Part shown: positions 1 through 64,000 of the stretch, one piece after another
How the letters are laid out: each line of letters begins with the position of its first letter
How positions within the stretch are numbered: the first letter of the stretch is position 1
The notes under the pieces: generated by a model
Database searches by the model: none
What the model was told of the DNA's origin: nothing
The model's input: the letters and a program-made list of their open reading frames with translations, nothing else
Program-made: the position numbers and the translations under genes
Virus record (IMG/VR): IMGVR_UViG_3300033153_013547
Coordinates: 186,001 to 250,000 of that record
Length of the DNA stretch: 64,000 nucleotides
Strand: one strand, 5' to 3'

Positions 1-1
1 G

Positions 2-151
2 CAAAGATATGCTGTTGGACAAGGACTCATGGGAGATATCAATCCTTCTGATGGTACAATATCTATAGTTATTGAAATACAAAGACCCAGTGGGACGTCT
101 TTTGCTACTTATAGTCCATATGTAAAGTATGTAACTATTGGAGGATTTTAG
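2..151 (+). CDS. 3' end of a gene truncated by the window edge (probably structural)
   Basis: Frame 2 is open from base 2 to TAG at 149-151 (QRYAVGQGLMGDINPSDG...YVTIGGF*). Its 3' end contains GGAGG, which serves as RBS for the ATG at 158. Confidence 0.6.
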   Translation, partial: QRYAVGQGLMGDINPSDGTISIVIEIQRPSGTSFATYSPYVKYVTIGGF

Positions 152-157
152 CAGCCA

Positions 158-2041
158 ATGGGTGAAAGAGATAAGCATGCCAATTTTCTATTACGTAAAT
201 CTGCAGAACTTGGTGCAACCCTTGATCTTGACAATATGTTTGACAAAGAACCTGCAGATAATCTTGCAGACACACTGCCTTCTATAAAATCCAATGAACA
301 ATCCTCTCCTGAAAAAATAAATACCATACTGCATAAATTGTGTCGTAGATCCTCAGATGTCCACTTTGATTCCAAAGAATCATATAGATCTATTCTCATG
401 ACCTTTTTGCGCACACAATATGTGTTGAATTCGATTACTGACAAACTTTCTAGTCTAGCTGTTCAAACATCTAATGTTACAACGGTAGATTTCCCATCAT
501 ATGGCACGGAAATTGCGTCTAATGGCATAATAAGCCATAATAAAAAACTAATAATGTCAGGATATGATGTTATATATAGAGACACCCCAATCTTGTCAAA
601 TATAAAGCCAATCATTGGCAACGTGACATCCAGTGATATTGGCTCTGGTTATTTTACCACAACACTAAGCTCCACCATACAAACCAGGCTTGCTGGATCA
701 GTTAGCATAACAACACATAAGCCAATCAATTATTTAGAAATTGAGCTGATCAATCCAGATGTGTCAGTAAGCATATCTGATTCTACAGGCCATCCAATAG
801 AATTCGTAAAATCAGGATACCATATTTTTTGCTTAAACATATTGGATGCAGGAACATATTCAATGACCATTCAGTGTTCTCCCACCAAAATGAGAAATGA
901 ATATGTAGGCATTATAGGCATAAAAAATATCAAAACATCCATGGTCAAATATGACAAAACCAATTCATTTGACTTTTGGATACTCAACAACAACTCTGGC
1001 ATCTATGCCTCCTCAATTACAATACTGAATGAAGGTGTTGTTTCTAATAATAACAATAGCATTCTCATAAATATTCATTTGCCAGATATAGTAGATGAAG
1101 ATATAGTAGCATTACCTAATCAAACCATTAAATTGTATCACAATATTGGATATGAACCCACAATAACTTTAGACACAGACATATACAATTCCAAATACAA
1201 TGTTAATACATTTAGTAACAAGCAAGATATATACAGACACCAGTGGTCTTTGCCTGCAGATTATCCTACTGGATATCCAGCAATAGAATTTACAAAGATC
1301 ATCCCAAGCAGTGGTAGGTGTCTGACTACCCACATGCAAAGCGAAACGGCTGTTGATTTTGATCCTACTTCGATAGATTGGTCAGATGATTCTATTGAAT
1401 CTCGAAGCTTGTTCGGTCATATTCGACAAGAATTCAAATCAGACGATAAGCTCTTTGGTGACGCTGTATTATTTTACATACATAGCCCTTCAGAAGAGTA
1501 TATCAGTTCAAATATCATTGTAACCAATTGTTCTTGTAATGTGTATATCAACGATGAACTAACATCTAGTGCATCATGCAATGATACAACCATTCCAATG
1601 AGTATTGCTGCCAGGATGAAAAAAGACACAATGAACAAGGTTATTATTATGACATCCTATAACTCTACAACTCCTGGAACATCAGAAGTCGACATAAGTG
1701 ACTTCATCAAAATATTTACGGATGATGACAAATATATTGTATCATCACAGCCAGATTTTATCAAACCAATTCCTTTTTACGAATTCATAATCAATACTTA
1801 TCAAGATTCTACTAAATATTGTGGATACAAGATCACAGATGATCGCAAGTTGCAACTATTCTTTAGGCCCGACAGCCTAATTGCTACGAAGCTTCGCATT
1901 GCTTATTATAAGCACCCAATAAAAACAGCAACCATCAATATCGTTATGGACAAAACGTCAAAAGATATTGGCTACGATGATCAATTAAGCAACAACACTG
2001 GCTTGTTGCTATCCAACAACAAATTCATTTTTAATTGGTAA
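158..2041 (+). CDS. putative virion structural (baseplate-region) protein, 627 aa
   Basis: Long ORF with GGAGG RBS, beta-rich S/T/N/D/I composition, in a co-oriented cluster of large genes; function inferred from context only. Confidence 0.55.
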   Translation: MGERDKHANFLLRKSAELGATLDLDNMFDKEPADNLADTLPSIKSNEQSSPEKINTILHKLCRRSSDVHFDSKESYRSILMTFLRTQYVLNSITDKLSSLAVQTSNVTTVDFPSYGTEIASNGIISHNKKLIMSGYDVIYRDTPILSNIKPIIGNVTSSDIGSGYFTTTLSSTIQTRLAGSVSITTHKPINYLEIELINPDVSVSISDSTGHPIEFVKSGYHIFCLNILDAGTYSMTIQCSPTKMRNEYVGIIGIKNIKTSMVKYDKTNSFDFWILNNNSGIYASSITILNEGVVSNNNNSILINIHLPDIVDEDIVALPNQTIKLYHNIGYEPTITLDTDIYNSKYNVNTFSNKQDIYRHQWSLPADYPTGYPAIEFTKIIPSSGRCLTTHMQSETAVDFDPTSIDWSDDSIESRSLFGHIRQEFKSDDKLFGDAVLFYIHSPSEEYISSNIIVTNCSCNVYINDELTSSASCNDTTIPMSIAARMKKDTMNKVIIMTSYNSTTPGTSEVDISDFIKIFTDDDKYIVSSQPDFIKPIPFYEFIINTYQDSTKYCGYKITDDRKLQLFFRPDSLIATKLRIAYYKHPIKTATINIVMDKTSKDIGYDDQLSNNTGLLLSNNKFIFNW

Positions 2042-3174
2042 CAATTATGGCAATAACAATACTTTCTCCCAAAAATAATAGTACTACAAACTATCTTAGG
2101 ATTTTTGGCACTGCTGATGCCCAATCTATAGATTTACAAATTGGTGCTGAGATTGTCAAACAAGTTCATGTTGATTCTCAAGGCAAATGGGAAGTATCCA
2201 TATCATCTGACTCCTTGTCTAGTGGATATTATTCAATCATGGCTACAGATGGCACAGATATTCATTCTATCAACATTAAATTTGACAAAACACAGCCTGC
2301 TTCTCCTACATTATATGTATACAGAGAATCTCCTACACAAATAATTGTTTATGGCTTGTCAGAACCAGGATCAAAGATTGTGCTATCAGATGGTGAATTT
2401 CTATATGCTCTAGAAAAACCAGTGGAAGAATCTGGTATGTTTAGATTTTATTATACTCTAACCAAGCCTCTTGTCAAAATATCTGCTCAAGCACAGGATC
2501 CAACTGGTAATACCAGTGAATTGGGAGATTCTATTACTCTTATGTTGGATGATTATTTAGATACTTATGAACCAATCTATGACATCTTCCCTATTCATAG
2601 AATGTATCATAAAGGGGCACTAAATAGTGATAAAACTAATGACCTGTTTGGATCCATGCAAAACACCATGGACACCATGAATGAAGCCATGGATTTTAGC
2701 AGAGCATTGTCAAATATTACAAATAATGAAATTGATGCTACTATGACACATGTGGCATATCAATTCAATCAATTTGATTTTGCGTTTGATCAAGAGATTC
2801 TTTGTAACAATGTGTTTGCCAACATAGAGCAAGAAATAACTGCACTTATATCATTAGATCTGGACTTTAGTCCTGAAATAATATCTGCCCCCATAAAAAA
2901 CATATATCTTTTATTATATTTGAGATCAGAATTGGAAACACCCACAACGCTAGATCTAAATATTATATCTGGTGGAACAATCCGCAAAAAGATCACTATA
3001 GAGACTAATAACTCATATCAGCATAAGGCTATTGATATAACTAATCTTGTCATTGGAAATTTGCTTGGATCAAGTGATTTTTCTATTCTATTACAGCCTG
3101 TTACAGGTAGCGCTAATATATGTTCGGGTGATCAATTAAAGCCAAGGCTGTTGATCAACTATCTAGCCATGTAG
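2035..3174 (+). CDS. Ig-like domain-containing virion protein (likely start ATG 2047)
   Basis: Bacterial Ig-like signatures ITILSPKNNS...IFGTAD, DKTQPASPTL, GLSEPGSKI, AQDPTGNTSE. Confidence 0.6.
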   Translation: MVTIMAITILSPKNNSTTNYLRIFGTADAQSIDLQIGAEIVKQVHVDSQGKWEVSISSDSLSSGYYSIMATDGTDIHSINIKFDKTQPASPTLYVYRESPTQIIVYGLSEPGSKIVLSDGEFLYALEKPVEESGMFRFYYTLTKPLVKISAQAQDPTGNTSELGDSITLMLDDYLDTYEPIYDIFPIHRMYHKGALNSDKTNDLFGSMQNTMDTMNEAMDFSRALSNITNNEIDATMTHVAYQFNQFDFAFDQEILCNNVFANIEQEITALISLDLDFSPEIISAPIKNIYLLLYLRSELETPTTLDLNIISGGTIRKKITIETNNSYQHKAIDITNLVIGNLLGSSDFSILLQPVTGSANICSGDQLKPRLLINYLAM

Positions 3175-3184
3175 GTGGTTTGCT

Positions 3185-4201
3185 GTGAAAACACACATAA
3201 AAACAATAATTGCCAAAGGAAAGGTTGATTCCTCTGCATACAACCAACTAATAGAAGATTCTGTTGGTGATTTATATGACATGCGTCTAGACATTGACGA
3301 ATTGCTTGCTACAACTAAAGCCCGTTACATAACATCTAATATCAACACTATCACACAAAATGGTATGTTGAACAATATCAATTCATTACTAACTGAAAGC
3401 TTGCTAAAGCCAAGGTATTCTATTATTCGTCCTTACATAACCAAGGGGGCACCATTGATTGGTGGGAATAGCTATGATATTATCTCGCTATCTTCAAGTG
3501 TTTTCCCGGACTATGGCGTTATCACGCCCCCACTATTATCAACTATTACAAAGTTACCCAATCCAGAAAGTGCTGAATATCAACTCAGCTACACTGACTT
3601 GTCTGCCCTTGTCGTTGGCAAGCCACACCTGGCTGTTAGAAACACAGGATGGATAGCAAGCATGGATGAATCTGACAGAACAGATATTGTTCTTACAATC
3701 AGCATTGATCAAGATAGTATTACAAATTTATCTTCTAACACCATAGAAGTTTATCCTCTGATGAATTCATCCATTAGTTCAATATCTGTGATAACCAATG
3801 ATGGCACAGAACAAGTGATAGCCACCAATGTTAATAGAAATGCTTTACTTCCATTTATAGAACAGGAAGTGTCTGCAGTCAAGATGGTGTTTAGTGCTGA
3901 TGATTACTTGGCTTACAATGGAACAGCCTATACTGGACTAAAGCATTTTGATCTTAAAAAGAACATATATGGAGATACTGGGGTTTTTCAAATAGATTTT
4001 GCAAATGCCACTTCTGTTGTGTCAGTTGATACATACCTACAAGGATTTGATAGCAACTATGAACTGACTGAAGAACTATCTTCAACATCAGAAAATATTG
4101 CTTATGAATTCGTATCAAACAACATTGTTCTCAGATTTGGGGTATTAGATACTGAAACTGGCGTCCCAAGACTTATCAGATATTTAAAAGTAAAGCGTTA
4201 A
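3185..4201 (+). CDS. putative structural protein, 338 aa
   Basis: GTG start with AGGTGG RBS; N-terminal helical segment then beta-rich region; structural-cluster context. Confidence 0.5.
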   Translation: MKTHIKTIIAKGKVDSSAYNQLIEDSVGDLYDMRLDIDELLATTKARYITSNINTITQNGMLNNINSLLTESLLKPRYSIIRPYITKGAPLIGGNSYDIISLSSSVFPDYGVITPPLLSTITKLPNPESAEYQLSYTDLSALVVGKPHLAVRNTGWIASMDESDRTDIVLTISIDQDSITNLSSNTIEVYPLMNSSISSISVITNDGTEQVIATNVNRNALLPFIEQEVSAVKMVFSADDYLAYNGTAYTGLKHFDLKKNIYGDTGVFQIDFANATSVVSVDTYLQGFDSNYELTEELSSTSENIAYEFVSNNIVLRFGVLDTETGVPRLIRYLKVKR

Positions 4202-4291
4202 AGCATAACCTTGTCTTTTCTTGCAATAATTTTCAAAAAAGCCATGGTTACCAAAAACTAACTGAAGACAAAAAAGGATTAGCACTCTCTA

Positions 4292-7200
4292 ATGACTGAT
4301 TTTAGAGAAACAAAATCGCTATTAGCATCAATAGGATCATCTATTGGACAAGCCGATCTATACGAAAGATCCGAATACGTGCGCGAAGATATGACAAGTA
4401 GCAATATGAGACTATCGCTGCTTAGAAGAATCTGGGACACAGATATATTTGGATCCTTCCCATTTGATAGTATCACTGACAATACAACAGACTCATTGGT
4501 AGAAGATGGTAAAAAACTATTATCCATCTATTTCTCAGACATAATAAAAGCAGTACTTGATATAGATTATGGTCTTGTGACCATGTCTAATAGTATAGAC
4601 AAATTGCTCAATGAACGTATAGGTATCAGCCAAATTTCTGATGAAACCAATGAAATTAAATACACTTCTGGCAAATATTTGGTTTCTTATCACAAAGCCA
4701 TACACAATCTGAGCAGCTTTGGTGAAGATACTGATTTCAGGATACATAGTGATTACCAAACTTGGGCAATGCATGGGCCACAAGGTAAAACTTGGTCTGC
4801 AATAAAGCCTACACACCTTTCTTGGTCTATAACATCATTGGTGCATAATACCAGTGCTAAAACAATCACCTTCAACCTGCCAGCCAGTATTGCCGCAGGA
4901 TGTAACTTAGACATAGATGGCGGTCTTGTGGGATTGTTTGTGTCTGCCAATATTGGTGGATCAGAAACATTTAGAATTACAAATTATATTGCAGGAGAAA
5001 ATGAAGGCGATATATGTACAATCACTTATACGGACGGCATACTTGGAATCTCTAATGGCGATGTTTTTTACATAGGACTTAGAGATAGTGCATCACGCTA
5101 TGTTTCAGAAAAATTCTGCAACGATCTCGGTTTACCCCAATATTATTGGATGTACGCAGCATCTGACAGCGGAGTATCTTTATCATCTATCACCGATGTT
5201 ATCAATTATACCAACCAAATGTTGTTGATTTATGAACCAATAATAACAAGGTTAGAAAACGCATTAGGATCCAAAGAATGGAGGGGATCCACACTCAGTA
5301 ACAAAAACATACTGGAACATTATGAATACATAAGAAGCAAAATAACAAACGTCTTGGTTCCTGTTATAATGGGCAACGCCTATTATCCAGGTCTAACTGA
5401 ATGCAGAGATGATCTCATCAATTTCAACACATATGGTTATATTGTCCCAGCAGATCCTGCAATAGATGCAATTTCAAATAGTGATCCACCATACTACGCA
5501 AATCCACAAGATGCCTGGGTTCCTGGTGGGCTTTTCAATTTTCTTACCAATACATATTCTGGTTTCAGCACAATATTTAGAATATTATTGGGCACTGATG
5601 TTGCCTTGAAAAGCACCATAATGCCAGGAACATATGAGTTTGATACATTTTATGGGGACTTCATTCTAAATGGTTATTCAACCACAAGCATTGGGAAAAA
5701 TGCTGGACTATATTTCAAGATAAAAGACTTACTTACATATGGATATGTTGATGAATTTGGTAGGCTTTCCTTTATAGATACACTAAATGTCCTATCTGAA
5801 CAATGTAAAAGCTTACTGGCAATGAATACTTTTACCAACACCAACATTACAGACACCACACTACTTACAGATAAGATAAAAACCAATGCATTAGCCCTAC
5901 AAACAGTGAATGACACATTTGGTGCTGCTAAATCATATGTTTCTGATATAAATGTTGCTACCAACACCATTGGTGTTCCCTATGACAATTTTGCAATAAA
6001 GCAGAATAGTCTTATTTCTAAACTCAACTCAATTGCTGCTAAACTTAGATATTTGAGAGTCACTTCATTTGGTTTTGGTGATGCCAATTCTTTCGTTCCA
6101 TCAGGAGCAGTCTCTGGATCTGTTGGATCAGACTTTGGGACTGTTTTACCCCTTTCTATTCCTTACTTTATCCAGTGGAAAATGTATGATGATATAGATG
6201 GCAGAAAACTGTGGGCACCAGAATACGAACATGGATTCCAGCCAACTAATAATCGAGCCCTCGTAGTCAAAGCCCTTCAATTGCCAGCAAATGATGAGGA
6301 TCCTGTTCAGAAACGTGATATAGCCGAATATGATATAGCCGAACGCGAACTTGCCTGCGTCAAATATATGAACGTTGAAACATCGGGCTTTGGATCTGTG
6401 AGCGGAGACTACAACGGACTATATCTAAAAGAACAACGTGGCGCAGAAGCGCTCACCAGGTATTATAAGATTGTATCTCATATCATATGGGGTGAGGATA
6501 ACATAAAGTTTGGATATCTATATCTCAACCCAGGGTTTGGCACGGGTGACGATGAAGATGTTCCTCAAACAAATAGCACATATTCTATTGTCACAACTTT
6601 TCCCCATGAGTTCTTAAGATCAAGCACTTCCCTAACTCCAGTTCCACAAAGACCAGCCATATCCAAGCATTTTAGAATTCTTCCTCTAAATTACAATAAC
6701 TGGTCTGAGTTCAATGATAGAGCCACACATCACTTACGTGATGATAAGGATAATTATAATATTGATCCATATTTTGACAGCACTTTCAGTTTGGCTAACC
6801 TGCAAAACAACTCCATAGCCATCAACAATGCCTGTATTGTTTTCAACATTCCCAGCCAGAGAGCTGTGGGAGATTTCAATGCCCAGTTGCTCAATGTATA
6901 TTTTGATCAACGTAATTTGCTACCATTAACTGCACAGTTTATGCAGCCAGCAGGTGCTGGGGGCTTTGATCATCATGATTCATCTGTCTGGGCAGGAATA
7001 GGTGTGGATGGTGATGATCTCCCTAGTGCTTTTCATAATATTAAACCATATAGAACCCAAATAGGAGATAATCCAGATTCTAATCCATATTACTATAAGA
7101 CATATTTGAACAATGCCCTAATGGAAACATATGATGATAGTGCCCCTTCTTTCATGACCCAATCACTTATTGCAGAAATTTCCCAAACCAAAACATGGGA

Positions 7201-9799
7201 TGAAACATATTTCTCCCCACCAATGTCTAGTACTTCATCTGCTGATGATTATTATAGGCTCTATGATCCTGCAAGTGCCATCAAATTTGATTATTTGCCA
7301 GGAAATGTCAATGTTCGTTCTGATTCTGACAATGATCCAGCAGATTATACGTTAGAAAATTATCCCATATTTTCTATTGATCATGCCTGTACCATAAATG
7401 AAGCAGACAATGATGGATATGTGAGATCACATGATCCACCTGGCAAGGCTATTGGTTCAATAATAATATCCAACAATTTGGTCTATTATGCATCTATCAT
7501 ATACCCATCAGATGGTAGTGGAGAAACATATTTTTCCATAAAGAAAATCATTGATCCCAATCTGTATGTTCAGCCTCAATTTGGATTTGTTGCAATAGCC
7601 CCCAATGGATTTGGAACATTTGATACTAACACCACTACTGGTGGGGATCAAAAGTGGGATAGCAGTGAATGTTATTATTATCTTGTGCTTGCTGACAATA
7701 ATGACGGAGATCCTATCGTCCGTTACATCAATTTAGGACTTGTTTCTAATATATGCAGTGCAGAATCCTATGAAATCAATGCTTATCAAGTCTATGCTAT
7801 CCACTTGAAGCAATCTCTAAGCATAACTACAGGTAATTGGGAATTCTTTGGACTAGACTATAATGGATCAAGCACTCCCATTCTGTTCTATGACTTCCGT
7901 AGAGGTGGTTTCAATGGCTATTTAGACGATGAGAGGTCGTTTAGAATATGGGTGGGCATAAAAAGCATCAAATCAGGAGATACTGATGAGCCTAATTATC
8001 AAATTGCTTATTCTACAAGACAGAATCCCTTCCAGTTCTCTCAACTATTGATAGATCTTGACAATGTAAATAACACAGAAGACAATCTTGTTCCTTGGTC
8101 TATGGCATCTACTAAGGTAGAGATATGGCATGATAGTGATGGGGACGAGTTTACCATCTCAGACGGTGAATCTGGCAGCATTGACTATCTCGAATCTGCC
8201 ACTATAAAAGTCACTGTTCCCCCAGGTGGCAACCAATATAACGGCAAACTTGCAATGATCAATGATGTTCTGGTTATTATAAAAGTCAGTCAATTTGCTA
8301 ATTCTCAATTTATTGTGCAAAACATAGATCCAAGACTTAGAACAATGAGTTGGGCTGTTGGGGAAAAGATACATATACTTAGAGATCTGAGGCATTATGT
8401 TGTTCCTGCTACTACGTTTTCTCTATCCACAGCATTATCTACAAACATAACTCTTAGTAGTACGGGGACTAGAAGTGCAGTTATAATAGGCCGAAACATT
8501 GAGTTAAGTGATCTAATGGACGATGGATATTTGGGCAACGTACCCAACAGTCTTGTTGGGTGTCTGTTGGTATTGCACAATGAAAAGGGTGAGACAGATA
8601 GCCATCTTATAACTTATAATTCTGCAATTAGTGCTGGTCCTGACAGCACCATGACACTAAACCTTGATTCTACAATAGATGGAAAATTTCCTGTGGAAAT
8701 TGGAGATATGGGCAAACACTATAAAACACATTGTTCTATATTTACCACCTTTCATGATGGCTCTTATAATTTAGGTCACCTAATCAATAATCACTCACAC
8801 AACTATCCAGATCAATCTCAGTTGTTAAGCCAGTTTGATCTATACATAACTTCCAACAAAAGAATATTCAGGCTAAGCCCCACTACTGGCTTCAGGACCA
8901 CAGCAGCAGGCTCACATGGACATTATTTCACAGACGACACCACATTTGGTGATAGTGTAAAGGATCAATATGAAATAGTGGGGCCAATTATTACCAATGA
9001 TGACTACTTTGACAGTATTGAAATATTCAATATGGCCACTGCCAGATCATCAACAGATTTGGACAATAAACTAACTTGTAATGCCCCCTGTTTGTTTGCT
9101 TATAATCTAAATAGTGGTGGATCAGCAGTATATGAACTTCCTGTTTTCAAAATGGTAGACTATACGAGTCTAATCAATCCACCTGCTAATGGCATTCATG
9201 ATTTCATCTTCTATGTAGATCATGAAGCACCAGCAAGTAATTATCCAAAACCCTATACGGCTATCACTAATATATTTATCAACGGTAACACAATAGACAC
9301 TGGCATAATACAACATAATTTTCAAGGACATACTGGTAATTTTGAGAGCAATATTGATTTTGATCTGTTCTCCATAGGTTCTGCAGAAACTCAAGATCTA
9401 TTGCTTGATCACATTGAAACAGAAATTAATCAACTTACTGGTGACCAGTGGGATAAGGCAAAATTGAGTTCTGTCAGAAAAGGAGTGGCCAATTTAGCAA
9501 CCAAACGTTATGGTATCAATGAAGTTCCAGCAGCAGATGGTGGCATAACATTTAGAGCTAATAGAATAACAGAGAGAAATGAAACAGCAATCAATATGAC
9601 ACTTGGAGATGTTGCTGTCTCACCATATGGAGCACAAAATGTTGCTTCCATAGGTGTAATAAAACGTGACACCAACCTTGTTCACAGTAGAACTATGATT
9701 TCTAAATCAGCAGGTACACTAAAACTAACTGCTGGAGAAGCCCAAGACATTTGGGGCTATCTATTTGTAAAATCTAACTTGTCTGAGTTATTTGAATAA
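4292..9799 (+). CDS. giant putative virion/tail-associated protein, 1835 aa (paralogue A)
   Basis: Uninterrupted 5.5 kb ORF; shares LLxRIW...DxxxAVLDxD motif with the next two genes. Confidence 0.6.
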   Translation: MTDFRETKSLLASIGSSIGQADLYERSEYVREDMTSSNMRLSLLRRIWDTDIFGSFPFDSITDNTTDSLVEDGKKLLSIYFSDIIKAVLDIDYGLVTMSNSIDKLLNERIGISQISDETNEIKYTSGKYLVSYHKAIHNLSSFGEDTDFRIHSDYQTWAMHGPQGKTWSAIKPTHLSWSITSLVHNTSAKTITFNLPASIAAGCNLDIDGGLVGLFVSANIGGSETFRITNYIAGENEGDICTITYTDGILGISNGDVFYIGLRDSASRYVSEKFCNDLGLPQYYWMYAASDSGVSLSSITDVINYTNQMLLIYEPIITRLENALGSKEWRGSTLSNKNILEHYEYIRSKITNVLVPVIMGNAYYPGLTECRDDLINFNTYGYIVPADPAIDAISNSDPPYYANPQDAWVPGGLFNFLTNTYSGFSTIFRILLGTDVALKSTIMPGTYEFDTFYGDFILNGYSTTSIGKNAGLYFKIKDLLTYGYVDEFGRLSFIDTLNVLSEQCKSLLAMNTFTNTNITDTTLLTDKIKTNALALQTVNDTFGAAKSYVSDINVATNTIGVPYDNFAIKQNSLISKLNSIAAKLRYLRVTSFGFGDANSFVPSGAVSGSVGSDFGTVLPLSIPYFIQWKMYDDIDGRKLWAPEYEHGFQPTNNRALVVKALQLPANDEDPVQKRDIAEYDIAERELACVKYMNVETSGFGSVSGDYNGLYLKEQRGAEALTRYYKIVSHIIWGEDNIKFGYLYLNPGFGTGDDEDVPQTNSTYSIVTTFPHEFLRSSTSLTPVPQRPAISKHFRILPLNYNNWSEFNDRATHHLRDDKDNYNIDPYFDSTFSLANLQNNSIAINNACIVFNIPSQRAVGDFNAQLLNVYFDQRNLLPLTAQFMQPAGAGGFDHHDSSVWAGIGVDGDDLPSAFHNIKPYRTQIGDNPDSNPYYYKTYLNNALMETYDDSAPSFMTQSLIAEISQTKTWDETYFSPPMSSTSSADDYYRLYDPASAIKFDYLPGNVNVRSDSDNDPADYTLENYPIFSIDHACTINEADNDGYVRSHDPPGKAIGSIIISNNLVYYASIIYPSDGSGETYFSIKKIIDPNLYVQPQFGFVAIAPNGFGTFDTNTTTGGDQKWDSSECYYYLVLADNNDGDPIVRYINLGLVSNICSAESYEINAYQVYAIHLKQSLSITTGNWEFFGLDYNGSSTPILFYDFRRGGFNGYLDDERSFRIWVGIKSIKSGDTDEPNYQIAYSTRQNPFQFSQLLIDLDNVNNTEDNLVPWSMASTKVEIWHDSDGDEFTISDGESGSIDYLESATIKVTVPPGGNQYNGKLAMINDVLVIIKVSQFANSQFIVQNIDPRLRTMSWAVGEKIHILRDLRHYVVPATTFSLSTALSTNITLSSTGTRSAVIIGRNIELSDLMDDGYLGNVPNSLVGCLLVLHNEKGETDSHLITYNSAISAGPDSTMTLNLDSTIDGKFPVEIGDMGKHYKTHCSIFTTFHDGSYNLGHLINNHSHNYPDQSQLLSQFDLYITSNKRIFRLSPTTGFRTTAAGSHGHYFTDDTTFGDSVKDQYEIVGPIITNDDYFDSIEIFNMATARSSTDLDNKLTCNAPCLFAYNLNSGGSAVYELPVFKMVDYTSLINPPANGIHDFIFYVDHEAPASNYPKPYTAITNIFINGNTIDTGIIQHNFQGHTGNFESNIDFDLFSIGSAETQDLLLDHIETEINQLTGDQWDKAKLSSVRKGVANLATKRYGINEVPAADGGITFRANRITERNETAINMTLGDVAVSPYGAQNVASIGVIKRDTNLVHSRTMISKSAGTLKLTAGEAQDIWGYLFVKSNLSELFE

Positions 9800-12513
9800 T
9801 GCTTCAATCACAGATACAAAAAAGGTTTGTTCAAAAAAGATCAATATATTCTGACATCTATTTGTCTGATTATAGCACGCTTGCACGCAACTTACTTTAT
9901 AGAATATGGCAATTCAACACAGAACCAGAGGGTGGATGGGAAAATTTCATTGCACTCCCTTATTCTAGCACAAATCTTCCAGACAAAGTTATTCCTTCAA
10001 CAGATATTGTTGATCATTATTCACAAACAGAATCAATTTTAGATGTATACAGGGCTGTGCTGGATCTTGATGTAGCCATCAGGAAAATACTATCCCCCTG
10101 GGATGATACTACAAATGACTATGCCAACATATATTCACTCATAAATCTTCTTGGGGAAATTACACTAGACAAGAATATTCCAGAATCAATAGCAGATCTA
10201 ACTTCTATAATAGGACCACTCAGTTATCAAGCCAATTTTTTAGCAGATGTTATAGGTCCATTTCCCTTTGCTGAGGAAGAAGTTACAGAATATTCTTCTG
10301 ATGGATTATTTTCTGCCACAACTACCACTAAATTTATAGGAGAATCTACTACTGAAGTCAATCTTGTTATTACCATTCAAGAATTAGTGAATGGATCAAC
10401 CAGTGCTTTTGTGCCTGGAGGCACCATTAGCATTCGTCCTTATCCAACAAATGCCAATGAATTCAGGCTGAAGGGGCATGTCAATCCCAATGGTATGGAA
10501 ATTCTTGTTACCACTTCGTCTTTCAATATTGCACTGGACGAATGGGGACCTATTCCTGGCAATGGATTTGTTACTACTATAATAACATCAGACGTTCCTG
10601 GTGATTTTTCTGTAAAAGTCCCCTTTGTCACTTTGTTAGATCCTACTGTCAAAACGTTAGAAGTAATTATAGATATTGATGGCTCTGAGATTATCTTACC
10701 CATAGGACACACATGTATATCTGTCTATGACACATTTCTCAACATTGGAAACATCTATAAAAAAACAGCTTCTTCTGAATGTAAAATAGATGGTTATAAT
10801 GGCAATATTTCTCAATACTACCTACTGGAAAACATACATTCAGCACTATTTGGATCAACCACCGTTGCTTCCTATCCCCTTGTAGATATACCACTAATCG
10901 AGAAATTTAGGTTGCTAATATCTGATAAAGCCGTTGCTACTAACGGTGCCATGACATATCATAGTATTGCTGAACTGTCAGATATCAGTGAAAATTCTGG
11001 CACCCTATTTGTTTATGGAATGCTGTTTAATTTCTCATATAATAAACCAGATGAATATGGTGTTGTGTTATATCCTAGTGGTGTATATGACCCTTATAGA
11101 GACGACGTAAATGCCTCGTCTGACAAAATATCTGATAGAGGACTAATCTCAAGGGATCCTTGTTGTACCATGCATTCTTCTAATATATCATTAGGATCTG
11201 CCAACCCAAAACCAACCAATTATTCTTATGCTTATTCTAATAGAAATATAGACCAGAACGTGGGAACGGCATTGAGCTCAGATTTAGATATTGACATGCT
11301 ACTACCCATAATAGATGGATATATTGAAATAACCAATGATCTGTCTAATTTTAGTGAAGATATTGATCTTGTTTCAAAAGAATTTGCTAATACCAGGGAA
11401 GAATCAATAGCCATTGGGCAAACAGTAGGGGTTGCCAACCCAATTGGAAGTGTTTCCCCAACACTATTAGACAAAATCTCTGAATTAGAAACGTCTGTTA
11501 ATAAGGTGATTCAAATGTCAGCTGTTTCAGGTGTAACTGACAGCATAGACGATCTCTCCATTGCTGAAAGATACAGCACTCTGAAAGAACTGGCTAACAA
11601 AATTGGTGCAGCAAAATTTGGCATAACAAATGCTGACATAATGAACTTTGCTAAGTCTGACCAAACAACCAGGATACTCAAGATATTTAGGGATATATTA
11701 GGCATTCTTGCTCTCAAAGATTCAATAGATAATATAGTAAGCAACCCCAACTTCAAGGGTATAAACAACATTGCTATTGGAAGTAATGGAGGGCAGTCTT
11801 GTTTGATGGATGTTGCTACTGATGATGAGCTTCAGGGAAGTCTTAATACCAGCATAAGTCTTGGAGATTTTTTCAATGCCCATTGTGATATCTATCCAAG
11901 AACAGTTGTGCCCTATCATTTCATAGCAGGACCATTAGATAAATCTTCAGCTCAAAAAGAATATTATCAAAGCATTCAGTGGAATATAGATAGCATTGAC
12001 ATGGCTGAAACAACAGATGTTGTAACAGATATTAAACTTAGTGCCAACGGTGCTGGCAATGTTTTTACTATTATTGTTACTACTTCCATGCCAGATATGT
12101 TTAGGCAAAATCAAGGGCTTGTGGGTTTCTGGTTCAAATTAAAAGACGAATACAATTTTAGTCCACATGTACCATCAAGATATGGCTTTGATGAAGGCCC
12201 CAATCATTTTATAACCAATTATATATATGATTCCACAACAGAAAGAGGAACCATAACATATAGAGGAAGACTCACCGCCATCATGAAATATATGGGCCCA
12301 ATCACATTGATCACTTTCAATTCAGGAAAGATAAATGTGGGATGGCAGACCCACTTTGGCAACCCCGAAAGCGACAAAGATTACGGCACTTGGTCTACAT
12401 TTGGATGGATTGCTGTGAGAAATGATTTTATTGGAGCTACAAGAAATGGGCTCCAACACGTGGGTATATACACAGAAGCACCTACTGACGAGGATATGTT
12501 AGGTTATATTTAG
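9799..12513 (+). CDS. putative virion/tail-associated protein, 904 aa (paralogue B)
   Basis: TAATG coupling to the previous gene; LLYRIW...DVYRAVLDLD motif. Confidence 0.6.
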   Translation: MLQSQIQKRFVQKRSIYSDIYLSDYSTLARNLLYRIWQFNTEPEGGWENFIALPYSSTNLPDKVIPSTDIVDHYSQTESILDVYRAVLDLDVAIRKILSPWDDTTNDYANIYSLINLLGEITLDKNIPESIADLTSIIGPLSYQANFLADVIGPFPFAEEEVTEYSSDGLFSATTTTKFIGESTTEVNLVITIQELVNGSTSAFVPGGTISIRPYPTNANEFRLKGHVNPNGMEILVTTSSFNIALDEWGPIPGNGFVTTIITSDVPGDFSVKVPFVTLLDPTVKTLEVIIDIDGSEIILPIGHTCISVYDTFLNIGNIYKKTASSECKIDGYNGNISQYYLLENIHSALFGSTTVASYPLVDIPLIEKFRLLISDKAVATNGAMTYHSIAELSDISENSGTLFVYGMLFNFSYNKPDEYGVVLYPSGVYDPYRDDVNASSDKISDRGLISRDPCCTMHSSNISLGSANPKPTNYSYAYSNRNIDQNVGTALSSDLDIDMLLPIIDGYIEITNDLSNFSEDIDLVSKEFANTREESIAIGQTVGVANPIGSVSPTLLDKISELETSVNKVIQMSAVSGVTDSIDDLSIAERYSTLKELANKIGAAKFGITNADIMNFAKSDQTTRILKIFRDILGILALKDSIDNIVSNPNFKGINNIAIGSNGGQSCLMDVATDDELQGSLNTSISLGDFFNAHCDIYPRTVVPYHFIAGPLDKSSAQKEYYQSIQWNIDSIDMAETTDVVTDIKLSANGAGNVFTIIVTTSMPDMFRQNQGLVGFWFKLKDEYNFSPHVPSRYGFDEGPNHFITNYIYDSTTERGTITYRGRLTAIMKYMGPITLITFNSGKINVGWQTHFGNPESDKDYGTWSTFGWIAVRNDFIGATRNGLQHVGIYTEAPTDEDMLGYI

Positions 12514-15500
12514 TGATGACATTTAACAATACAACTTTTATCAGATCTTATGATGAGTGGAAATCTGACATAGCATGGTCACACTCAGATTACACTGATC
12601 TCACTCCAGACATATTCAGCACCAAGGTGCATTTATATTCATCAGATCTCAGAGATGCTATCATTGCCAGGCTGGGAGCAGAATATGCAGTTAGCAATCA
12701 TACATATAATCCTGATACAGATGATATAAAATACTACAAAAGAATCATGCCCAACACTGTCATTTATGCTAGACATGTGACAGATGGTATTAAGGCTATT
12801 TTGGATATAGATTCTAATGTTATAGCAGCCTCTGATACACTTGATCAATTGTGGGATTATACTGGTCTACTTGGTCAAGACACAATTTCTTATGTTTTAG
12901 TTTCTCAAGTGCTGGCTAATCTAAAAACAATCCATGATGTTTGTTTTTCATATAACTTTAATCTTTACAATGAATCATATCAGACGTTGTTCAATGCCAC
13001 AACAGAACAATACCGTCAACTGGGTTCTCTTTTCAACATTTTCTTTGGACATGATTATGGATCATATACAGATGCCACAACTGATTCATTGCCAATAGCA
13101 ATGCTTCCTCGTTGTGACTATGCTTTCCCATATATGCTGAATATCAATAGGTCTTTATTTGGTGATCATTCATTTGTCAATGAAGAAACAAGAAAAACAC
13201 TGAATATCAGCAACATATTTGGAAACATCAAATCCATATATCTCAATTATTATAGAGATCTTCTTACCCTTGACAACTATAAACATTCTCTATATGATAC
13301 AATCAGACTACTCATAATTGGATCAGCATTATCTGGCTCAACCCTAACTGGAGTAGGAAGATTATATCATAATAAACTAAGCCCCTATGCATATTTCAAT
13401 GTCAATAACTACACTTTCAAAGACAAAAGTTATTCCTACACTCCAGGAGTAACTGCTAACGTGTTGTATGCTGGAGACAATCTTTCCATATCTGACAAAT
13501 TGTGTTATATGGACGAATATTATGATGGAATGTATCTAACTGGCACGGACAATGCCTCAAGCATGGCCACATCAATGGGACACATTGTTATAGATAGATT
13601 TATTGGCTGGCGTTTTGATTCTGATAACACTTCATTTGTCAATAATCCTACAATTCATGTTTCAAAAGTTCATGACAATCATCCAAAAATTGAGATTATA
13701 CAAACATCTTCTTCTGATTACAGTACATCAGAACTGAAGAATATTTGTGAGAGAATCTTGGATGATTCCGTTTTTGATAGTGATAAAATTGTATTTCACA
13801 ATGCTTCCATTATAGATTACAGACTTTACTCCCGATTCAATCTAAAATACTTCTTTCCTTCTTCCACAGGAATCAAGACGGTTGTAAACATAGAAGAAAT
13901 GATGTTTTCCACTGGCGGTGCAGATATCAATATAGGAAGCACAGGATCTTATGGTACGGAAGATGATCAACTTGGTAGAAGTTTTGATTATAATACAAGA
14001 TATAGCCTGTATCCTTCATCACTAATTGATGTCTTTAACAATCTTAGTAAAATCAACAAGGTATATTTAGCAGATGGAACATTCTACACTAATAGCAACA
14101 ATACTGATCCAGAATACTTGAAATTTCCTATTCCTTTTGGCACAGTCGATGCAGAAGGCGGAAATATTAAAATAGATGAGGGAAATTTAGACCCCCTTGG
14201 TTGTTGCAATGATGATTTAGTAGGAATGTATGATGAAATAACTTACACAACCACGGCGTCTCCTCCTACCATTCATAAAATTTTCAAATCATCCAGAAGT
14301 ACAGCGGCTGATTATTCAAATTCTGATAGTCATTATTGCACTCTCGAAATTAGGCCAGATGTTGACAGTATAGAATCCATATCACAATCTAATATTTTTT
14401 ACAATGGCATCAGTCATGGTGATCTTGGTTTCCTTGATAGTAAATATTCTTATAACAACAACTATCCAGCAGCCATGGTGCTTGATGATGGATCAATCAA
14501 GGTATGTTTTTATGGAGAAATACATCCCAATGGATTTGGAACATATCCTTATTATCTTGGCCTATTCCAAATAAGGTTTTATAGAAGGCCTACATATAGT
14601 TCTACTCACTCAACAACTTTGGATCCCCTGTTCATAAATACCATCAATGCCAATGCAACTGCTGGTAAAACAGACAAGCTTATTAGATCAGCCAAGGTGC
14701 TTGCAGATGAGGTTGGTAGCACAAGTGGGGATCAATTAGCAGGTAGTATCAAAAAATTAGAAACATTTGTCAACACTTTGTTATCTAAATCAATACCACC
14801 AGGTAGCACAGCTAAACCTGCTTTGGCAACCCAAAATGACTTTACCTTGACCAACAGCAATGATTCACAAAAAACATTTGTGTCTGACAATCCTATAATA
14901 TATTATGGAATACAGAGAATTGATGGTACTGTTGCTGGCAATGAGGATAATATAGGTGATCCAATGCTTGAATATATGTGTGGAGGGTTTGGTGGATTTG
15001 AGATGGGGGATCTTAGCACATATAAAGACAACATGGTTGTTTGGCACAATGGACAGACCTATAATATTGCCAGCATTGTTGGTGGGCTAATAACTTTAGA
15101 GGCAGGAGAAGACCCAGCCATTCCTTTGGGTGATCCATATGTCATTAAGTGGAGAAATAGTGATATAAGTGAGATTTCTAAACTCAATGCAATCTTTGGT
15201 GGATCTGATGAGTTTGTAGGTAGTATAGGATATTTCCCCAAACACGACCATGCTCGTTTATTGTCAGAACTACGTATACGTTTAGATCAAGCCAAAAATC
15301 ACAAGATATTTGAAGCATACAATAGTATCAATGCACCTATTGCTATATCTGGAGAATTTGGAATTAGTATTGGTGGATCAGGAGAAGTAATAATACCAAA
15401 CTCTTCTGGTTGGACAGATGCCCCTGCTGTTATGTGTGCAGGGACTTCTTTCAGAAATCCGGGTAACAATGATTATAGTAAGGGTGATGGACCACCAATG

Positions 15501-15656
15501 ACCCTGGATTATAGTGTTATTCGCGGTAGTACTGCCATCACTGACAACTGGAAAATTGCTTGGACACATACGGGCAACTTTACATCACTAATGACGGTTT
15601 CATATCTTGCCGTCAGATCATATCTCATTTCACCTTCAATTTATACCGCAGGATAG
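12513..15656 (+). CDS. putative virion/tail-associated protein, 1047 aa (paralogue C)
   Basis: Coupled to the previous stop; DGIKAILDID motif; C-terminal WTDAPAVMC...VSYLAVR resembles a lectin-like/fibre tip domain. Confidence 0.6.
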   Translation: MMTFNNTTFIRSYDEWKSDIAWSHSDYTDLTPDIFSTKVHLYSSDLRDAIIARLGAEYAVSNHTYNPDTDDIKYYKRIMPNTVIYARHVTDGIKAILDIDSNVIAASDTLDQLWDYTGLLGQDTISYVLVSQVLANLKTIHDVCFSYNFNLYNESYQTLFNATTEQYRQLGSLFNIFFGHDYGSYTDATTDSLPIAMLPRCDYAFPYMLNINRSLFGDHSFVNEETRKTLNISNIFGNIKSIYLNYYRDLLTLDNYKHSLYDTIRLLIIGSALSGSTLTGVGRLYHNKLSPYAYFNVNNYTFKDKSYSYTPGVTANVLYAGDNLSISDKLCYMDEYYDGMYLTGTDNASSMATSMGHIVIDRFIGWRFDSDNTSFVNNPTIHVSKVHDNHPKIEIIQTSSSDYSTSELKNICERILDDSVFDSDKIVFHNASIIDYRLYSRFNLKYFFPSSTGIKTVVNIEEMMFSTGGADINIGSTGSYGTEDDQLGRSFDYNTRYSLYPSSLIDVFNNLSKINKVYLADGTFYTNSNNTDPEYLKFPIPFGTVDAEGGNIKIDEGNLDPLGCCNDDLVGMYDEITYTTTASPPTIHKIFKSSRSTAADYSNSDSHYCTLEIRPDVDSIESISQSNIFYNGISHGDLGFLDSKYSYNNNYPAAMVLDDGSIKVCFYGEIHPNGFGTYPYYLGLFQIRFYRRPTYSSTHSTTLDPLFINTINANATAGKTDKLIRSAKVLADEVGSTSGDQLAGSIKKLETFVNTLLSKSIPPGSTAKPALATQNDFTLTNSNDSQKTFVSDNPIIYYGIQRIDGTVAGNEDNIGDPMLEYMCGGFGGFEMGDLSTYKDNMVVWHNGQTYNIASIVGGLITLEAGEDPAIPLGDPYVIKWRNSDISEISKLNAIFGGSDEFVGSIGYFPKHDHARLLSELRIRLDQAKNHKIFEAYNSINAPIAISGEFGISIGGSGEVIIPNSSGWTDAPAVMCAGTSFRNPGNNDYSKGDGPPMTLDYSVIRGSTAITDNWKIAWTHTGNFTSLMTVSYLAVRSYLISPSIYTAG

Positions 15657-15837
15657 GCAAAAAGCAATAATTTACATTTTTTTGGGTATAATATACTGTG
15701 ATTCGAAAAATTATTTCAATAATTGGTATTCTCTTCTCAATATATTGTCTGTATCAATATATCAAGAAACACAAAGTCAATCCTGCTGTTCTACATACCT
15801 ACAAATTGCTAAGCAATGGGCTACGCTTAGCTATGTC

Positions 15838-16428
15838 ATGTGGGGTGAAGATGTAAATTTGACTGATAATTATATCTATGGCATTGATCCATCTATACAC
15901 AACACTGGTTTCTGTATAAGCTTGCTGGACAAGTCATCTATAATTTTTGCTACTAACATTGTGGGTACTCATGATAATTACTATGACAATGCTATCAAGA
16001 TCACCAATGTTATTGGTGATTATGTAAAAAAATATCCTCCTAAATATGCTATCATTGAGTCAGTATATTCTGGTTTCAATGCCCAAACAACAATAAAATT
16101 ATCTATGTTAAGAGGTATGCTATGTTATGTGCTAAATAGCCGTGCTAAATGCAATGTTTACACTGGATATCTCTCTACTGCCAAACATTTACTAGGCATA
16201 AAAAAAGAAACAGATTTACTATTTCCTCACATGTGGTCAGGTCCAAGGATCAAAAAATTCAATAATAAACCATCTATAAAAGACACAAAAATAGCATCTC
16301 ATAATTATATCTTTCACAATAAAGTGTGGGATAAACCAATAGATGACAACATATCTGATGCAATCATTCTTGCTCATACTTTTCAGAAATATCCCAATGG
16401 ATTTTCCAGTATAAAGGATTTTGTATAG
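15838..16428 (+). CDS. ruvC: RuvC-like Holliday junction resolvase
   Basis: RuvC catalytic motifs YGIDPSIHNTG, AIIES and DDNISDAIILA. True start is probably ATG 15838 or TTG 15859 rather than 15607. Confidence 0.8.
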   Translation: MWGEDVNLTDNYIYGIDPSIHNTGFCISLLDKSSIIFATNIVGTHDNYYDNAIKITNVIGDYVKKYPPKYAIIESVYSGFNAQTTIKLSMLRGMLCYVLNSRAKCNVYTGYLSTAKHLLGIKKETDLLFPHMWSGPRIKKFNNKPSIKDTKIASHNYIFHNKVWDKPIDDNISDAIILAHTFQKYPNGFSSIKDFV

Positions 16429-17209
16429 CATGGCAACAAAAAAGGCAAGAAAAAAAAGAAAGATCTCTGATGCCCAGAAACAAAAAGAAGCAAGAATCAC
16501 AGAATTAGTGATTGAGTACCAGAATGGTAGTGTTGCATCTGATGAATTATTGGATTACTACAACAACTTGTTTAATGCCTATAAATCTTTACTTAAAGAT
16601 GGGAATTACAGGGTCAATAGCAAAAGTGTGACGGAATTTGTCAAATTATTCATGGGAGACAAGGTATCACGTCGAAAAACAAAAAGATACAAGGTTTATA
16701 GTGAATTTTACAACACAGTAAATCATATAAGATATTATATGCAGGATCTTGATGCCAAAGACATAGAACATGAGCTCAAAGTCATATTTCTAACTCTTGC
16801 TAAAAATTGGAAGAAGATGGAGGGAATCGTATTTACAGGATACATAAATGGATTATTTCACTACTATGTCAAGGACTGGGTTAAACGCCACATGACTGGC
16901 GTTCCTAAAGACAAAGATCAAGAAGACATTAATTCTCTCACAAACGTCGTTGCTGATCATGAAGATCCTGCTGATATTGTTATTTCTGACGATATTGACG
17001 AAGACTGGGTTGTAGGACTTACTTGTAAATGGCCATGGACAGAACTAACCAAAGAAGAAAGAGAAGATGTTGTCCTACTTTGGCAAAAAAAGCTCAATCG
17101 TAAAGAATATGCCTATCTCAAGTGTATGAGGCAGTTGGCAGATGTTAGTACAAGAAAAAAACAGATCAAAGACAAGATCAGAACAATTATTAACAAAGGA
17201 AAACAATGA
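16421..17209 (+). CDS. phage sigma-70-like RNA polymerase sigma factor
   Basis: Region-2-like LVIEYQNG...ELLDYY and DIEHELKVIFLTLAKNW...FTGYI; region-4-like ELTKEERE...RKEYAYL. Confidence 0.55.
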   Translation: MYSMATKKARKKRKISDAQKQKEARITELVIEYQNGSVASDELLDYYNNLFNAYKSLLKDGNYRVNSKSVTEFVKLFMGDKVSRRKTKRYKVYSEFYNTVNHIRYYMQDLDAKDIEHELKVIFLTLAKNWKKMEGIVFTGYINGLFHYYVKDWVKRHMTGVPKDKDQEDINSLTNVVADHEDPADIVISDDIDEDWVVGLTCKWPWTELTKEEREDVVLLWQKKLNRKEYAYLKCMRQLADVSTRKKQIKDKIRTIINKGKQ

Positions 17210-17469
17210 TTGACATAAACAAAGTAAAAATGATCAAGAACAAAGTGTTGATAAAGAAAAATGCCCTGGAAGACATTGTACTAAACTCAGGTATTATTAT
17301 TACTAAAGGAGTTCAACAAAGAACCAACAATGGTGTGGTTTTGAGTGTTGGACCAAAGGCAAAATCTGTCAATGTGGGAGACCATGTATGCTTTGTGAAT
17401 TTGATCTGGGATATAAGTGCTGATTATGTTGTTGTGCTAGACAAAGATGTTATTTTGAAATGGAGTTAG
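17206..17469 (+). CDS. groES: GroES/Cpn10 co-chaperonin (copy 1)
   Basis: NKVLIK...NSGIII...GVVLSVGP...VNVGDHV...VVVLDKDVI. Confidence 0.85.
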   Translation: MIDINKVKMIKNKVLIKKNALEDIVLNSGIIITKGVQQRTNNGVVLSVGPKAKSVNVGDHVCFVNLIWDISADYVVVLDKDVILKWS

Positions 17470-18455
17470 CCCCACATCTCCAAAAAATCATTTTTTAGAT
17501 TTAGCTCTTCTCCTAATATTCCATCCATATAAGGTATAATCTGATCTATAGCATCAGATACAGCCTGTTTGACATTCTTTGTTTCAGTCATTTTTACTTT
17601 GAGACCTGTAACCAATGCTTGGGTGATAGGATGAAGAACTTCCTCCTGCTTATCAAATGTCAACGAGTAATTCATCGCATACGCGGCGTTCGATGCGACT
17701 TCAAATATATCGTCAGGATCAGGTAAATCAATTTTCCCATAGGCACTTCGTAACACCGAAACAGATAAAATGCAATCACATTCAATATCTGCATAATGCA
17801 TAAAATTACTCACACTACCATCTGGAACTAATTCCAAGGTTCCGCCATCTATAAATTTACGTGTTCCAATATCCATTGGTCTAAATACACATGGAATAGC
17901 ACTCGACGCTCGCACAAGATCAGATAGTCTCAAGGTAGGTTCGTAAACAAAATTCCACTTGTTCTCCTTGATTACCTCTTGGCTCACAAACTGAAAATCA
18001 TATGGAGGAACACCATCAATAGCTGCTGTGGTAATTAATAATGGGAGATCTACATCTATCATGAGCTTTTTGTTATAAAGTTTTTCTAAAGCTTTATGAA
18101 GGGCAGTCCCTCTCAATAAACCTGTGAAATCAGAATTCTTTCTAAACTTACCCAATATTGGTAGCCTATCTAAAATATATTGTGTAAGATCTTGATCAAG
18201 AATATTTTTCTTCTTGAATTTAGAAATAGCGTCAATCATTTGTTTAATAACAAAGGGATCTTCTAAGACTTTTTTATGATTGAGGGCAATATGAGCTGCT
18301 GCTATAGCCCCTCCAGAGGCTCCTGCAACAGCCACCAACTCTACTTTATCTTTCAGAAGATTACTAAGAATATAATAAGCACCTATACCTGCAGCATAGC
18401 TTTTTAGAGAACATACAGAAATTGATAATGCAATTTTTTTTCTACTCATTGGCAA
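17466..18455 (-). CDS. patatin-like phospholipase
   Basis: GASGG nucleophile elbow, ASSAIPCVFRP and catalytic DGG motif. Confidence 0.85.
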   Translation of the reverse strand: MPMSRKKIALSISVCSLKSYAAGIGAYYILSNLLKDKVELVAVAGASGGAIAAAHIALNHKKVLEDPFVIKQMIDAISKFKKKNILDQDLTQYILDRLPILGKFRKNSDFTGLLRGTALHKALEKLYNKKLMIDVDLPLLITTAAIDGVPPYDFQFVSQEVIKENKWNFVYEPTLRLSDLVRASSAIPCVFRPMDIGTRKFIDGGTLELVPDGSVSNFMHYADIECDCILSVSVLRSAYGKIDLPDPDDIFEVASNAAYAMNYSLTFDKQEEVLHPITQALVTGLKVKMTETKNVKQAVSDAIDQIIPYMDGILGEELNLKNDFLEMWG

Positions 18456-18468
18456 TTATGTTCTCCCT

Positions 18469-18726
18469 TTAATTTGTGTTGCCATTTTTCTTGATAAGAC
18501 TAAGAAAACCAGGAAATTTATACAGGTTTGCTGAGGAAATCACACCCAAAGTCAAAATATACAAATAGGGATCAGCAGAAATTTGTATTAGCTCAGGATA
18601 CCAAATAATCATTATTTTACTAGCCCAAGACAAAATAATATTTAGGGCTAGCAAACTAAATGAAGCTATGATCAATGACATATGCAATGCACTAATTTTA
18701 TCTGATCCTCTGCGTCTTTCTGTCAT
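18469..18726 (-). CDS. putative holin (2 TM helices)
   Basis: Charged N-terminus MTERRRGSD, two hydrophobic segments, basic C-tail; lies downstream of the endolysin. Confidence 0.5.
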   Translation of the reverse strand: MTERRRGSDKISALHMSLIIASFSLLALNIILSWASKIMIIWYPELIQISADPYLYILTLGVISSANLYKFPGFLSLIKKNGNTN

Positions 18727-18814
18727 GTTTTTGTTCCTTCTGTGTGTTGCTTATAGTAATTTGGCACACATCACTGATCCATAGGTTGGATCCGTATAAT
18801 TCACTGTTTTGTTT

Positions 18815-18892
18815 TTAGCCAGCACTAAGAGTTGCTACTGCAGCTGCTCCCAAAATAATTGCCATTATTGTATAAAGAATCAATTCAAGCAT
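18815..18892 (-). CDS. 25-aa single-TM micro-peptide MLELILYTIMAIILGAAAVATLSAG (not in ORF track)
   Basis: Hand translation; GGTGA RBS-like sequence; clear paralogue of 19902-19976. Confidence 0.6.
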   Translation of the reverse strand: MLELILYTIMAIILGAAAVATLSAG

Positions 18893-18907
18893 CGTTATCA
18901 CCATTTT

Positions 18908-19660
18908 TCAATAAGTCAGTATACCATACAAACTACTAATTTTTCTTTCTCTAATATAAACTCCTCCACCTTCTCTTGATCCTGATGGATTAGTATTCCC
19001 TTCAATAGTTACTACATAACCTGGTCTATCAGATAATCGAACGATAAATCCAATATGTCCAACTCTCTTCAGTTTTTTATAATATAACAAAAAACATGCC
19101 CCTGGCTTGATCAATTTCCAATCAGCAAGCAAAGAATTGACAGGCAACCATGTTTTAGATTTCTTAGCTGCATTTAACCAACTTGGAGTGTATCCTTTAT
19201 ATGCTGTGGGAATTTTTATAGGAGAGGATTTGCCCAAGGTTGCTGCAGCTTCTGCAATACACCACCATGTAAAGGCAGCACACCATGGTTGAGGAGAATC
19301 ATAGCCAGCAGATTTCAAATATTTCTTTACTGGTCCCCAATTGCTATTTTTAGGCACTTCTCTAACACCATTTTCTTCAAGAGCTATTTCCAGTGCCTTT
19401 TTCATCATACCTTTAGGTTTAGCAGTATTCCATCCTGGTACTTGAGAATTGTTGAGAGCCCACCAAGTTGCTGGTCCAACTATTCCATCTATTTCCAGTG
19501 GAAGATCATCTGGTCCATCACACTTGGCTTGAAAATCTAATACAGATTCCAGTGTTTTAGGACCAAATATACCATCTACTACAATCTTGAAACCAACTGA
19601 TTTCAATAGACGTTGTAGTTTTTTTACAGGTGCACCCTTAGTACCAATTGTGATCCACAT
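18908..19660 (-). CDS. endolysin: PG_binding_1 domain plus CHAP domain
   Basis: VKKLQRLL...VDGIFGPKT...DGIVGPATW (PG binding); PWCAAF, GHIGFI, TIEGNT (CHAP Cys/His); GGAGGA RBS. Confidence 0.9.
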   Translation of the reverse strand: MWITIGTKGAPVKKLQRLLKSVGFKIVVDGIFGPKTLESVLDFQAKCDGPDDLPLEIDGIVGPATWWALNNSQVPGWNTAKPKGMMKKALEIALEENGVREVPKNSNWGPVKKYLKSAGYDSPQPWCAAFTWWCIAEAAATLGKSSPIKIPTAYKGYTPSWLNAAKKSKTWLPVNSLLADWKLIKPGACFLLYYKKLKRVGHIGFIVRLSDRPGYVVTIEGNTNPSGSREGGGVYIRERKISSLYGILTY

Positions 19661-19725
19661 TGTGTCCTCCAGTAATCATATATTTATTAGTTTGTTTTTT
19701 ACTATTTTTTTCATTTATATGCTAC

Positions 19726-19842
19726 TTATTTGTTGTCTTCTTCCTTCTTCCTAACAAAAGCCCCAATCAAAGACCAGAAGACAGTTCTAAGTCCTTTCCA
19801 AATTGATTTACGAATTATTGTCCAGTTAATTTTCTTACTCAT
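19726..19842 (-). CDS. 38-aa cationic amphipathic peptide MSKKINWTIIRKSIWKGLRTVFWSLIGAFVRKKEEDNK (not in ORF track)
   Basis: Hand translation; strong GGAGGA RBS; immediately upstream of the endolysin. Confidence 0.6.
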   Translation of the reverse strand: MSKKINWTIIRKSIWKGLRTVFWSLIGAFVRKKEEDNK

Positions 19843-19901
19843 TGTTGTTATCCTCCAGTGGCCCTTCTGTTTTTCATTGTTGTTCCTCTTTTGTTGTTGT
19901 G

Positions 19902-19976
19902 TTAGGCAAAGGTGGCTACAGCTGCAATACCCAAAACAACTGCAAGCACTGTTGCAATAATTAGGTCAAAAAACAT
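19902..19976 (-). CDS. 24-aa single-TM micro-peptide MFFDLIIATVLAVVLGIAAVATFA (not in ORF track)
   Basis: Hand translation; GAGGTG RBS; paralogue of 18815-18892. Confidence 0.6.
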   Translation of the reverse strand: MFFDLIIATVLAVVLGIAAVATFA

Positions 19977-20010
19977 TTTCTGCACCTCATTTTTATTATT
20001 ATCCACATAA

Positions 20011-23000
20011 TTACCCTGCCCATATCCTTATACCAATCCACTCAACATAGACATTTATCAATTCCATAGTTGGTCCAGGGGCAGGTATATCATTTCCTAC
20101 TGCCCATACCCCTATTCTCAAGCCACCATTAGTAGCAACAGTTGGAAGTGTTATGTTCCATGAGGCTTCATACCATGTATCATTAGCCATGTTCCCAAGC
20201 ACATCTGTTCTTCCTCTGGTTGTTATGGCATTAGCATTTGAAACATCATTCCACCACAAATAGAATTTATCCAAATAACTAACATCATTCACTTTTATCC
20301 TTGCCCTAATAGTTGCATCACCACCATTAGCCCATGCTTTGATTGGCACACCTATTGATACTTCAGACTGCTCATATGTAGGAACATCATCTCTTCGTGC
20401 CATCCATGACCATATTCCATGAGCATCTGTGCATCCATAATTAGCTCCAAAAGTGAAACCATATACTGGAGCAGCAGTTACTGTGGCTGCTGCAGTTTCC
20501 CCACCATGAGCAGTCATATCAGAATACCATCTTAGCCCACCTTCAGCATCTTCAGCAAGGTCTTGACCTTGGAAAACTTCTCCATTTTCAATACCTAATT
20601 GATGAACTTTTCCATTTGGGTCTACACCTTTGAAACGATTGTCATTGCTGTCATTGATCCATTGCCCATAATTAGCAATTATATCAGGGAGACCCAGATT
20701 TTGTTCCCTAGTAGAAAGAACACCCTCAACAGTTAGTAAAGTTACTGGTGCTGCTGTTCCTATACCAATTCTATCAAGACCAGCATCCAAGAAGAATAAA
20801 TTAGCATCTCCAGTAGAAGCCATCCTCCAATTGAAATCCCCTGCAGCATTATTGATCACAGTATCTGCCGTAGGTTGTCTTAACACATATTGGGTATGAA
20901 CATCTCCAACAGCAAGATTGTTCAATACATTGTGATCAATAGCAGTTTCATCTAAATCTATAGTAACAAAGTCCCCACCATCTGTGTAGGTTAAGGGTGT
21001 TAAAGTTCTCAAAACCCCATCATTAGAAGCTGCACCAATATATCCTGCTGTTGCTGCTGCATCTATTTTTACTTTTTCATCTGCTCCTCCTCCTGCTCCC
21101 CAACTAAGGACACCCCCACCATTTGTTTGTAAGACATCTCCTGCTCCACCATCAGCATTGGGTAACACCCAAATTTGATCTGCTCCTAGAGCAGGAGCCT
21201 CAAATCCTACATAATTAGTGCCTTCATAAAATCTACACTCACCTTGATCTTTGATCAGAACGTTTGTTGCTACTTGTAATTGGTCAGTTACATTTGTGCC
21301 TGTATAAGTAATTGTTCCAGAGGTTGAGTTGTTGATCAATACACAATCATGCAACTCTACAGTGCCACTGCTACTTGACTTTACATCATCATCTGTGGCA
21401 TTGAATACACAATTATCTGCATAAATATAGGCATTATCACCAGATGCATTGCTACCATAACTACTGGCTGCTGCACTTTCAGTAACCAATGTAGAACAAT
21501 TGTATAAATACAGAAAAGCATCATTAGAGGAACCATTATCATAACAATAAAATCCCCGTCCAGAGCCGCCACCAATAGAAAGCGTAGTTTGCACATTATA
21601 ACAACGTAGAGTGGTGGCTGCCTCAGAACTTGCAGTAGTATAATAGTAAATACCATAACAAGAATTATCAGTGGAAGTAATATTTATAGTTGTGTCCCAG
21701 ATCTCACCACTGGCACACAAGAAATAAATACCTCTCTGAATGCCAGTATGACTGTTCATATTTATCTCAACATTTTGGATAAAAATGTCAGTCAAATTAT
21801 TTCCACCACTACCATCAGCTCTGATACTATAACAACCTGCAGCAGTGACATCAATAGTTAGATCTCTGATACACACATGGCTAACAATAATATCAAAAAT
21901 GCTCTTACTGTCTGTAACACAGGTAATTGTAGTAATGCCCTTGCCCTGGCCAACAATAGATATACTTTTAGTAATATCAATATTGTCTGTAATAGTATAT
22001 GTGCCAGCAGCCAATACCAGAGTGTCACCTGCAGTTGCTGCGGTTATGGCAGCATCAATATCATCAGTAATATCTAAATAAGTAATGTTGCTACCAGTAA
22101 TCTCAAGATTTTTTGTAGTTGTTTTCCCAGTGGTGATTAGGTTTTCGTCATCAAAACTGATATCTCCACCAGTGGCAGTTATCTCAAGATCTGCACTTAC
22201 TGCAGCGATATGACATATATCTGGGATAGTGGTTGTTGTAAAACTTAGATAATTAGTATTATCACCACTTGCTTTTAGATTGAAAGATCCTGTGGTTTTG
22301 AAGTCAAAATTACCACCATCTGAATTAACGCCGTCATGTTCTAAAACATCTCCATCATGAAGATGTGCAGGTATGGGCCCCCAAGACAGAACTCCTGCTC
22401 CATTGGTTATCAATAGATCATTGAGATTTCCATCAACAGCAGGTAATACCCAGATCTGGTCCGCACCTAATGCTGGAGCCTCAAATCCTACATAATTAGC
22501 ACCCTCATAAAAACGAAGTTCGTTGTTGGAACCTCCAATAAGTATGTTGCCACTTGTCTGCAAACTATGAATATCTACATCCCCATTCTTATCCCATTCA
22601 TAGAGTGTAACAACACCAATCTTCATTGTAGTAGGTATTGGTGCCCCTGGGTCTGGGTTGGCTGTTCTGATAATTTTTATCCAATAGCCTGCACTTGTTT
22701 CTGCACCACCTGGGTCTCCATTATTTGTCCAGAGAGCAGATATGTCTTCTAAGGGCCAGTGAATAAGCCCTGATTTCTGGAAACCATCTGTGGCATCTTC
22801 TGGATAAAATTGTGTCCAAGTATCTGCTGCTGTATTATACCAAAAAGTTGGGGTCACAGGCTTTGTCCCTGGTGTCCCCATAACAACTTCTATTTCTGAA
22901 AATTGAGAAGTAGAGCCAATATAAACCTCATCATTTTTTTTCACAAAACATTCTATGCCATCTATACCATCAGCCCAATTTACTCCACTATTGATTTTTC

Positions 23001-24705
23001 TACCAGCATATTCTGTCTGTGAAGGAGAGGCATAAGTGCCAATATGTTGATGAATAGGTGCAACATAAGCATGAACACCCAGCCCCACAATCTTCCCACT
23101 TGGCTCACCATTAGCAGTAGAAACATCAAAGAAATGAATATGTGAATTGGCATGTTGCAAACTTACATCAGCAATAGCATCATAAGCAGTAAAAAGTGCT
23201 CCTGCTGTGTTTGGAACAGAGAAGTCATGATGAATGTCTCCCTCTGTAATATGAATTGCATCTGTATTAGCTCTTGCTGGGCCAATAAGACCAGAAGGCA
23301 TTACAATCCTAATACCCTCAAGGCTTTCTGGAACATTAGACGCATCTACTCCACTCAAATTAACGGCTATTCCTCTAATTCTTGTGTCTGCTCCAGTGGG
23401 GTCTAAAGCATCACCCAAAATACGAAGACAAGTAAGATGAGCCTCAGCATCCAGTGCAACTTGGTTCTGTATGTCTATAATTTGATTACCTGTTCCAGTA
23501 GCAATAGATGGCTTTACTTCAAGTGCTCCTGTGAGTGGATCATTTGAACAATCTAACTTTAGAAAAGTAGCATCTACTTCTGCTTCTGTGTAATATCTAT
23601 TATCTAACTGCCCAGCATCAAGTTCTACTTGAGTATAAAATCTTGCTTCTGGGTCTTGCCAGGCAGGAATGCCTGCTGCTATACCAAGATAATCACCTGC
23701 ACTGCCTATACCAAGTCTTGTGGGTGTGCCTGTGTTGTTAGAGGAATAAATAATGTCTCCAGTGGTTGTAAGGGGGTTGGTTATTGCTGCTACCCATGCT
23801 GTATTGTTGCCATAATACATGGTGTGGGTATCTTCTGCATAAATTACTTTGCTCTCATCATCTGCTGTCCATGTTGGTAAAGTTTCTGCACGTTCTATTT
23901 CACAATATCCATTGAAATAACTTACTGGTAGCTCAAATCTTGAAAGGGTATTCCCCTCCACATATATTTCTATAGTTGGATCAACAACTGAAGAACCCTC
24001 AAGATCATCAACTATAATGGCATGTAGTTTTACAACAATTCTATCTGTCTGGCTGATCAAATGATCCCTGAGTTTGATCTCAAGATTGAATTCTTCTTGG
24101 GGTATGTATTCAGATGGTATAGTGTCAGACGTTTCTCTCTGTAATTCTGGAGATAATTGACTAATTGCCAATAGGGTTTCTACCCCAGTTTCACTCCTGG
24201 AGTAAATATCATAATATAGTCTTATGCCTCTATATTGAGCACTTATTCTCAATGCATGAATATGCATGTGAGCTATTCCATCACCAATTACTTCAACTCC
24301 AGGAACACCTACGTCTGTGATCCATTGACCTATAATATTGTCTTCATATGTAAGCACAAAACGTAGAGCTGTTACATTGTTGGGTGATCTTGTCTCCAAC
24401 ATTTCCATGTAATCAGTTACATCAGAAGTGGATTCATCTGAATATAAATAATAATATATGGAATTAGGGTTGTGTCCTAATGGTTCCCATCCAAAATAAT
24501 CTCCTGAATAATTTACTCCTTCATTTCTTTCATATATCAAGGAACCCTGTCTTCTTTCTGTCCAGTGGGGTAAAGATAACAATCTACGGATAAGTGATCC
24601 ATTTTGTGTAAGAGTATTGACTGTATTCCTAACCAACGTTTGTTGCTTGTTGATTAGTTCTCTTTTCAGGGATTCTTGTGATTGAGCCATGAACACTACA
24701 TCCAA
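20011..24705 (-). CDS. tail fibre / receptor-binding protein with pectin-lyase-like beta-helix (likely start ATG 24690)
   Basis: Fibre motifs LTTTGDIIY...RLGIG, RYYTEAEVD and RIGIGTAAP; beta-helix entry IDAAITAATAGDTLVLAAGTYTI; internal repeat. Confidence 0.8.
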   Translation of the reverse strand: MDVVFMAQSQESLKRELINKQQTLVRNTVNTLTQNGSLIRRLLSLPHWTERRQGSLIYERNEGVNYSGDYFGWEPLGHNPNSIYYYLYSDESTSDVTDYMEMLETRSPNNVTALRFVLTYEDNIIGQWITDVGVPGVEVIGDGIAHMHIHALRISAQYRGIRLYYDIYSRSETGVETLLAISQLSPELQRETSDTIPSEYIPQEEFNLEIKLRDHLISQTDRIVVKLHAIIVDDLEGSSVVDPTIEIYVEGNTLSRFELPVSYFNGYCEIERAETLPTWTADDESKVIYAEDTHTMYYGNNTAWVAAITNPLTTTGDIIYSSNNTGTPTRLGIGSAGDYLGIAAGIPAWQDPEARFYTQVELDAGQLDNRYYTEAEVDATFLKLDCSNDPLTGALEVKPSIATGTGNQIIDIQNQVALDAEAHLTCLRILGDALDPTGADTRIRGIAVNLSGVDASNVPESLEGIRIVMPSGLIGPARANTDAIHITEGDIHHDFSVPNTAGALFTAYDAIADVSLQHANSHIHFFDVSTANGEPSGKIVGLGVHAYVAPIHQHIGTYASPSQTEYAGRKINSGVNWADGIDGIECFVKKNDEVYIGSTSQFSEIEVVMGTPGTKPVTPTFWYNTAADTWTQFYPEDATDGFQKSGLIHWPLEDISALWTNNGDPGGAETSAGYWIKIIRTANPDPGAPIPTTMKIGVVTLYEWDKNGDVDIHSLQTSGNILIGGSNNELRFYEGANYVGFEAPALGADQIWVLPAVDGNLNDLLITNGAGVLSWGPIPAHLHDGDVLEHDGVNSDGGNFDFKTTGSFNLKASGDNTNYLSFTTTTIPDICHIAAVSADLEITATGGDISFDDENLITTGKTTTKNLEITGSNITYLDITDDIDAAITAATAGDTLVLAAGTYTITDNIDITKSISIVGQGKGITTITCVTDSKSIFDIIVSHVCIRDLTIDVTAAGCYSIRADGSGGNNLTDIFIQNVEINMNSHTGIQRGIYFLCASGEIWDTTINITSTDNSCYGIYYYTTASSEAATTLRCYNVQTTLSIGGGSGRGFYCYDNGSSNDAFLYLYNCSTLVTESAAASSYGSNASGDNAYIYADNCVFNATDDDVKSSSSGTVELHDCVLINNSTSGTITYTGTNVTDQLQVATNVLIKDQGECRFYEGTNYVGFEAPALGADQIWVLPNADGGAGDVLQTNGGGVLSWGAGGGADEKVKIDAAATAGYIGAASNDGVLRTLTPLTYTDGGDFVTIDLDETAIDHNVLNNLAVGDVHTQYVLRQPTADTVINNAAGDFNWRMASTGDANLFFLDAGLDRIGIGTAAPVTLLTVEGVLSTREQNLGLPDIIANYGQWINDSNDNRFKGVDPNGKVHQLGIENGEVFQGQDLAEDAEGGLRWYSDMTAHGGETAAATVTAAPVYGFTFGANYGCTDAHGIWSWMARRDDVPTYEQSEVSIGVPIKAWANGGDATIRARIKVNDVSYLDKFYLWWNDVSNANAITTRGRTDVLGNMANDTWYEASWNITLPTVATNGGLRIGVWAVGNDIPAPGPTMELINVYVEWIGIRIWAG
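21097..22521 (-). repeat. intragenic direct repeat (~48 aa; copies 21097-21240 and 22377-22521)
   Basis: RFYEGxNYVGFEAPALGADQIWVLP..DG...D.L.TNG.GVLSWG occurs twice; identical 25 nt ggagcctcaaatcctacataattag at 21194 and 22475. Confidence 0.9.
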
Positions 24706-24743
24706 TTATATCATACATGCAGTCCTAAGTTTTTTTAGGACTG
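24704..24743 (-). promoter_or_regulatory. extended -10 promoter (TGaTATAAT) with upstream 9-bp inverted repeat
   Basis: Minus strand reads CAGTCCTAA-aaaaac-TTAGGACTG-catgta-TGATATAAT just before the tail fibre start. Confidence 0.45.
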
Positions 24744-24744
24744 G

Positions 24745-25332
24745 CTATTCAACTATAAATGATTCTCCATTGGTGTTGAGTATTTTATAAGGAGGCTTTA
24801 CATTAGAAGCTGTAGCTCCACCAGTTCTAAGAGTTAGAGCCAACCTATCTATTGAACTCATATTTAGATTCATAGTTGCATATAAAGCACCATAGGCTTG
24901 TGAAACAGCAATACCAATTGCAGCAAAGTCATAAGGATGTTCAATATGAGCAAATGATCCATCAATAATATACATATTCCCAGGCCAAGCTACAATGGTG
25001 TGACCAAGAATGTAGGCTCTGTTGTTGTCTTCAGAAATAAATAGGCCATCTCCCGTGGCCTCAATCAAGTTGTTGATGAATTCCCACATAATTTGGTCAG
25101 AAGATCGAAAGTTCCCTCTTTTGTCAGTAGTTTTAGGGAATTTCATGCTGTTCTGGAGTATTTTGATAAATCTCACACAACCAGCAGAGCCAACAATAAA
25201 TCCATCCTTGGCAAAAACTTTAAGCAAATTAGAATTAGATATACAATACTCATCACCATCCACACTGATACTACTATCAGCACCCATCCAAATTACGTCG
25301 TCTTTACCATGAATACCAACAACAAGTGTCAT
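24745..25332 (-). CDS. HslV/proteasome-beta-like Ntn-hydrolase protease
   Basis: (M)TLVVG...MGADS...KVF...GSAG...AAIG pattern with N-terminal Thr; ATGA overlap with the upstream stop. Confidence 0.75.
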   Translation of the reverse strand: MTLVVGIHGKDDVIWMGADSSISVDGDEYCISNSNLLKVFAKDGFIVGSAGCVRFIKILQNSMKFPKTTDKRGNFRSSDQIMWEFINNLIEATGDGLFISEDNNRAYILGHTIVAWPGNMYIIDGSFAHIEHPYDFAAIGIAVSQAYGALYATMNLNMSSIDRLALTLRTGGATASNVKPPYKILNTNGESFIVE

Positions 25333-25745
25333 ACACAACTCCTGACAAAAGCTTTCCTGTCTAATATATTAGTCTCAATACCAAATTTCTGTAGTATATT
25401 CTCAAATATTTCTGTGTGGCTCTGTGATGATCTTATTGTAAGTGTTTTCTGTGTAGCAACTTGTGAAATTCCTTCAATCAATATAACCATGTAGTCAGCA
25501 CTATGACCAAATCTAATAATAAACACTGGTATGCTATTATTAGCCATAGCTCGTCTAAAATGGACTACTAAACCTTCTCTGCTCAAAATATATTTATTAC
25601 TTGACGTATGTTTGGCTTCTACATAGTAGCCCTGCCCACGAACATCAGATTTGTCTATAGGTTTGGCGCCGGAGGCGACCGTGCGCCTCCCGGATAGGTC
25701 CTTGGCAATGTCTTCCTCCAAAATTATCCAGTTAGGCTTTCCCAT
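25329..25745 (-). CDS. PD-(D/E)XK nuclease, Holliday-junction-resolvase-like
   Basis: E...SGA..DKSDV.....VEAKHT motif. Confidence 0.7.
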   Translation of the reverse strand: MGKPNWIILEEDIAKDLSGRRTVASGAKPIDKSDVRGQGYYVEAKHTSSNKYILSREGLVVHFRRAMANNSIPVFIIRFGHSADYMVILIEGISQVATQKTLTIRSSQSHTEIFENILQKFGIETNILDRKAFVRSCV

Positions 25746-25996
25746 TATCCCCTGATATTTCTTGGATCCTTGCCATATGTTCTCTTGTCCTTGGATATTG
25801 TGCCATCTACATTGTGAATAGTTAGCTCTGCCTTACCACCTTCTTCCTTGATAGCACGACCAACTTCTACAGCCTTCCTGACTGTCTTTGACTTAGTGCT
25901 ATACACGTCTAATATCCTTCCGTTCTTCTTGACTTTCCACTCTTTGCTTTTTTTATTATACGTTACACTCAAATTTTGTCTTTTCTTACTCATCAT
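25745..25996 (-). CDS. DUF2188-family small protein
   Basis: WKVKKNG...TKSKTVRKAVEVGR...ELTIHNVDGTI...TYGKDPRNIRG. Confidence 0.8.
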   Translation of the reverse strand: MMSKKRQNLSVTYNKKSKEWKVKKNGRILDVYSTKSKTVRKAVEVGRAIKEEGGKAELTIHNVDGTISKDKRTYGKDPRNIRG

Positions 25997-26320
25997 TTAT
26001 TCCTTTGCAAAACCTTTTCCATTATCATACATATCTAAGGGATTACACACAATCTCTTCATCCATATCAATCTTTTGAGCAAGATATTGGGACACTATTC
26101 CTGCCTCAAAAATAGCTGAAGACCCAGACATCGCAAAACCCTTATGGTTTGTCACAACAACCTGATCATTATCTACAAGTATTTCCCAAAGAAAATAACA
26201 TTGCTTGTTTTCATCATGAGTCTTAGTAATTGTTACAACAAACAAGAAATTGAAATATTTGAACTTGGCTACTGACATGCCATCCATTCCTTCTACTTCT
26301 TCAAAATATAGATCCATCAT
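25997..26320 (-). CDS. hypothetical protein
   Basis: ORF with GAGGAG RBS in a tightly packed operon. Confidence 0.6.
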   Translation of the reverse strand: MMDLYFEEVEGMDGMSVAKFKYFNFLFVVTITKTHDENKQCYFLWEILVDNDQVVVTNHKGFAMSGSSAIFEAGIVSQYLAQKIDMDEEIVCNPLDMYDNGKGFAKE

Positions 26321-26647
26321 TTACTCCTCAATTCTTTTTACCTGATCAATTGAAATAGGCTCATAGCACCTTATTTGCCAATCATCACCTGCATACTTTC
26401 CTACAGGCAGCGTTACTTCCAACAATACTTCTGGAACAGCCCATTCTCCACTGCCATCGTTTTTGCCATATCGAGCATGTTCTTTCTTCAAAGCAAGCCA
26501 TGTTACACGACTCATCAAAGAGCCTTCCCAATATTGGTTCTTACGCCCCCATAAAACCCCTTCTTCCTGTATTTCCTTCCATGCTTTCTCTGTTGTGGCA
26601 TGATATGCCTTAAAGACTGGTTTATTCATCAACACTTCTTCCGTCAT
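26321..26647 (-). CDS. small ADP-ribosyltransferase-fold-like protein
   Basis: AYHATT...IQEEGV...VTWLA...VLLEV pattern typical of Tpt1/KptA-like ART folds. Confidence 0.45.
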   Translation of the reverse strand: MTEEVLMNKPVFKAYHATTEKAWKEIQEEGVLWGRKNQYWEGSLMSRVTWLALKKEHARYGKNDGSGEWAVPEVLLEVTLPVGKYAGDDWQIRCYEPISIDQVKRIEE

Positions 26648-26736
26648 TTATTTTGTCACCCCAATGACTATACATACTTCCTGCCATCAATAAATCTCTG
26701 TAAAACTTTCTCTTGAATGCTCTTGTTCAGTTCATT

Positions 26737-27024
26737 TTACTCATCATCCAAATACTCAGGCTCATATTCTTCCCCATCCATATATGCCTGTATTTTTTTA
26801 TATGCTTGTTTTCTATTGTTGTCAGCCTCAGCATTTTTCTCTGCATTCTCTGCTGCTTTTCTTAATATTGTGGTTGTTTTGTATTTCAACACTTCTTCTA
26901 CTCGTGAATCTGGCTGATCATCTCTCCATGCCTTACATTTAGGACAGCATTCCATAGACTTTGGATGAATATAATCATGCTCACATTCACAATCCCAATA
27001 CCTTGGATCAAGTTCAATAGTCAT
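26737..27024 (-). CDS. Cys/His-rich (zinc-binding) phage protein
   Basis: WDCECEHDYIH...CPKC. Confidence 0.6.
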   Translation of the reverse strand: MTIELDPRYWDCECEHDYIHPKSMECCPKCKAWRDDQPDSRVEEVLKYKTTTILRKAAENAEKNAEADNNRKQAYKKIQAYMDGEEYEPEYLDDE

Positions 27025-27030
27025 TTTGTC

Positions 27031-27381
27031 TCACCTCACATTCACTGGTTTGTCTGTTATATCTATCAGACAAAGATTTGGGGCATCTCCATAACCATCA
27101 GACCCATCTATCTCAAGATAGAAGATCTTCTTCTCTTGTAGAACATTGTATAAATAGTCAATGATACCATCTATATCATATTGATCTATCTTATTTACAA
27201 ATGCCTTTGTAAAATAACTATATTCATCCTCATCAAAAGATCCTGATGTAATAGAACTCTTGATGTTATCAAGATCTGGCTTGAACCGTTTAAACAGATT
27301 CTTTATGCCTTCTTTGCTATAATTCACTAGATAAATATATTCACCACCAAATGAAGTATAAACTATCATTGTTGTCGTCAT
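27031..27381 (-). CDS. hypothetical protein
   Basis: ORF with GGAGG RBS. Confidence 0.6.
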   Translation of the reverse strand: MTTTMIVYTSFGGEYIYLVNYSKEGIKNLFKRFKPDLDNIKSSITSGSFDEDEYSYFTKAFVNKIDQYDIDGIIDYLYNVLQEKKIFYLEIDGSDGYGDAPNLCLIDITDKPVNVR

Positions 27382-27595
27382 TGTGCTTCCTCCACTTTTT
27401 ATTATTGACTACCAGCAGAATTACCCAGTTAGGTTTTTTCATTCTGACCCCTGTTTATCAACCCATTATATGATTGTTGCTCTATACAAATGGACATTCC
27501 CGTCATCTGCTATAGCATAGAAATACCATGTAACCTGATCATTAGAATAGTACGCTACTCCATCTATTATAACTGTATAAGCAAAACCACTGTTA

Positions 27596-27934
27596 TCACT
27601 TACATCCCCAAATAAAGTAGATTATATGAATAATTATGGACGATACAGATAGCAAGATTGCCCAATTGGCTTTCCAGATAGCACTTCTACCAAGAAAAAT
27701 GTCTCTCGCATCCTTCAGATCATTTTTCCAGTGTTCCTCGCTTAAACATATTTCTCTACCATAATAAATTGCGCTCGGATCAGCGTAAATTTTAACCCTC
27801 CACCACTTATTTCGTATATCAATAATGGTTTTGTCTGGCAGCATTTTAGAATACAAACTTTCTAAACGCAATCTTTCTTTACTTTCACGGGTAGGCAGAT
27901 CTGACTTACTTTGTCCTATGATCTCATCATTCAT
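27596..27934 (-). CDS. C-terminally membrane-anchored protein (paralogue of 31997-32308)
   Basis: SKERLRLESLYSKMLP...WWRV...CL...WKNDLKDA plus TM tail. Confidence 0.7.
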   Translation of the reverse strand: MNDEIIGQSKSDLPTRESKERLRLESLYSKMLPDKTIIDIRNKWWRVKIYADPSAIYYGREICLSEEHWKNDLKDARDIFLGRSAIWKANWAILLSVSSIIIHIIYFIWGCK

Positions 27935-27991
27935 TTTTTCACCTCTTACCTCTTTATTATCCTTATCCCATCTCCTTCCATGATCACCCAG

Positions 27992-28345
27992 TTAGGTTTG
28001 GGGAACAATAGCAACACCTGCTACTCCTTCATCAGAATCATTTAGTAATTGATCTATAAGGTCTTGAACTTTTTTGTCATCTTGCTGGGCTTTTTTTATT
28101 GCAATTATCAGTTGAATAGCATCAACAATACTCATAACAGACATGATCAAGAGCAATGCAGCAGCAATTTGGGGATTGATGCCAAGGAACTTGACGAGAC
28201 GAAATGCCTGTGTTTTAGCGTTTCCTTTTAGAATATACCTGCCAACAAACACAGTCAGACCCCTAATACCATATATGCCTCCAATACCGATAGTCATCCC
28301 ATCACGAGTTTTTTGCCACCAAGATTTTGACTGTTCGTTCATCAC
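27992..28345 (-). CDS. 2-TM membrane protein
   Basis: Two hydrophobic segments; AGGAG RBS. Confidence 0.65.
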   Translation of the reverse strand: MMNEQSKSWWQKTRDGMTIGIGGIYGIRGLTVFVGRYILKGNAKTQAFRLVKFLGINPQIAAALLLIMSVMSIVDAIQLIIAIKKAQQDDKKVQDLIDQLLNDSDEGVAGVAIVPQT

Positions 28346-28360
28346 TTGTTCTCCTATCTC

Positions 28361-28882
28361 TTATTTCTTCAAGTTTCTATCCAAATCCAGCATACGAATT
28401 ATGATTTGCTGGGGATTGATATCAGATCCTTTGCTACGATTGAACGATTTATCAACCATCATCATATTTGACACGGTTGTTTGACCGCCTTTTGAATATG
28501 GTATCACATGATCTGCATCCATATTGCTCAATGCCTTATCAAGATTATAGTATGTTTTGTCTGTCATAGGACATTGCATGCCTTGTTTGGCAGCAACTTC
28601 TGCACGTATTTTATCACTAAAAATACGCTTACTTCCACCAGCAAATCGTCCATTATAAATGAATCCTGCTATATTGATCACATTTGCCACACAATATGTT
28701 GCAAGCAATAGACCAATAGTCATTCCCAAGATGTTTTTGTTAGCATTTTCTATAACTATGTAACCATCTTTGTAATAGTTTTGCACAAGAAACTTTGCAT
28801 TTTCGTATGATAATCTGCCATCACGAACTAATTGTCTGATGTCTTGATAGTCTATACGATAGCCCGTGTCCTTCTGTTTCAT
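28361..28882 (-). CDS. membrane-associated HNH endonuclease
   Basis: Hydrophobic ILGMTIGLLLATYCVANVINIAGFIY, then DADHVIPYSKGGQTTVSN...NRSKG (HNH). Confidence 0.75.
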   Translation of the reverse strand: MKQKDTGYRIDYQDIRQLVRDGRLSYENAKFLVQNYYKDGYIVIENANKNILGMTIGLLLATYCVANVINIAGFIYNGRFAGGSKRIFSDKIRAEVAAKQGMQCPMTDKTYYNLDKALSNMDADHVIPYSKGGQTTVSNMMMVDKSFNRSKGSDINPQQIIIRMLDLDRNLKK

Positions 28883-28898
28883 TTACTTTTACCTCAAG

Positions 28899-29342
28899 TT
28901 AATCAGATACAGAAACCGAATAATAATGTTCTCCAGTTTCTCTATTTATCCAGCTCCATGTACAGGTTATCAAATAACCTTCATCGTCCAATCGTCCTTC
29001 CCAAATCTCGTCAGCATGACCATATGGAGAAACTTTTTTGAAACCACAAACATGCATTCTATTCAAAAATGTTTGATAATCACCCTTCATGTGATTACCA
29101 AAACCTATTTTGATGACTTGTATATCTTGTGTGTGATCATCAGTTATATGATTGTCGATTGTCTCTTTAGCGGGTGCTATAATATCTGTTTTCCCCTTGT
29201 CAATGGTTTCTTCTGATATAAAGGACGACATTGATAAACTCTGTAAAATCATTCCAACAAACAATGAAATGATAATACATACGATAAGGGCTCCGGCAGG
29301 TACACCCTGCCCCTTTGGCTTGTTACTATATTTGTTGGTCAT
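28899..29342 (-). CDS. single-pass membrane protein
   Basis: N-terminal TM ALIVCIIISLFVGMIL; GGGAG RBS. Confidence 0.65.
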   Translation of the reverse strand: MTNKYSNKPKGQGVPAGALIVCIIISLFVGMILQSLSMSSFISEETIDKGKTDIIAPAKETIDNHITDDHTQDIQVIKIGFGNHMKGDYQTFLNRMHVCGFKKVSPYGHADEIWEGRLDDEGYLITCTWSWINRETGEHYYSVSVSD

Positions 29343-29357
29343 TAGCCACTCTCCCGA

Positions 29358-30440
29358 TTACTTCCCAGATTTAGCTCTATTACATGCCTTACATAACATT
29401 TGACAATTTTCAGGAATTGTCTTTCCACCCTTATGCCATGGGGTTATGTGATCTGCTTGCATTTCATCTATCTCAAAATGCTTTTCACATTTTACACAAA
29501 TGCCCTTCTGCCTTTCATATGCTTCCCTCTTCTGTCCTTCTGTAAATGCTCTAATATTTAGGTATTTTTCTTCTCTTGTCAAAACATATGAAAAAATACC
29601 AGACTTCTTGGTCACATCCTCATCTTGCATCAATTCAAATATTTCCTTATCCAACTTAACGGGGTCTATTTGTTTGTCTTTGAATTTATTGTATAAAAGT
29701 CCAAGTGGAACTTTCTTTATTTCCCTACGATAGGTAAGAAAAGTAGTTCTTGTCCAATTTATAACACGTTGGAAATATGTCCATAGATCAAGGGCGTCTG
29801 AATTATGCTGATTACGAGCCATATAATCTTCAATATTTTTATCACTGATCCACTCAATTGCAGTTTCTAAATAATCTTGACGAATTGGAGAACCAGGCAC
29901 ATAATCATGAGCCAAATCATAAGCAGGACAACCAGTCTTACTGAAATATCTTTTTGCATCAGTCAACCAAGGACCAGTGTAAATAGCATTACGAAGTTCT
30001 TGATCTGTCAACTTCTCACCAGCTATATTGATGGTTTTAAACCAGTCTAACTTTTCCTTGTCATTTCCTTCACAAAAATAAATCATCAACTTATAGTCAA
30101 GAATCTGCTCTTTCTCTGTGTCCTCAAGATTGTGAAAATACTGATAATCCAGTGAGAAATTGCCTGCTACATATTCACAAATGCTTATGGTTCTTTGCTG
30201 TCCATCCATAACTTCATAGGAACCATCTGTGTTCTTGACCCAATACATTACATTTAGGGGAAAATCCTTTCTTACTGTTTCAATTACAGCTGCCCTTTGC
30301 TTGTCTTTGTAAATAAATTCTCGTTGATATTTTGGACGAATGTTGAGCTTTCCACCATAACCAATAACACCTTCTTCGTTGTTATTGATGTATTCATTTA
30401 CTACTTCTCTGATAGTAATTTCTTTAAGTTCTATTTTCAT
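29358..30440 (-). CDS. DUF262 (ParB/GmrS-like) plus HNH endonuclease
   Basis: RPKYQREFIY, VMDGQQRT and FKTIN...ELRNA (DUF262); CVKC...ADHITPWHKGG...CKACN (HNH). Confidence 0.9.
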   Translation of the reverse strand: MKIELKEITIREVVNEYINNNEEGVIGYGGKLNIRPKYQREFIYKDKQRAAVIETVRKDFPLNVMYWVKNTDGSYEVMDGQQRTISICEYVAGNFSLDYQYFHNLEDTEKEQILDYKLMIYFCEGNDKEKLDWFKTINIAGEKLTDQELRNAIYTGPWLTDAKRYFSKTGCPAYDLAHDYVPGSPIRQDYLETAIEWISDKNIEDYMARNQHNSDALDLWTYFQRVINWTRTTFLTYRREIKKVPLGLLYNKFKDKQIDPVKLDKEIFELMQDEDVTKKSGIFSYVLTREEKYLNIRAFTEGQKREAYERQKGICVKCEKHFEIDEMQADHITPWHKGGKTIPENCQMLCKACNRAKSGK

Positions 30441-30456
30441 TTATTTATCCTGATAT

Positions 30457-30741
30457 TTATAAAATAACAACTGCATCAAGATGACCTGGTTCAAAATCTT
30501 CAAATGTAACAAAGAAATATTCGTCTTGACCATTATCAGGAGGAGATCTATTAATGATTAGGTAAGTTAGATATCCTGGTCTATATATTGCATACCATTC
30601 TTCGTTTTCGTTTCTATCTTTCTGTGATATTCTTTGTAATGATTTTTTAAACTCAGATTTTAATCTATGTTGTGCATCAATAAATGAATCAATCCCCTTC
30701 AGTAATTTTTCTAATTCACTTTTATGTTTGGCCTGTGTCAT
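30457..30741 (-). CDS. hypothetical protein inserted between MTase and DUF262-HNH
   Basis: ATGA-coupled ORF. Confidence 0.55.
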   Translation of the reverse strand: MTQAKHKSELEKLLKGIDSFIDAQHRLKSEFKKSLQRISQKDRNENEEWYAIYRPGYLTYLIINRSPPDNGQDEYFFVTFEDFEPGHLDAVVIL

Positions 30742-31682
30742 TTCATTCTCCTGTTTTTTATGAAAATTCTACTATACATTCTTTTGCCATTTATATACCC
30801 ACGCCCTTTGGAAATTTCTAAATCATACTCATTTCCCAATATTTCAAACTGCTCAGGATTGTATTTACTTAAAAATGTAATAGGCACACCCATAACACCA
30901 TCATAATCCATGGGTATATTTTTCACTTTATTAACCTCGATAGCATCGTAGTTATCATATTTTGGGTAGACCTCTTCATTTTTATAGTATTTCTTATACA
31001 AAATCAAATCTTCATGTCTTTTGGGATAGTCTAAATTGGTGAACCAACTTATAGCAGGAACCTTCCCATATTTCTTGCCAGTTTTTTCATCAATTCTATT
31101 CCATCTTTCATAATCATCAGATAGTCCAAATTCCATTACTATATTGGAGCTATTGCCCAACCAAATCTTATTTTCCTTGATCAACTTGAAAATTTCTTTG
31201 TAAGTAATAGCATTTTGATTACCAATTATTATAAATTTCTTGTCATATTCTATCAATTGATCAACATATTCCCTAAACAATGAAAAGGGTGGATTGGTGA
31301 CTACAACATCTGCTTCCTTCAATATCTCTATACATTCAGGACTTCTAAAATCACCATTTTGCTTCAAGGGGGTTTTTATGGTGTCCATCTTATTTATCTT
31401 GCCATCATCATTGATGTCAGCAATAAGTTCCAGTTTATATGACGGCTTATCTGTCTCAAAATGGGTGGCAATTAGTTTTTTTAGCCCCAGATGCTCAAAA
31501 TTCAAGGCAAAATAATTCCAGAAATTACTCTCTTCAGGATCATCACAATTGCAGAATATAATTTTACCTTTTAGGTGATCTTTATAGTGCTTCAATTCCC
31601 TTTCTATATCTGCTAATTGCGTATAAAATTCATCATTCTTTGCTTTCTTTGCTTGATGTAAATTTTTATTGGCTGCCATCAC
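30738..31682 (-). CDS. adenine-specific DNA methyltransferase, EcoRI-methylase family
   Basis: AKKAKNDEFYT, CNCDDP, GDFRSPEC, VVTNPPFSLFREY, GVMGVPITF. Confidence 0.9.
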   Translation of the reverse strand: MMAANKNLHQAKKAKNDEFYTQLADIERELKHYKDHLKGKIIFCNCDDPEESNFWNYFALNFEHLGLKKLIATHFETDKPSYKLELIADINDDGKINKMDTIKTPLKQNGDFRSPECIEILKEADVVVTNPPFSLFREYVDQLIEYDKKFIIIGNQNAITYKEIFKLIKENKIWLGNSSNIVMEFGLSDDYERWNRIDEKTGKKYGKVPAISWFTNLDYPKRHEDLILYKKYYKNEEVYPKYDNYDAIEVNKVKNIPMDYDGVMGVPITFLSKYNPEQFEILGNEYDLEISKGRGYINGKRMYSRIFIKNRRMK

Positions 31683-31948
31683 TCATCCCTCATCATACTA
31701 ATATCTTTCAATCTTTCTACTGCCTTCTCATAATATTCCATACTTTCGACAACATGTTTCCATTGAATATAAACAACATCAAGCTGTCCATGTTCATCAA
31801 CAAGTTTTTTGGCTGATTCCAGTACTGCTTGTTCTGTATTTTCTGCTGGAATATCAATAAATTTTAGAAATGTTGTGTCTAATTTCACAACATACCAGCC
31901 ATCCTCTTCTCCGTCCATTTCTGTTATACGATATTTATCTTCGCCCAT
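31679..31948 (-). CDS. chimeric small protein ending in a copy of an MTase C-terminus
   Basis: C-terminal YYEKAVERLKD matches 33605-34378 (YYDKAVERLKD). Confidence 0.6.
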   Translation of the reverse strand: MGEDKYRITEMDGEEDGWYVVKLDTTFLKFIDIPAENTEQAVLESAKKLVDEHGQLDVVYIQWKHVVESMEYYEKAVERLKDISMMRDE

Positions 31949-31996
31949 CTAATCACCTCGGTTATCATTCCACTTTGTCCAGGAATTGTCTTTCCA

Positions 31997-32308
31997 CTAA
32001 ATATAGTATAAGCCAACAATACTTACCACAACAGACGTGATAGACACAACGAGCGCCGTGATACTTATTGCACGATTCCTTTGTCCCTCCCAGTATACCA
32101 TAAAAACCTCTGCAGCGTCCTGAAGATCTTGCTTCCATTTGTCTATGCCCAGACATTTTTCTATGCCCATATTATCTATATATGGATCAATCCTCCACCA
32201 CATATCACCAATGGCTTTTATTTCTTTCAAGGGCATAATTTTGGCATATATTCGTTCGACCCTAGCTTTTTCCTTGCTTCGGTGTATTGACTTGTATTTT
32301 TTGCTCAT
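31997..32308 (-). CDS. C-terminally membrane-anchored protein (paralogue of 27596-27934)
   Basis: SKEKARVERIYAKIMP...WWRI...CL...WKQDLQDA plus TM tail. Confidence 0.7.
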   Translation of the reverse strand: MSKKYKSIHRSKEKARVERIYAKIMPLKEIKAIGDMWWRIDPYIDNMGIEKCLGIDKWKQDLQDAAEVFMVYWEGQRNRAISITALVVSITSVVVSIVGLYYI

Positions 32309-32309
32309 T

Positions 32310-32924
32310 TTACTTTCTTAGTACGAATTTGTCGATACTTCGCTGATACACTTTCCATCGATCAAATATTTTATCTTGATCTGATATCTCGAAGCGAATT
32401 GCGTATTCGTTGTTGGTATTGTTCTTGCCTGATTCCCTTGTGCCATGAGCATAACCAGCCTTAGTTAGATCAAGCTCTTTATGCATTTCATTATTGGTTA
32501 ATAGGAAAGTATAACGAACGAACTCCTCACTTCTTATGTCAAATGCTTCAACAATATAGTCTACTTCCTGCCAAGGTCTGATCTGCACTATGTTTACATT
32601 GGAACCATCGTGCATCAGCAGCGAGCACTTATATTCGAAATGGATACCATTAGCATTTCTACAATCTCCCCTACCATCAGATGCCTTGACTTTCACCAGC
32701 CCGTTTTCTCTTATGAATCTATTTTCTATTCTAGGAGCAAATGCCTGACTACTTAAGAACGACATACCATATATAAAATATTCCCAACTTTCATTGTTTC
32801 CCCAGCTCCTATCTTTGCCAATAGTTGTCTTGATATAGTTCGGTATTTTACTAGCCTCTTTTAATTGTTGCAAAGTTAGCTTGATTTTCTGCAATTCTTT
32901 TGACCGCCTTGTCGTAAAACTCAT
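32310..32924 (-). CDS. putative type II restriction endonuclease
   Basis: PD-(D/E)XK-like GDC...FEYKCS and VQIRPW; overlaps the adjacent MTase gene. Confidence 0.6.
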   Translation of the reverse strand: MSFTTRRSKELQKIKLTLQQLKEASKIPNYIKTTIGKDRSWGNNESWEYFIYGMSFLSSQAFAPRIENRFIRENGLVKVKASDGRGDCRNANGIHFEYKCSLLMHDGSNVNIVQIRPWQEVDYIVEAFDIRSEEFVRYTFLLTNNEMHKELDLTKAGYAHGTRESGKNNTNNEYAIRFEISDQDKIFDRWKVYQRSIDKFVLRK

Positions 32925-33603
32925 TATTAGATTCTATACCAACGAATTGCCTATTCAAATTAGTAGCGGCTACAGCCGTAGTCCCACTACCAATACAATT
33001 ATCTAAAACTAAATCATTTTCATTGGTATATACTTTGATTAAATACTCAAATAACTCAAGTGGTTTTTGGGTAGGATGCCCTCCCTTGATCCTCGGATTA
33101 CTTATTTTGATCACGGACCTGGCATGTCTGAAGCCTTCGTTATTTTTATAGCTTGATTTTTGCTGATTATACATATCACTTTTGTAACCAGCCTTTCGGC
33201 TTATGGAATATGGTGTTCCAATCGTTTTCTGCTCATTATATACTGGTATTTTCGTGTAAAATACCAGTATATTCTCATGCACTCTTAGGGGCTGGTGTTT
33301 TATGTTGAGCTGTCCTGATCCTATAGTCTTTTCCCATATCAACTCATATTTAAATAACTCAATATTACTTGCTATCAATAATGAAGTAAATGGTTGTGAA
33401 GCCGTCAAGACGATGGCCCCGTTGTTCTTGATAATCCTTTTATATTCTTTCCACAATGGCTCAAAAGGTATGATCACATCCCATTTACAGTTGGTCGTTC
33501 CATATGGCAAATCACACAGGATCATATCAATAGATCCGTCTTCAATATGTGGCATTATATCCAAACAATCTCCAAGGTAGATATTATTAGGCTCTATTTT
33601 CAT
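32851..33603 (-). CDS. N4/N6 DNA methyltransferase (beta class)
   Basis: GDCL...DLPYG...HPTQKP...VLDNCIGSGTT. Confidence 0.92.
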   Translation of the reverse strand: MKIEPNNIYLGDCLDIMPHIEDGSIDMILCDLPYGTTNCKWDVIIPFEPLWKEYKRIIKNNGAIVLTASQPFTSLLIASNIELFKYELIWEKTIGSGQLNIKHQPLRVHENILVFYTKIPVYNEQKTIGTPYSISRKAGYKSDMYNQQKSSYKNNEGFRHARSVIKISNPRIKGGHPTQKPLELFEYLIKVYTNENDLVLDNCIGSGTTAVAATNLNRQFVGIESNNEFYDKAVKRIAENQANFATIKRG

Positions 33604-33604
33604 T

Positions 33605-34378
33605 TTACATCAACCCTTCTTCCTTCTCCTTCACATCATCCATTTCTGCATGCCTTCTTACATCTTTCAATCTTTCTACTGCCTTATCATAATATTGTTT
33701 GTCTAATTCACAACCCATAGCATTTCTACCTTGCTGTATTGCAGCTACAAGCATAGTGGCAGATCCACAAAAAGGATCCAAAACAACATCTCCAGCATTA
33801 GAATGTATATCTATAAGCTCATGCATCAATTTCAATGGTTTTTGGGTAGGATGTAATCTCTTGCCCCCATCTCTATGTATTGGCTGACTAAAAACACCAT
33901 TATGATATTTTGCATGAAATGTAGGTTTTGATCCCTTTGTGGCTACAATAGCAACTTCACGAGCATTTGTCAAATAAGATACCTTAGAATTTATAGGCAC
34001 AGGAATTGTCTTGATCCATTCAATGAAACGAAGCATTTTGAACTTTTTGCTCTTCAGCAGACAAGCCAGGGATTCTAATTTCCATAGATCATAGAACACA
34101 ATGATAGTGCCCCCTTTTCTTAGCACACGATAACATTCTCCAAAAACATTGTCAAATAAACTAGCATGATCTTCTGCAGCAATCTTGTCCCACTTACCAA
34201 AATCCATAGATATTCTTAGACGCTCAACTCCCTTGTCACCCATAGCCTGAAACCCTGTTTTCTTTGATATTTGATAAGGTGGATCAGTAAGCACAAGATC
34301 AATAGAATTATCATCTATTTCCTTGAGAAAGTCCTGGGCATCTCTATTTTCAAAAACAAGATTAGGCTTTATCTCCAT
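33605..34378 (-). CDS. N4/N6 DNA methyltransferase (beta class)
   Basis: DPPY, HPTQKP, VLDPFCGSAT. Confidence 0.92.
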   Translation of the reverse strand: MEIKPNLVFENRDAQDFLKEIDDNSIDLVLTDPPYQISKKTGFQAMGDKGVERLRISMDFGKWDKIAAEDHASLFDNVFGECYRVLRKGGTIIVFYDLWKLESLACLLKSKKFKMLRFIEWIKTIPVPINSKVSYLTNAREVAIVATKGSKPTFHAKYHNGVFSQPIHRDGGKRLHPTQKPLKLMHELIDIHSNAGDVVLDPFCGSATMLVAAIQQGRNAMGCELDKQYYDKAVERLKDVRRHAEMDDVKEKEEGLM

Positions 34379-35026
34379 CTACACCAGTTCCTCTTTCACA
34401 ACATCTAAAAGATTGTTGTATATTATGCCCAATCCATTATGGAATTCTTTATCTAATTTGTTGCCTATATCCAGATAGTTTTTATTACTAACAGAATGTA
34501 ATCCACTGAAATAATTATAGCCATCATTGGGTATTGATGTGGTTATTTGATCGCCACTACTACGAAGGTTGGGTATATCCTCCCTCGATATCACGGCAAA
34601 CCCTATATCCATTGTTCCCTTGCGATTGTTGCCTCTTTGTATAGTCATTAGATAGTCAAACTCTAAATCATGTACATCTGGATCTTGACTATTATTACCC
34701 AATTTATTCTTGATCACTATTGACTTTGCAGTTGTGAGTCGATTGGGAGATTTTTTGAGCGGTTGTTGAAACATATATGTCTGGATTTTGACAGAGATTC
34801 TATCTTTATTATTGTACATTAAATCATATCCAACATTGTACGATGATTCCAAAACATTCTTACCAACATAAGGCTTAACAATAGTATAACACAACAAATG
34901 ACTAATATGAAATCTATAATCGGGCTTATTCATTTCTGGCGGTATTCCTCTAGACGCCATCTCAATAGATTTTAATATATTGTTATGTTCCAATCGACAA
35001 AATCGTATAAAACTGCATCCAAACAC
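34379..35026 (-). CDS. putative restriction endonuclease (divergent PD-(D/E)XK)
   Basis: GYDLMY...ISVK motif; lies between two MTase genes. Confidence 0.45.
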   Translation of the reverse strand: MFGCSFIRFCRLEHNNILKSIEMASRGIPPEMNKPDYRFHISHLLCYTIVKPYVGKNVLESSYNVGYDLMYNNKDRISVKIQTYMFQQPLKKSPNRLTTAKSIVIKNKLGNNSQDPDVHDLEFDYLMTIQRGNNRKGTMDIGFAVISREDIPNLRSSGDQITTSIPNDGYNYFSGLHSVSNKNYLDIGNKLDKEFHNGLGIIYNNLLDVVKEELV

Positions 35027-36009
35027 TACTTACTTCCTTTACAATACTTGTCTATAATATTTTTGATTGAGAATTTTCCTCTTCCGTATTTCTGTTGCAA
35101 GAATAAATTCACTTCGCCCTGTCCTAAACCTTTGTCTAACAACGATTTATAATCATTACGGATCGAGGCAATTTCTCCTTCTTCTATCTTTTTGCCCTGA
35201 TTTTTGGGCACAACATTTACCACTTTTTTCATGTTATCAAGATCACAACCAAATTTTATCTCTCCCAATTTACTAATATGATGATCAAAAATACTCTTAT
35301 TAATCTCATATCCCACTATCTTTCTGCCCAATTTGATAGCATTATATGCTGTAGTAAAATTACCCATAAAAAAATCACACACCATATCCCCAGCATTGGA
35401 TGAATATAAAATCATTTTTCTAACCAATTCATTTGGTAGTTTGTTTTGGTTTTTTGGTATTTTGGGATCATATTCTTTATTAATAATAAAGACATCTTCT
35501 AGATCCTGATATAACAATGACTTACCTGTGGAGGTCTTTTCTTGTGATCCAAATCTACAATAGGTATTGAAAATATTTTTGCTTTTTATGCTTTTGCTAT
35601 AATATAAAATATGATAATGTGAAGTTACATATTTCTTTTTTGTATACACACCAAAATTATATTTCCAGATAATATGATTAATCTCATGTAACTTTAGGGC
35701 ATAAGCTGCATTTAACACATGCCTCAAATTACTATGTCCCATGATAATATACATTGACCCATTTGGTTTCAATATTCTGGATGCTTCTGTCATCCACTCA
35801 TGCGTCCATTTCCCGTAATCTGCAGGGGCTTCGACATAACCATCTATGATATTAGACGAATCTCTTTTATAGTGTTTATCAAATGATATCTCATCAATGC
35901 CAAATGGTGGATCATATATCCCTAAATCAACATGATTATCTGGGATATCTGCTCTGCTGCTCATACAATCAGCATTAAATATCTGAATTTTGGGTTTTCT
36001 TTCTCTCAT
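35026..36009 (-). CDS. N4/N6 DNA methyltransferase (beta class) with C-terminal extension
   Basis: DPPF, NQNKLP, VCDFFMGNFTT. Confidence 0.88.
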   Translation of the reverse strand: MRERKPKIQIFNADCMSSRADIPDNHVDLGIYDPPFGIDEISFDKHYKRDSSNIIDGYVEAPADYGKWTHEWMTEASRILKPNGSMYIIMGHSNLRHVLNAAYALKLHEINHIIWKYNFGVYTKKKYVTSHYHILYYSKSIKSKNIFNTYCRFGSQEKTSTGKSLLYQDLEDVFIINKEYDPKIPKNQNKLPNELVRKMILYSSNAGDMVCDFFMGNFTTAYNAIKLGRKIVGYEINKSIFDHHISKLGEIKFGCDLDNMKKVVNVVPKNQGKKIEEGEIASIRNDYKSLLDKGLGQGEVNLFLQQKYGRGKFSIKNIIDKYCKGSK

Positions 36010-36043
36010 TTAACCATCTCTCTTACGTGTCATCACCATCCAT

Positions 36044-36367
36044 CTACTCTTCCTCATAATACTCAAGAAGTTCTTGAATAAGATTAGCTTTCTCTATGCT
36101 TTTTGTATAACCTGCTCGTATTCTAGCATGGTGTTGCCTTTTCACAGAATCCTTCGTTTCTTCTGGTTCCTGACATTCCTTGGTCTCTTCACCATAAATC
36201 TTGATAGACTGTGGCTGATATTGTGGATCACTATGTTGCGCACAATAAACCAAACAAGCCAAATCAGACAAGTCTTCTAATTTCTGAAGAGCTTCTCTCT
36301 TTGTCTGTGCCTCAACCATTACTTCTGCATCAATAATCCATTCAACAGGAATGATAAATTGTTTCAT
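36044..36367 (-). CDS. DpnD/PcfM-like small protein
   Basis: F.IPVEW...VMVEAQTKREALQKL. Confidence 0.6.
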   Translation of the reverse strand: MKQFIIPVEWIIDAEVMVEAQTKREALQKLEDLSDLACLVYCAQHSDPQYQPQSIKIYGEETKECQEPEETKDSVKRQHHARIRAGYTKSIEKANLIQELLEYYEEE

Positions 36368-36576
36368 TATAACTCCTCCACAAAATCTTCCATTTCCTCT
36401 ATAGAATCTTCATCAACATGAAACGAGTCATCTACATACCAAGCATCTCCTCCACTTTCAACACATTCTCTAGTAGACATTTTCCATGCTAATTCTAGTG
36501 CCTCTTTCTCTGTTTCAGCTTTAACATATACATCAACACCTACTCTCCATGTAACGAAGATGGCAAACTCTTTCAT
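36367..36576 (-). CDS. DpnD/PcfM-like small protein
   Basis: FAIFVTW...VYVKAETEKEALELA. Confidence 0.6.
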   Translation of the reverse strand: MKEFAIFVTWRVGVDVYVKAETEKEALELAWKMSTRECVESGGDAWYVDDSFHVDEDSIEEMEDFVEEL

Positions 36577-37148
36577 TATAACTCCTCCATAACTTTTTCC
36601 AAAATCTCATCAAGGTCAAGTGGTTTTCCTAATAATTCAGCCCATTCTGTCAACTTGATTGTTTGATGATAATCACCATCAGGATAGTAATTGGAAAGAT
36701 AGGGCCAATCAAACTCAGTAAGCACTTGTTTAGCATATTCTTTTGCTATGCCATAGGCTGTTTCATGATCATCTGCTATGATCTCAAAATAAAATTTGAA
36801 GTCGTGGCCTTTTGGTTTATAAAATCGTTTTATAATATCATGTTCACCATAAACCGTATAACAAGGACGATGCTCCCACAATTTGAGATTCTCATCAGCA
36901 CCTTCGTCTTCAATAATAATATAACCCTTACGATCAGTATAAAAGTCCCAATTAGCTTCAGTTATACTGAAACTATATTTCATTTGGTAATCCACAATAG
37001 TCTCTATTGGATAACCAAGGATTTCACAATACTGTTGCTGATCACTATCTAATTTAGCAACAGATTTCTCAGCCAGTTCTTCTGTAGCAAACACTCCATG
37101 AATAGATGCCTTGCAATCCCTGTTGATAACTACCCATACTTCTACCAT
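36576..37148 (-). CDS. hypothetical phage protein
   Basis: VWVV...IHGVFATEELAEK N-terminal motif; GGAG RBS. Confidence 0.65.
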   Translation of the reverse strand: MVEVWVVINRDCKASIHGVFATEELAEKSVAKLDSDQQQYCEILGYPIETIVDYQMKYSFSITEANWDFYTDRKGYIIIEDEGADENLKLWEHRPCYTVYGEHDIIKRFYKPKGHDFKFYFEIIADDHETAYGIAKEYAKQVLTEFDWPYLSNYYPDGDYHQTIKLTEWAELLGKPLDLDEILEKVMEEL

Positions 37149-37372
37149 TCCTCTCCCTCCTCATACTCTTCCACAGGACAAACAGATTCAAGAACTCCAT
37201 AATCTGTGATCTTAGCATAGAATTCCTTGCCTTTTTGTAGCAAACCTAGATCTTGTAGAGTTTCTATACCTCTGTGTTCTACATATACCATTTGATCAAT
37301 TAGTTCAAGGACACCAATTGTGCCACCATTGTAGTTGAAATCAACTACCTCTACTAATTTATAATCTGTCAT
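37142..37372 (-). CDS. hypothetical protein
   Basis: Packed ORF with RBS. Confidence 0.6.
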   Translation of the reverse strand: MTDYKLVEVVDFNYNGGTIGVLELIDQMVYVEHRGIETLQDLGLLQKGKEFYAKITDYGVLESVCPVEEYEEGEEW

Positions 37373-37380
37373 TTTCTCTC

Positions 37381-37878
37381 CTAATTAGGCTCAATTTCTT
37401 TTACAGACACAATGTCTTTCCACGTATTAGGCACATCCATATTGTAAGACAAGTGAAGTTCTGCTTCACCCAATGTCTTTACAATTTCTTTAGCATGCTT
37501 GGCATTCTTTGCAACAACATGTGTAGTATAATTTTTGGTAACATCCAGTTCCACAGCATATTCTTTACCCTCAGTGTTTTCTGAATCTTCAATAATTTCT
37601 ACATCCATTAGAGAAGCCACAAGACTAAGATCTAATACCACAGGTGTGCAATCCATTTTACCTATCCCAGACTCATACCATCTATAGATTGTAAGATTGT
37701 GCCGTTTATTATAATCCTGCGTATCAGCACTTGCCTCATCTTCTTCTACCAATCCATAAGATGGATCATGATCATCTTCTGGCAATCCTAATTCCATGGT
37801 ATATTCAGAAATACCAGCAATCTTTGTTCTTGCATATGCCAAAAATACCTTAGGAGTCATTTTGGTTTTCTCTGTCAT
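37381..37878 (-). CDS. hypothetical protein with C-terminal DpnD/PcfM-like domain
   Basis: KEYAVELDVTKNYTTHVVAKNAKHAKEIV. Confidence 0.6.
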   Translation of the reverse strand: MTEKTKMTPKVFLAYARTKIAGISEYTMELGLPEDDHDPSYGLVEEDEASADTQDYNKRHNLTIYRWYESGIGKMDCTPVVLDLSLVASLMDVEIIEDSENTEGKEYAVELDVTKNYTTHVVAKNAKHAKEIVKTLGEAELHLSYNMDVPNTWKDIVSVKEIEPN

Positions 37879-37885
37879 AATGTCC

Positions 37886-38140
37886 TCACTTTGCTTTAAA
37901 ATTGAACATACTAAGACAAATACTCAATAGAAGAGCTTGCCAATAATTGATAGCAGGTAGGCCAAATATACAACACATAAACCACACATTCCAGAATAAC
38001 TGGATAAACAAAGCAATCACAAATATTAAGCAAACTCCTGCCACAATTGCTCCCCACATTGTTTGTTTCTCATTCATCATTTTTCCTCTCAAGATCTTCT
38101 GTCTCTTGCTCAAGATCTCTAATATCTTGTTTGAGATCAC
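37886..38140 (-). CDS. small membrane protein (true start probably ~38080)
   Basis: Hydrophobic LFWNVWF...FGLPAINYWQALLL motif. Confidence 0.6.
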   Translation of the reverse strand: MISNKILEILSKRQKILRGKMMNEKQTMWGAIVAGVCLIFVIALFIQLFWNVWFMCCIFGLPAINYWQALLLSICLSMFNFKAK

Positions 38141-38330
38141 CCACTTTCTCTTGCAGAAATTCTTTGTCTTCTTTCAATGTGTTTCTGGTATCAAGCAATG
38201 TTGTATATTGTTTCCAATAATCAATTAAGGCTCTTACCTCTCGTTGTGACAACTGCACAAATTCATTGTCTAACAGCCTTTTCTCTATATCTGAAATATC
38301 TTCCTTGCCTAATCTATATTCATATACCAT
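38070..38330 (-). CDS. coiled-coil hypothetical protein
   Basis: Heptad-rich C-terminus; GAGG RBS. Confidence 0.6.
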   Translation of the reverse strand: MVYEYRLGKEDISDIEKRLLDNEFVQLSQREVRALIDYWKQYTTLLDTRNTLKEDKEFLQEKVGDLKQDIRDLEQETEDLERKNDE

Positions 38331-38453
38331 TCCTCAATCTCCTTTGGACTATAATACTGGTAATTTATTGTTATGCCATGAATGCAAATCTTCTGCCAAA
38401 CCTGATCCAGTGCATCCAGCAAGTTCAATGTTTTCTAAATGGTAATTCATTTT

Positions 38454-38693
38454 CTACTCCTCCAATTCATTTACTGTCCACTCATCTGGATCAAGGGTGT
38501 GATTATATTCAAAACCAGTGAGCATAATTCCCTTTGATTCGTCCTCTTCACAAAGACCATCATTTAACTTTTTGACTGCTTCTTCTTTTGAACCAGCATT
38601 AACTACAAAATATGCGAAATGAATTTCCTTGACTCCTACTTCAAATTTCATTTTACACCTCGTCAGATAATTGCACCATCCATCGATCAACAT
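38454..38693 (-). CDS. DpnD/PcfM-like small protein (true start probably 38651)
   Basis: MKFEVGVKE...VVNAGSKEEAVKKL. Confidence 0.6.
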   Translation of the reverse strand: MLIDGWCNYLTRCKMKFEVGVKEIHFAYFVVNAGSKEEAVKKLNDGLCEEDESKGIMLTGFEYNHTLDPDEWTVNELEE

Positions 38694-38711
38694 TTTGTTT
38701 TTCTTCAGTCA

Positions 38712-39197
38712 TTAGTCAGGCATAGATGAATAGTGATAAGTATAATAAACCTCCATCCGCACGGGGATCGCCCCATATTGTCTGGTATCAGTGTATGTTT
38801 GGCCAGTTATACAACCCACAGCAGTCGTTACAATATCTCCGAAAAACACAACGCGTTCCATAGACCCAAGCCTGTGTCGCAATTTTATTGTGTCTCCACA
38901 ATCAAGATAAGCAGAGTGTTTAAGGACTGCTTTATCTTTTTCTCCTGATGTATTTAAAAATACAAAACTTACTGTAATTTGCTTGATAGGTTCTTTAGTA
39001 TAATTGACAATATAAGCTTCTACTACGTTGATATCTCCATTATTACGATTGTTTGATCTGATTTTCTCCAGTAGTTTTGTATTACCTTCTGGCGATGTAT
39101 ATGGGATCGTGTCAGACTCATAATTATTACAACAAATATAGTAAATAATTATTCCGACTATTATAATACCCAATGTCACGAAGATCCACATAATCAT
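38712..39197 (-). CDS. membrane-anchored protein with FxLYD-like Ig domain
   Basis: N-terminal TM; EAYIVNYTKEPIKQITVSFVFLNTSGE; CpG-richer than its flanks. Confidence 0.55.
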   Translation of the reverse strand: MIMWIFVTLGIIIVGIIIYYICCNNYESDTIPYTSPEGNTKLLEKIRSNNRNNGDINVVEAYIVNYTKEPIKQITVSFVFLNTSGEKDKAVLKHSAYLDCGDTIKLRHRLGSMERVVFFGDIVTTAVGCITGQTYTDTRQYGAIPVRMEVYYTYHYSSMPD

Positions 39198-39215
39198 TTT
39201 ATTTCTCCTCTATGC

Positions 39216-39441
39216 TTACTCCCCAAAGAATCCTATCAGACTATCAAAAAGTTCATAGATTGATTGACTATTCACTTCTTGTTCCAAGAGCGTTTTTACT
39301 AAGAGACCTCTCACTTGCGCTCCATTTGGTTACTTTTATTGTTAGTTTACCTTCATCATCTGACGGATGCAATCCAATATTCACACCACCACTACCGTCC
39401 TCAAAATTTAGGGTAAACCCTATTTTCTTATTCAGTTTCAT
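39216..39441 (-). pseudogene. small ORF apparently broken by a 1-nt frameshift
   Basis: MKLNKKIGF...SERSLSK continues in another frame as TLLEQEVNSQSIYELFDSLIGFFGE* across an A5 run near 39295. Confidence 0.35.
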
Positions 39442-39450
39442 TGTCTACCC

Positions 39451-39654
39451 TCACTTGTCTTTGTTTTTTCTTCCCAATACTTCATCCAACCATTTTTGTG
39501 TTTCCTCAGGGAGATCTTCGTCATCATCGCCCATCAATTTTTCTAACTTTTTGTCAATACTATATGAGCTCTCAAGGATCTTGATCAATATTTCAGCAAT
39601 GAGTTTCTCACCATCTGTGGCATACTTATTGGTCATTCTGTTCCTCTCCATCAT
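39451..39654 (-). CDS. hypothetical protein
   Basis: Packed ORF; GGAGAGG RBS before MTNKY. Confidence 0.55.
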   Translation of the reverse strand: MMERNRMTNKYATDGEKLIAEILIKILESSYSIDKKLEKLMGDDDEDLPEETQKWLDEVLGRKNKDK

Positions 39655-40054
39655 CTACTGTCGCGGCAATCATATGATCAGCAGCAACTTTTATTACAGG
39701 CTTATCAGGCATCATCTGTTTTAGTTCTTCTATAGGATTGATACTATTCCAGTCTGAATTTTCAATAGCATGAACAACCATTTCTACCCCATGTTTGTCT
39801 TCAAGATCAGATAAAAACTCTTTGTGGTTTTCAGAACCCACATTGCTAAAATCTATATCACGCAGCCCTGGAAACTGTTTTAGAAGACGTTCCTTTGCCC
39901 AATCAAATGCTCGTGGAATCTGATGAGTGTAAATCTCATCTCCCGTCAGGAAGTTTAGTATTTCATATACTTCAGACATTCCACATAATAGTCTACCACC
40001 AATAACTGTCAAAACAGCACCTGTACTAAAAACTTTTGACTTTATTTCACTCAT
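39626..40054 (-). CDS. conserved phage hypothetical protein
   Basis: GAVLTVIGGRLLC...YEILNFLTG...THQIPRA motif. Confidence 0.65.
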   Translation of the reverse strand: MSEIKSKVFSTGAVLTVIGGRLLCGMSEVYEILNFLTGDEIYTHQIPRAFDWAKERLLKQFPGLRDIDFSNVGSENHKEFLSDLEDKHGVEMVVHAIENSDWNSINPIEELKQMMPDKPVIKVAADHMIAATVDDGEEQNDQ

Positions 40055-40313
40055 CAGAACCCTCTTTTTTATTTATTATTCTCATAAATTCTTCATGTGA
40101 ATAATAATTATCATTGATTGTTATACCTTTTTCAATCTCTATTGCAAAATCGAACAAGATTGTTTCGCCTTCGTCAGCATGAGCCATAACATCTCGAAGT
40201 AACATAACATCGTCTATGATCAATTCTTTATGATAACTCCCATAATAATTGTTATAGTCATCATTCAAAACATATCCATACAAAACATTATCATGTATAT
40301 CAGTAAACTTCAT
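40047..40313 (-). CDS. hypothetical protein
   Basis: Packed ORF. Confidence 0.55.
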   Translation of the reverse strand: MKFTDIHDNVLYGYVLNDDYNNYYGSYHKELIIDDVMLLRDVMAHADEGETILFDFAIEIEKGITINDNYYSHEEFMRIINKKEGSDE

Positions 40314-40352
40314 AGCCCTGAGACTAACCCAGTTAGACGTCTTTCCATCCTC

Positions 40353-40694
40353 CTATGGATCCCACACAGTATTTACATAGTTATCCACCATAGTATATTC
40401 ACCATTGGATTCCCATGCATAGATTTCCATACGCCAATTAGGATATTCATAGGTGATTACAGTAACAACAGAACCATTAACACAGGTCAGAATATATGTC
40501 CTTGTATTTTCCTTTTTCACAGCCAGAACATACCCATCATCATATAATTCTTTCTCAAGATTTATAAACACTGGTGATTTCCAATCTGGACCATTGACTG
40601 TTTGTTGCTGATGATGACTCATAAGAAATATAGTTATGATTCCACAAATACAGACAAGAAGCCACAAACCTTTTGTATAACTATTTGTGTTCAT
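40353..40694 (-). CDS. membrane-anchored/exported small protein
   Basis: N-terminal TM GLWLLVCICGIITIFLM. Confidence 0.6.
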   Translation of the reverse strand: MNTNSYTKGLWLLVCICGIITIFLMSHHQQQTVNGPDWKSPVFINLEKELYDDGYVLAVKKENTRTYILTCVNGSVVTVITYEYPNWRMEIYAWESNGEYTMVDNYVNTVWDP

Positions 40695-41044
40695 TATCCT
40701 ACCACTTCAAGCCCAAACTTTTTGCAAACACTCCATAAAACCTCATCCCTCATTTGAGCACTCAATGGATCAAGTAGTTCTGTTATCTGAATACATACAC
40801 TGTTTTCACGAGCATTAAGAGCCCTGTCATACTCATGGCTTACTAATATTTCAAGATGTCTGATCAGATCTCTCATATCAGGTTTATCCAGAACAACCCA
40901 TAAGTTATCATGGCCAATAAGTATGCCAAACTCTTTTCCATCATCTCCACTGGAAAAATAGATCTGATTCCCCTGATTGTCACCTATTTCTATTTCCATA
41001 ACGGGATCATCTTTCTTGTTTGGCCTTGTTTGTTTTACTGCCAT
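40694..41044 (-). CDS. hypothetical protein
   Basis: AAGGAG RBS. Confidence 0.6.
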   Translation of the reverse strand: MAVKQTRPNKKDDPVMEIEIGDNQGNQIYFSSGDDGKEFGILIGHDNLWVVLDKPDMRDLIRHLEILVSHEYDRALNARENSVCIQITELLDPLSAQMRDEVLWSVCKKFGLEVVG

Positions 41045-41054
41045 TTTATTCTCC

Positions 41055-41372
41055 TTATTCCATTCCTAAATCTATACCTTCAGTGCTATCAACAGTCCCA
41101 ACTATGTTTTCTTCTTTGGCTACAAATAGAGCTTGTCCATCCTCTATGATCTCAGTAGTCCCAAACTTTCTGAATAATACTATCTGATCTGTTTTTAGCT
41201 CTTCTTTACAATCAGGACCTACACTCATTACTATACCAAGAGCAAGTCTGTCTCTCACACCCTCTCTTTCTACCACTGATTCTGGTATAATAACTCCACC
41301 ATCTGTTTTCTTCTCTGATGGTTCAACAGCTAATTTCAAAACAACTCTATCAAACAGAGGTATGACTGTCAT
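41055..41372 (-). CDS. groES: GroES/Cpn10 co-chaperonin (copy 2, most canonical)
   Basis: PLFDRVVL...KTDGGVIIP...GIVMSVGP...VLFRKFGTTEI...EENIVG; AAGGAG RBS before MTVIPL. Confidence 0.9.
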   Translation of the reverse strand: MTVIPLFDRVVLKLAVEPSEKKTDGGVIIPESVVEREGVRDRLALGIVMSVGPDCKEELKTDQIVLFRKFGTTEIIEDGQALFVAKEENIVGTVDSTEGIDLGME

Positions 41373-41673
41373 ATTGATCTCCTTTTCCATGCACAACAAG
41401 ATACATATTTTCTACAGCACACATTTTATTACTTGCTGCCAATTTGTAAATTACAAAGTCAGCATTGTCACTTTGAGAATGTCTCAGTTTATCAAATCTT
41501 CTACACCTATATTCTATACCTTGACTATCTTTGAAGCCAACAGATGGTACTGCTATACAAGCTTGACAAGCTATTTTGAAAATGAGTTCTGGAAGATCAT
41601 CAAAACCTATGTGAGGATCTCCCCTTACCCATGTAATACGAAAATCGTTGGACATATCATTGATCGTTATCAT
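41350..41673 (-). CDS. hypothetical protein
   Basis: GAGGA RBS; overlaps both neighbours. Confidence 0.55.
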   Translation of the reverse strand: MITINDMSNDFRITWVRGDPHIGFDDLPELIFKIACQACIAVPSVGFKDSQGIEYRCRRFDKLRHSQSDNADFVIYKLAASNKMCAVENMYLVVHGKGDQYDSHTSV

Positions 41674-41920
41674 TGTTATCCTCTTCGTTATACTCCAATA
41701 CTATCTCGTATTCGTCCTCAGACTCTTCACAACATTCTTCGTGGTCTATCTCGTAAAAACAATAACCATCTGTAGTTGTAAGTTCGTCATTAACTCGATA
41801 TACTTCGCAGTCTAAATGGCTTTTCAGTTTTTCTACGGCTTCTTCCAGACTATCTGCCTCTACCATCTCAGTCATATATTCGGAATTGATCCACCAGTAT
41901 TTCAAATCAAATTTAGTCAT
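41657..41920 (-). CDS. DpnD/PcfM-like acidic small protein
   Basis: EMVEADSLEEAVEKL. Confidence 0.6.
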   Translation of the reverse strand: MTKFDLKYWWINSEYMTEMVEADSLEEAVEKLKSHLDCEVYRVNDELTTTDGYCFYEIDHEECCEESEDEYEIVLEYNEEDNNDNDQ

Positions 41921-41932
41921 TTATTTATACCT

Positions 41933-42238
41933 CTATACATCAATTTCATCATCAGTATTGAGCTTAACTTCCATCTTTTGTGAAGCCTTGAATCCCACAG
42001 CCTTACGTGCTGGAATAATAATAGCCTCTCTGGTTCTTGGATTATATCCACCACGTTCCTTCTTTGTCTTGACAAATATTTTACCAATACCTCTCAATGA
42101 TACACCATTACCTGCAGATAGCTGATCCTCAATTACCTCACAAAATGCATCATACATTTTTCTACCAGTGGTAGTGTAGCAATTGAGCTTTTCAGCTAGT
42201 GCTTTAGCAACTTCTTCTTTACCACAAATATCAGACAT
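41933..42238 (-). CDS. hup: HU/IHF-family DNA-binding protein
   Basis: VSLRGIGKIFV...ERGGYNPRTREAIIIPARKAVGFKAS; AAGGAG RBS before MSDICG. Confidence 0.92.
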   Translation of the reverse strand: MSDICGKEEVAKALAEKLNCYTTTGRKMYDAFCEVIEDQLSAGNGVSLRGIGKIFVKTKKERGGYNPRTREAIIIPARKAVGFKASQKMEVKLNTDDEIDV

Positions 42239-42344
42239 TTTATCTATTCTCCTTTGAATTCTATACATAATACCTACTATGTAGTGAGATTATTGCATAT
42301 TTCAGGATATTTACACAACCTAACGTTTTTCATTTTACTTGCTT

Positions 42345-42620
42345 CTACAATTGACTCAATAATTGTGCAGACACTGTCTCCAAATATTCTGCTATAACCT
42401 TAGCAGAATCTTTGAGGTCCAGCATAATTTGATCCATAGACATAGACTACCCATAAGTCCTACCTTGTATCAAAATTGGTCTCCAGGCAAGTTTGCTATC
42501 TATTGCTTCTAAACGTGCATATGCAGACATTCCTATATCTTCTCTAAAATCCCAGATTTCATAAACCAGTCGTATATGATTGTTATTATAGACTACTGTT
42601 TCTTTCCCTGTCACTTCCAT
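42345..42620 (-). CDS. 57-aa ORF followed in frame, after a TAG, by 33 more open codons (one interrupted gene or two tiny genes)
   Basis: MEVTGKETVV...GRTYG*SMSMDQIMLDLKDS...SQL*; TAG at 42447-42449. Confidence 0.4.
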
Positions 42621-42931
42621 AAGCCATTTTCCTTGGAAACATTATATTCATCTTCATCTAAGAGTCCAATAGGCAAATATACATAGCCATACCTATTGAC
42701 CACATGACTACCACGACACATAAAAACATGTTCTTCTACATCATCATAGTCCATAAATACTGTCCACTGTTCCATCCCAGTTGTATCACCAAGATCCAGG
42801 GGTGTATCATGAACATTCATTACAATTTTCAACTTTGTTGCTGCCTTGGCACTGGCAAGCACAAATCCTATGGAAAGATTATTAGAATCCTCTGGAACTA
42901 TAAGAACAGGTCCTTGCGTAAGCATAAACAC
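42611..42931 (-). CDS. hypothetical protein
   Basis: QWTVFMD...GSHVVNRYGY motif; AAGGA RBS. Confidence 0.6.
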   Translation of the reverse strand: MFMLTQGPVLIVPEDSNNLSIGFVLASAKAATKLKIVMNVHDTPLDLGDTTGMEQWTVFMDYDDVEEHVFMCRGSHVVNRYGYVYLPIGLLDEDEYNVSKENGLWK

Positions 42932-42964
42932 TACAAATACTTCCTTTAGATATATTCAGGCAAA

Positions 42965-43002
42965 TAAAAAAGGGATGGGCCGTTGACCTTCAGACCCATC
43001 CC
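42965..43002 (-). terminator. Rho-independent terminator
   Basis: Minus strand GGGATGGG...CCCATCCC stem followed by TTTTTTATTT. Confidence 0.85.
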
Positions 43003-43040
43003 ACACGTATGGAGGAGGAGGAACAATTTTACTTGTCATA
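42965..43040 (-). ncRNA. putative small RNA with anti-Shine-Dalgarno tract
   Basis: UCCUCCUCCUCC (43011-43022) just 5' of the terminator in a non-coding gap; TTGGCT-16 nt-TAATAT upstream. Confidence 0.4.
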
Positions 43041-43070
43041 TTACTATTAGTGCATTTTTAGCCAATTTTA

Positions 43071-43505
43071 TCAATCATGATGTCTGTAAAACACATTGAG
43101 AATAAAGCCTAACTGATCACAATAGCCCACCAGTGCTTTCAAACGTGAGGTAATAGCAGTAGCTTCTTCCATAGCATCATTTACTTCACTATACTCTTCT
43201 GCAAACATCAGATGAGCAGCACTTTTTCTATCAGTTACACTTGATCCTTCCATTTGTCCAACCATTGGATCAAATATGTTATTTTTCTTGATATTCAAAG
43301 CATCTAACAACCCATCCCAACGTCCATATTCATCTCTCAAAGCCAAGGATATCTCAGTAAATCTATTAAGCACTCTTTTCCTGCCAGCCTGTGTCATAAC
43401 ATCAGCACTATTCATGTCTTTAGTTATTTCTTGTAAAACCTCATGAAACTTGTCACACTGGCTTATGTGTTCTTTAATTCTATCTACTACTTCTTGTCCT
43501 GTCAT
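43071..43505 (-). CDS. helical protein, possibly UvsY-like recombination mediator
   Basis: All-alpha, GSSVTDRKSAA motif, replication-module context. Confidence 0.35.
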   Translation of the reverse strand: MTGQEVVDRIKEHISQCDKFHEVLQEITKDMNSADVMTQAGRKRVLNRFTEISLALRDEYGRWDGLLDALNIKKNNIFDPMVGQMEGSSVTDRKSAAHLMFAEEYSEVNDAMEEATAITSRLKALVGYCDQLGFILNVFYRHHD

Positions 43506-43522
43506 AATAATTTTCTCCTACT

Positions 43523-43705
43523 TTACTCTTGTGATGATATAATATTATCACACACTTTGGAAATGAGTAAATCTATCCTTTCCTTTATTCTATCTATTTC
43601 TGTTGTAAGATCATTGATTTTATCCTCAACAGTTACCAACCTATTTTCCAATTTGATAGGACTAGTTTCATAATTGAGAGTCATCATATATCTCCTACAC
43701 ATCAT
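43523..43705 (-). CDS. short coiled-coil protein
   Basis: LENRLVTVEDKINDLTTEIDRIKERIDLL. Confidence 0.5.
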   Translation of the reverse strand: MMCRRYMMTLNYETSPIKLENRLVTVEDKINDLTTEIDRIKERIDLLISKVCDNIISSQE

Positions 43706-44402
43706 ATGTCATTATTGCTGGTGATAGTGTTTTGAACAAAACTTTCTTTACTGCTCTATGGAGATCCTCAATAGTTCCATCATTGATCACCATAGCATCT
43801 ATACCTTCAATAGAATCAACAAGAGTCTCACTTGGATGACCATCATCATCAGACATCCCTGGTCTATACACTTTTAGAATAAAAGCACCAAATTTGTCAG
43901 CCAATAGTTTTCTCTCATAGGGAAACCTACAGTCTGATATTACAATTAGATCTTGTCTATCTTCTGCAATCCTATCTATTGTATATTGTAGCCACACATC
44001 CTGTCCAAATATTCTTCTAGTTATATCTCCCAACAGCTGTAACATTATCCTTGGCTTGTTACCTTCCATTACGGGAAATAGTCTATTATCAATTGTCACA
44101 AAAGCATTAGATGCATATATGTAATCAGCAATGTTCATGGCAATTTCAGGAACTGATTCACTACCCTTATACTGAATTGTTCCTACTATTTCATACACAT
44201 GCTGAATTATACTCACAGCCATAGACATCCTGTCTGTAGCTTTATAGCATTCATTGTTTGTTTGCAAAGCCAGTGTTATACTATTAGCCATTTCTTTTAG
44301 TTTAGCAGCAAACACATATTGTTTGAAACCCAAGCTAGACAGAGCATTAGCACATTCGTCCTTACCATGACGTTTTTTGCCTGTTATTGCTACTACGAAC
44401 AC
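43695..44402 (-). CDS. deoxynucleoside monophosphate kinase (T4 gp1-like)
   Basis: ITGKKRHGKD, FAAKLKE, PRIMLQLLG, ISDCRFPYE, HPSET. Confidence 0.88.
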   Translation of the reverse strand: MFVVAITGKKRHGKDECANALSSLGFKQYVFAAKLKEMANSITLALQTNNECYKATDRMSMAVSIIQHVYEIVGTIQYKGSESVPEIAMNIADYIYASNAFVTIDNRLFPVMEGNKPRIMLQLLGDITRRIFGQDVWLQYTIDRIAEDRQDLIVISDCRFPYERKLLADKFGAFILKVYRPGMSDDDGHPSETLVDSIEGIDAMVINDGTIEDLHRAVKKVLFKTLSPAIMTYDV

Positions 44403-44476
44403 CCTGCTGTCTCCTCTGATTTATCTTATCTTTATTTGATTCTACTGAATAATATAGATACACAAGACTTGTGGCT

Positions 44477-44776
44477 TCAATTAGACCACAACATTCTTGC
44501 CATAGCCTTTACTTCATCTATCAATTCTTTATTTTTTATACCTTCATCACCCAATGTTTCAACTGACATTTTCTCAGCAGCATCCTTCAATATTTCACCA
44601 AGATCATGTGCTAACTCGTCATTCTTTGACTTTTTGGCATAGCCAAATAATGCCAGCCAAGCAGCAGGATCTGAATATGGCTTCAAAACGAAACTTGTCT
44701 TATCCATGACATCTACTGCTTCTTTCATCAATGATGACGTTGGTATAATTCTATATTTATCTCTAAATCCAGGCAT
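44477..44776 (-). CDS. conserved phage hypothetical protein
   Basis: KY...FVLKPYSDPAAWLALFGYA...ELAHDL motif. Confidence 0.65.
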   Translation of the reverse strand: MPGFRDKYRIIPTSSLMKEAVDVMDKTSFVLKPYSDPAAWLALFGYAKKSKNDELAHDLGEILKDAAEKMSVETLGDEGIKNKELIDEVKAMARMLWSN

Positions 44777-44780
44777 TTAT

Positions 44781-46142
44781 CTATCCCTTCCTTTTAAATC
44801 CCATTGTAGCCACATGTTTCTGGAAATATTCCATAGATTGATTCATGGTGTCTTGATCTATTATTACTTTCTTTTTCTTGTTCTTGCTTTTAGCAAACTC
44901 TGTTATAACAGCAAAATCAATAATCTCTCTTAGCTGGGCACCAGTAAGGCCTGCTTCCACACATTCCTTAGCCAATTTATCCATATCAAAATTACATGTT
45001 GCTTGCTTATTGTCTTTTAGAAACAAATCAATCATATCTCTACATTGTTTCTCGTTAGGAGGCTTAAATTCTAACACTTTGTCAAAACGACCTGGTCTAT
45101 CCTTAAGTGCCTGATCAATAGACTCAAGGTTATTTGTTGTTGCTACAGTAACAACACATTTCTTGTCATTTAGTCCCTGCAAACATTGTAACATTTCAGA
45201 CAAGGGATCAGCATACCCACTACCTCTAGTTGGTATAGCCAAATCTATATCTTCCATAATCAACAAAGTAGGAGAAAGAGATTCTGCTGTTTTGTATATT
45301 TGTGATATGTGCTGAGGAGATGAAAGATCTGATCCATAAGCAAGAATTATTGTGCATTTGCCCATCAATTCTCTACATATAGCCATAATTGTCCTAGTCT
45401 TCCCTGTTCCTGGCATTCCATATAATATAGTGCCTCTACTTCTGGCAATTCCCATAGACTCAAACATATTGCCATTTGTTATAGGCTGAATGCAATTTAG
45501 CCTAAGCACGTTCTCTATTTCACGATCTATGATTACATCATCCCATGATGTTTCTTGAATACTTGATGAAGACACAAATTGTATGTTGGTGCCATTTTCA
45601 ATTCTCAAAAGCTGATCTTTGAATATGTTTCCATATTTTAGTTTGTGTTTTATAGATTTTGTAAATGCTTCAGCACTATCGTTATCAGCAGCAGTGATAT
45701 AATAATTACTGTTACTTCCCCCATTGCCATAAACTATCTTTACATTTCCATCAGTAATAAAAAACAAATCACCAGTCTCCATCTGACGATATTGATCAGG
45801 ACCTATCAATACATCAGAGAAATCCTTTCTGGTTGAAACACAAATATTGCTGTCATCATCATAATCATATGATTTGATGCTCTTTATCCTAAAAGTTCTT
45901 TTCTTATCAGCCACTATGTTAGTAAATCCATCATGCAAGACTTTCAATATAAACATCATGCTCAATGGATCAGATTGCACTGTAACTTCAATGAAATTTG
46001 CAGACTTTACTCCCAAAAACTTCTCCATATCCTCAGTCTGTTCATTGGTAGTTTCTTGAATAGGTAGCTTGTTGATGATACGTACAAACATTTTGATAAA
46101 TATATCTAAGAGCTTCCTTGTGACATTATCAGATGTTGACAT
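44781..46142 (-). CDS. classical AAA+ ATPase
   Basis: Walker A GMPGTGKT, Walker B IMEDID, ATTN sensor, IDQALKDRPGRFD second region of homology. Confidence 0.9.
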   Translation of the reverse strand: MSTSDNVTRKLLDIFIKMFVRIINKLPIQETTNEQTEDMEKFLGVKSANFIEVTVQSDPLSMMFILKVLHDGFTNIVADKKRTFRIKSIKSYDYDDDSNICVSTRKDFSDVLIGPDQYRQMETGDLFFITDGNVKIVYGNGGSNSNYYITAADNDSAEAFTKSIKHKLKYGNIFKDQLLRIENGTNIQFVSSSSIQETSWDDVIIDREIENVLRLNCIQPITNGNMFESMGIARSRGTILYGMPGTGKTRTIMAICRELMGKCTIILAYGSDLSSPQHISQIYKTAESLSPTLLIMEDIDLAIPTRGSGYADPLSEMLQCLQGLNDKKCVVTVATTNNLESIDQALKDRPGRFDKVLEFKPPNEKQCRDMIDLFLKDNKQATCNFDMDKLAKECVEAGLTGAQLREIIDFAVITEFAKSKNKKKKVIIDQDTMNQSMEYFQKHVATMGFKRKG

Positions 46143-46168
46143 ATTGTTATTTTACTCCTGGAAATTTA

Positions 46169-46549
46169 TTACAAATTACGATTACATTGAAGGGCTTTTA
46201 TGCCATATTTGCCAACCACAGCAAATCCAAACAATAACCTAAGATTAGTTGCAATCATAATATCTCTTGAAAAATATGATGTACTACTTTGCCAATTGTC
46301 AAAGTTCATTACAACATCTTTACGTACAAAAACAATTATTTCATCTTTTTTTTTGCCCTTTATAAAGATATAATCCTTGGTGCTTACAACACCAACAACT
46401 AGAAACATATCAAGAGCAATTGAAATATCATCAGTATGTTCTGTTGCCTTTTTAGGAAAAGAACCTGGTGGTCCAGGAGATCTTTTTAGTGATTCTATAA
46501 CCCCAGGTAAGGTGATTTTAGAACCTGCTTTTAGTATAACTTCCATCAT
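46169..46549 (-). CDS. hypothetical protein
   Basis: ATGA-coupled ORF. Confidence 0.55.
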   Translation of the reverse strand: MMEVILKAGSKITLPGVIESLKRSPGPPGSFPKKATEHTDDISIALDMFLVVGVVSTKDYIFIKGKKKDEIIVFVRKDVVMNFDNWQSSTSYFSRDIMIATNLRLLFGFAVVGKYGIKALQCNRNL

Positions 46550-47253
46550 GCATGCCTATCACTTACATAAAACTCAATCACTTTATCCACTGGTAATTTT
46601 ACTATATGTCTCTTGAGAATTGGAGAATCATTGTGAGGATCAGTGGGCACAGCAGCCACCAAAGAATCCATATCTACCTTTATATCTGCTATATGAACAC
46701 CACCAGTGCCTGCATCTCCAGCCTTGACATAGGCATCATAAATATCAGGATGACTGCTCAAGTCAGGCTCAAAACCTATGTGTGATGATTGTGTTCTATA
46801 TTCTATATCATAACCAGCAGTAACAACAGCATAAACTGCATTGCCACCAAATCTACTAGTGCTTCTAAAAGCAACAGACCCCACTATGTGAGTCTCTTGA
46901 CCCTTAGACGTATGCACAATAAGCAGACACTGCTTGTCCACAAACTGCAAGTCTGCATTGTTATGTAATTTGATAGTGGTCTTGTTAGGAATAAAGCATC
47001 TATATCTCATATCATACAAATCTGCCATTACATTGTTGTCAACATGTTTAGGTCTTACATCAAAATAGAATAACCATGATTCATCATCATAATATATTCC
47101 ACATTCTATGATATGATCTGTACACAATTGCATATCATAATATAGTTCAACTTGTCTTGTTGGAACAGTAGATTCTTCTGAGTCATTGATGGAGACCATT
47201 ATGTCTTTATCACTGGGTCTCAGAGACACTTTGTGCAAATTATCATGAGGCAT
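46546..47253 (-). CDS. hypothetical protein
   Basis: 235-aa ORF with AAGGA RBS. Confidence 0.6.
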   Translation of the reverse strand: MPHDNLHKVSLRPSDKDIMVSINDSEESTVPTRQVELYYDMQLCTDHIIECGIYYDDESWLFYFDVRPKHVDNNVMADLYDMRYRCFIPNKTTIKLHNNADLQFVDKQCLLIVHTSKGQETHIVGSVAFRSTSRFGGNAVYAVVTAGYDIEYRTQSSHIGFEPDLSSHPDIYDAYVKAGDAGTGGVHIADIKVDMDSLVAAVPTDPHNDSPILKRHIVKLPVDKVIEFYVSDRHA

Positions 47254-47701
47254 AATAATTATCCTTTTCCATCCAGTAATAAATGCTGGACCAACTGGTA
47301 ACTAACCAGTCTCTATCAAGGTTATATTTTAGTCTATTTAGCACCACACTGAAACTTCCAAATCCTATGATCATGCCAGGCTTTAGCCTTTTATTGCCAC
47401 ATGAGTAGACTATTCCTTCATAACAGTCATTATTTCCAAACTTATAAGCCAATGTGTGTATTACTACATGAGATTTTGTCATAGGAACAGAATATTCTAC
47501 ATCCACCGTGCCATTATCCAATACTTTTAGCGTTTCTTTATCAACAGAGGAATCCTCAGGCAAAACTGATACCATATCTGATTCTTCTCTAAACAGTTTC
47601 TGCCTCTCACGTGTTAGCAAAGGAATAACTATTATGTTATCTCCAAAAGCCTTGATCTCACCAAAATTTTTTATGATCAGTTTTTTATTCTTCATCTTCA
47701 T
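47243..47701 (-). CDS. divergent GroES-like protein with long insertion (copy 3)
   Basis: IKAFGDNIIVIPL...YEGIVYSCG...LKPGMIIGF...WLVTSWSSI, reminiscent of T4 gp31-type co-chaperonins; start uncertain (ORF open to 47794). Confidence 0.5.
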   Translation of the reverse strand: MKMKNKKLIIKNFGEIKAFGDNIIVIPLLTRERQKLFREESDMVSVLPEDSSVDKETLKVLDNGTVDVEYSVPMTKSHVVIHTLAYKFGNNDCYEGIVYSCGNKRLKPGMIIGFGSFSVVLNRLKYNLDRDWLVTSWSSIYYWMEKDNYYAS

Positions 47702-48266
47702 TCCAGGGCACAAAATCCGCAGGATTGTCACGACGGTTCCATGCTCTTGCAGCTTCCATAGATGTCTTATGACAACCATTGGTACACAAACCACAATCCA
47801 TACATTCTATCCATGCGAAGGCAACCCCTTCCACATCTCTATCTGTGGACATTATTCTTTGTGAACCACAACAAGGGCATTGTTTTATAACAGCAGGCAA
47901 ATCTACTTCTACAGGTTCAGGGCAAAAACACTCAATCAACTTAGAATCAGCTTGATCTAATATTTTCCCAAAATTATCGCCCGAGAAAGAGATTCTAAAT
48001 GCTCTGCCGCTAGCGTCTTTAGCAATTCTATAACTCTTGTTTTTGTCATAATAAAGATTGATTGTTGCATTAATCACAGCATCAGTAGGATACATAACCC
48101 TCAAAGTAGCATACCAATGATCAGATAACATTTTACGATAACGAAGGAGATGGTGAGTAGGAAATGGATCACCCTCATTAACAAACTTCATCCATCTTTC
48201 AGATTTTATTTTCTCCTTACTAAAGGTAAGGGAAAATTCATCCATTCTATCTGTCCAAATCTTCAT
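47685..48266 (-). CDS. protein with C-terminal Lar-like (restriction alleviation) zinc ribbon
   Basis: KQCPCCGS...WIECMDCG...EAARAWNRR. Confidence 0.65.
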   Translation of the reverse strand: MKIWTDRMDEFSLTFSKEKIKSERWMKFVNEGDPFPTHHLLRYRKMLSDHWYATLRVMYPTDAVINATINLYYDKNKSYRIAKDASGRAFRISFSGDNFGKILDQADSKLIECFCPEPVEVDLPAVIKQCPCCGSQRIMSTDRDVEGVAFAWIECMDCGLCTNGCHKTSMEAARAWNRRDNPADFVPWNEDEE

Positions 48267-48311
48267 GTTGCTCTCCTTTTATATGCCTACTATTCCCACA
48301 CCATTAAAAAA

Positions 48312-48581
48312 CTATATTGGCCACTGCCCTGCATCTTTCAACTCAATCATTATGTCTTCTAACCCTGACCAAAAGTATTCCATCAAAACATCTCCAAGAC
48401 ACTCTCCTATATGCTCCAGATCATCTTGTGTGATAACAATACCACGAAATCCACCAGACTCGTGGGTGGGCATACGTGTTATAACCCCATAGACATCTTC
48501 AGCTGATAATTTTACAACAACAACGGGCTCAACTTTTTCTTTGCTTACCATTTTATTCCTCACTGTAATTATAGGACTCAA
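48312..48581 (-). CDS. hypothetical protein
   Basis: Packed ORF. Confidence 0.5.
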   Translation of the reverse strand: MSPIITVRNKMVSKEKVEPVVVVKLSAEDVYGVITRMPTHESGGFRGIVITQDDLEHIGECLGDVLMEYFWSGLEDIMIELKDAGQWPI

Positions 48582-49595
48582 CTAAAACCCCAACAGTTCC
48601 TTGACTTCCTTCAGACTAAATTCATCAGGATCCATACCATATGGGGTGTCAATAATAGTGGTTACACCCCTATATCCTACACTATTCATCATAGTCAAAA
48701 ACCTTGTTGCCATATCATCTCCGCCTTCATCTCCATCTCTAAAGCACAAGATATGATCAAATGAAGATAAGAGCTGAGCTTGTATAAAACTTATTGACTT
48801 ACCCATGGAAGCTACTGCCTGAATTCCATATTCAAACATTTTCATAACCTTGAACTCACCTTCCACAAGCACAATATATGATGAATCATCTATGTTGCTG
48901 TAATTGAATAATATTCTTGACTTACTGACACCAGAGGGAACTGTCACATATTTACTGTGTGCTTTACCTGATATATCTCTCAACTTAAACATAACAGGAT
49001 CACCCACACAATTAAATACAGGAATAACAACCCTATCACGAAAGATGCCATAAGGCTTGCCCATAGCTATCTGAAAAAACTTGAGAGTATATGGATTGAA
49101 ATCTCTATATGTATTGATAGACATACAATGCTCTCTATATGCCACTCTTAGATCATGCACTATCTGAGGATTTGCTGTAAATTCTTCTCCATCTCCAAAA
49201 CCAACTAAAGGATGTTGTTGAGAATGATATTTATTAGGAATCTTTCTACCCAAAAGTCCTTCAAGTTTTTTCTTTGCAGCAGCAATGTCACAATGTTCTA
49301 CAAGTGATATGAGCTGGGCAATACTACCCCCTGCTTGACATTTTGTGTGACATATGTACACAAGCTTCTGGTAATTTACATTGAGAGCTTGTGGATTGGT
49401 TCCTCCATGGATTGGGCAAGAGGAGTAAATTTCATGCCTTGCTGGATTGACTCTTACATTTATAGCTCCATATCCACTGAGTAACTCTACAATAACATCA
49501 CAGCTTGATCTACTCTCATTACTGGATGTTTTGTTGCTCATATTTTGCTCATCACTACATCTCAAAACAGGATGTGGCTTGTTTCCCTGACTCAA
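48582..49595 (-). CDS. dnaG: DNA primase (CHC2 zinc finger plus Toprim)
   Basis: CPIH...CHTKC, RVVIPV, SKY, LVEGE, DGDEGG, DPDE. Confidence 0.9.
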   Translation of the reverse strand: MSQGNKPHPVLRCSDEQNMSNKTSSNESRSSCDVIVELLSGYGAINVRVNPARHEIYSSCPIHGGTNPQALNVNYQKLVYICHTKCQAGGSIAQLISLVEHCDIAAAKKKLEGLLGRKIPNKYHSQQHPLVGFGDGEEFTANPQIVHDLRVAYREHCMSINTYRDFNPYTLKFFQIAMGKPYGIFRDRVVIPVFNCVGDPVMFKLRDISGKAHSKYVTVPSGVSKSRILFNYSNIDDSSYIVLVEGEFKVMKMFEYGIQAVASMGKSISFIQAQLLSSFDHILCFRDGDEGGDDMATRFLTMMNSVGYRGVTTIIDTPYGMDPDEFSLKEVKELLGF

Positions 49596-50562
49596 TAGCA
49601 GAATAAATTGTTTTATATTTTTCTATACACTTATTATAGCCAAAATTGTTAATCACATGATCAAAGATTTTGCTATAATTCATAGCAGTTGTCATACATT
49701 TCTTATACGACAATCCTGCTTGCTCAATCAATGATAGAATATTAGCATCAGGATTCTTCCGATTCTTACGCATGATAGCATCAGCTATGTACATAGAAGA
49801 TATTTCTGTTACAGCATCACCCAATGTACGCATTTCACTGGTACTTATATTGGGTGGATTGAAGTCACTATTGTACAGTAACTCCCAACTATTAGGAATT
49901 ACTGGTGCAACTTTACCAGTACTATAGTTGGGTATCAAAACAGGCACCTTAGAAGCCAAACATGCTAAAACTTTGATACCTGATGTTATAACACAAGCAC
50001 TTTTCTTTGCTACAAGATTGATTAGTGGCACAATAGGTGCTATCTTTAGTATTTCTGGAGGCATCTTCTCTTTGATCACAAGTTGATTCATCTCATCAAC
50101 TCTATCAAAAGGTACCATCAATATCATTGACATATTCATGCTCAGAAAAAATCTGACTGTTGATAGAGCAAGCCTACAGGCAGCAAGAGGGTTTTGGTGT
50201 TCTATCATTACTACCGTGCCACAATAGGACCTTTTTTCTGTTATAACACAAGGAGGAGCTCTAGGTATTCCATACTTTCTGGATAAAACCAGTGAGTGAC
50301 ATATTGTATTTTCAGGATGTAAATTCAGTGCTTGCTTGCATTCTTTGTCTGAATACACACTCCAAAGTACTTTATGATCCTTGAGAATATCTTTATCAAA
50401 AAGATATCCATGATAGTGCAAAACACCTGATCCATGCTCTGAAAAATTGTCTAAATGAACCAATTCTGACATATTGCCATTAGTCAATTGCAGAGCATGG
50501 AATACTGAATCCTCAGTTGAATAGACATCCTGTTTATTCAATACTTGTAAAACTTTACTCAT
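49555..50562 (-). CDS. divergent GT-B glycosyltransferase-like protein
   Basis: SACVITSGIKVLACLASKVPVLI resembles the GT-B C-terminal motif, with the usual Glu missing. Confidence 0.4.
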   Translation of the reverse strand: MSKVLQVLNKQDVYSTEDSVFHALQLTNGNMSELVHLDNFSEHGSGVLHYHGYLFDKDILKDHKVLWSVYSDKECKQALNLHPENTICHSLVLSRKYGIPRAPPCVITEKRSYCGTVVMIEHQNPLAACRLALSTVRFFLSMNMSMILMVPFDRVDEMNQLVIKEKMPPEILKIAPIVPLINLVAKKSACVITSGIKVLACLASKVPVLIPNYSTGKVAPVIPNSWELLYNSDFNPPNISTSEMRTLGDAVTEISSMYIADAIMRKNRKNPDANILSLIEQAGLSYKKCMTTAMNYSKIFDHVINNFGYNKCIEKYKTIYSAIESGKQATSCFEM

Positions 50563-51007
50563 CGACCTGCAAGCCTAAGTCCTTATCAAGTTGTGCCATT
50601 GATCTCTTATATGCTGCTTCTGTATATGAAGATGACCACCCATAGCGTGCTCCAAATCTCATCAGAAAACTGGCAGCTCTTTTCATGGCAGTAATCCTCT
50701 GAGTTGGTGCCATAGTTACATCAACCTGCATGGCATCAATGATTACCATAGCCACATGCAATGGATCATCTTTGCCAAAGATCTCTTCGTCCCTTTCTCT
50801 TATACGTTGTTCTATTTCTGCTAACTGCTTGTAAGTGATCTGATCACCTGGCTTGATGTGTGGCTTGATATGTGGAGGAATAAGTTCCTCTGGAACCATA
50901 TCATTTTCACTAGGCTTGGCATCTACTTCCTCAGCAGGCTGTTCCCTTTTGTCCTCTACCACAACTTCTTCAATTACTGCCTCTTCAATCAATTTTTCAT
51001 CACTCAT
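50555..51007 (-). CDS. hypothetical protein
   Basis: GGAGG RBS. Confidence 0.6.
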   Translation of the reverse strand: MSDEKLIEEAVIEEVVVEDKREQPAEEVDAKPSENDMVPEELIPPHIKPHIKPGDQITYKQLAEIEQRIRERDEEIFGKDDPLHVAMVIIDAMQVDVTMAPTQRITAMKRAASFLMRFGARYGWSSSYTEAAYKRSMAQLDKDLGLQVDE

Positions 51008-51048
51008 ACGTTCAAATACCTCCGTCTATTTATCAAACAATATCATAG

Positions 51049-51300
51049 TTAATGTTGCAATGTAGCAATAACACTCACTATATGATCGAATTTTACATAA
51101 TAATATCGATCAATAACCGTAGGTTTGGTGACATCAAACATCGATCCACAGATATCTCTTCTGTCTTTCATTTGATGAACCAATTCTTCTACTTCATGAG
51201 AAGATATGTTCTCTAAATCTATTACATGTAACTCCCCATGAATTTCCACTTTTATTTCAACATCATAGAAATCATCATCTCTAAAATTCAGTTCTTTCAT
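51049..51300 (-). CDS. hypothetical protein
   Basis: ATGA coupling to the DnaE-C stop. Confidence 0.6.
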   Translation of the reverse strand: MKELNFRDDDFYDVEIKVEIHGELHVIDLENISSHEVEELVHQMKDRRDICGSMFDVTKPTVIDRYYYVKFDHIVSVIATLQH

Positions 51301-52391
51301 GATGGTTCTTTTACCTCCAACTGTTCCAACTCAAACACTTTCTTAATTACTATTGTGCCTCTATTACTTACCTTTCCCTCAATACACACAGGATTATTAT
51401 TAACCAGTAATCCCAGTGAGGCAATATCTTTCTCATCATCTTCATCATAAAAATATATGCATGGTAGATGAGTTATCCCGTCAGAAATTTCAAACACAAG
51501 GTAAGGGGTTCCTTTTCTGCTAATAAATGATCTTCTTGAAGAAACAAGACCAACATACTGCCCCTGAACCTTGCCTATTTGTCTTGATTCCGTAGGATTA
51601 TGAGCTCCTGCAGGTATATTATAAGCATCTAAAATGCCACCAGAAATATACACTCCCAAGATCTCAAACTCCATGGAACTTAATTCAGCCTTACTAAACT
51701 CCCCTATGATTACAAGTTCATCTATATCTAGATCAAGAGGTAATGGCTCACGTGATTCTGCCTTTTTATTCTTTAGCCTTGCTTTATTCTTAGCATTCCA
51801 TTCATGTATTTTTCTATAAGCATATAAGAGAGCTTTACGTGTCAGCACAACATCACTATTATCTAACAGAGGTATACCATCAAACGCACCTATTTTGATT
51901 AGATTAATCATTCCATCTTTACGTGCTGTGCCCCTAACTACAATATCCTGCACAGATTTATATGGTCCATTGTCTTCTCTGTTTTTTACAATGACACTGG
52001 CTGAATTTAGCCCCACCTTCCTTACAGAAGTCAGCCCAAACATAATATGTCTAACTTTGTCATCGTCTTCATATGGTGTAAACATAGTACCAGAAATGTT
52101 GATCCTTGGTGGTGAGAGCTTTATTTTCAATTGTTTACACTCCTTCATGAAATCCCTAAGAGTATTCTCAAGATCATCTCCACTTTTAGACTCAATAGCA
52201 TCAATCATAGATGCAGCAATAAAAATATGTGGCCAGTATGTTTTTACATAGGCAGTATGATAGGTCAAGATAGCATAAGATACTGAATGACTGTTCTGAC
52301 TAACCAAAAATTGTTTAGCCCTTTCATCTGTTACTAGATAATTGTGAGGAGGACCATCAAGTGAAAGACTTATAAAGGCTTTTTTATTCAT
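51297..52391 (-). CDS. dnaE: DNA polymerase III alpha, C-terminal piece with N-terminal split intein half (IntC)
   Basis: IntC ...PHNYLV...FLVSQN followed by extein SHSVSYAILTYHTAYVKTYWP; PPRINIS; HhH FGLTSVRKVG; LIKIGAFD; EFEILGVYISG; OB fold. Alternative TTG start at 52418. Confidence 0.92.
   Translation of the reverse strand: MNKKAFISLSLDGPPHNYLVTDERAKQFLVSQNSHSVSYAILTYHTAYVKTYWPHIFIAASMIDAIESKSGDDLENTLRDFMKECKQLKIKLSPPRINISGTMFTPYEDDDKVRHIMFGLTSVRKVGLNSASVIVKNREDNGPYKSVQDIVVRGTARKDGMINLIKIGAFDGIPLLDNSDVVLTRKALLYAYRKIHEWNAKNKARLKNKKAESREPLPLDLDIDELVIIGEFSKAELSSMEFEILGVYISGGILDAYNIPAGAHNPTESRQIGKVQGQYVGLVSSRRSFISRKGTPYLVFEISDGITHLPCIYFYDEDDEKDIASLGLLVNNNPVCIEGKVSNRGTIVIKKVFELEQLEVKEPS
52293..52391 (-). 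mobile_element. split intein C-half (IntC, ~33 aa)
   Basis: Block F-like FISLSLDGPPHNYLV and block G LVSQN/S. Confidence 0.85.
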
Positions 52392-52875
52392 ACCTTGTTC
52401 CCATCCATCTACAGACAATTAATCCAGAATTGATCTTTTCATAATTCACACAAATATCCAAAAACTGATCAACAGTAGCAATAGCACTATCAGTTCCTGC
52501 TGTTTTTAGTGCTCTTGCAAATATTTGCCTATTTTTATCCTGATCTATTACACCACGAATATTCTCCATTACATTCCACTTTTGAGCCATTTGTCTAATA
52601 CAAGTCCAGTGAGTCATCAATATAGGATCCTTGTTGATATTACGTCCATATCCACGAATTGTGGGTAGTTCAGAGGCACCAGCCTGCTTAAATACTTTTG
52701 ACATACTACGTATTATGCTTGATCCCTTACAATAAAAATAATCAGTTCCTGGTAACTCATCACGTTTAACTACAATAGCTGTTGTTGATCTCATCCTTGT
52801 ATCTTTAGGTAATTTGATCAAATAGTAATTATTACCACATATACTAACTTTGCCAATTATATTGTTATCCATCAA
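52384..52875 (-). CDS. hypothetical protein between the two split-intein halves
   Basis: AAAGGA RBS; overlaps the IntN stop and the IntC start; no recognisable endonuclease motif. Confidence 0.7.
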   Translation of the reverse strand: MMDNNIIGKVSICGNNYYLIKLPKDTRMRSTTAIVVKRDELPGTDYFYCKGSSIIRSMSKVFKQAGASELPTIRGYGRNINKDPILMTHWTCIRQMAQKWNVMENIRGVIDQDKNRQIFARALKTAGTDSAIATVDQFLDICVNYEKINSGLIVCRWMGTRYE

Positions 52876-54541
52876 TTAATAGTCCTTTATTATCTATTAC
52901 AACTAGACAATTACACTCATTTGGCATTTTATACCCATCTTCATTGAGGAAGTAATGATCTCTTGTGCATTCTATTTCAACATTTTCATTGCCTACTTTA
53001 ACTATTGGTTCATCAAAAGCAAAAGTTACTGCTCTCACAGTATTAGTTATTATTCCACCATTGCCCACATAAGAATAAATAGTATCTCCAAAGTTCAACT
53101 GATCTATTCTTACAAGACCACTTGGTGTCAAAACCAAAGTATCTTCACTCAGACACTTATTGAAACCATAATTTCCAAAACCTTCTATCTGTTCCCATAG
53201 TTTGGTAGCTTCTTCTAACGTCCAGCCTGAATGACGGACACAACCATCAATAAATTTTGGCTTAGCCTGAGCAAGCTTAGAGGACAACTTTTTACCAACA
53301 ATTCTTCTTAGGTTATCCCCCTCATTAGGACTAAACCCAGCAATTTTCTGAGCTATTTCTATAATACTTTCTTGGTATATGATAAGACTAGAAGTTTTTT
53401 CCAATATAGGTTTCAGATCATCATGCAAATATTCTGGCTTTGTCCTTCCATGCCTAAGAGAAAGGTATTTTTCTTCAAATCCTGCTGACATAGGTCCAGG
53501 TCTGTGTAGAGCTATAACATCTGAAATATCTTCTATGCTAGTAGGCATACATTTCTGCATAGTTTTCCTGATCCCCACAGATTTCATTTGAAATAACCCA
53601 GCATACAAGCCTTTTTGCATAAATTCAAAAACCTTAGGATCATTCATGGGAATATCATCAATAGTCATACTATTTTCAATGTATCCCATGCTATGAGCCA
53701 TATTCAAAGTGTTTTGTATAACTGACAATGTGCCAAGACCTAAAAAATCTATTTTACATAAGCCTGCTAACCCTGCAGACTTCATATCTAGTTGCACAAC
53801 ATTGTTACCACTAGCATCTACATACATAGGCACAATTGACTGCAATGGCTCATTAGATATTATGATCCCAGCAGCATGCAATCCAGTCTGTCTATAATTT
53901 TGCCTGAGGGAATTAAATATAGCAATAAATTCATCTATGTCCTCAAGACAATTTTCACCCAAAGTCTGCTTGCTTACCTCAACAATTTTAGCAACATACT
54001 GCCTTAGTTCTTCATGAATAAATATTTCATCAGTCCCTATCCAGTCTCCAGTGCTCATATCTACATTAGTAGCAGGCAAATACATTTTAGATATCAAGCC
54101 AACAGATGCTTCTTCACTGCTTCCACATATACATCTAACTATGTCTCTAAAAGCAGACTTAGGTTTGTATTCTGCATAAGTGCCTATGCTGGCAAAATAT
54201 TTGTTACCATATTTACTTCTGACAGCATCTTTCACTCTGTCTCTACCATACTTGTCAAAATCTATGTCAAAATCTGGTTGCTCTCTTTTGACAACAAGAC
54301 CAAACTCTCCATCAGGTTTTTTGCTTGTGATCCCAAGAGCATATGCTAACAATGAATTAGTCTTGTTCTTGTTGCCTGCTCCACAATCACAAGCCTTATT
54401 GATCATATAAATCATATGATCATCAACATGATAGAATTCATATAAATCAAGTTCGTTAGAGATCCTGTCCATCTCTTCTTTACTAAACTTTTTCTCCCAT
54501 CGTTCAGTCTGCTGGTGACAAAAATCCCTTAGTTGGCTCAT
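52865..54541 (-). CDS. dnaE: DNA polymerase III alpha, catalytic middle piece with C-terminal split intein half (IntN)
   Basis: PDFDIDF, GLHAAGIII, KIDFLGL, GLFQM, LHRPGPM, IYQE, LRRIVGKK, YGFNK then CLSEDT intein. Confidence 0.93.
   Translation of the reverse strand: MSQLRDFCHQQTERWEKKFSKEEMDRISNELDLYEFYHVDDHMIYMINKACDCGAGNKNKTNSLLAYALGITSKKPDGEFGLVVKREQPDFDIDFDKYGRDRVKDAVRSKYGNKYFASIGTYAEYKPKSAFRDIVRCICGSSEEASVGLISKMYLPATNVDMSTGDWIGTDEIFIHEELRQYVAKIVEVSKQTLGENCLEDIDEFIAIFNSLRQNYRQTGLHAAGIIISNEPLQSIVPMYVDASGNNVVQLDMKSAGLAGLCKIDFLGLGTLSVIQNTLNMAHSMGYIENSMTIDDIPMNDPKVFEFMQKGLYAGLFQMKSVGIRKTMQKCMPTSIEDISDVIALHRPGPMSAGFEEKYLSLRHGRTKPEYLHDDLKPILEKTSSLIIYQESIIEIAQKIAGFSPNEGDNLRRIVGKKLSSKLAQAKPKFIDGCVRHSGWTLEEATKLWEQIEGFGNYGFNKCLSEDTLVLTPSGLVRIDQLNFGDTIYSYVGNGGIITNTVRAVTFAFDEPIVKVGNENVEIECTRDHYFLNEDGYKMPNECNCLVVIDNKGLLIDG
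52868..53155 (-). mobile_element. split intein N-half (IntN, 96 aa)
   Basis: Block A CLSEDTLVLTPSG and block B IECTRDHYF; the ORF stops with no C-terminal blocks. Confidence 0.9.
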
Positions 54542-54599
54542 ATCCTCTCCACTATATTTCTTTTGTCTCAGTAGCTTCTTTGTCTAATGGTTCTCTCAT

Positions 54600-54917
54600 T
54601 CAGTCTGCTTCTTTGTCAAACAACTGGGGCATCATGGATTCTAACATATCTGTTACATCATCTAACCTTTCCTTTAGTATATCAATCTTTTCTTCCAGTG
54701 CTTCAAGCTTCTGACTCATGTCTTCTGTATAGATCACATGGGTTGGAGCAGGAGGATAACCACCATCAGGATAAGGTAAGGGAGTACCAATAAATGAGTC
54801 AGGAATTAGTGGATCCTGCTTCCATGTATAATCAGTTGTTCCACTATCTGTGATTTCTATCCAATTGTGATCATTGGTGCGGTAAATTCCATGCATACTA
54901 TTATCATCACTAAACAT
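54600..54917 (-). CDS. hypothetical protein with coiled-coil C-terminus (paralogue of 55539-55910)
   Basis: KLEALEEKIDILKERLDDVTDMLESMMPQLFDKEAD. Confidence 0.65.
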   Translation of the reverse strand: MFSDDNSMHGIYRTNDHNWIEITDSGTTDYTWKQDPLIPDSFIGTPLPYPDGGYPPAPTHVIYTEDMSQKLEALEEKIDILKERLDDVTDMLESMMPQLFDKEAD

Positions 54918-54925
54918 TTACACTC

Positions 54926-55564
54926 TCACTTCCTTTGGTAATTGTGCGCCAATAATTGTATATCATCACTATGACGCAAACCTACTTTCTCTAACCTCTC
55001 TGCCTCGCGTTTTATTACATACAAACACAATGACGGCTTAGCAAGTAACATTCGCTTTGTTGCAGTAAAGGCATAATCATTACAATAACCATAATAACCA
55101 CCCTTACACAAATTATCTAATTTGTGGGCATAACGTTTGCCTGCAGAGGTAAGATCTAGTCTATAGGTGAATTTTTCATTCCACTCTAACATTTGAAAGG
55201 GAAATTCTGCCACATAATGACTTTCTATGTATGCCCTATATGGATCAAGTAAATAAGCATGTCGACCTGCATTTATTCTGGTAGTCTTGATCATCCCAAA
55301 TGCCACTAAATAATTTATTGCTTCAAATAGTTGCTTACTACATGCACCATACTTTGTCATAATAAAATCATTTTTCAGATTTATTTTATTATGCCTATGT
55401 CCTAGTATACCTATACCAGGATGCATGTAAAGACACAGATAAGTCATGTCATCAAGACCCAGCACAGGTTTACTATTGTTATAAAACAGTATTCTAACAA
55501 CATAATCACGTATACCAAGGTCTAGAGGTTGCCATGTATTACCATTCATGAGCACTATCCTCAT
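54926..55564 (-). CDS. winged-helix protein, YwgA/Panacea(SocA)-like
   Basis: YGACSKQLFEAINYLVAFGMI...LDLTSAGK pattern. Confidence 0.4.
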   Translation of the reverse strand: MRIVLMNGNTWQPLDLGIRDYVVRILFYNNSKPVLGLDDMTYLCLYMHPGIGILGHRHNKINLKNDFIMTKYGACSKQLFEAINYLVAFGMIKTTRINAGRHAYLLDPYRAYIESHYVAEFPFQMLEWNEKFTYRLDLTSAGKRYAHKLDNLCKGGYYGYCNDYAFTATKRMLLAKPSLCLYVIKREAERLEKVGLRHSDDIQLLAHNYQRK

Positions 55565-55910
55565 CTAACGATTTTCTCATCCAATCTGCTTCCTTATCAG
55601 ACAATTTTGGCATCGCAGATTCTAGCATATCTATTATGTCTTCTAACTTATCTTTTAGTATGCCAATATCTTCTTGCAATTTATCAATCTTTTCTGCCAT
55701 GGATAGAGGCATAGCATATGATAACATGTTGGACATCATTGCCTGTGTATCTATTGCAACATCATTGTTGGGATCATTAAGAACACGTAAATCATCAATA
55801 TGATAATCACCCTGCACTCTATTTACGTCTGCTACCAATCTTGCTCTTGCTGGCTCTGACAACGATGACCAATCAAAAGATTGCAGAATTTCACCATCGT
55901 AATATACCAC
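55539..55910 (-). CDS. hypothetical protein with coiled-coil C-terminus (paralogue of 54600-54917)
   Basis: KIDKLQEDIGILKDKLEDIIDMLESAMPKLSDKEADW. Confidence 0.65.
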   Translation of the reverse strand: MVYYDGEILQSFDWSSLSEPARARLVADVNRVQGDYHIDDLRVLNDPNNDVAIDTQAMMSNMLSYAMPLSMAEKIDKLQEDIGILKDKLEDIIDMLESAMPKLSDKEADWMRKSLDEDSAHEW

Positions 55911-57142
55911 TATTCTTCACCTATTCCAAAATCATCATAGCACACAGTAGATCTACCATAATTCAAAAACCTGCTAAACATCAGCCCATACTTTATTGGA
56001 TCAACACTAGTTATACCAAGTGAGTATGCTGCAATTGATCCTGCTCCAGAACCTCTGCCTGCACCCACACCAACATTCAGCGTCCTTGCAGTATCTACTA
56101 TATCAGACACTAAAAGAAAATAATCTACATAGCCCATCTTGTCAATAATGAACAATTCATGATCTAATCTATCAGTAATTTCTTTAGACAAATTCTGGCT
56201 ATAGAGTTGTCTGGCTCCATCATAGCATTTGTCTCTAAGAATTTTTGTCTTATATGCATATGAAAGTGTCTTGTCTCTGATCCTAAATTCAGGCATATAT
56301 GATTTGCCAAGAGCAAGTTTAAACTCTACCTTATCTACTATTTCCATTGTATTCTGACAAAGAGGGATTGCATCTATGCCCACACTATTATATCTTTCTA
56401 TAATTTCATCATATGAATGAAGATAATAAGAATGAGTGCCTGAGAATGGTTTAATACCTATTTTGTTAGATGAAGAAAACCTTACTGCCTGCAAGAAGCC
56501 ATGAGCCTTCCAGTCAGAAGCATTTAGATAATGGGCATCTGTGGCACAAATAGTTTTGATGCCCATCTCATTCAGAAATACTTCTGCCACAACCTTTTCT
56601 TCTGGAATATCATGTGCATGAACTTCAAGATAAAAATCTTCCTTGAAGGCTTCTACAAACCTATCAAGCAGGGTTTTATACACATCCATATGTCCTGATG
56701 TAATAAGCCTTTGCAGACTTCCAGATATACAACTTGCTGTTGCTATGAGACCTTCAGAATTCTGCAAAACGCTGTCCATGGGAAAAATCGTTCGGCTGAT
56801 ATTGTCTCTACCCACTCTCGTTTTAGAAGCACCCAAAAGCTTGAGAAGATTATGCCAGCCTGCTTCGGTCTTTGCTATCAGAACCAGATGTGACTTAGGA
56901 TATTCTATGCCAAAATCAGAGTTGATATACTTTACATAAGCTTCTATTGCTATAATAGGTTTAATACCATAATTCTCACATTCAATAGTTTGCTCAACAC
57001 AAGCACCCAATGAGCCATGATCACTTATGGAGACTGCTTTTTGTCCTAGTTCTATAGATCTTTTAATAATATCTTTGGGTCTTCCAAGGGCATCAAGAAC
57101 AGAATAAGAACTATGAATATGAAGATCACAGAATTCACTCAC
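55910..57142 (-). CDS. dnaE: DNA polymerase III alpha, N-terminal piece (PHP domain plus GS-motif segment)
   Basis: LHIHSSYSVLD, SDHG, HLVLIAK, SCISG, TDAHY, GRGSGAGS, DPIKYGLMFSRFLN; ends before the PDxDxDF motif. Confidence 0.93.
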   Translation of the reverse strand: MSEFCDLHIHSSYSVLDALGRPKDIIKRSIELGQKAVSISDHGSLGACVEQTIECENYGIKPIIAIEAYVKYINSDFGIEYPKSHLVLIAKTEAGWHNLLKLLGASKTRVGRDNISRTIFPMDSVLQNSEGLIATASCISGSLQRLITSGHMDVYKTLLDRFVEAFKEDFYLEVHAHDIPEEKVVAEVFLNEMGIKTICATDAHYLNASDWKAHGFLQAVRFSSSNKIGIKPFSGTHSYYLHSYDEIIERYNSVGIDAIPLCQNTMEIVDKVEFKLALGKSYMPEFRIRDKTLSYAYKTKILRDKCYDGARQLYSQNLSKEITDRLDHELFIIDKMGYVDYFLLVSDIVDTARTLNVGVGAGRGSGAGSIAAYSLGITSVDPIKYGLMFSRFLNYGRSTVCYDDFGIGEE

Positions 57143-57384
57143 TATCTATCTCCCTTCAGGCTTTTCTCATTTTTATGCAATTGCATTTGTATTTTCTTGA
57201 TACAATCTCGTAGAGAGTCTATAGAAAGCATGGCAAGTGCTATTTCATGTGTCTCCTCATCCAATATATGCTTATTTGATATAAATTCTAACACATTAGC
57301 CTCAAGCCATTCTAAATTAAGAAGACAGACATCTCCTTTATCTACTACAGACTGAGCACTTTCTGGTGCTTTTATTACATTCAT
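57142..57384 (-). CDS. hypothetical protein
   Basis: Coupled ORF with GGAG RBS. Confidence 0.55.
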   Translation of the reverse strand: MNVIKAPESAQSVVDKGDVCLLNLEWLEANVLEFISNKHILDEETHEIALAMLSIDSLRDCIKKIQMQLHKNEKSLKGDR

Positions 57385-58082
57385 TATGCATCTCCTGCAA
57401 CATCAAGACCACCAAATGTTTTCATGTCTGGCAGACTAATAGAAGGTTTTATGTCTTGATTACCTTGACTTGAGAATTGTTTATGCTCTTCTCTGCTACT
57501 AAATAAATCTAGATAGGTAGCATGGGCTATCATTATGGCTGCTGCAATAACTCCACCAACATCCTCCCTACCAAGAATTTTAGATCCCAACATAACACCT
57601 GTTAAGATCTCTTGTCTGTTATCATTTATTCCAAGCCGTTGATCCCTAGTAAATACTGGTAGCAAATGGAAGAGCATCTTAGACACAAAATCTACCCACA
57701 TATCAGTTACATCATAATATTTGTGCTTGCAAGACCCCAATATGAAATTGATAAATATTGCCGTCGTTACTACAGATTCTATGAGCAATGGATGCTCAAG
57801 ATCACCTAAATCAACGTCACTCAAAACTAATTGCATATCCAATGTTTCATTTAATTTACCACCATCAAAATCAAGCCTACGCAATTCGTTTGTTCCTGCT
57901 GATATGAATTCTTTACTGATACTATCTGCGGATTTGGTTATCATTTTGACAGCTTCTGCAGGAGTTAGTGTAACGACCTCAGCACCAGATTTCTCCTCTA
58001 GCTCAGATTCAATCTCACTCAAATCTTTTGCGTTTTTCATCCTAGACAATTTTCCACCCATAAGATCATTCAAAATTGACAT
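57384..58082 (-). CDS. hypothetical protein
   Basis: 232-aa coupled ORF. Confidence 0.6.
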   Translation of the reverse strand: MSILNDLMGGKLSRMKNAKDLSEIESELEEKSGAEVVTLTPAEAVKMITKSADSISKEFISAGTNELRRLDFDGGKLNETLDMQLVLSDVDLGDLEHPLLIESVVTTAIFINFILGSCKHKYYDVTDMWVDFVSKMLFHLLPVFTRDQRLGINDNRQEILTGVMLGSKILGREDVGGVIAAAIMIAHATYLDLFSSREEHKQFSSQGNQDIKPSISLPDMKTFGGLDVAGDA

Positions 58083-58519
58083 TATTTGTCTCCCTCAACA
58101 TCTATTGGAACTAGATCTACGGTAATACTCTTGACAGTATCATACTGTAGATTATTTATTATGTTTCTGCCTTCTATCAATTTGGCAGAAACCACAAAAC
58201 ACATGTTGTTAGACTCAATCTCCAACGATACATCATATAGTTTCTTACCATCTTCTACAATATAATCGTTGGCATCAACAACAATTACAGCATATATTGC
58301 TTGATCACAACAGAGCACTGGGTATATGCTGTTTCTAGTTATTCCTAATTCATGTAATATTTGATGATAAGCCTGTCCTAGCTGTATAAATGCTTCTGCA
58401 TTACCATGATCCATATCTGGATGAACTTCTTTAGCAAGCTTTTTATATGCTCTATCAAGAGACTGCTTGGACAATTTCTCCATCTTTTGCTTCAACAGAG
58501 CGTGATAATTCTGCTTCAT
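58082..58519 (-). CDS. DnaJ J-domain protein
   Basis: AYKKLAKEVHPDMDHGNAEAFIQLGQAYHQIL (HPD motif). Confidence 0.85.
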   Translation of the reverse strand: MKQNYHALLKQKMEKLSKQSLDRAYKKLAKEVHPDMDHGNAEAFIQLGQAYHQILHELGITRNSIYPVLCCDQAIYAVIVVDANDYIVEDGKKLYDVSLEIESNNMCFVVSAKLIEGRNIINNLQYDTVKSITVDLVPIDVEGDK

Positions 58520-59174
58520 GTTCTAATACCAACTCAATTACTGTAGAAAGTGCATCTACCATACGAGATCTAACCTGTATAGCTTTATTAGTATTTTGGC
58601 TCAACATTCTATGGTAAAAAGCTGGATGATACATGGGCACAAACTTACAACTAACTCCATTCCTAGTAACATCATATGTTCCACCACAACATTTACTAAT
58701 TGGGATATGAATATCAAACAACTTTAGCACTGCAGCTCCACATCCCAACACAACAGAAGGACGAACATGATTCCACATATGATCAAATACTGGAATACAA
58801 GCAGCATATTCATCATCAGAAGGTGTTCTGTTACGTTGTGTTCCTTCAAACACAAACTGGCATCTGGCCATATTAGTAAATAATCCTCTTCTTAGAGGTG
58901 TATCATCAGAATCTGTGTCCTTTTGCCAATTAGTCTGGGCTTCTTTCATTATACCTCTTAGAACCTTACCAGCTGCTCCTACAAATGGTCTGCCCTGTTT
59001 GATTTCGTCTCTGCCAGGATTCATGCCAATTATTACATAGCTAGGATCTGCTGCCCCTTCATCAAAAACAGGTCTTAGCCCATTGACTGGATCATTGTAA
59101 CGTATAGCTCCTGGGCATTTCTGACAATCAAAAAAATCTTTGTAAAACAACACATTGTTAGGTTTGTATATCAT
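58455..59174 (-). CDS. uracil-DNA glycosylase, family 4-like
   Basis: CQKC...PVFDEG...IGMNPG..E...GRPFVGAAGKVL, TNMARC, NRTP, YHPA. Confidence 0.88.
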   Translation of the reverse strand: MIYKPNNVLFYKDFFDCQKCPGAIRYNDPVNGLRPVFDEGAADPSYVIIGMNPGRDEIKQGRPFVGAAGKVLRGIMKEAQTNWQKDTDSDDTPLRRGLFTNMARCQFVFEGTQRNRTPSDDEYAACIPVFDHMWNHVRPSVVLGCGAAVLKLFDIHIPISKCCGGTYDVTRNGVSCKFVPMYHPAFYHRMLSQNTNKAIQVRSRMVDALSTVIELVLEHEAELSRSVEAKDGEIVQAVS

Positions 59175-59571
59175 CTACATCACCCTGTTCTTTCAATACA
59201 CTTTGTGGATCTTGCTCCATCATTTCTGTGAGTTCTTGAGCTATTTTTTCATGCATTTCATTGGCTTCTTTATCACTACCATGATTGATATGATCTATAT
59301 GCCATGGGCTGGAAAAGCAAGATATCTGCCTGCTAATATCAGCATCCCAATATGGATCATCCCAATGTGCATGAAAAACCATAGTTTCATAATAACGATC
59401 AAGTCCTATTTCCTCAAATTCCTTACCTTCTGACATTTGCATTGCTCCAACACTCGAAACCACTATACGAATGTCACCACACTCCAAAAGTGTATTACGT
59501 CTGAAATTACAATGATGAGCAGCACCAAAATGTGCAGTCCAACCGCGCTCTGTTCTGGTTACTCTATTCAT
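59158..59571 (-). CDS. conserved phage hypothetical protein
   Basis: RTERGWTAHF...CNFRRNTLLE...YYETMVF motif. Confidence 0.65.
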   Translation of the reverse strand: MNRVTRTERGWTAHFGAAHHCNFRRNTLLECGDIRIVVSSVGAMQMSEGKEFEEIGLDRYYETMVFHAHWDDPYWDADISRQISCFSSPWHIDHINHGSDKEANEMHEKIAQELTEMMEQDPQSVLKEQGDVDDIQT

Positions 59572-59990
59572 TTTCTCTCTCCGACTAACCCGGGATTATC
59601 ATGAATATTGCCCAATTTCTTATATTTTCCTTTCTTCTGCACCATAAGTGCCAATTCATTATAACCTGAATCCAGATCTGGTGTTAGATCAAATGCTGGG
59701 TAGTTCCTATCATCACAATATGTAACCACACGCACATCAGTAGGATCATCAGGATTGGGAAGATAAACATCTCCCTCAAATATTTTTTCTTCATTATAGT
59801 CTAACAATCCAGTATATTGCCCAACTGTATCAGGATCTACTACAACATATCTAAATCCATTAGTTATACAACATTCTTTGCTGCTAATCCACATAATCCA
59901 GCCATAAACCCACTTGCCATATGTATGTGACAACATACTTGATGTATCTATACTTTTAGCACGAAACCAAATCTCTCTCATTTTAATCAC
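59568..59990 (-). CDS. YopX-family protein
   Basis: MREIWFRAK...VGQYTGLLD...IFEGD...GNIHDNP. Confidence 0.85.
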   Translation of the reverse strand: MIKMREIWFRAKSIDTSSMLSHTYGKWVYGWIMWISSKECCITNGFRYVVVDPDTVGQYTGLLDYNEEKIFEGDVYLPNPDDPTDVRVVTYCDDRNYPAFDLTPDLDSGYNELALMVQKKGKYKKLGNIHDNPGLVGERK

Positions 59991-59992
59991 CT

Positions 59993-61177
59993 CTATAATC
60001 CAGCAGCAAATCCTGTTTTCTCATGATCAACAGGATCACCACGTAATCCCACGCTCAGTTCAATAGCTCTTGTAATCACTTCATCTACTAAACCAAGTTC
60101 TTTCAACTTTATAGCTAGCCTACCCTCACCCTGTTCCTTAACTTCTGTTCCATCAAGAGATTTATAATTATACCATGAACCAGATCTTGTAATTAGTCCC
60201 TCTATCTTCCCTGCCTGGATTACTCCATGCAAATTGTCAAATCCTGGTTCATGAAAACCATAAAATTGACTCTTACTATCAGCTATATTGACTTGTTTCA
60301 CCCAAAATCTTGTGGCCACAGGTTCATTACCAAATGGAGAACCATATTTATTCTTCATTACACGAACATTGATTTCATAGGCATATGCCTCTTTGATCTT
60401 GTTCTTGTCAATATCATTAGCAGTTATACATGGCTTGGTATATTTATAGAGATCTATTCTCTGCTGAGCATAATATGGCAAAGCCCTTCCTCCACCACCA
60501 ATCTTAGTCTTAGCCCCAGGCATTGTAGCCATTGTTGCTCTATACTGATTGGTGATCAAAAGAGTGCATTCATTAGGTGAAAGTAACCTAGGAATCCTCC
60601 TAAAAAAAACAGAATTTAGCTTAGGTTTGGTGTCCCTGATTCGAGCATCTATATTCATCTGCCCATCACTCTTACCTCTGATTTTGTCAATAGTATCTGC
60701 TGTTTGCATAGTATCCATAGAATCTATGATCACTAACCCAAACAAACCAGTAGCTACTGCTTCATTTATGAAATTGTAGATCTCCTCAGCACTTTCAATG
60801 CTAGACATATTATCTACAACAAAGAGCTTATTACTCTTAGTATCACCCTCATAGTTGCCACCTAGTGCATTATACCATGAAGGATCTAAGGATTGTTCTA
60901 GATCAAAAAACAACACTGATCTATCATAATTCTTGATCATGCTTATAGCTGATACAATACACAAGGCTGTTTTGCCACTATGTTCATCACCCAGTATTTC
61001 AACTGTCTTACCAACACCCCATCCTCCATGCAACATATAATCCACTGCAGAAGAACCTGTGGCATAAAACTTCTTTTCCATAACCTTATCTGTTTTGAGA
61101 GGAATGTTGAACTTGGCTCTCAGATCATTGAGAATTTGGGAGGCAGGAGTGACTTTACTAACTTCTTTCTTACTCAT
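59993..61177 (-). CDS. recA: RecA/UvsX recombinase
   Basis: ATGS..VDYML.GG, GDEHSGKT, FFDLEQ, IIDS, TNQYR, GGRALPYYA, KNK, SGSWY, QGE. Confidence 0.92.
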   Translation of the reverse strand: MSKKEVSKVTPASQILNDLRAKFNIPLKTDKVMEKKFYATGSSAVDYMLHGGWGVGKTVEILGDEHSGKTALCIVSAISMIKNYDRSVLFFDLEQSLDPSWYNALGGNYEGDTKSNKLFVVDNMSSIESAEEIYNFINEAVATGLFGLVIIDSMDTMQTADTIDKIRGKSDGQMNIDARIRDTKPKLNSVFFRRIPRLLSPNECTLLITNQYRATMATMPGAKTKIGGGGRALPYYAQQRIDLYKYTKPCITANDIDKNKIKEAYAYEINVRVMKNKYGSPFGNEPVATRFWVKQVNIADSKSQFYGFHEPGFDNLHGVIQAGKIEGLITRSGSWYNYKSLDGTEVKEQGEGRLAIKLKELGLVDEVITRAIELSVGLRGDPVDHEKTGFAAGL

Positions 61178-61226
61178 AAATACATAACTTCCTATATCCT
61201 AATTCCTTGTTCATCAGTCCAGCCTT

Positions 61227-61634
61227 CTAAATATCTATACCATCAGTGCTTGGTACAGCAGTAGTACTTGCTTCTTCTCTGTTATCAACCTTGGGAATGA
61301 TTTTGATGTTATACGGAGTAATCTGAGACCTAACATCAGCATCTTCCCCAGCAGGCTTCCAGTAGTCAAAGACACCAGAAACTACCAACTGATCCCACTT
61401 CTTGGCTGTTTTGTAGTAATTGATCTGCCCTTCACTATACACTAACTGACTTATGTTATAGGTCTGACTGATCCATTCTACTGACCCATCTGTTCCCTTG
61501 AGTCTTTTACTATCTTTTACAAAGAAACTTACACTCCATGCCTTTCTGCTACTACCATCTCTACCTACAATTTCTTTTTCTGTAATAGTAGGCAAGCACA
61601 ACAGAGTTACAACACCAGTTACATACAAACTCAT
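61227..61634 (-). CDS. single-stranded DNA-binding protein-like (OB fold)
   Basis: Beta-rich, AKKWDQLVVSG pattern, acidic tail; adjacent to recA. Confidence 0.5.
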   Translation of the reverse strand: MSLYVTGVVTLLCLPTITEKEIVGRDGSSRKAWSVSFFVKDSKRLKGTDGSVEWISQTYNISQLVYSEGQINYYKTAKKWDQLVVSGVFDYWKPAGEDADVRSQITPYNIKIIPKVDNREEASTTAVPSTDGIDI

Positions 61635-61650
61635 ACGTTTTCTCCTTTAA

Positions 61651-61878
61651 CTAATCCTTGATTTTTTTCTGTCTCTTTAGATCCCTTACTTGATCTAATC
61701 CACACTCTCCACAAGTTTTGATTGTACAATCCTCAAATTTCCACACAATGTGAGGTACAGTAAACATCCTTTTTGCATCTTCACCACATTTAGGACATGT
61801 TGTTATACCAGGTGCTTCACCAAGTCTAAATGATATTTCTTGCTCTCCACACTTTTCACACCAATATGAATAGATCAT
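61651..61878 (-). CDS. FmdB-like zinc-ribbon protein
   Basis: YSYWCEKCG...CPKCG...KRMFTVP. Confidence 0.75.
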   Translation of the reverse strand: MIYSYWCEKCGEQEISFRLGEAPGITTCPKCGEDAKRMFTVPHIVWKFEDCTIKTCGECGLDQVRDLKRQKKIKD

Positions 61879-62189
61879 ATATTTTCCTCTCCCTCAACAA
61901 CGATACTATCTATCGTTGAGAATGCATTATAAACCTTTTCTGCTGCAGATTGTATCTTGGCATTATCAATAACAGACATATCTTCTATTACTAGCAACAA
62001 ATCATAAGAAGTAAGCATAAGAGACTTTAGGAACTCTATGGCTGTGTGATTATCATTACACATACACCCAAACCCTGTTAGCAGCTTTCTAACAGTATCA
62101 CCAAATAATACTGGATCCTCACATTCATCAAAAATTTGGATCAGTGTAGCCATAAACACTCTTGATATTTCTGTAAGGTCATTAGACAT
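61875..62189 (-). CDS. hypothetical protein
   Basis: Coupled ORF. Confidence 0.55.
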   Translation of the reverse strand: MSNDLTEISRVFMATLIQIFDECEDPVLFGDTVRKLLTGFGCMCNDNHTAIEFLKSLMLTSYDLLLVIEDMSVIDNAKIQSAAEKVYNAFSTIDSIVVEGEENI

Positions 62190-62979
62190 AAGGACTCCAT
62201 GGTCTGCCTGATCTTTCCTCCATGATTATAGACAGATCTCTCATAACTTTAGTAAAAGTACTTGGATCCTTCTTAGAATCCAATTTGCTAAGATCATATT
62301 CATAGTCAATATTGTGTTCCTTCAACCACGCTGTAATTGCTTCCCAATCTGTTTTACCATCAGCTTTAGCAGCAATTCCAGCATTACGCCATGCTTGTGT
62401 AAACCTTACAAGATCTATAGTATTAACTTTACAGGTATCGTCTCCCTCCATGATATCTTTTAGCACGCTTCCTTTATACATTTGTAGTCCAATACCAAAA
62501 AGCGTAGCAGCCTTTTTCATAGCATCACTCACAGCACCTTTAATAGCAGTATCTACACCACCTGCTGTTACGGTGCAAGTGCCAGTATGAGACCTCTTCC
62601 CAACGCCTTCTATACCAATAGACACACATGCATTAACATATGGTTCTATTATTATATTAAGCTCCTGAACCACATAATACTGGTTCTTTATAGACACAAG
62701 TCTTTTTGCCCTAGGATCATCCGAGTCGCGCAATTTAACATATTCTTCCTTGCTAATTTTCGTTTTATCAAAAGACTTCAACATACAACCATCATGTAAT
62801 TCTACATTTTCTACGGTAAGATCCCATGGTATTCTCGCCTTATTTAGTATATCGATCACAACAGGTGGACGAATGTATTCATGACCACCATAATCTTTAT
62901 CTATATGTTTTTGATCTATAGAACCATAGAAAACAGAGTATGCCTTCTGTACTGTAGACACTGATTTTTCATTAACCAT
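62182..62979 (-). CDS. Rad52/Rad22 (Sak-like) single-strand annealing protein
   Basis: EYI...VIDILN...W...KGAVSDAMKKAATLFGIGLQMY. Confidence 0.85.
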   Translation of the reverse strand: MVNEKSVSTVQKAYSVFYGSIDQKHIDKDYGGHEYIRPPVVIDILNKARIPWDLTVENVELHDGCMLKSFDKTKISKEEYVKLRDSDDPRAKRLVSIKNQYYVVQELNIIIEPYVNACVSIGIEGVGKRSHTGTCTVTAGGVDTAIKGAVSDAMKKAATLFGIGLQMYKGSVLKDIMEGDDTCKVNTIDLVRFTQAWRNAGIAAKADGKTDWEAITAWLKEHNIDYEYDLSKLDSKKDPSTFTKVMRDLSIIMEERSGRPWSPYV

Positions 62980-63221
62980 TACAGACCTCCTGGTCCTTTT
63001 TTACCTAGTGGACATATGGGTCGTATCCACTGAATTTCTCCACCAGAGCAATAATCCAGAGCATATTGTTTAGCCTGTTCCACACTTTTAGCACTAACCA
63101 ACACCGTTGCTACCCCAGAATCACACAAAAAAGATTTTTCCAATAATAATACTCTTACTTCAAATGATCTCAACTTAGTACTTAAATATCCAACTCTGAT
63201 GATATGATGTTTATCTAACAT
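62979..63221 (-). CDS. DpnD/PcfM-like small protein
   Basis: FEVRV...VLVSAKSVEQAKQYA. Confidence 0.5.
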   Translation of the reverse strand: MLDKHHIIRVGYLSTKLRSFEVRVLLLEKSFLCDSGVATVLVSAKSVEQAKQYALDYCSGGEIQWIRPICPLGKKGPGGL

Positions 63222-63606
63222 ATGCTATCACATCTTTCTCCAGAACAATAACAATATCATCAGATACTTTAGTAGGCCTTGAATCATTTTCAAATGCTAT
63301 TAAATTTAGTAGATCAAGATGATACCTGCTACCTTGTCTAGCCTTTTGGTACATTTCCACAGCACCATCAATATCATCATTCAATATTTTGTTGAGCCAT
63401 CTATTTGGTCCTTTTATGATAACTTTTTGCCCTACAGTCACACTATTGATATCATTAGCTACAGCCAAAACAATACCACTTAAACTAGACACTTTGGTTG
63501 CCCCATAATCAGGTATTACTATTCCTGAATCCAAGACGTTGTCTATTGCTTTCATTCGTATCATCACAGCTTTGGAAGGAAGATTGATCTTTGAGTAATC
63601 CATCAT
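63211..63606 (-). CDS. GroES-like co-chaperonin with insertion (copy 4)
   Basis: AVMIRM...DSGIVIPD...GIVLAVA...VTVGQKVII...IVIVLEKDVIAYV. Confidence 0.75.
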   Translation of the reverse strand: MMDYSKINLPSKAVMIRMKAIDNVLDSGIVIPDYGATKVSSLSGIVLAVANDINSVTVGQKVIIKGPNRWLNKILNDDIDGAVEMYQKARQGSRYHLDLLNLIAFENDSRPTKVSDDIVIVLEKDVIAYVR

Positions 63607-63611
63607 GTCTC

Positions 63612-63839
63612 CTACAAATCAATTTCTGGAAACCTTAATTCAGTTTTAGAAGAAGATTGCCTAACCAAATAATATCCACCCACAATCTTCCCATTAGCCT
63701 TCCTTGCTTTCTGTACTGCTTCAGCCGGAGCAAGAGCCACTACTCTAGTAGTAAATCTAATTTCATTATTACAATCAAACGCCTTTACGAAATACATTCT
63801 ATCATTACGTTTTCCTCCACAACCTTTGCAGCCCATCAT
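63612..63839 (-). CDS. small protein with N-terminal CxxC and a VxAxxxxEA motif
   Basis: MGCKGCG...RVVALAPAEAVQKA. Confidence 0.5.
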   Translation of the reverse strand: MMGCKGCGGKRNDRMYFVKAFDCNNEIRFTTRVVALAPAEAVQKARKANGKIVGGYYLVRQSSSKTELRFPEIDL

Positions 63840-63881
63840 TCGTTATACCGCCACGTATTATAACCAATGCTATCATAAAAC

Positions 63882-64000
63882 TTACCATTGAATAATGTTT
63901 CCAATATTTCTGCCATCTCTGCGGAAATATCGGACCAATTATCTAAATCATCCCATATAGTTCCCCGAGGATCAATTGTGGTTTTATAATAGTCTCCGCT
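63882..64000 (-). CDS. 3' end of a gene truncated by the window edge
   Basis: Open frame SGDYYKTTIDPRG...NIIQW* ending at TAA 63882-63884. Confidence 0.45.

What the first reader, a model, noticed from the sequence alone, without database searches (positions are those of the whole stretch)
17206..63606. Four GroES-like co-chaperonins in one window
Seen: GroES-type motifs at 17206-17469, 41055-41372, 63211-63606 and, more divergently, 47243-47701. Two have large insertions, and they sit in different transcriptional modules. No GroEL is present in the window. Established: T4 gp31 is an enlarged GroES used to fold the major capsid protein with host GroEL. Inference: a set of specialised or hetero-oligomeric lids that retune the chaperonin for different substrates or infection stages.
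Basis: partly seen in the sequence, partly recalled or inferred. Interest (0 to 1): 0.65.

Follow-up and report, generated by a model that had tools for sequence, protein, structure and literature searches.

The report
Three phage GroES lids, not four
A 261-kb jumbo phage with no chaperonin of its own carries three diverged GroES-type lid genes, one of them enlarged by about 43 residues, and a J-domain co-chaperone. The fourth claimed lid cannot be told from chance, so this extends a known phage trick rather than revealing a new one.

Summary
All four ORFs exist at the stated coordinates, in a complete 261,124-bp phage genome with terminal repeats.

- **Two are clear Cpn10/GroES proteins.** These are 17206-17469(+) at 35 bits and 41055-41372(-) at 52 bits, against a Pfam cut-off of 21.1.
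- **A third, 63211-63606(-), is a diverged Cpn10.**
  - It scores below the Pfam cut-off.
  - Its best match is the first copy.
  - hhalign and the ESM Atlas place it among viral Cpn10 proteins.
  - It carries about 43 extra residues before the last strands.
- **The fourth, 47243-47701(-), is a real conserved gene with no Cpn10 signal above chance.**
  - Its scores are equalled by about 5% of control ORFs and shuffles.
  - Neither structure model was usable.

The three supported copies keep the glycine plus three hydrophobic residues that bind GroEL. All three lack the full roof hairpin, as T4 gp31 does.

The whole genome has no Cpn60, Hsp70 or Hsp20. It does have a J-domain protein at 58082-58519(-).

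The most likely function is capture of host GroEL. Specialised or mixed lids remain untested.

Jumbo phage CBB already has two copies, so this is a modest extension of a known kind. The host is unknown.

The parts
17206..17469 (+). p1: 87-aa Cpn10/GroES co-chaperonin without a roof hairpin. It is the last gene of the rightward block, and its ATG overlaps the stop of the upstream ORF 16421-17209.
   Evidence: Pfam Cpn10 35.3 bits against a cut-off of 21.1; PHROG 3188 and 931. 46% identical over 57 aa to the 87-aa Cpn10 of Bacteroides phage SJC03. hhalign against bacterial GroES gives 90% probability.
17290..17301 (+). p1 mobile-loop motif G-I-I-I (residues 29-32), at the position of the GroEL-binding glycine plus hydrophobic tripeptide.
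   Evidence: Translation; alignment to the GroES profile. The motif definition is taken from PMC5649160.
41055..41372 (-). p2: 105-aa full-length Cpn10/GroES. Its mobile loop is 6 residues longer than the bacterial one, its roof hairpin is 8 residues shorter, and it has an 11-residue acidic C-terminal tail.
   Evidence: Pfam Cpn10 52.1 bits over profile positions 2-92. hhalign 98.8%, with the two length differences visible. AGGAG ribosome-binding site before the ATG at 41372. Best solved-structure match is 7EKQ Cpn20, E 8e-12.
41286..41297 (-). p2 mobile-loop motif G-V-I-I (residues 26-29).
   Evidence: Translation; alignments.
63211..63606 (-). p4: 131-aa diverged, enlarged Cpn10. It is most like p1.
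   Evidence: AGGAG ribosome-binding site.
63514..63525 (-). p4 mobile-loop motif G-I-V-I (residues 28-31).
   Evidence: Translation; alignment.
63268..63411 (-). p4 segment, residues 66-113. It sits between the 'VGQKVII' strand and the closing strands, where p1 has 7 residues, so p4 is about 43 residues longer there. It is probably partly helical.
   Evidence: Alignment of p4, p1 and p2; translation. Helices at 68-75 and 79-90 appear only in a low-confidence model.
47243..47701 (-). p3: a conserved 150-152-aa gene of unknown fold. It is not supported as a GroES-like protein. It overlaps the end of the Lar-like ORF upstream and the start of a 235-aa ORF downstream.
   Evidence: One homologue at 57% identity on a separate 934-bp contig. 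No Cpn10 signal above chance. No usable model.
58082..58519 (-). 145-aa J-domain protein with an HPD motif. It is a second kind of co-chaperone, lying in the same leftward block.
   Evidence: Pfam DnaJ 30 bits against a cut-off of 27.8. ORF and the 'EVHPD' motif. No Hsp70 in the genome.

Best explanation
The phage encodes three Cpn10/GroES-family co-chaperonins (p1, p2 and p4) and no chaperonin of its own. Each most likely forms a ring that caps the host's GroEL through its conserved loop motif. All three lack a full roof hairpin. p2 has a longer loop and p4 carries about 43 extra residues, so each would give the GroEL cage a different shape, as T4 gp31 does for the T4 major capsid protein. 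Together with the J-domain protein, the phage supplies only the cheap regulatory parts and borrows the host's ATP-driven machines. p1 and p4 look like old paralogues of the type found in Bacteroides phages. p2 is closer to cellular GroES. The 47-kb protein, p3, is not part of this set on present evidence.

Shown: family membership of p1 and p2, homology of p4, the motifs, and the absence of Cpn60 and Hsp70 from the genome.

Inferred: ring formation, binding to host GroEL, the substrates, and any division of labour between the copies.
For: - Pfam and PHROG hits for p1 and p2.
- Convergent evidence for p4.
- A G-hydrophobic-hydrophobic-hydrophobic motif at the aligned loop position in all three.
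- Roof-hairpin gaps in all three.
- No Cpn60, Hsp70 or Hsp20 in the complete genome, but a J-domain protein is present.
- Literature: phage GroES proteins work with host GroEL and can replace GroES. Most phages that carry a chaperonin gene carry the co-chaperonin only. GroES without a roof hairpin is common in viruses (PMC5649160). Hsp10-only jumbo phages are predicted to recruit host Hsp60 (PMC7824862).
Against: - There is no functional or structural test. AlphaFold2 models of p4 and p3 were unusable, with pLDDT 34 and 32.
- The complex prediction of p4 with the E. coli GroEL apical domain gave no verdict.
- The host is unknown, so its GroEL is unknown too.
- p4 is below the Pfam cut-off, and its extra segment might prevent ring formation.
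- p1, p4 and p3 have almost no relatives in the databases, so conservation cannot be used to argue for function.
Confidence: 0.62

Rival explanations
1. One reading: four lids including p3. p3 would be a GroES with a mobile-loop region of about 60 residues. The lids would form stage-specific rings or mixed heptamers that retune host GroEL for different substrates.
For: - A greedy profile alignment of p3 to the phage's own Cpn10 profile is collinear: 72 columns, with 'EGIVYSCGN' over 'NGVVLSVGP'.
- In the single homologue, both ends of p3 are conserved and the middle varies.
- p1 sits in a different transcription block from the others.
- Mixed co-chaperonin rings exist in chloroplasts (PMC5780408) and are the best solved-structure match.
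Against: - The p3 alignment has probability 1.4% and P 0.04.
- About 5 to 7% of unrelated ORFs and shuffles score as well.
- BLAST hits of p3 to GroES use two incompatible registers.
- p3 has no Pfam, PHROG or Atlas support.
- p2, p3 and p4 share one co-directional block.
- Nothing here tests mixing of subunits.
Confidence: 0.1
2. p3 carries an Ig-like beta-sandwich rather than a GroES barrel, and has an unrelated role in the replication or early block.
For: - The only profile hit in 1.84 billion proteins is a 2,796-aa protein of about 99-residue repeats.
- That protein's tail weakly matches Big_1, Filamin and other Ig-like families.
- The shared pattern is 'FGN..Y.G.V....(gap)..G.G.F.V.L'.
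- The low-confidence model is all-beta from residue 77 onwards.
Against: - The E-value of 3e-10 is the sum of 26 weak repeats. The best single repeat scores 13 bits, which is far from significant on its own.
- The Pfam hits on that protein are all below their cut-offs.
- There is no usable model.
Confidence: 0.15
3. One or more of the extra copies no longer acts as a folding lid. It could be a decaying duplicate, a protein that uses the GroES fold for another job, or a blocker that occupies host GroEL to shut down host protein folding.
For: - p4 is below the Pfam cut-off and has a large extra segment.
- p1 and p4 have no close relatives that would show purifying selection.
- Moonlighting is described for chloroplast Cpn20 (PMC5780408).
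Against: - All three keep an intact loop motif and the closing strands.
- The reading frames are intact, and p2 and p4 have strong ribosome-binding sites.
- At 33% identity between p1 and p4 the duplication is old, yet both frames remain open.
Confidence: 0.13

Closest known systems
T4 gp31 and RB49 CocO (phage co-chaperonins for host GroEL)
   Same: The genes are phage-encoded, and the phage has no GroEL. The roof hairpin is missing. The loop is lengthened in p2. One copy is enlarged beyond about 100 aa. p1 and p2 also hit PHROG 931 'head morphogenesis'. The features of gp31 and CocO are taken from PMC5649160.
   Different: There are three paralogues here instead of one. The phage has no gp23-type capsid protein (Pfam Gp23 absent), so the substrate is unknown. 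The extra segment of p4 is much longer than the size difference between gp31 and GroES; that comparison rests on my own knowledge of the gp31 sequence and was not tested here.
Pectobacterium jumbo phage CBB (two GroES-like ORFs)
   Same: It is a jumbo myophage with more than one Cpn10 gene. Two matches pass the Pfam cut-off, far apart in the genome (PMC5259590).
   Different: CBB has two copies of about 96-99 aa, both close to standard length. Here there are three, one of them 131 aa. No sequence kinship between the two phages was seen.
Cpn10 of Bacteroides phages SJC03 and DAC16-23
   Same: It is 87 aa and lacks the roof hairpin. It is the closest relative of p1, at 44-46% identity.
   Different: SJC03 has a single copy. 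The structural and replication genes of this phage instead resemble those of Moorella phage MTATph1 and Bacillus phage 0305phi8-36, which have no copy and one copy respectively.
Chloroplast Cpn10/Cpn20 co-chaperonins (Chlamydomonas CPN11/20/23, PDB 7EKQ)
   Same: Several diverged Cpn10 paralogues sit in one system. This is the best solved-structure match for p2 and for the p4/p1/p2 profile, E 8e-12. The matched Cpn20 domain also lacks the roof segment in the alignment.
   Different: The chloroplast proteins form proven mixed rings and include tandem two-domain subunits (PMC5780408). Here all copies have a single domain, and no mixing has been shown.

Membership tests
Cpn10/GroES (Pfam PF00166) | Sequence match to the family profile above the curated cut-off of 21.1 bits | tested here: met
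   p1 scores 35.3 bits and p2 scores 52.1 bits. This row applies to p1 and p2 only.
Cpn10/GroES (Pfam PF00166), for p4 | Sequence match to the family profile above the curated cut-off | tested here: inconclusive
   p4 scores 18.1 bits, E 0.0027, below the cut-off. Homology is backed by BLASTP to p1 at E 1e-6, hhalign at E 5e-5, a bacterial GroES HMM at E 0.008 and rank 3 of 1,499, and Atlas features at 0.94 with 211-217 shared.
Cpn10/GroES (Pfam PF00166), for p3 | Any sequence match to the family profile | tested here: not met
   No Pfam or PHROG hit. 0.4 bits against the GroES HMM. Piecewise ranks of 36 to 793. The deletion scan is equalled by about 5% of controls. hhalign probability is 0.5 to 1.4%.
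Cpn10/GroES | GroES beta-barrel fold | tested here: inconclusive
   For p4, the Atlas's own model (pLDDT 0.59) aligns to an 87-aa GroES cluster with TM 0.75 by the match and 0.53 by the query, over residues 5-131. My AlphaFold2 model failed at pLDDT 34. For p3, both models are unusable, at pLDDT 0.38 and 32. p1 and p2 were not modelled.
Cpn10/GroES | Mobile loop with a glycine followed by three hydrophobic residues that bind GroEL | tested here: met
   p1 has GIII, p2 has GVII and p4 has GIVI, each at the aligned position. p3 has no aligned equivalent.
Cpn10/GroES | Forms a heptameric ring and binds GroEL in the presence of nucleotide | not testable with these tools
   The one complex prediction, p4 with E. 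coli GroEL residues 191-376, gave no verdict. The host GroEL is unknown.
gp31-type viral co-chaperonins | Roof hairpin deleted, and the phage lacks its own GroEL | tested here: met
   Between the 'VG' strand and the 'VGD' strand there are 7 to 9 residues, against about 16 in bacterial GroES. This holds in all three copies. No Cpn60 in the genome.
gp31-type viral co-chaperonins | Required for folding of the phage's major capsid protein | not testable with these tools
   No Gp23-family capsid protein was found. The capsid gene was not identified.

The most novel reading that the evidence does not exclude
The three Cpn10 paralogues form a division-of-labour system on host GroEL, either as stage-specific lids or as mixed heptamers. 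The enlarged p4 would reshape the cage for particular phage substrates, and the set would work alongside the phage J-protein. This would be a viral counterpart of the chloroplast Cpn10/Cpn20 system. In the most generous version, p3 is a fourth and extremely diverged member.
Probability: 0.15. Interest if true: 0.7.

Novelty: new variant of a known kind. Interest (0 to 1): 0.38.

Why it matters
Phage GroES proteins are the classic case of a virus retuning a host folding machine, but only single-copy systems (gp31 and CocO) have been studied. A phage with three old, very different lids would offer a natural experiment. It lacks any ATP-driven chaperone, one of its lids carries a 43-residue addition, and it also encodes a J-protein. 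The question it could answer is whether lid shape selects the substrate of GroEL, and whether mixed lids exist outside chloroplasts. The practical value is modest until the host is known.

Tried and rejected
- **AlphaFold2 on p4.** A 3-row alignment gave pLDDT 34, which is unusable.
- **AlphaFold2 on p3.** A 2-row alignment gave pLDDT 32, also unusable. No fold search was run on these models because the matches would be meaningless.
- **Complex prediction.** p4 with E. coli GroEL residues 191-376 gave no verdict, score 0.02. This is evidence neither for nor against binding.
- **Word-index protein searches.** p1, p3 and p4 found only themselves plus one p3 homologue.
- **Full profile search of p3.** Apart from p3's own cluster it found only a repeat protein whose score is a sum of weak repeats.
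- **IMG/VR scans.** The p4/p1/p2 alignment and p2 alone both found nothing.
- **Near-identical DNA search against phages.** No match.
- **A possible fifth copy.** The genome ORF at 30572-30901(-) scored E 0.067. I rejected it on inspection because it looks helical and unrelated.
- **High-scoring control ORFs in the deletion scan.** These were an acidic helical protein and a hexapeptide-repeat protein, which shows what such scores are worth.
- **Promoter scan.** The number of matches equalled chance.
- **tblastn census of multi-copy GroES phages.** It was too insensitive, with one place in every record.
- **Relatives of the virus record.** The genome search does not draw relatives for a virus record.
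- **Rfam.** No match in the window.

No genetic code other than table 11 was used.
Full report
**Setting**

The window is bases 186001-250000 of a 261,124-bp virus record with direct terminal repeats. The record is rated complete and has 38% G+C. It is a contractile-tailed jumbo phage:
- The portal and tail sheath lie outside the window.
- The sheath and the DnaE-like polymerase are most like those of Moorella phage MTATph1 and Bacillus phage 0305phi8-36, at about 30% identity.
- No near-identical DNA was found in the phage collection.
- The host is not known.

**The four ORFs**

All four ORFs are at the stated coordinates.

*p1, 17206-17469(+), 87 aa*
- It passes the Pfam Cpn10 cut-off, 35.3 against 21.1 bits.
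- It hits PHROG 3188 'co-chaperonin GroES' and PHROG 931 'head morphogenesis'.
- Its nearest relative is the 87-aa Cpn10 of Bacteroides phages SJC03 and DAC16-23, at 44-46% identity.

*p2, 41055-41372(-), 105 aa*
- It matches the whole Cpn10 profile at 52.1 bits.
- It matches an alignment of 80 bacterial GroES at 98.8% probability.
- Its best bacterial matches reach only 31-38% identity and are spread over many phyla, so they do not name a host.
- The ATG at 41372 follows an AGGAG site.

*p4, 63211-63606(-), 131 aa*

On its own it is below the Pfam cut-off, at 18.1 bits and E 0.0027. Five further lines agree that it is a Cpn10:
- BLASTP to p1 gives 33% identity over 63 residues, E 1e-6.
- In a set of 89 GroES-type sequences, p1 is its best match.
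- It ranks third of 1,499 genome ORFs, after p2 and p1, against a bacterial GroES HMM.
- hhalign gives E 5e-5.
- Its last strand, 'VSDDIVIVLEKDVI', matches 'ISADYVVVLDKDVI' of p1.

The ESM Atlas adds an independent view:
- By features, 27 of its 30 hits belong to the Cpn10 family set. The top three are viral clusters of 110-121 aa, at score 0.94 with 211-217 shared features.
- The Atlas's own model of p4 aligns to an 87-aa GroES cluster over residues 5-131, with TM 0.75 by the match.

I take p4 as a diverged Cpn10 with roughly 90% confidence.

**Anatomy of the three copies**

| Copy | Loop motif | Roof hairpin | Other length differences |
|---|---|---|---|
| p1 | GIII | absent | none |
| p2 | GVII | 8 residues shorter than bacterial | loop 6 residues longer; 11-residue acidic tail |
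| p4 | GIVI | absent | residues 66-113 where p1 has 7, about +43 |

- Each copy has, at the aligned loop position, a glycine followed by three hydrophobic residues. This is the motif that contacts GroEL (PMC5649160).
- Between the 'VG' strand and the 'VGD' strand they have 7 to 9 residues, where bacterial GroES has about 16. The roof hairpin is therefore gone in p1 and p4 and cut by 8 residues in p2.
- The same loss is described for gp31, CocO and several abundant marine viral GroES clusters (PMC5649160).
- The extra segment of p4 lies between the 'VGQKVII' strand and the closing strands.
- Helices in that segment appear only in a low-confidence model.
- The copies are old. p1 and p4 share 33% identity. 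p1 and p2 share 32% over 31 residues. p2 and p4 are not linked by BLAST.

**p3, 47243-47701(-)**

p3 is a real gene. A 154-aa homologue at 57% identity sits on an independent 934-bp contig with a different neighbour. As a GroES it fails every test I could run:
- No Pfam or PHROG hit.
- 0.4 bits against the GroES HMM.
- Ranks of 36 to 793 among about 800 ORFs for each of five pieces of the profile.
- hhalign probability of 0.5%.
- No Cpn10 among its Atlas neighbours.

- The best result was 4.9 bits against bacterial GroES, reached by 5 of 93 genome ORFs of similar size and by 6 of 100 shuffles.
- Against the phage's own copies the best was 6.8 bits, reached by 3 of 93 ORFs and 7 of 100 shuffles.
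- The best-scoring controls are plainly unrelated proteins.

Weak BLAST hits use two incompatible registers. The resemblance is therefore real to the eye but is what roughly one ORF in twenty gives.

The structural test failed, with pLDDT 32 for my model and 0.38 for the Atlas model.

The full profile search gave only p3's own cluster and a 2,796-aa protein with Ig-like repeats. Its E-value of 3e-10 is the sum of 26 weak repeats, and the best single repeat scores 13 bits. This is a lead for an Ig-like fold, not a finding.

**Rest of the genome**

- There is no Cpn60/TCP1, no Hsp70 and no Hsp20.
- There are no further Cpn10 copies.
- A 145-aa J-domain protein with an HPD motif lies at 58082-58519(-), between p3 and p4.

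The phage thus carries four co-chaperone genes and no ATP-driven chaperone. This fits a strategy of steering host GroEL and host Hsp70. Iyer and colleagues made the same inference for Hsp10-only jumbo phages and for J-proteins (PMC7824862).

**Gene arrangement**

- p1 is the last gene of the rightward block 158-17469. That block holds three very large ORFs with no known family and a RuvC-like gene.
- The start of p1 overlaps the stop of the upstream ORF.
- p2, p3 and p4 all lie in the long leftward block. That block holds the polymerase, primase, UvsX-like recombinase, dNMP kinase and methyltransferases.
- 'Different modules' therefore separates p1 from the rest, not all four from each other.
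- The promoter scan was no better than chance.

**Comparison with what is known**

- Phage co-chaperonins that use host GroEL are textbook knowledge: gp31 and CocO.
- Most phages that carry a chaperonin gene carry only the co-chaperonin, 165 of 175 in one count (PMC5649160).
- Two copies in one jumbo phage are already reported for CBB (PMC5259590), and I confirmed this with the Pfam profile.
- The nearest phages have fewer copies. SJC03 has one. 0305phi8-36 has one. MTATph1 and Bacillus phage WH1 have none.
- Mixed co-chaperonin rings are proven in chloroplasts (PMC5780408). The Chlamydomonas Cpn20/11/23 complex, 7EKQ, is the best solved-structure match to p2 and to the profile of the three copies.

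What is new here is the number of copies, the 131-aa form with its added segment, and the pairing with a J-protein. These make a variant of a known kind, not a new kind.

**Limits**

- The complex job gave no verdict.
- Only table 11 was used.

Noticed in passing
window 58082-58519 (-): A 145-aa J-domain protein with an HPD motif (Pfam DnaJ 30 bits, cut-off 27.8). The genome has no Hsp70, so this is a second kind of co-chaperone that presumably recruits the host's Hsp70.
   Followed up: partly
window 51297-57142 (-): A DnaE-like DNA polymerase III alpha is split over three ORFs. ORF 55910-57142 covers profile positions 42-440, ORF 52865-54541 covers 433-793, and ORF 51297-52418 covers 794-1042 of PHROG 405. 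Unannotated ORFs lie at the junctions: 54926-55564 between the first two pieces, and 52384-52875 overlapping the ends of the last two. Rfam finds no intron there. Whether this is a true split or the result of mobile insertions is open.
   Followed up: partly
window 4292-15656 (+) and 20011-24705 (-): Four very large ORFs of 1835, 904, 1047 and 1564 aa have no Pfam hit; PHROGs, run on the three rightward ORFs only, gave none either. They may be virion or tail-fibre proteins, but nothing shows it.
   Followed up: no
window 17466-18455 (-): A patatin-like phospholipase (47 bits) converges on p1 and overlaps its stop by 4 bases. An endolysin with PG_binding_1 and CHAP domains lies next to it at 18908-19660 (-).
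   Followed up: no
window 28361-36009 (-): A cluster of DNA-modification and nuclease genes. It holds an EcoRI-type adenine methyltransferase (423 bits, 30738-31682), an N6/N4 methyltransferase (35026-36009), a GmrSD_N plus HNH protein (29358-30440) and an HNH endonuclease (28361-28882).
   Followed up: no
window 46546-47253 (-) and 47685-48266 (-): p3 overlaps both of its neighbours. Upstream is a Lar-like restriction-alleviation protein, and downstream is a 235-aa ORF with no known family. A terminator-like hairpin follows at 46464-46477. The three may form one translationally coupled unit.
   Followed up: no
L008:3225-6446 (genome 103225-106446, outside the window): The ribonucleotide reductase large subunit is 1,073 aa and has a weak internal HNH-endonuclease match. 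This could be an intein or another insertion.
   Followed up: no
L098 (934-bp contig of run SRR22452319): This is the only other place where a p3 homologue is seen, at 57% identity. Its upstream gene there is a homologue of window ORF 26737-27024 (-), not the Lar-like gene. A related phage therefore exists with a different gene order.
   Followed up: partly

What the first reader, a model, noticed from the sequence alone, without database searches (positions are those of the whole stretch)
18815..19976. Unannotated micro-peptides flanking the endolysin
Seen: two paralogous single-TM peptides, MFFDLIIATVLAVVLGIAAVATFA (19902-19976) and MLELILYTIMAIILGAAAVATLSAG (18815-18892), bracket the endolysin and align without gaps. 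Between them lie a 9-codon ORF (19848-19877) and a 38-aa Trp/Lys/Arg amphipathic peptide (19726-19842) with the same ACTGGAGGA RBS context as the endolysin. Established: phage phiKT gp28 (disruptin) is a cationic amphipathic peptide that replaces spanins. Inference: a spanin-free lysis system using an antimicrobial-like peptide plus minimal TM regulators.
Basis: partly seen in the sequence, partly recalled or inferred. Interest (0 to 1): 0.65.

Follow-up and report, generated by a model that had tools for sequence, protein, structure and literature searches.

The report
Paired micro-membrane peptides flanking phage endolysin
Two tiny, related, uncalled genes for 24- and 25-residue membrane peptides sit on either side of the cell-wall-digesting enzyme of a 261-kb orphan phage and look truly protein-coding, but what they and a neighbouring cationic 38-residue peptide do in cell lysis is inferred, not shown.

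Summary

The two micro-ORFs (pepA 19902-19976, pepB 18815-18892) are very probably real, anciently duplicated coding genes:
- Their ungapped alignment scores 61, against 18.9 +/- 5.2 for shuffles (0 of 20,000 reach it).
- Differences fall 12/3/13 on codon positions 1/2/3 (p = 0.0015).
- Their codon usage is in the top 1% of spurious small ORFs.
- Both have Shine-Dalgarno sites and fill unusually long gaps.

- The 38-aa peptide is cationic (+7) with three Trp, but no more amphipathic than its own shuffles. It has no similarity to phiKT gp28, and evidence that it codes is weak.
- "Spanin-free" is unproven. The host envelope is unknown, and a lipoprotein gene lies elsewhere in the genome.

No relatives were found anywhere, and read data were unavailable. 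Function therefore rests on position and sequence character alone.

The parts
20011..24705 (-). 1564-aa ORF directly upstream of the cassette. Probably a virion fibre or receptor-binding protein, judged from internal repeats seen in its translation. It matches no family.
19902..19976 (-). pepA: 24-aa micro-ORF. Residues 5-24 form an uncharged hydrophobic stretch, with one Asp at position 4, no Lys or Arg, and no Cys. GAGGTG lies 6 nt before the ATG.
19848..19877 (-). 9-codon ORF with GAGGA 6 nt upstream. Its last codons form the ribosome-binding site of pep38, and its stop lies 5 nt before the pep38 ATG. Its start region resembles that of pep38. It may be a coupling or leader ORF, or chance.
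19726..19842 (-). pep38: 38-aa ORF with net charge +7 and 3 Trp. Its longest uncharged stretch is 11 residues, so it is not a membrane span. GGAGGA lies 8 nt upstream. Its coding status is uncertain.
18908..19660 (-). Endolysin, 250 aa: N-terminal PG_binding_1 and C-terminal CHAP domains (Cys127, His202). It has no signal or membrane segment, so it needs a hole-forming holin.
18815..18892 (-). pepB: 25-aa micro-ORF and paralogue of pepA. Residues 4-25 are uncharged, with one Glu at position 3 and no Lys or Arg. GGTGA lies 5 nt before the ATG.
18469..18726 (-). p85: 85-aa membrane protein. It has a basic N-terminus, one strong hydrophobic span (about residues 14-42), a second weaker one (about 55-70) and a basic C-terminal tail. 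It is the best holin candidate and has no relatives.
17466..18449 (-). Patatin-like phospholipase, 327 aa: G-x-S-x-G at 43-47 and D-G-G at 201, but no Gly-rich oxyanion-hole motif. It is the last gene of the operon, and its end overlaps the convergent Cpn10-like gene by 4 nt.

Best explanation
Window 17466-20010 (minus strand) is the lysis cassette at the 3' end of a late operon of a 261-kb orphan jumbo phage. Its gene order is pepA, 9-codon ORF, pep38, endolysin, pepB, p85, patatin-like phospholipase.

Shown:
- pepA and pepB are homologous.
- Their divergence has the signature of selection on a translated hydrophobic peptide.
- Both have start signals.
- The endolysin is soluble and so needs a holin.

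Inferred:
- pepA and pepB are made late, together with the endolysin, and insert as single helices into the cytoplasmic membrane.
- They act there through helix-helix packing as accessory subunits or timing modulators of the hole-forming step, most likely with p85 as the main holin.
- The packing face would be their conserved small-residue face (the Ala/Gly/Ala/Thr ladder in the C-terminal half, which is the best conserved part).

pep38 may be a cationic, Trp-rich membrane-active peptide. The patatin-like enzyme may attack membrane lipid. Either could serve the last step of envelope breakdown. Both roles are conjecture.
For: Homology of pepA and pepB:
- Ungapped score 61 against shuffles 18.9 +/- 5.2, with 0 of 20,000 reaching it.
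- They are each other's only hit in the genome.

Translation and selection:
- DNA identity is only 59%, and 6 of the 11 aligned codon pairs that encode the same residue differ synonymously. Even so, differences fall 12, 3 and 13 on codon positions 1, 2 and 3 (Fisher p = 0.0015).
- Only this frame is open in both copies.
- Codon-usage scores are 15.3 and 14.6 bits. These are reached by 0.8-0.9% of 1,164 spurious ORFs of 20-30 codons.
- Ribosome-binding sites lie at 5-6 nt.

Genomic setting:
- The median gap between ORFs is 10 nt. The two gaps holding these ORFs are 350 and 181 nt, and only 9 of 313 gaps reach 300 nt.
- There is no structured RNA signal (z 0.00 and -0.18), no Rfam match, and no terminator-like site inside the cassette.
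- Among 84 loci with distant CHAP endolysins, only 2 have any hydrophobic micro-ORF within 700 nt, and none has a flanking pair.

Cassette:
- PG_binding_1 plus CHAP endolysin without a membrane segment.
- p85 is small, has hydrophobic spans and basic ends, and lies next to the endolysin.
- Small-xxx-small pairs are conserved in both peptides.
Against: - There is no conservation outside this genome. The endolysin's best relative is 41% identical. p85 and the patatin-like protein are orphans.
- A motif scan of IMG/VR and of metagenome contigs found only matches inside unrelated longer frames.
- tblastn against 50,697 phage records found nothing.
- The peptides carry no Lys or Arg and lack the charged C-terminal tail typical of holins and antiholins.
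- Nothing shows that they meet p85, or that they act in lysis rather than merely sit there.
- TM-like small ORFs with a ribosome-binding site do occur elsewhere in the genome: 5 outside and 5 inside large ORFs.
Confidence: 0.4

Rival explanations
1. The phage has no spanin. pep38 is a disruptin-like cationic antimicrobial peptide that breaks the outer membrane after the endolysin has acted. pepA and pepB are minimal membrane regulators.
For: - pep38 has net charge +7, like gp28 (+7, 56 aa), and lies directly upstream of the endolysin behind a strong GGAGGA site.
- It is one of only 8 small cationic ORFs with a good ribosome-binding site outside large ORFs in 261 kb.
- No lipobox ORF lies near the cassette and no Rz families are found.
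Against: - pep38's hydrophobic moment is not above its shuffles, whereas gp28's is.
- It has no alignment to gp28.
- Its codon score is uninformative and it has no relatives.
- The host may lack an outer membrane; its envelope type is unknown.
- A lipoprotein gene with neighbouring anchored proteins exists elsewhere in the genome.
- A phospholipase in the cassette is an alternative agent.
Confidence: 0.15
2. The patatin-like phospholipase, paired with the small membrane protein p85, is the accessory lysis factor. It degrades membrane phospholipid once the holin has fired, as proposed (not shown) for the patatin plus holin-like cassette of phage WO, or as the lipid-cleaving LysB does in mycobacteriophages. 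On this reading the micro-ORFs are side players. This does not exclude the best explanation.
For: - The Pfam Patatin match scores 47.4 bits against a cut-off of 27.7.
- The G-x-S-x-G serine and D-G-G aspartate are present.
- The gene follows p85 directly and ends the operon.
- PMC9203015 describes a putative patatin plus holin-like lytic cassette in phage WO.
Against: - The Gly-rich oxyanion-hole block is absent, and the Pfam match starts only at profile position 20.
- There are only weak, sub-threshold hits to CBASS lipases.
- It has no relatives and no usable model (pLDDT 36).
- A role in lysis is untested even for phage WO.
- It could instead act in entry, in superinfection exclusion or in host lipid metabolism.
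Confidence: 0.25
3. pepA and pepB are themselves the hole formers or triggers: a minimal holin and antiholin pair, or peptides that depolarise the membrane in the manner of type I toxins. p85 would then have another role.
For: - Each has one hydrophobic helix long enough to span a membrane (20-22 uncharged residues).
- A paralogous pair recalls holin/antiholin pairs.
- Both lie directly beside the endolysin.
- They carry small-residue packing motifs.
Against: - At 24-25 aa they are well below characterised holins. From my own recall, not checked here, those are roughly 60 aa and more.
- They have no charged C-terminal tail and no basic residue.
- They match no Pfam family, the holin-like toxin family included.
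- A more conventional candidate, p85, is present.
Confidence: 0.12
4. pepA and pepB are real membrane micro-proteins, but their job is not lysis. They could, for example, modulate a host membrane complex or provide superinfection exclusion. On this reading their position around the endolysin is an accident of module shuffling.
For: - The coding evidence is the same as for the best explanation.
- Small single-helix proteins commonly regulate larger membrane proteins (general knowledge; reviews listed were not read).
- They lack the typical features of holins.
Against: - Both copies, not just one, lie within 20 nt and about 240 nt of the ends of the endolysin gene, in one operon.
- Such micro-ORFs are rare beside other CHAP endolysins.
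Confidence: 0.18
5. The micro-ORFs are not translated. On this reading the similarity of pepA and pepB is a remnant of a duplicated non-coding or formerly coding segment, and pep38 and the 9-codon ORF are chance frames in AT-rich spacers.
For: - No relative, no read evidence and no family match.
- The pep38 codon score is reached by 25% of spurious ORFs.
- Chance TM-like ORFs with ribosome-binding sites exist inside large genes.
Against: For pepA and pepB:
- Position 2 of the codons is spared (3 differences against 12 and 13) despite 41% DNA divergence.
- Codon usage is in the top 1%.
- Both frames are still open with intact starts.
- The gaps are 18 to 35 times the median gap.
- There is no RNA structure signal.

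For pep38 this rival remains about even.
Confidence: 0.15

Closest known systems
Disruptin gp28 of Escherichia phage phiKT (bioRxiv 10.1101/515445)
   Same: pep38 is a small peptide with the same net charge (+7). Like gp28 it lies in the lysis cassette beside the endolysin and has no lipoprotein signal or membrane span.
   Different: - pep38 is 38 aa, gp28 is 56 aa.
- There is no sequence similarity.
- gp28 is significantly amphipathic and pep38 is not.
- pep38 is Trp-rich (3 Trp against 1).
- gp28 lies between endolysin and holin, whereas pep38 lies upstream of the endolysin.
- gp28's function was shown by complementation. Nothing has been tested for pep38.
Holin and antiholin pairs, and two-component holins, of tailed phages (lambda S105/S107, P1 LydA/LydB, Ms6 Gp4/Gp5; named from my own knowledge)
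   Same: These are small membrane proteins encoded beside the endolysin. They come as related or paired products that set lysis timing by interactions within the membrane.
   Different: - pepA and pepB are 24-25 aa and have no basic residue or charged tail.
- They flank the endolysin rather than lying in tandem.
- They match no holin family.
- p85 fits the holin description better.
Putative patatin plus holin-like lytic cassette of phage WO (PMC9203015)
   Same: A patatin-like phospholipase gene lies next to a small holin-like membrane protein gene, near the tail genes.
   Different: Phage WO has no endolysin, whereas this phage has a canonical PG_binding_1 plus CHAP endolysin. There is no detectable homology of p85 or the patatin protein to anything. 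The lytic role is a hypothesis in both cases.
Small hydrophobic type I toxins and 'holin-like toxin' peptides of bacteria (Ibs, TisB, Fst, Hol-Tox; named from my own knowledge)
   Same: Peptides of 19-35 aa that consist of little more than one hydrophobic helix and act in the cytoplasmic membrane.
   Different: pepA and pepB match no family and carry no basic residue. No antisense RNA gene is evident. They are expressed from a late phage operon with ordinary ribosome-binding sites.

Membership tests
Disruptin (phiKT gp28 type), for pep38 | Small peptide under 80 aa with net charge of at least +4 | tested here: met
   38 aa, net +7. This is the cut-off used in 10.1101/515445.
Disruptin (phiKT gp28 type), for pep38 | Predicted amphipathic helix | tested here: not met
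   The maximum hydrophobic moment over 11 to 26 residues is reached by 15-47% of shuffles. For gp28 the figure is 0.3-2%.
Disruptin (phiKT gp28 type), for pep38 | Sequence relationship to gp28 | tested here: not met
   BLASTP finds no alignment at E <= 100. gp28 itself has almost no homologues, so this says little.
Disruptin (phiKT gp28 type), for pep38 | Replaces spanin function (complements lambda Rz/Rz1; phage lacks spanins) | not testable with these tools
   This needs genetics. Absence of a spanin is itself inconclusive.
Holin (functional class), for p85 | Small size, at least one membrane span, charged C-terminal tail, encoded next to the endolysin | tested here: met
   85 aa with a hydrophobic span at about 14-42, a weaker one at about 55-70, and basic N- and C-termini. 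It lies 181 nt downstream of the endolysin. No holin family matches.
Holin (functional class), for pepA and pepB | Membrane span plus hydrophilic, charged C-terminal domain | tested here: not met
   A span is present (20-22 uncharged residues). There is no Lys or Arg and no tail.
Holin-like toxin / type I toxin Pfam families, for pepA and pepB | Match to a family profile | tested here: not met
   hmmscan against Pfam at E <= 10 finds nothing. NCBIfam and PHROGs also find nothing of note.
Two-component or unimolecular spanin | Lipoprotein (lipobox Cys) gene within or next to the cassette, with an N-terminally anchored partner | tested here: inconclusive
   - No Cys occurs in pepA, pepB, pep38 or p85.
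- A genome-wide lipobox scan finds one good candidate, at genome 50776-51180. It lies beside two anchored proteins, 155 kb from the cassette.
- Pfam PF03245 and PF10721 are absent.
Patatin-like phospholipase (PF01734) | Profile match above the curated cut-off, plus the Ser-Asp dyad motifs | tested here: met
   47.4 bits against a cut-off of 27.7. G-x-S-x-G at 43-47 and D-G-G at 201.
Patatin-like phospholipase (PF01734) | Gly-rich oxyanion-hole block near the N-terminus | tested here: not met
   No such motif is present, and the profile match begins at position 20. Activity is therefore uncertain.
Modular endolysin (PG_binding_1 + CHAP) | Both domains above cut-off, with the catalytic Cys and His | tested here: met
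   PF01471 scores 47.2 bits and PF05257 scores 31.7 bits. Cys127 and His202 are present. Several PHROG endolysin families also match.

The most novel reading that the evidence does not exclude
This is a lysis cassette of a new design. Two paralogous peptides of 24-25 residues, with no basic residue, would form the membrane timing device, either as the smallest holin/antiholin-type pair yet seen or as obligatory subunits of the orphan holin p85. The final envelope step would be done not by spanins but by a cationic Trp-rich peptide and/or a patatin-like phospholipase.
Probability: 0.1. Interest if true: 0.75.

Novelty: new variant of a known kind. Interest (0 to 1): 0.42.

Why it matters
Phage lysis cassettes are a main source of membrane-active proteins and of antibacterial leads, and gene callers miss genes under about 30 codons.

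The internal evidence here is a diverged paralogue pair whose substitutions spare codon position 2. It shows that two uncalled 24-25-codon genes beside an endolysin are probably real even without any relative. If they prove to tune or form the membrane lesion, they would set a new lower size limit for lysis-control proteins.

The same cassette places a patatin-like phospholipase next to a canonical endolysin and a holin candidate. That would make the patatin-based lysis idea raised for phage WO testable in a system that still has a normal endolysin.

As it stands, this is a well-founded gene prediction with a conjectural function in an uncultured phage of unknown host.

Tried and rejected
Searches for relatives, all blank or too distant:
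- blastn of the cassette against phage records found nothing.
- Endolysin-based loci in IMG/VR are only 32-38% identical and not syntenic.
- Patatin and DnaE polymerase patterns in IMG/VR found nothing.
- The DnaE piece matches phage records at no more than 34% identity.
- Word searches for p85 and the patatin protein returned only the proteins themselves.
- A full HMMER search for p85 returned itself plus one repetitive 424-aa protein.
- A degenerate DNA motif for the conserved core of pepA and pepB gave 14 IMG/VR matches, all inside frames of 69 aa or more.
- tblastn of pepA, pepB and pep38 against 50,697 phage records found no match. BLAST's low-complexity filter may hide hydrophobic queries.

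Steps that could not be run:
- The word search refuses queries under 40 aa, so the micro-peptides could not be searched that way.
No reads were laid and there is no expression evidence.
I repeated it from window references.
- I sent no complex prediction. pepA and pepB are shorter than the 30 residues the tool asks for, and orphan membrane helices without alignments would give no usable verdict.

Uninformative results:
- Atlas look-alikes of p85 and pep38 scored 0.78-0.83, which is chance level.
- The AlphaFold model of the patatin protein from a single sequence has pLDDT 36 and is unusable, so no fold search was made.

Ideas rejected:
- Read-through or recoding that would join pepA to the 9-codon ORF. 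All three stop codons are in use, and the genome has only tRNA-Thr and tRNA-Leu, with no suppressor.
- A structured RNA in either spacer.
- A shared promoter or terminator signal. Counts equal those of shuffles.
- A recurrent start-site motif shared by the 9-codon ORF and pep38. It is not general in the genome.
Full report
WHAT THE WINDOW IS

The window is bases 186001-250000 of a single 261,124-bp virus record with direct terminal repeats. G+C is about 36%. All three stop codons are used. The genome has two tRNA genes and no suppressor.

It is an orphan. The cassette DNA matches no phage record. A DnaE-type polymerase piece finds phage relatives at 34% identity at most. Neither that piece nor the patatin gene finds a relative in IMG/VR.

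ANATOMY OF THE REGION

Everything lies on the minus strand, downstream of a 1564-aa ORF (20011-24705) that looks like a virion fibre but matches no family. The order is:
- pepA, 19902-19976.
- A 9-codon ORF, 19848-19877.
- pep38, 19726-19842.
- The endolysin, 18908-19660.
- pepB, 18815-18892.
- An 85-aa membrane protein, p85, 18469-18726.
- A patatin-like phospholipase, 17466-18449. Its end overlaps by 4 nt the end of a convergent Cpn10-like gene (17206-17469, plus strand).

The endolysin has PG_binding_1 and CHAP domains above Pfam's cut-offs and matches several PHROG endolysin families. Cys127 and His202 are present. It has no membrane or signal segment, so it needs a hole-forming holin. No terminator-like site lies inside the cassette, and promoter-like sites are no more frequent than in shuffles.

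CHECK OF THE OBSERVATION

pepA has GAGGTG 6 nt before its ATG and pepB has GGTGA 5 nt before its ATG. pep38 and the endolysin both follow ACTGGAGGA. That 9-mer occurs three times in the genome.

The longer frames that start at GTG 20006 and ATG 18904 have no such sites. The similarity of the two peptides begins right at the proximal ATGs, which favours the 24- and 25-aa products.

None of the micro-ORFs is present in the 15-billion-protein collection, so they are indeed uncalled.

ARE pepA AND pepB MORE THAN CHANCE? YES

1. With a one-residue offset they align without gaps: 11 of 23 identical, score 61. Shuffles that keep composition give 18.9 +/- 5.2, with a maximum of 45 in 20,000. The match is therefore not just two hydrophobic strings.
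2. In six-frame searches of all 261 kb, each peptide is the other's only hit (E 3e-4, next 1.3).
3. The DNA is only 59% identical, and 6 of the 11 aligned codon pairs that encode the same residue differ synonymously, so the duplication is old. Yet differences fall 12, 3 and 13 on codon positions 1, 2 and 3 (Fisher p = 0.0015). Only this frame is open in both copies. Sparing of position 2, which sets hydrophobicity, is what selection on a translated membrane helix predicts.
4. Codon-usage scores of 15.3 and 14.6 bits are reached by under 1% of 1,164 spurious ORFs of like length.
5. The median gap between ORFs is 10 nt. The two gaps that hold these ORFs are 350 and 181 nt, and only 9 of 313 gaps reach 300 nt.
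6. The spacers show no RNA structure signal (z 0.00 and -0.18) and no Rfam match.
7. Beside 84 distant CHAP endolysins, only two loci have any hydrophobic micro-ORF within 700 nt, and none has a flanking pair.

I put the chance that both are translated genes at about 0.75-0.8.

WHAT THE PEPTIDES LOOK LIKE

Each has one acidic residue at position 3 or 4, then 20-22 uncharged residues (Kyte-Doolittle 2.4-2.7 over 19). Neither has Lys, Arg or Cys.

The best conserved part is the C-terminal half, which is rich in Gly, Ala and Thr and forms small-xxx-small pairs. That composition is typical of tight helix-helix packing. The link to packing is an inference from general knowledge of membrane helices.

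No Pfam, PHROG or NCBIfam family matches.

pep38

It carries net charge +7 and three Trp. Its longest uncharged stretch is 11 residues, so it is not a membrane span.

Its best helical moment is ordinary for its composition (reached by 15-47% of shuffles), whereas phiKT gp28, taken from the phage record, beats 98-99.7% of its shuffles.

There is no alignment to gp28 and no PDB, Pfam or Atlas lead. Its codon score of 7.6 bits is reached by a quarter of spurious ORFs.

In its favour:
- It has a six-base ribosome-binding site at good spacing.
- It lies directly before the endolysin.
- Only eight small cationic ORFs with a good site lie outside large ORFs in the whole genome.

I rate it about even as a gene and about 0.15 as a disruptin-like agent. 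It also warns that picking candidates by size and charge is noisy.

THE 9-CODON ORF

It has its own GAGGA site. It ends 5 nt before the pep38 ATG, and its last codons are the pep38 ribosome-binding site. It is in frame with pepA behind a TAA. I found no basis for read-through. It may couple translation into pep38, or it may be chance. I leave this open.

p85 has a basic N-terminus, a strong hydrophobic span, a second weaker one and a basic tail, and it lies next to the endolysin. That is the usual description of a holin. It is an orphan even in an exhaustive HMMER search.

The next gene is a patatin-like phospholipase (47.4 bits against a cut-off of 27.7). Its serine and aspartate motifs are present, but it lacks the Gly-rich oxyanion block. 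It hits CBASS lipases only weakly and below threshold, has no relatives and gave no usable model.

A patatin plus holin-like lytic cassette has been proposed, not proven, for phage WO (PMC9203015). Here the same pairing sits beside a normal endolysin.

SPANINS

None of the four small products has a Cys. A lipobox scan of the genome gives one good lipoprotein ORF, at genome 50776-51180, beside two N-terminally anchored proteins and 155 kb from the cassette. Two Rz Pfam families are absent.

The host is unknown, so whether an outer membrane must be crossed is unknown too. 'Spanin-free' is possible but not established.

MECHANISM I THINK MOST LIKELY (confidence 0.4)

pepA and pepB are made late, together with the endolysin. 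They insert as single helices in the cytoplasmic membrane. Through their conserved small-residue face they pack against each other or against p85 and so tune when the lethal hole forms.

Homology, the signature of translation and the cassette context are shown. Membrane insertion, partners and effect on timing are inferred.

The rivals, with their evidence and what would refute each, are given in the Rival explanations section:
- the phospholipase as the envelope agent;
- the pair as a minimal holin;
- a membrane role outside lysis;
- no translation at all.

LIMITS

No relative of any cassette gene beyond the endolysin's distant kin exists in the collections searched, so there is no external conservation test. 

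VERDICT

This is a sound prediction of two new micro-genes, plus one doubtful one, in an unusual orphan lysis cassette, with function still conjectural. Interest 0.42. Novelty: a new variant of a known kind (small membrane proteins of phage lysis cassettes).

Noticed in passing
window 51297-57142 (-): A DnaE-type DNA polymerase III alpha is encoded in three separate ORFs (55910-57142, 52865-54541, 51297-52418). They match successive parts of one PHROG profile (positions 42-440, 433-793, 794-1042). The ORFs lying between them (54600-55910 and 52384-52875) match no family. This could be a split gene, or introns or other insertions.
   Followed up: partly
genome 48500-53800 (locus L101), outside the window: A cluster of envelope-anchored proteins on the minus strand:
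- a 134-aa lipoprotein candidate (L101 2277-2681);
- two proteins with N-terminal anchors (1740-2264 and 1241-1750);
- a 203-aa protein with hydrophobic segments at both ends (3-614).
They are possible spanin-like or exclusion proteins.
   Followed up: partly
window 17466-17469: The patatin-like gene (minus strand) and a Cpn10/GroES-like gene (17206-17469, plus strand) converge and overlap by 4 nt. No terminator-like site lies between them.
   Followed up: no
window 15607-16428 (+) and 25329-25745 (-): There are two different Holliday-junction resolvase-like genes (a RuvC-like PHROG and a second resolvase PHROG) within 10 kb. A gene with a weak HslV-type peptidase match lies at 24745-25338.
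   Followed up: no
window 158-15656 (+): A run of very large ORFs (627, 379, 338, 1835, 904 and 1047 aa) has no significant PHROG match. The only hit is a marginal one for the 627-aa ORF (E 0.0019). This fits a deeply divergent virion or injected-protein module.
   Followed up: partly
loci L004-L013 and others, about 70-115 nt upstream of the CHAP match: Many marine IMG/VR relatives of the CHAP domain carry a short hydrophobic segment in frame upstream of the catalytic domain. This suggests signal-anchored endolysins, unlike the soluble one here.
   Followed up: no
window 29358-30440 (-): A 360-aa ORF has a C-terminal HNH endonuclease domain that matches many PHROG families. Two DNA methyltransferase-like genes lie nearby (30738-31682 and 35026-36009).
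   Followed up: no

What the first reader, a model, noticed from the sequence alone, without database searches (positions are those of the whole stretch)
25712..28000. Three copies of the 5' end of the resolvase gene mark repeated insertion at one site
Seen: the nuclease gene starts MGKPNWIILEED (core ccagttagg at 25728). Orphan copies lie in upstream gaps: MKKPNWVIL at 27425 (with the same CAGGGG leader) and KPNWVIMEGD at 27988. The two orphan copies share 14 identical nt (acccagttaggttt). Start-less C-terminal gene remnants lie at ~27465-27605 and ~26668-26735. Inference: gene cassettes have been added repeatedly in front of this gene, each time regenerating its start, which makes an accretion hotspot. 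The core matches GTTRRRY on the + strand, but no attC hairpin or integrase is visible.
Basis: partly seen in the sequence, partly recalled or inferred. Interest (0 to 1): 0.6.

Follow-up and report, generated by a model that had tools for sequence, protein, structure and literature searches.

The report
Orphan resolvase gene starts mark insertions
In a 261-kb jumbo phage, two orphan copies of the first ten or so codons of a Holliday-junction resolvase gene lie upstream of it and bracket small gene sets, most likely as scars of past recombination that added genes in front of the resolvase rather than as an active cassette system.

Summary
The window is part of a complete 261,124-bp phage genome. 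The gene at 25329-25745 (-) is an Hjc-fold Holliday-junction resolvase. A 30-nt probe from its codons 3-12 has its two best non-self matches in the whole genome (23/30 and 22/30; next best 19/30) at 27436 and 27999. Both lie on the same strand within 2.3 kb upstream. Copy 2 keeps an SD-like leader and an ATG, and a start-less 51-codon frame with gene-like codon usage precedes it. Copy 3 lacks a start and contains the stop codon of the upstream gene.

Copy 3 differs from the live gene mostly by synonymous or conservative changes (P 0.0004 against eight random substitutions). That fits a diverged resolvase allele, though in-place duplication is not excluded.

The integron-like reading fails. The genome has no tyrosine or serine recombinase, the copies have no hairpins, and GTTRRRY occurs at or below chance. 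Of about 320 gene starts screened, only this one has upstream orphan copies.

No close relative and no sequencing run could be found, so gene-content variation was not tested.

Best reading: scars of at least two recombination events in a plastic accessory region. Interest is modest.

The parts
25329..25745 (-). Intact Holliday-junction resolvase gene (138 aa, Hjc-type PD-(D/E)XK nuclease)
   Evidence: phrog_2002 E 4.6e-14. AF2 model pLDDT 88.6. The top 25 Foldseek PDB hits are almost all archaeal Hjc/Hje. E10, D34 and K45 are invariant and E43 nearly so in 58 distant homologues.
25710..25754 (-). Copy 1, the live gene start: CAGGGG leader (25749-25754), ATG (25743-25745), codons 3-12 KPNWIILEED
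27407..27453 (-). Copy 2, orphan: CAGGGG leader (27448-27453), ATG (27440-27442), MKKPNWVIL. It opens a 33-codon ORF that runs into gene C.
   Evidence: 23/30 and 29/40 to copy 1, the best non-self match in the genome; ORF 27341-27442
27970..27999 (-). Copy 3, orphan: codons 3-12 only (KPNWVIMEGD), no leader or ATG. The stop codon of gene A (27992-27994) lies inside it in another frame.
   Evidence: 22/30 to copy 1; frames; coding-type divergence P 0.0002-0.0004
27466..27621 (-). Start-less 51-codon frame (X) ending 23 nt before the ATG of copy 2. Probably the 3' end of the gene that once preceded that resolvase allele.
   Evidence: no paralogue and no homologue
27596..27934 (-). Gene B (112 aa, C-terminal membrane helix), the only intact gene between copies 3 and 2
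   Evidence: Paralogue at 31997-32308, 40% identity, E 5e-16; no Pfam or PHROG family
25745..27381 (-). Genes C (27031-27381), D (26737-27024), E (26321-26647), F (25997-26320) and G (25745-25996, DUF2188), the set between copies 2 and 1. The stop of G overlaps the resolvase ATG.
   Evidence: codon-usage log-odds favour the annotated frames
27992..28345 (-). Gene A (117 aa, hydrophobic), whose last codons and stop run into copy 3
28361..28882 (-). HNH endonuclease gene next to the array. It lies outside both gene sets; any role is unproven.
   Evidence: Pfam HNH_4, HNH_5 and HNH; only distant HNH-domain matches in phages

Best explanation
The two orphan copies are scars of at least two past recombination events that placed new genes directly upstream of the resolvase gene, inside a plastic accessory region of a jumbo phage.

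In each event, one junction fell about 10 codons into the resolvase gene that was then resident. The incoming DNA, probably from a related phage with a different resolvase allele, supplied the new genes and an intact resolvase start. Homology further inside the gene probably resolved the other side.

The displaced first codons stayed behind as non-functional fragments:
- Copy 2 still carries its leader, its ATG and the 3' end of its former upstream gene X.
- Copy 3 later lost its leader, so the stop codon of gene A now lies inside it.

Only short remnants survive, because long direct repeats would be removed in a phage that encodes its own UvsX-like recombinase.

Shown: the copies, their uniqueness, their layout, the coding-type divergence of copy 3, and the absence of recombinases and att or attC features. 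Inferred: the order of events, the donors and the survivorship argument.
For: 1. The copies are the two best non-self matches to the gene start in 522 kb of sequence. They lie on the same strand within 2.3 kb upstream.
2. A screen of about 320 gene starts found upstream orphan copies only here. The other hits were tandem paralogues or a repeat family outside the window.
3. Copy 3 differs from copy 1 at 8 of 30 nt, 5 of them at third codon positions. It keeps 7 of 10 residues, including the catalytic Glu10; P(BLOSUM at least as high) is 0.0002-0.0004 for 8 random changes.
4. MKKxNW...E is a family-typical N-terminus. A distant homologue starts with 13 nt identical to copy 2. Protein constraint plus codon bias therefore explains the shared 14-mer.
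5. A start-less frame with gene-like codon usage ends just before the leader of copy 2.
6. Other partial gene copies flank inserted genes nearby. A methylase C-terminal motif is copied at about 31700 and 33660. A 39-aa C-terminal segment is shared by ORFs 54600-54917 and 55539-55910 around ORF 54926-55564.
7. The neighbourhood is an accessory region with four DNA methylases, a GmrSD-like HNH nuclease and an HNH gene.
8. A UvsX-like recombinase is encoded at 59993-61177.
Against: - No relative is available, so neither gene-content polymorphism nor donor arrangements were seen.
- Copy 2 shows no coding-type signature beyond codon 9 (P 0.19).
- If half of the copy 1 to copy 3 differences arose in the live gene after a duplication in place, the coding-type signal weakens to P about 0.08.
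- Both remnants stop at about the same codon (9-12). Uniform random breakpoints in a 417-nt gene would do this with probability of about 0.01 (my arithmetic), so the account needs the survivorship argument or a site preference.
- It also needs about four junctions within 600 nt.
- GC content shows no foreign patches.
Confidence: 0.58

Rival explanations
1. Targeted insertion hotspot. A site-specific enzyme recognises the conserved 5' end of the resolvase gene, so cassettes enter repeatedly at that site and bring a replacement gene start. The enzyme could be a homing-type endonuclease such as the nearby HNH, or a host or helper recombinase.
For: - Both remnants end at about the same codon, and copies 2 and 3 share an exact 14-mer that differs at 2 positions from the live gene.
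- An HNH gene lies 16 nt upstream of gene A.
- The DNA polymerase is split into three ORFs, which hints at mobile insertions in this genome.
- Partial duplication of neighbouring gene ends beside free-standing homing endonuclease genes is described in fungal mitochondria (PMC7487136).
Against: - The complete genome has no tyrosine or serine recombinase.
- No hairpins at the copies, and GTTRRRY is at or below chance.
- Similarity to the resolvase extends 3' of the core in both orphans. Copy 3 lacks the 5' arm, the opposite of an attL-type site.
- Neither gene set contains a recognisable nuclease.
- The HNH protein has a hydrophobic segment and only distant HNH-domain relatives.
- No orphan copy was found beside the nearest available homologue.
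Confidence: 0.13
2. Duplication in place. Short pieces of the gene start were duplicated within this lineage by slippage, template switching or unequal exchange between sister genomes when DNA was inserted. The orphans then drifted while the live gene evolved under constraint.
For: - The geometry fits equally well.
- GC content is uniform across the region.
- With half of the differences unconstrained, the copy 1 to copy 3 similarity is not excluded (P about 0.08).
- Copy 2 shows no coding-type signature.
Against: - Eight unconstrained changes are excluded for copy 3 (P 0.0002-0.0004).
- Copies 2 and 3 also differ from each other by synonymous or conservative changes at codons 7-9.
- The gene sets between the copies are unrelated to one another, so this is not a tandem duplication of content.
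- Copy 2 comes with the 3' end of a gene that has no counterpart elsewhere in the genome.
Confidence: 0.17
3. Selected function. The repeated block is a regulatory or translational element, for example a protein-binding site or a leader mini-ORF that couples translation into genes B and C, and it is kept for that reason.
For: - The exact 14-mer lies in two intergenic spacers, 36-50 nt upstream of the starts of B and C.
- Copy 2 has an SD-like leader and an ATG, and its 33-codon ORF overlaps the start of gene C.
Against: - The motif occurs nowhere else in the 261-kb genome at 20/30 or better.
- No promoter-like or terminator-like site coincides with the copies, and no structure does either.
- Copy 3 has no start codon.
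- The similarity follows codon structure, not a fixed DNA site.
Confidence: 0.08
4. Chance resemblance of short AT-rich sequences.
For: Unrestricted local self-comparison gives about 340 pairs at 22/30 or better within 6 kb across the genome, so a single pair at that level is common.
Against: With the probe fixed to this gene start, the only matches at 20/30 or better in the genome are these two. They lie in register, on one strand, next to the gene, with family-typical peptide content. The shuffled expectation for the 9-mer is 0.27 against 4 found.
Confidence: 0.01

Closest known systems
Mosaic junctions from illegitimate or homeologous recombination between phages (PMC2327257; the general phage-mosaicism literature, from my own knowledge)
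   Same: Gene fragments without starts or ends sit at boundaries between gene blocks. Exchange occurs between diverged relatives, and a phage-encoded recombinase is present.
   Different: Here two successive scars come from the same end of the same gene, both truncated at about codon 10. No relatives are available to show the parental arrangements.
PeSL-mediated modular shuffling in hyperplastic regions of T4-type phages (PMC2839356, PMC4122927)
   Same: Short direct repeats flank small ORFan genes in a variable region of a large lytic phage. Such repeats can support deletion, insertion and mini-circle formation.
   Different: PeSLs are dispersed promoter plus stem-loop cassettes. The repeats here are fragments of one coding sequence, with no promoter or stem-loop and only three copies at one locus.
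Tandem accretion of integrative elements at a gene end, such as genomic islands at tRNA genes (my own knowledge)
   Same: One intact gene sits at the end of the array, and partial copies of that gene end act as direct repeats between successive inserts.
   Different: No integrase is present. The inserts are 0.56 and 1.7 kb and carry no mobility genes. The repeats are only 73-77% alike, and copy 3 has the wrong arm for an attL-type site.
Partial duplication of neighbouring gene ends beside free-standing homing endonuclease genes in fungal mitochondria (PMC7487136)
   Same: An inserted ORF is accompanied by a duplicated end of the adjacent gene, which leaves a pseudogene fragment.
   Different: Neither insert here contains an endonuclease gene. 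The nearby HNH gene lies outside both inserts and its activity is unknown.
Integron gene-cassette arrays, including those reported in phages (PMC9892861)
   Same: Small genes in one orientation are separated by a recurring short motif that happens to fit GTTRRRY.
   Different: There is no IntI and no attC hairpin, and GTTRRRY is not enriched.

Membership tests
Hjc-type Holliday-junction resolvase (the gene itself) | PD-(D/E)XK catalytic residues E ... D ... E-x-K | tested here: met
   E10, D34 and K45 are invariant and E43 nearly so in 58 homologues
Hjc-type Holliday-junction resolvase (the gene itself) | Hjc fold | tested here: met
   AF2 pLDDT 88.6. The top 25 Foldseek PDB hits are almost all Hjc/Hje, probability 1.00 for the best ranks, TM 0.5-0.6.
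Hjc-type Holliday-junction resolvase (the gene itself) | Match to a curated family model | tested here: inconclusive
   phrog_2002 E 4.6e-14, but no Pfam hit for the query. 7 of 58 homologues hit Pfam Hjc weakly.
Hjc-type Holliday-junction resolvase (the gene itself) | Cleavage of four-way junctions | not testable with these tools
   Needs a biochemical assay
Integron cassette array | Integron integrase (tyrosine recombinase) in the genome | tested here: not met
   PF00589 gave no match in the complete genome, and the controls were positive
Integron cassette array | attC imperfect inverted repeat at cassette ends | tested here: not met
   Single-strand DNA folds of 131 nt around each copy gave z -1.7 to +0.9
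Integron cassette array | GTTRRRY core specific to cassette boundaries | tested here: not met
   107 matches in the window against 124 expected
Site-specific (att-type) tandem accretion at a gene end | Tyrosine or serine recombinase | tested here: not met
   PF00589 and PF00239 absent. Host enzymes were not testable.
Site-specific (att-type) tandem accretion at a gene end | Orphan repeats keep the original outer arm and lose gene similarity right after a common core | tested here: not met
   Copy 3 lacks the leader and ATG, yet matches the gene for 18 nt past the 9-nt core
Site-specific (att-type) tandem accretion at a gene end | Intact gene at one end with partial copies as direct repeats between inserts | tested here: met
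Free-standing homing endonuclease cassette | Endonuclease gene within or directly beside the inserted segment | tested here: inconclusive
   No nuclease in genes B to G. The HNH gene at 28361-28882 is upstream of gene A, outside both inserts.
Free-standing homing endonuclease cassette | Presence or absence polymorphism among relatives, and cleavage of the empty site | not testable with these tools
   No relatives and no runs listed
PeSL-type shuffling cassettes | Repeated early promoter plus stem-loop terminator | tested here: not met
   No promoter-like or terminator-like site at the copies and no stem-loops
Recombination scars at phage mosaic junctions | Gene fragments lacking a start or an end at block boundaries | tested here: met
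   Copy 2, copy 3 and frame X; a methylase C-terminal fragment at about 31700
Recombination scars at phage mosaic junctions | Fragments diverged as coding sequence, so they come from another functional allele | tested here: inconclusive
   Copy 3 P 0.0002-0.0004 under all-random change, but about 0.08 if only half of the changes were unconstrained. Copy 2 P 0.19.
Recombination scars at phage mosaic junctions | Different gene content at the locus in related genomes | not testable with these tools
   No relative closer than 35% identity for the resolvase among 1.84 billion representatives

The most novel reading that the evidence does not exclude
The conserved 5' end of the resolvase gene is a true targeted insertion site in a jumbo phage. 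A nuclease, such as the adjacent membrane-type HNH protein or the resolvase itself acting at the GC-rich inverted repeat at codons 19-25, breaks resident alleles there. Repair from a co-infecting relative then brings in cargo genes plus a resistant gene start. This would be a recombinase-free cassette-accretion system.
Probability: 0.08. Interest if true: 0.7.

Novelty: new member of a known kind. Interest (0 to 1): 0.3.

Why it matters
The locus gives a legible, dated-by-layers record of how a large lytic phage gains small accessory genes: each gain left a fragment of the gene it landed next to. Such scars are rarely this clear, because most junctions in phage genomes leave no trace. If relatives are found, the locus would let one read the order and the sources of the gains. 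It would also test whether a conserved gene start can act as a preferred landing site. As it stands, it does not reveal a new mechanism.

Tried and rejected
- Searches for relatives gave nothing close:
  - blastn of 4.7 kb and of genes C to F against GenBank phages.
  - Peptide-pattern scans of IMG/VR with the resolvase and with a polymerase piece.
  - Word search with the resolvase, which returned only itself.
  - Full HMMER scan of 1.84 billion representatives, best non-self 35% identity.
  - tblastn against phages, with 33% Streptomyces phage resolvases as the best hits.
  - tblastn of gene B, no match.
- Sequencing runs: none was listed, so read laying was not used and deletion or circle reads could not be sought.
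- A possible fourth copy (KANWAILLSV at 27644-27673, 19/30 to copy 2) was dropped. It lies in the C-terminal membrane helix of gene B, and the paralogue of B ends in a similar helix.
- Frame X has no paralogue and no homologue.
- The gene upstream of the nearest resolvase homologue is unrelated to gene G, and that locus has no orphan copies.
- GC profile shows no foreign patch.
- The GC-rich inverted repeat at 25671-25690 is the only such perfect hairpin in the window. It folds no better than shuffles of the same GC-rich stretch (z -1.2 to -1.4), so it is only a lead.
- PDB sequence search gave nothing.
Full report
**Context.** The window is bases 186001-250000 of a complete virus record of 261,124 bp with direct terminal repeats and 38% G+C. 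All genes from about 20 to 36 kb of the window lie on the minus strand. On that strand, in the direction of transcription, the order is:
- an HNH endonuclease gene (28361-28882);
- gene A (27992-28345);
- copy 3;
- gene B (27596-27934);
- a start-less frame X (27469-27621);
- copy 2;
- genes C, D, E, F and G (27381 down to 25745);
- the resolvase gene (25329-25745);
- an HslV-like peptidase gene and a 1564-aa tail-fibre-like gene.

Further upstream lie a GmrSD-like HNH nuclease and four DNA methylases. The finding therefore sits at the edge of an accessory, defence-related region.

**The gene.** The 138-aa product matches phrog_2002, Holliday junction resolvase, at E 4.6e-14, but no Pfam model.
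- A scan of 1.84 billion representative proteins found 59 distant homologues, the best at 35% identity.
- In an alignment of 58 of them, E10, D34 and K45 are invariant and E43 is nearly so, which is the PD-(D/E)XK pattern.
- An AlphaFold2 model built on that alignment has pLDDT 88.6. Its top 25 Foldseek matches in the PDB are almost all archaeal Hjc or Hje resolvases.

**The observation.** The 9-mer core occurs four times in the window against 0.27 expected, three of them on one strand at 25728, 27425 and 27988. The three copies align in register over 29-38 nt at 76% identity.

The sharper test fixes the probe to the gene start and scans the whole genome on both strands.
- For the 30 nt of codons 3-12, the only matches at 20/30 or better are copy 2 (23/30) and copy 3 (22/30). 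The next best is 19/30.
- For 40 nt from the ATG, copy 2 scores 29 against a next best of 24.
- Extrapolating the score distribution gives well under 0.1 expected match at 22/30 in the whole genome. Two matches within 2.3 kb upstream on the same strand are therefore not chance.

An unrestricted self-comparison does give hundreds of 22/30 pairs, so the fixed-probe test is the one that counts. A screen of about 320 predicted gene starts by the same method found upstream orphan copies only for this gene. The other hits were tandem paralogues or a repeat family at 74-84 kb of the genome, outside the window.

**Anatomy of the copies.**
- *Copy 2* has the same CAGGGG leader as the live gene, with a spacer 2 nt longer. 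It has an ATG and reads MKKPNWVIL. It then runs on as a 33-codon ORF that overlaps the start of gene C.
- *Frame X* ends 23 nt upstream of the copy 2 ATG. It is a 51-codon open frame with no start codon. Its codon usage scores 0.31 bits per codon, like the real genes nearby (0.14-0.38), while its other two frames score -0.04 and -0.23. I read it as the 3' end of the gene that once preceded that resolvase allele. No homologue or paralogue confirms this.
- *Copy 3* starts at codon 3 and has no leader or ATG. In another frame it supplies the last codons and the stop of gene A.
- *The second claimed remnant* (26668-26736) is 22 codons in frame after the stop of gene D. It is not significant.

**Are the orphans decayed duplicates or pieces of other alleles?** Copy 3 differs from the live start at 8 of 30 nt. 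Five differences are at third codon positions and the peptide keeps 7 of 10 residues, including Glu10. Random placement of 8 substitutions gives so similar a peptide in 0.02-0.04% of trials. Copies 2 and 3 also differ from each other at codons 7-9 only by synonymous or conservative changes. This fits fragments of resolvase alleles that diverged while functional.

There is a caveat. If half of the differences arose in the live gene under constraint after a duplication in place, the probability rises to about 0.08. Copy 2 has no such signature beyond codon 9 (P 0.19).

The exact 14-mer shared by copies 2 and 3 needs no special explanation. Family members often begin MKKxNW...E, and a distant homologue from another sample begins with 13 nt identical to copy 2.

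**Tests of the integron or att idea.**
- GTTRRRY occurs 107 times in the window against 124 expected.
- Single-strand folds of 131 nt around each copy are unremarkable, with z from -1.7 to +0.9.
- The complete genome has no match to the tyrosine recombinase or the serine recombinase families, while the control genomes do.
- An attL-type orphan should keep the outer arm and lose similarity to the gene right after the core. Copy 3 does the opposite.
- No promoter-like or terminator-like site coincides with the copies.

**Wider pattern.** The same window holds other partial gene copies next to inserted genes.
- A 35-nt, nearly identical piece encoding the C-terminal motif of an N6/N4 methylase occurs both at the end of the methylase 33605-34378 and at the end of a small ORF near 31700.
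- Two small ORFs in the polymerase region share a 39-aa C-terminal segment at 59% identity around ORF 54926-55564.
- The DNA polymerase itself is encoded in three ORFs.
- Gene B has a paralogue at 31997-32308.

The genome has therefore been reshaped often by insertions that leave fragments, and it encodes a UvsX-like recombinase.

**Interpretation.** The most economical account is serial recombination scars. At least twice, DNA carrying other small genes and a resolvase start was joined to this genome, with one junction about 10 codons into the resident resolvase gene. The displaced start stayed behind.

Uniform random breakpoints would rarely give two remnants that both stop near codon 10. 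I attribute this to survivorship: longer direct repeats would be lost by homologous recombination. This step is inferred, and a site preference cannot be excluded.

A GC-rich inverted repeat at 25671-25690, 20 nt beyond the repeated block, is the only perfect GC-rich hairpin in the window. It folds no better than composition predicts, so it is only a lead.

Three rivals remain: a targeted, nuclease-driven hotspot; duplication in place; and a selected regulatory role. Each is weighed in the Rival explanations section.

**Limits.** No relative close enough to compare gene content exists in any collection searched. No sequencing run was listed. Neither polymorphism nor deletion and circle junctions could therefore be examined, and read laying was not used.

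**Comparison with known systems.** The layout resembles tandem accretion at a gene end, and also PeSL-flanked ORFans in T4-type hyperplastic regions (PMC2839356, PMC4122927). It lacks the defining parts of both. It fits best among mosaic-junction scars from recombination between diverged phages (PMC2327257). There is a formal parallel in the partial duplications of gene ends beside free-standing homing endonuclease genes in fungal mitochondria (PMC7487136).

**Verdict.** The mechanism is most likely ordinary, and interest is modest unless relatives reveal targeting.

Noticed in passing
window 51297-57142 (-): The DNA polymerase (phrog_405) is encoded in three separate ORFs: 55910-57142, 52865-54541 and 51297-52418, which cover profile positions 42-440, 433-793 and 794-1042. 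Small ORFs with no known family lie between the pieces.
   Followed up: partly
window 54600-54917 and 55539-55910 (-): Two small ORFs share a 39-aa C-terminal segment (59% identity, E 1e-13). They flank ORF 54926-55564 between polymerase pieces 1 and 2, another insertion bracketed by partial gene copies.
   Followed up: partly
window about 31690-31760 and 33650-33720 (-): A nearly identical stretch of about 35 nt encodes YY(E/D)KAVERLKD. It forms the C-terminal motif of the N6/N4 methylase 33605-34378 and also the end of a small ORF just upstream of the EcoRI-type methylase 30738-31682, a likely methylase 3' fragment.
   Followed up: partly
window 28361-36009 (-): A dense accessory cluster: an HNH gene with a hydrophobic segment, a GmrSD_N plus HNH nuclease (29358-30440), an EcoRI-type adenine methylase, three N6_N4 methylases and several small membrane proteins.
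   Followed up: partly
window 31997-32308 (-): A paralogue of gene B (40% identity over 73 aa). Both proteins end in a hydrophobic helix.
   Followed up: yes
window 25671-25690: A perfect 7-bp GC-rich inverted repeat with a 6-nt loop lies inside resolvase codons 19-25, 20 nt past the repeated block. It is the only such hairpin in genome 127-261 kb, but it is no more stable than shuffles of this GC-rich patch.
   Followed up: partly
window 27386-27394 and 25712-25720 (-): The 9-mer TGGAGGAAG, which forms codons 9-12 of the resolvase, recurs as the SD region of gene C, 21 nt further from the core than in the gene. Copy 2 may therefore extend to about codon 13 with an insertion, or this may be an SD coincidence (read).
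   Followed up: no
window 26668-26736 (-): A 22-codon open stretch lies in frame directly after the TAA stop of gene D. It could be a former C-terminal extension or chance.
   Followed up: partly
G000:C1:74000-84500 (outside the window): A dense family of near-identical repeats (up to 100 nt, about a dozen copies 0.3-5 kb apart), together with most of the genome's GC-rich perfect hairpins. Possibly a regulatory cassette family of the PeSL kind.
   Followed up: no
window 36351-36590 (-): Two adjacent small genes share the SD region and first codons (26/30 over 56 nt, 209 nt apart). They are probably tandem paralogues.
   Followed up: no

What the first reader, a model, noticed from the sequence alone, without database searches (positions are those of the whole stretch)
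31703..33696. Restriction-modification cassette bracketed by a 35-bp in-frame direct repeat
Seen: 34/35-identical repeats 1959 bp apart enclose an MTase, a putative REase, a TM protein and most of an 89-aa ORF. Recombination between them would give the 33605-34378 MTase the tail YYxKAVERLKDISMMRDE, coupled by ATGA to the EcoRI-family MTase. Inference: a recently integrated, excisable or amplifiable RM module that lets the phage switch methylation pattern, plausibly through its own Rad52-like/RecA proteins.
Basis: partly seen in the sequence, partly recalled or inferred. Interest (0 to 1): 0.6.

Follow-up and report, generated by a model that had tools for sequence, protein, structure and literature searches.

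The report
Recombination scar flanking a phage restriction-modification operon
A jumbo phage carries a real 35-40 bp duplication of the end of a DNA methylase gene on both sides of a 2-kb block holding a genuine restriction-modification gene pair; it looks like the scar of how the block arrived, as known from bacteria, and nothing shows it working as a switch.

Summary
Positions 31703-31737 and 33662-33696 are 34/35 identical, or 37/40 over 31698-31737 and 33657-33696. They lie 1959 bp (653 codons) apart and have sharp edges. They are the only two copies in the 261-kb phage genome, and a second sample's assembly supports both.

Both copies encode the conserved C-terminal helix (YYxKAVERLKD) of PF01555 methyltransferases. 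The copy at the end of the 89-aa ORF is therefore methylase-derived, and that ORF is a chimera.

The enclosed MTase (M_B250) and the 204-aa ORF (R204) are a genuine type II RM pair. R204 belongs to a family with no Pfam model and 609 cluster representatives, with an invariant D...ExK motif. In five other contigs its homologs overlap the 3' end of an upstream PF01555 MTase; in the four with DNA that MTase is 57-64% identical to M_B250.

The gene junction is TGATG or GTGA, not ATGA.

No empty-site allele, excision junction or read data could be found. Composition is not foreign, and the longest uninterrupted identity is 24 bp. "Switch" remains conjecture.

The parts
31698..31737 (-). Repeat copy 1. 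It encodes YYEKAVERLKDI, the C-terminal part of orf89. The next 6 codons (SMMRDE) carry the ribosome-binding site of the EcoRI-family MTase.
33657..33696 (-). Repeat copy 2. It encodes YYDKAVERLKDV, the conserved C-terminal helix of M_A257. The next 17 codons form a purine-rich tail lying just upstream of the M_B250 start.
33605..34378 (-). M_A257, a PF01555 N6/N4 DNA methyltransferase. Its nearest relatives (64-67% identity) are followed by an IceA/NlaIII-like REase, which this phage lacks. Its tail after the conserved 'RL' is unusually long (20 aa).
32851..33603 (-). M_B250, a PF01555 methyltransferase and the M subunit of the enclosed RM operon. It is 57-64% identical to MTases that precede R204 homologs in other contigs.
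32310..32924 (-). R204, a putative type II restriction endonuclease of a PD-(D/E)xK family without a Pfam model. D87, E97 and K99 are invariant. JGI calls its start at 32894.
31997..32308 (-). TM103, a small protein with a C-terminal hydrophobic helix. It is 40% identical to a paralog at 27596-27934 in the same phage. Function unknown.
31679..31948 (-). orf89, a chimeric ORF. Its N-terminal 70 codons are an ORFan and its last 19 codons derive from an MTase 3' end. A GAGGTGA ribosome-binding site lies upstream.
30738..31682 (-). EcoRI-family adenine MTase (PF13651, E 1e-126). Its start overlaps the orf89 stop.
29358..30440 (-). GmrSD_N(DUF262)-HNH nuclease, matching PADLOC 'REase_II' at E 7e-142. 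It lies downstream of an EcoRI-family MTase in 52 of 80 viral loci (directly after it or within about 2 kb; upstream in L021).
34379..35026 (-). orf215, with no family match. The language-model search gives only leads, to viral 'restriction endonuclease'-named clusters. It is a possible R partner of M_C327 or M_A257.
35026..36009 (-). M_C327, the third PF01555 methyltransferase of the island.
59993..61177 (-). UvsX/RecA-like recombinase, the phage's own homologous-recombination enzyme.

Best explanation
The two repeats are a passive recombination scar.

A stretch of 35-40 bp from the 3' end of the M_A257 methyltransferase gene, coding its conserved C-terminal helix, was duplicated. This happened when a block of about 1.9 kb came to lie between M_A257 and the EcoRI-family methyltransferase. 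The block holds a complete type II RM operon (M_B250 then R204), a small membrane-protein gene, and the 5' 70 codons of an ORFan.

There are two possible routes:
(b) One unequal, illegitimate crossover between two closely related phage genomes, one of which had M_A257 directly followed by the EcoRI-family gene.

The event gave M_A257 a new, long tail that lies just upstream of the M_B250 start. It also fused the ORFan to the old MTase tail, producing orf89.

What is shown: the repeat, its MTase origin, the chimeric nature of orf89, and that the enclosed pair is a conserved RM operon.

What is inferred: the direction (insertion rather than deletion), the route, and that the repeats can now support only rare, incidental deletion or tandem duplication through the phage's UvsX-like recombinase or replication slippage.
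For: - The repeat is real, unique in the genome, sharp-edged and in frame. It is present in two independent assemblies.
- The motif is native to the MTase family. In M_A257 plus its 119 homologs (120 sequences), the YYxKAxxRL columns are Y 105, Y/F 104, K 83, R 117 and L/I 109 of 120. One homolog carries YYDKAVERLEK.
- orf89 has no homolog or paralog. Its only outside match is the tail of another phage PF01555 MTase.
- The two window copies are 34/35 identical. Independent MTase tails coding the same motif are 27/33 and about 22/33 identical at DNA level. The copies therefore share descent rather than converging.
- After the conserved 'RL', homolog tails have a median of 8 aa and only 3% reach 20 aa. 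The present tail is 20 aa and the recombinant tail would be 9 aa.
- Each tail sequence contains the ribosome-binding region of the gene that follows it.
- M_B250 plus R204 is a mobile unit found elsewhere. A PF01555 MTase directly precedes an R204 homolog, overlapping it by 4-14 nt where genes were called, in L093, L096, L097, L100 and a JGI contig; in the four with DNA it is 57-64% identical to M_B250.
- The structure meets the three sequence criteria of Furuta et al. 2010 (PMC2853133): R and M genes inside, an insert under 20 kb, and a duplication over 30 bp. That paper also reports gene fusions created by such insertions.
Against: - No empty-site genome was found, so the direction of the event is not shown.
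- The block is not compositionally distinct: GC is 0.373 against 0.381, and GC3 is within the genome's range.
- TM103 has a paralog in the same phage. The donor, if there was one, was therefore a related phage, or the event was intragenomic.
- The tail-length argument is statistical and weak.
Confidence: 0.6

Rival explanations
1. This is an active, excisable or amplifiable RM cassette. The 35-bp repeats serve as recombination sites. The 1959-bp block pops out as a circle or is lost or duplicated at a biologically relevant rate, which changes the phage's methylation and restriction repertoire.
For: - A simulated crossover leaves every gene intact. It gives a 246-aa M_A257 whose stop overlaps the EcoRI-family MTase start, and a 1959-bp circle with four complete ORFs of 250, 204, 103 and 100 aa.
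- The phage has a UvsX/RecA-like recombinase.
- T4-like phages form mini-circles between short repeated cassettes at about 1 in 1e5 virions (PMC2839356).
Against: - The longest uninterrupted identity is only 24 bp. From my own recollection of Shen and Huang 1986, that is at the lower limit for RecA-type recombination.
- No variant allele was found. The M_A257 cluster at 90% identity has one member, and both sibling-sample contigs show the filled junctions.
- There are only two copies of the repeat in the genome.
- Homologous M-R204 modules in L096, L097 and L100 have no flanking repeats.
- The block holds no integrase or transposase.
- No read data could be obtained.
Confidence: 0.15
2. This is a deletion scar rather than an insertion scar. 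The tail of orf89 is the last remnant of a second M_A257-like methyltransferase gene that once sat upstream of the EcoRI-family MTase. An internal deletion fused an upstream ORF to its last 19 codons.
For: - It yields the same present-day structure.
- The phage stacks many MTase genes: four PF01555 plus one EcoRI-family. A former extra copy is therefore conceivable.
- The in-frame fusion has a 1-in-3 prior.
Against: - It needs a second copy that is 97% identical over just these 35-40 nt yet unrelated immediately downstream. That requires an additional recombination boundary.
- No other trace of a degraded MTase lies between 31.7 and 32.0 kb.
Confidence: 0.15
3. The repeat is an assembly artefact or chimeric join.
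For: The source is a metagenome assembly, and short repeats can mis-join contigs.
Against: - Each copy, with both of its flanks, is reproduced at 99.7-100% identity in contigs assembled from a different sample.
- At 40 bp the repeat is shorter than typical reads and large assembly k-mers.
Confidence: 0.02
4. The match arises by chance, or by convergent coding of a conserved protein motif.
For: Both copies encode a motif that is conserved in PF01555 enzymes.
Against: - None of 100 shuffles gives a match.
- Other MTase tails encoding the same motif share only about 67-82% DNA identity, against 97% here.
- orf89 is not an MTase.
Confidence: 0.01

Closest known systems
RM gene insertion with long target duplication (Nobusato et al. 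2000; Furuta, Abe and Kobayashi 2010, PMC2853133)
   Same: An R gene plus an M gene, with no integrase or transposase, sits in a short insert flanked by direct repeats longer than 30 bp (46 bp in the Haemophilus influenzae cases). The repeat occurs nowhere else in the genome. The insertion can create fused methyltransferase ORFs.
   Different: - The host replicon is a jumbo phage, not a bacterial chromosome.
- The duplicated target is the in-frame 3' end of another methyltransferase gene.
- The block also carries two non-RM small genes.
- The defining empty-site comparison could not be made.
PeSL cassettes and mini-circles of T4-type phages (Arbiol et al. 2010, PMC2839356)
   Same: Short direct repeats in a large lytic-type phage bracket accessory genes. 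Recombination between them deletes or inserts the genes and can release small circles, using only the phage's general recombination machinery.
   Different: - PeSLs are intergenic promoter-plus-terminator modules present in many copies.
- Here the repeat is coding sequence, has two copies, and shows no promoter or terminator signal above background.
- A multi-copy intergenic repeat family does exist in this genome, but at 74-82.5 kb, outside the window.
Type II RM operons with a beta-class PF01555 MTase followed by an overlapping small PD-(D/E)xK REase
   Same: M_B250 followed by R204 has the same order, orientation and overlapping stop and start as the homologous pairs in L093, L096, L097 and L100.
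   Different: - The R family has no Pfam, PHROG, NCBIfam or PADLOC model.
- Only weak hits to the Cap4 and Eco15I nuclease cores were found.
- Its specificity and activity are unknown.

Membership tests
[quoted passage not shown] | Both R and M gene homologs lie inside the inserted segment | tested here: met
   M_B250 matches PF01555 at 4.9e-31. R204 has invariant D87/E97/K99 across 50 homologs. Homologs overlap the 3' end of an upstream PF01555 MTase in 5 other contigs; where DNA was held it is 57-64% identical to M_B250.
[quoted passage not shown] | Insert shorter than 20 kb and flanking direct repeat longer than 30 bp | tested here: met
   The period is 1959 bp. The repeat is 35 bp at 34/35, or 40 bp at 37/40.
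[quoted passage not shown] | A related genome shows the empty site, with the repeat sequence in single copy and the flanks contiguous | tested here: inconclusive
   No relative of this phage was retrievable. None of 80 loci with an EcoRI-family MTase has a PF01555 tail directly upstream.
[quoted passage not shown] | No other mobility gene (integrase, transposase) in the unit | tested here: met
   Pfam, PHROGs, PADLOC and NCBIfam scans of the four ORFs show none.
PeSL-type mobile regulatory cassette | The repeat is an intergenic early promoter plus stem-loop terminator | tested here: not met
   Both copies lie inside ORFs. Promoter and terminator scans are at background level: 43 found against 39.5 expected, and 2 against 3.7.
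PeSL-type mobile regulatory cassette | Many copies scattered through hyperplastic regions | tested here: not met
   There are only two copies in 261 kb.
PeSL-type mobile regulatory cassette | Circular excision products are detectable | not testable with these tools
   No sequencing run was listed. This needs inverse PCR or read mapping.
Site-specific (integrase/att or integron) cassette | A tyrosine or serine recombinase is associated with the unit | tested here: not met
   No recombinase domain was found in 29.3-36.0 kb.
Type II restriction endonuclease, PD-(D/E)xK superfamily (R204) | A catalytic D...(D/E)xK motif is conserved across the family | tested here: met
   GD87-x9-E97-x-K99 is invariant in alignments A2 (50 sequences) and A3. 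There are weak hits to the Cap4 and Eco15I nuclease cores.
Type II restriction endonuclease, PD-(D/E)xK superfamily (R204) | The PD-(D/E)xK fold | tested here: inconclusive
   The AlphaFold2 model has mean pLDDT 42, which is too poor for a fold search. The predicted helix and strand order is compatible with the fold.
Type II restriction endonuclease, PD-(D/E)xK superfamily (R204) | Sequence-specific cleavage that is blocked by the cognate methylation | not testable with these tools
   This needs expression and a cleavage assay.

The most novel reading that the evidence does not exclude
The 1959-bp block is a self-contained, homology-guided RM mini-cassette. Once excised, all four of its ORFs are intact. 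It carries the conserved 3' coding sequence of PF01555 methyltransferases as a portable attachment site. That would let it enter the end of a resident methylase gene in a co-infecting related phage without inactivating the gene, and leave again. It would be a way for jumbo phages to trade restriction systems.
Probability: 0.08. Interest if true: 0.7.

Novelty: new member of a known kind. Interest (0 to 1): 0.35.

Why it matters
The case shows, in a phage genome, the same repeat-flanked signature by which RM systems are thought to spread in bacteria. Here the event remodelled two genes: it gave one methylase a new tail and created a chimeric ORF. That is a concrete example of how phage methylase and nuclease islands are built.

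If junction reads were found, it would be a simple, testable model of RM gene flux between large phages.

As a by-product, R204 defines a sizeable PD-(D/E)xK nuclease family (609 cluster representatives) that has no Pfam model and is repeatedly paired with one MTase lineage. It is worth an enzymatic test.

Tried and rejected
**Read evidence**
- The look-up of sequencing runs listed no run, so read laying was never used. The decisive junction and coverage test could not be done.

**Searches for relatives or empty-site alleles (all blank)**
- Megablast and tblastn against cultured phages.
- Protein-guided scans of viral contigs with M_A257, orf190, the TM103 paralog, orf215 and orf89.
- Exact scans for the repeat core in viral and metagenome contigs.
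- A degenerate scan for the coding sequence of ...ERLKDISMMRDE plus the MTase start in metagenome contigs.
L006, which carries copy 2, was indeed not returned. These blanks therefore say little about the same phage population.

**Contexts of other loci**
- The 80 viral loci with an EcoRI-family MTase share only the MTase and nuclease modules with this phage.
- None has a PF01555 tail directly upstream.

**Structure**
- AlphaFold2 models of R204 and orf215 were too poor to use (pLDDT 42 and 32). No fold search was run.
- Protein-atlas hits to Bsp6I, PvuII, ThaI and 'restriction endonuclease' clusters are leads only.

**Composition**
- GC and GC3 do not mark the block as foreign.

**Length limits of the word search**
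- The word search for orf89 and R204 sees only proteins of 0.55-1.75 times the query length.
- For R204 the exhaustive search filled that gap.
- For orf89 it did not, so longer or shorter relatives are not excluded.

**Other points**
- One alignment-guided scan failed for lack of a conserved block. It was repeated with fewer sequences.
Full report
**Source**

The window is bases 186001-250000 of a 261,124-bp IMG/VR virus record (JGI sample 3300033153), a jumbo phage. The genes of the region all lie on the minus strand.

**1.

- The repeat finder reports 31698-31737 against 33657-33696 at 37/40, 1959 bp apart. The 35-nt core differs at one base.
- None of 100 dinucleotide-preserving shuffles gave a match.
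- A search of the whole genome at up to 6 mismatches found only these two copies.
- A genome-wide seed-and-extend scan shows it is the only repeat of 28 nt or more in the methylase island.
- In register, similarity stops abruptly on both sides.
- The spacing is 653 codons. Both copies are read in frame, as YYEKAVERLKDI at the end of orf89 (31679-31948) and YYDKAVERLKDV near the end of the 257-aa methyltransferase M_A257 (33605-34378).
- Two contigs from another sample (3300033148) reproduce each copy with both of its flanks. L006 is 100% identical over window 35743-33268. L008 is 99.7% identical over 32806-26900, its only difference being an 18-nt indel at 30541-30558. The repeat is therefore not an assembly artefact.

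**2. What the repeat is made of**

- M_A257 is a PF01555 enzyme (E 3.5e-39).
- In M_A257 plus its 119 homologs (120 sequences), the repeated stretch is the family's conserved C-terminal helix. The columns are Y 105, Y/F 104, K 83, R 117 and L/I 109 of 120. One homolog even reads YYDKAVERLEK.
- orf89 matches no family. It has no homolog in the word-indexed protein search, within the limit of 0.55-1.75 times its length. It has no paralog in its own genome and no tblastn match in cultured phages.
- Its only outside match covers residues 62-82. That match is the tail of another jumbo-phage PF01555 MTase, reading ...EYYEKAVERVKD....
- At DNA level that tail is 27/33 identical to the repeat, and the M_B250 tail is about 22/33 identical. 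The two window copies are 34/35 identical.
- The sequence was therefore copied from an MTase gene into orf89. orf89 is a chimera of a 70-codon ORFan head and a 19-codon MTase-derived tail.

**3. What is enclosed**

- M_B250 (32851-33603) is a second PF01555 MTase, only 25% identical to M_A257.
- R204 (32310-32924) has no model in Pfam, PHROGs, PADLOC or NCBIfam. Three libraries and the PDB give weak hits to the PD-(D/E)xK core of Cap4.
- The exhaustive profile search found 609 cluster representatives at E up to 1e-3, mostly 180-210 aa.
- In a 50-sequence alignment D87, E97 and K99 are invariant, giving GD-x9-ExK. The profile's only PDB hit is the Eco15I restriction endonuclease, and it is weak (E 0.69). 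No member carries a relevant Pfam domain.
- Gene context supports the assignment. In L093, L096, L097 (a 50-kb viral contig) and L100 (a 394-kb viral contig) an R204 homolog lies directly downstream of an MTase 57-64% identical to M_B250. In a JGI contig without DNA the upstream gene is a 244-aa PF01555 MTase. Where genes were called, start and stop overlap by 4-14 nt.
- In other contigs the nuclease stands alone, once beside an IS240 transposase.
- M_B250 followed by R204 is therefore a genuine, recurrent type II RM operon.
- AlphaFold2 models of R204 and orf215 were too poor for a fold search (pLDDT 42 and 32). Atlas hits to Bsp6I, PvuII and ThaI-like clusters are leads only.
- The block also holds TM103. 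This protein is 40% identical to a paralog at 27596-27934 in the same phage.
- The homologous RM modules elsewhere contain no TM103 or orf89 relative and have no flanking repeats.

**4. The surroundings**

The block sits in an island of methylases and nucleases. In minus-strand order the genes are:
- M_C327 (PF01555)
- orf215 (unknown, possibly a nuclease)
- M_A257
- M_B250
- R204
- TM103
- orf89
- an EcoRI-family MTase (PF13651, E 1e-126)
- orf94
- a GmrSD_N-HNH nuclease matching a PADLOC 'REase_II' model end to end (E 7e-142)

The last pair co-occurs in 52 of 80 viral loci. A fourth PF01555 gene spans the record ends. The nearest relatives of M_A257 are followed by an IceA/NlaIII-like REase, which this genome lacks. 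The phage encodes a UvsX/RecA-like recombinase at 59993-61177 and a weak Erf-like candidate at 62182-62979.

**5. How it most likely arose and works**

A crossover simulated inside the 24-nt identical core removes exactly 1959 bp.
- It leaves a 246-aa M_A257 ending ...YYDKAVERLKDISMMRDE. Its TGA overlaps the ATG of the EcoRI-family gene. The sequence there is GTGATG, not ATGA.
- The reciprocal product is a circle carrying four intact ORFs of 250, 204, 103 and 100 aa.

Each tail downstream of a repeat copy contains the purine-rich ribosome-binding region of the next gene. Each tail therefore belongs with its downstream gene.

Homologs of M_A257 end a median of 8 aa after the conserved 'RL', and only 3% have 20 aa or more. 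The present tail has 20 aa and the recombinant tail would have 9. This favours, weakly, an ancestral state in which M_A257 was directly followed by the EcoRI-family gene.

[quoted passage not shown] That paper reports 46-bp examples and describes gene fusions formed in this way (PMC2853133).

One unequal, illegitimate crossover between two related phages would give the same picture. I therefore read the repeat as a recombination scar (confidence 0.6). The direction and route of the event are inferred, not shown.

**6. Why I do not accept the 'switch'**

- No run was listed for a read test.
- No deletion allele exists in the protein collection. The 90% identity cluster of M_A257 has one member.
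- The sibling sample shows the filled junctions.
- All searches for relatives were blank.
- The block's GC (0.373) equals the genome's (0.381), and its GC3 is within range. That fact and the TM103 paralog argue against a recent foreign import.
- Uninterrupted identity is only 24 bp. Deletion or duplication through the UvsX-like recombinase or by slippage should therefore be rare. For comparison, PeSL mini-circles occur at about 1e-5 per virion (PMC2839356).
- The repeat is not a PeSL-type element. It is coding sequence, has two copies, and carries no promoter or terminator signal above background.

**7. Verdict**

This is a real and neat structure, and a new member of a known kind. It shows the RM-insertion signature in a jumbo phage, with a chimeric ORF as a by-product. 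Mobility is possible but unshown. Interest is 0.35. The most novel reading not excluded is a homology-guided RM mini-cassette that targets methylase 3' ends, with a probability of about 0.08.

Noticed in passing
window 29358-31682: An EcoRI-family MTase and a GmrSD_N(DUF262)-HNH nuclease form a conserved module. They co-occur in 52 of 80 viral loci, almost always in this order, adjacent or within about 2 kb. The nuclease matches a PADLOC 'REase_II' model end to end (E 7e-142). The phage may therefore carry a second complete RM system next to the one in the finding.
   Followed up: partly
window 32310-32924: R204 defines a PD-(D/E)xK nuclease family with 609 cluster representatives. It has no Pfam, PHROG, NCBIfam or PADLOC model. 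In several contigs it is paired with one PF01555 MTase lineage, and elsewhere it stands alone.
   Followed up: yes
window 33605-34378: The closest homologs of M_A257 (64-67% identity) are each followed by a PF05315 IceA/NlaIII-like REase. This suggests CATG specificity. The phage has no IceA gene, so M_A257 looks like an orphan, protective methylase.
   Followed up: partly
window 27596-27934 and 31997-32308: Two paralogous small proteins with a C-terminal hydrophobic helix share 40% identity over 73 aa. One lies inside the bracketed block and the other about 4 kb away. No homologs were found elsewhere.
   Followed up: partly
window 36044-36576: orf107 and orf69 are tandem paralogs (jackhmmer E 1e-20 to 3e-22). 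Both are small acidic proteins of unknown function.
   Followed up: no
genome 74,200-82,500 (outside the window; G000:C1): A dense family of 40-120-nt intergenic direct repeats at 90-100% identity contains a stem-loop (CCCCAAAGCACAACTCTTTGGGG) followed by a conserved block. It is reminiscent of the PeSL promoter/terminator cassettes of T4-like phages. The region also has raised GC (0.42-0.47).
   Followed up: no
genome 1-348 and 260753-261121 (outside the window): A further PF01555 MTase gene runs across the ends of the record, and the terminal repeat is only 114 bp. The 'direct terminal repeat' is therefore probably the overlap of a circular or permuted assembly rather than a physical genome end.
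   Followed up: no
window 51297-57142: The DNA polymerase III alpha homolog is split over at least three ORFs. They cover the PHP domain plus the start of the NTPase domain (55910-57142), the NTPase and finger domains (52865-54541), and HHH_6 (51297-52418). Unassigned ORFs lie between them. This may reflect split genes or inserted mobile elements.
   Followed up: no
window 30541-30558: There is an 18-nt in-frame indel in orf94 between the window and the sibling-sample contig L008. It is the only difference over 5.9 kb.
   Followed up: yes
window 47685-48266: A 193-aa ORF has a PHROG hit to a Lar-like restriction alleviation protein (E 1.4e-7). This would add an anti-restriction function to a phage that already carries five MTases.
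   Followed up: no
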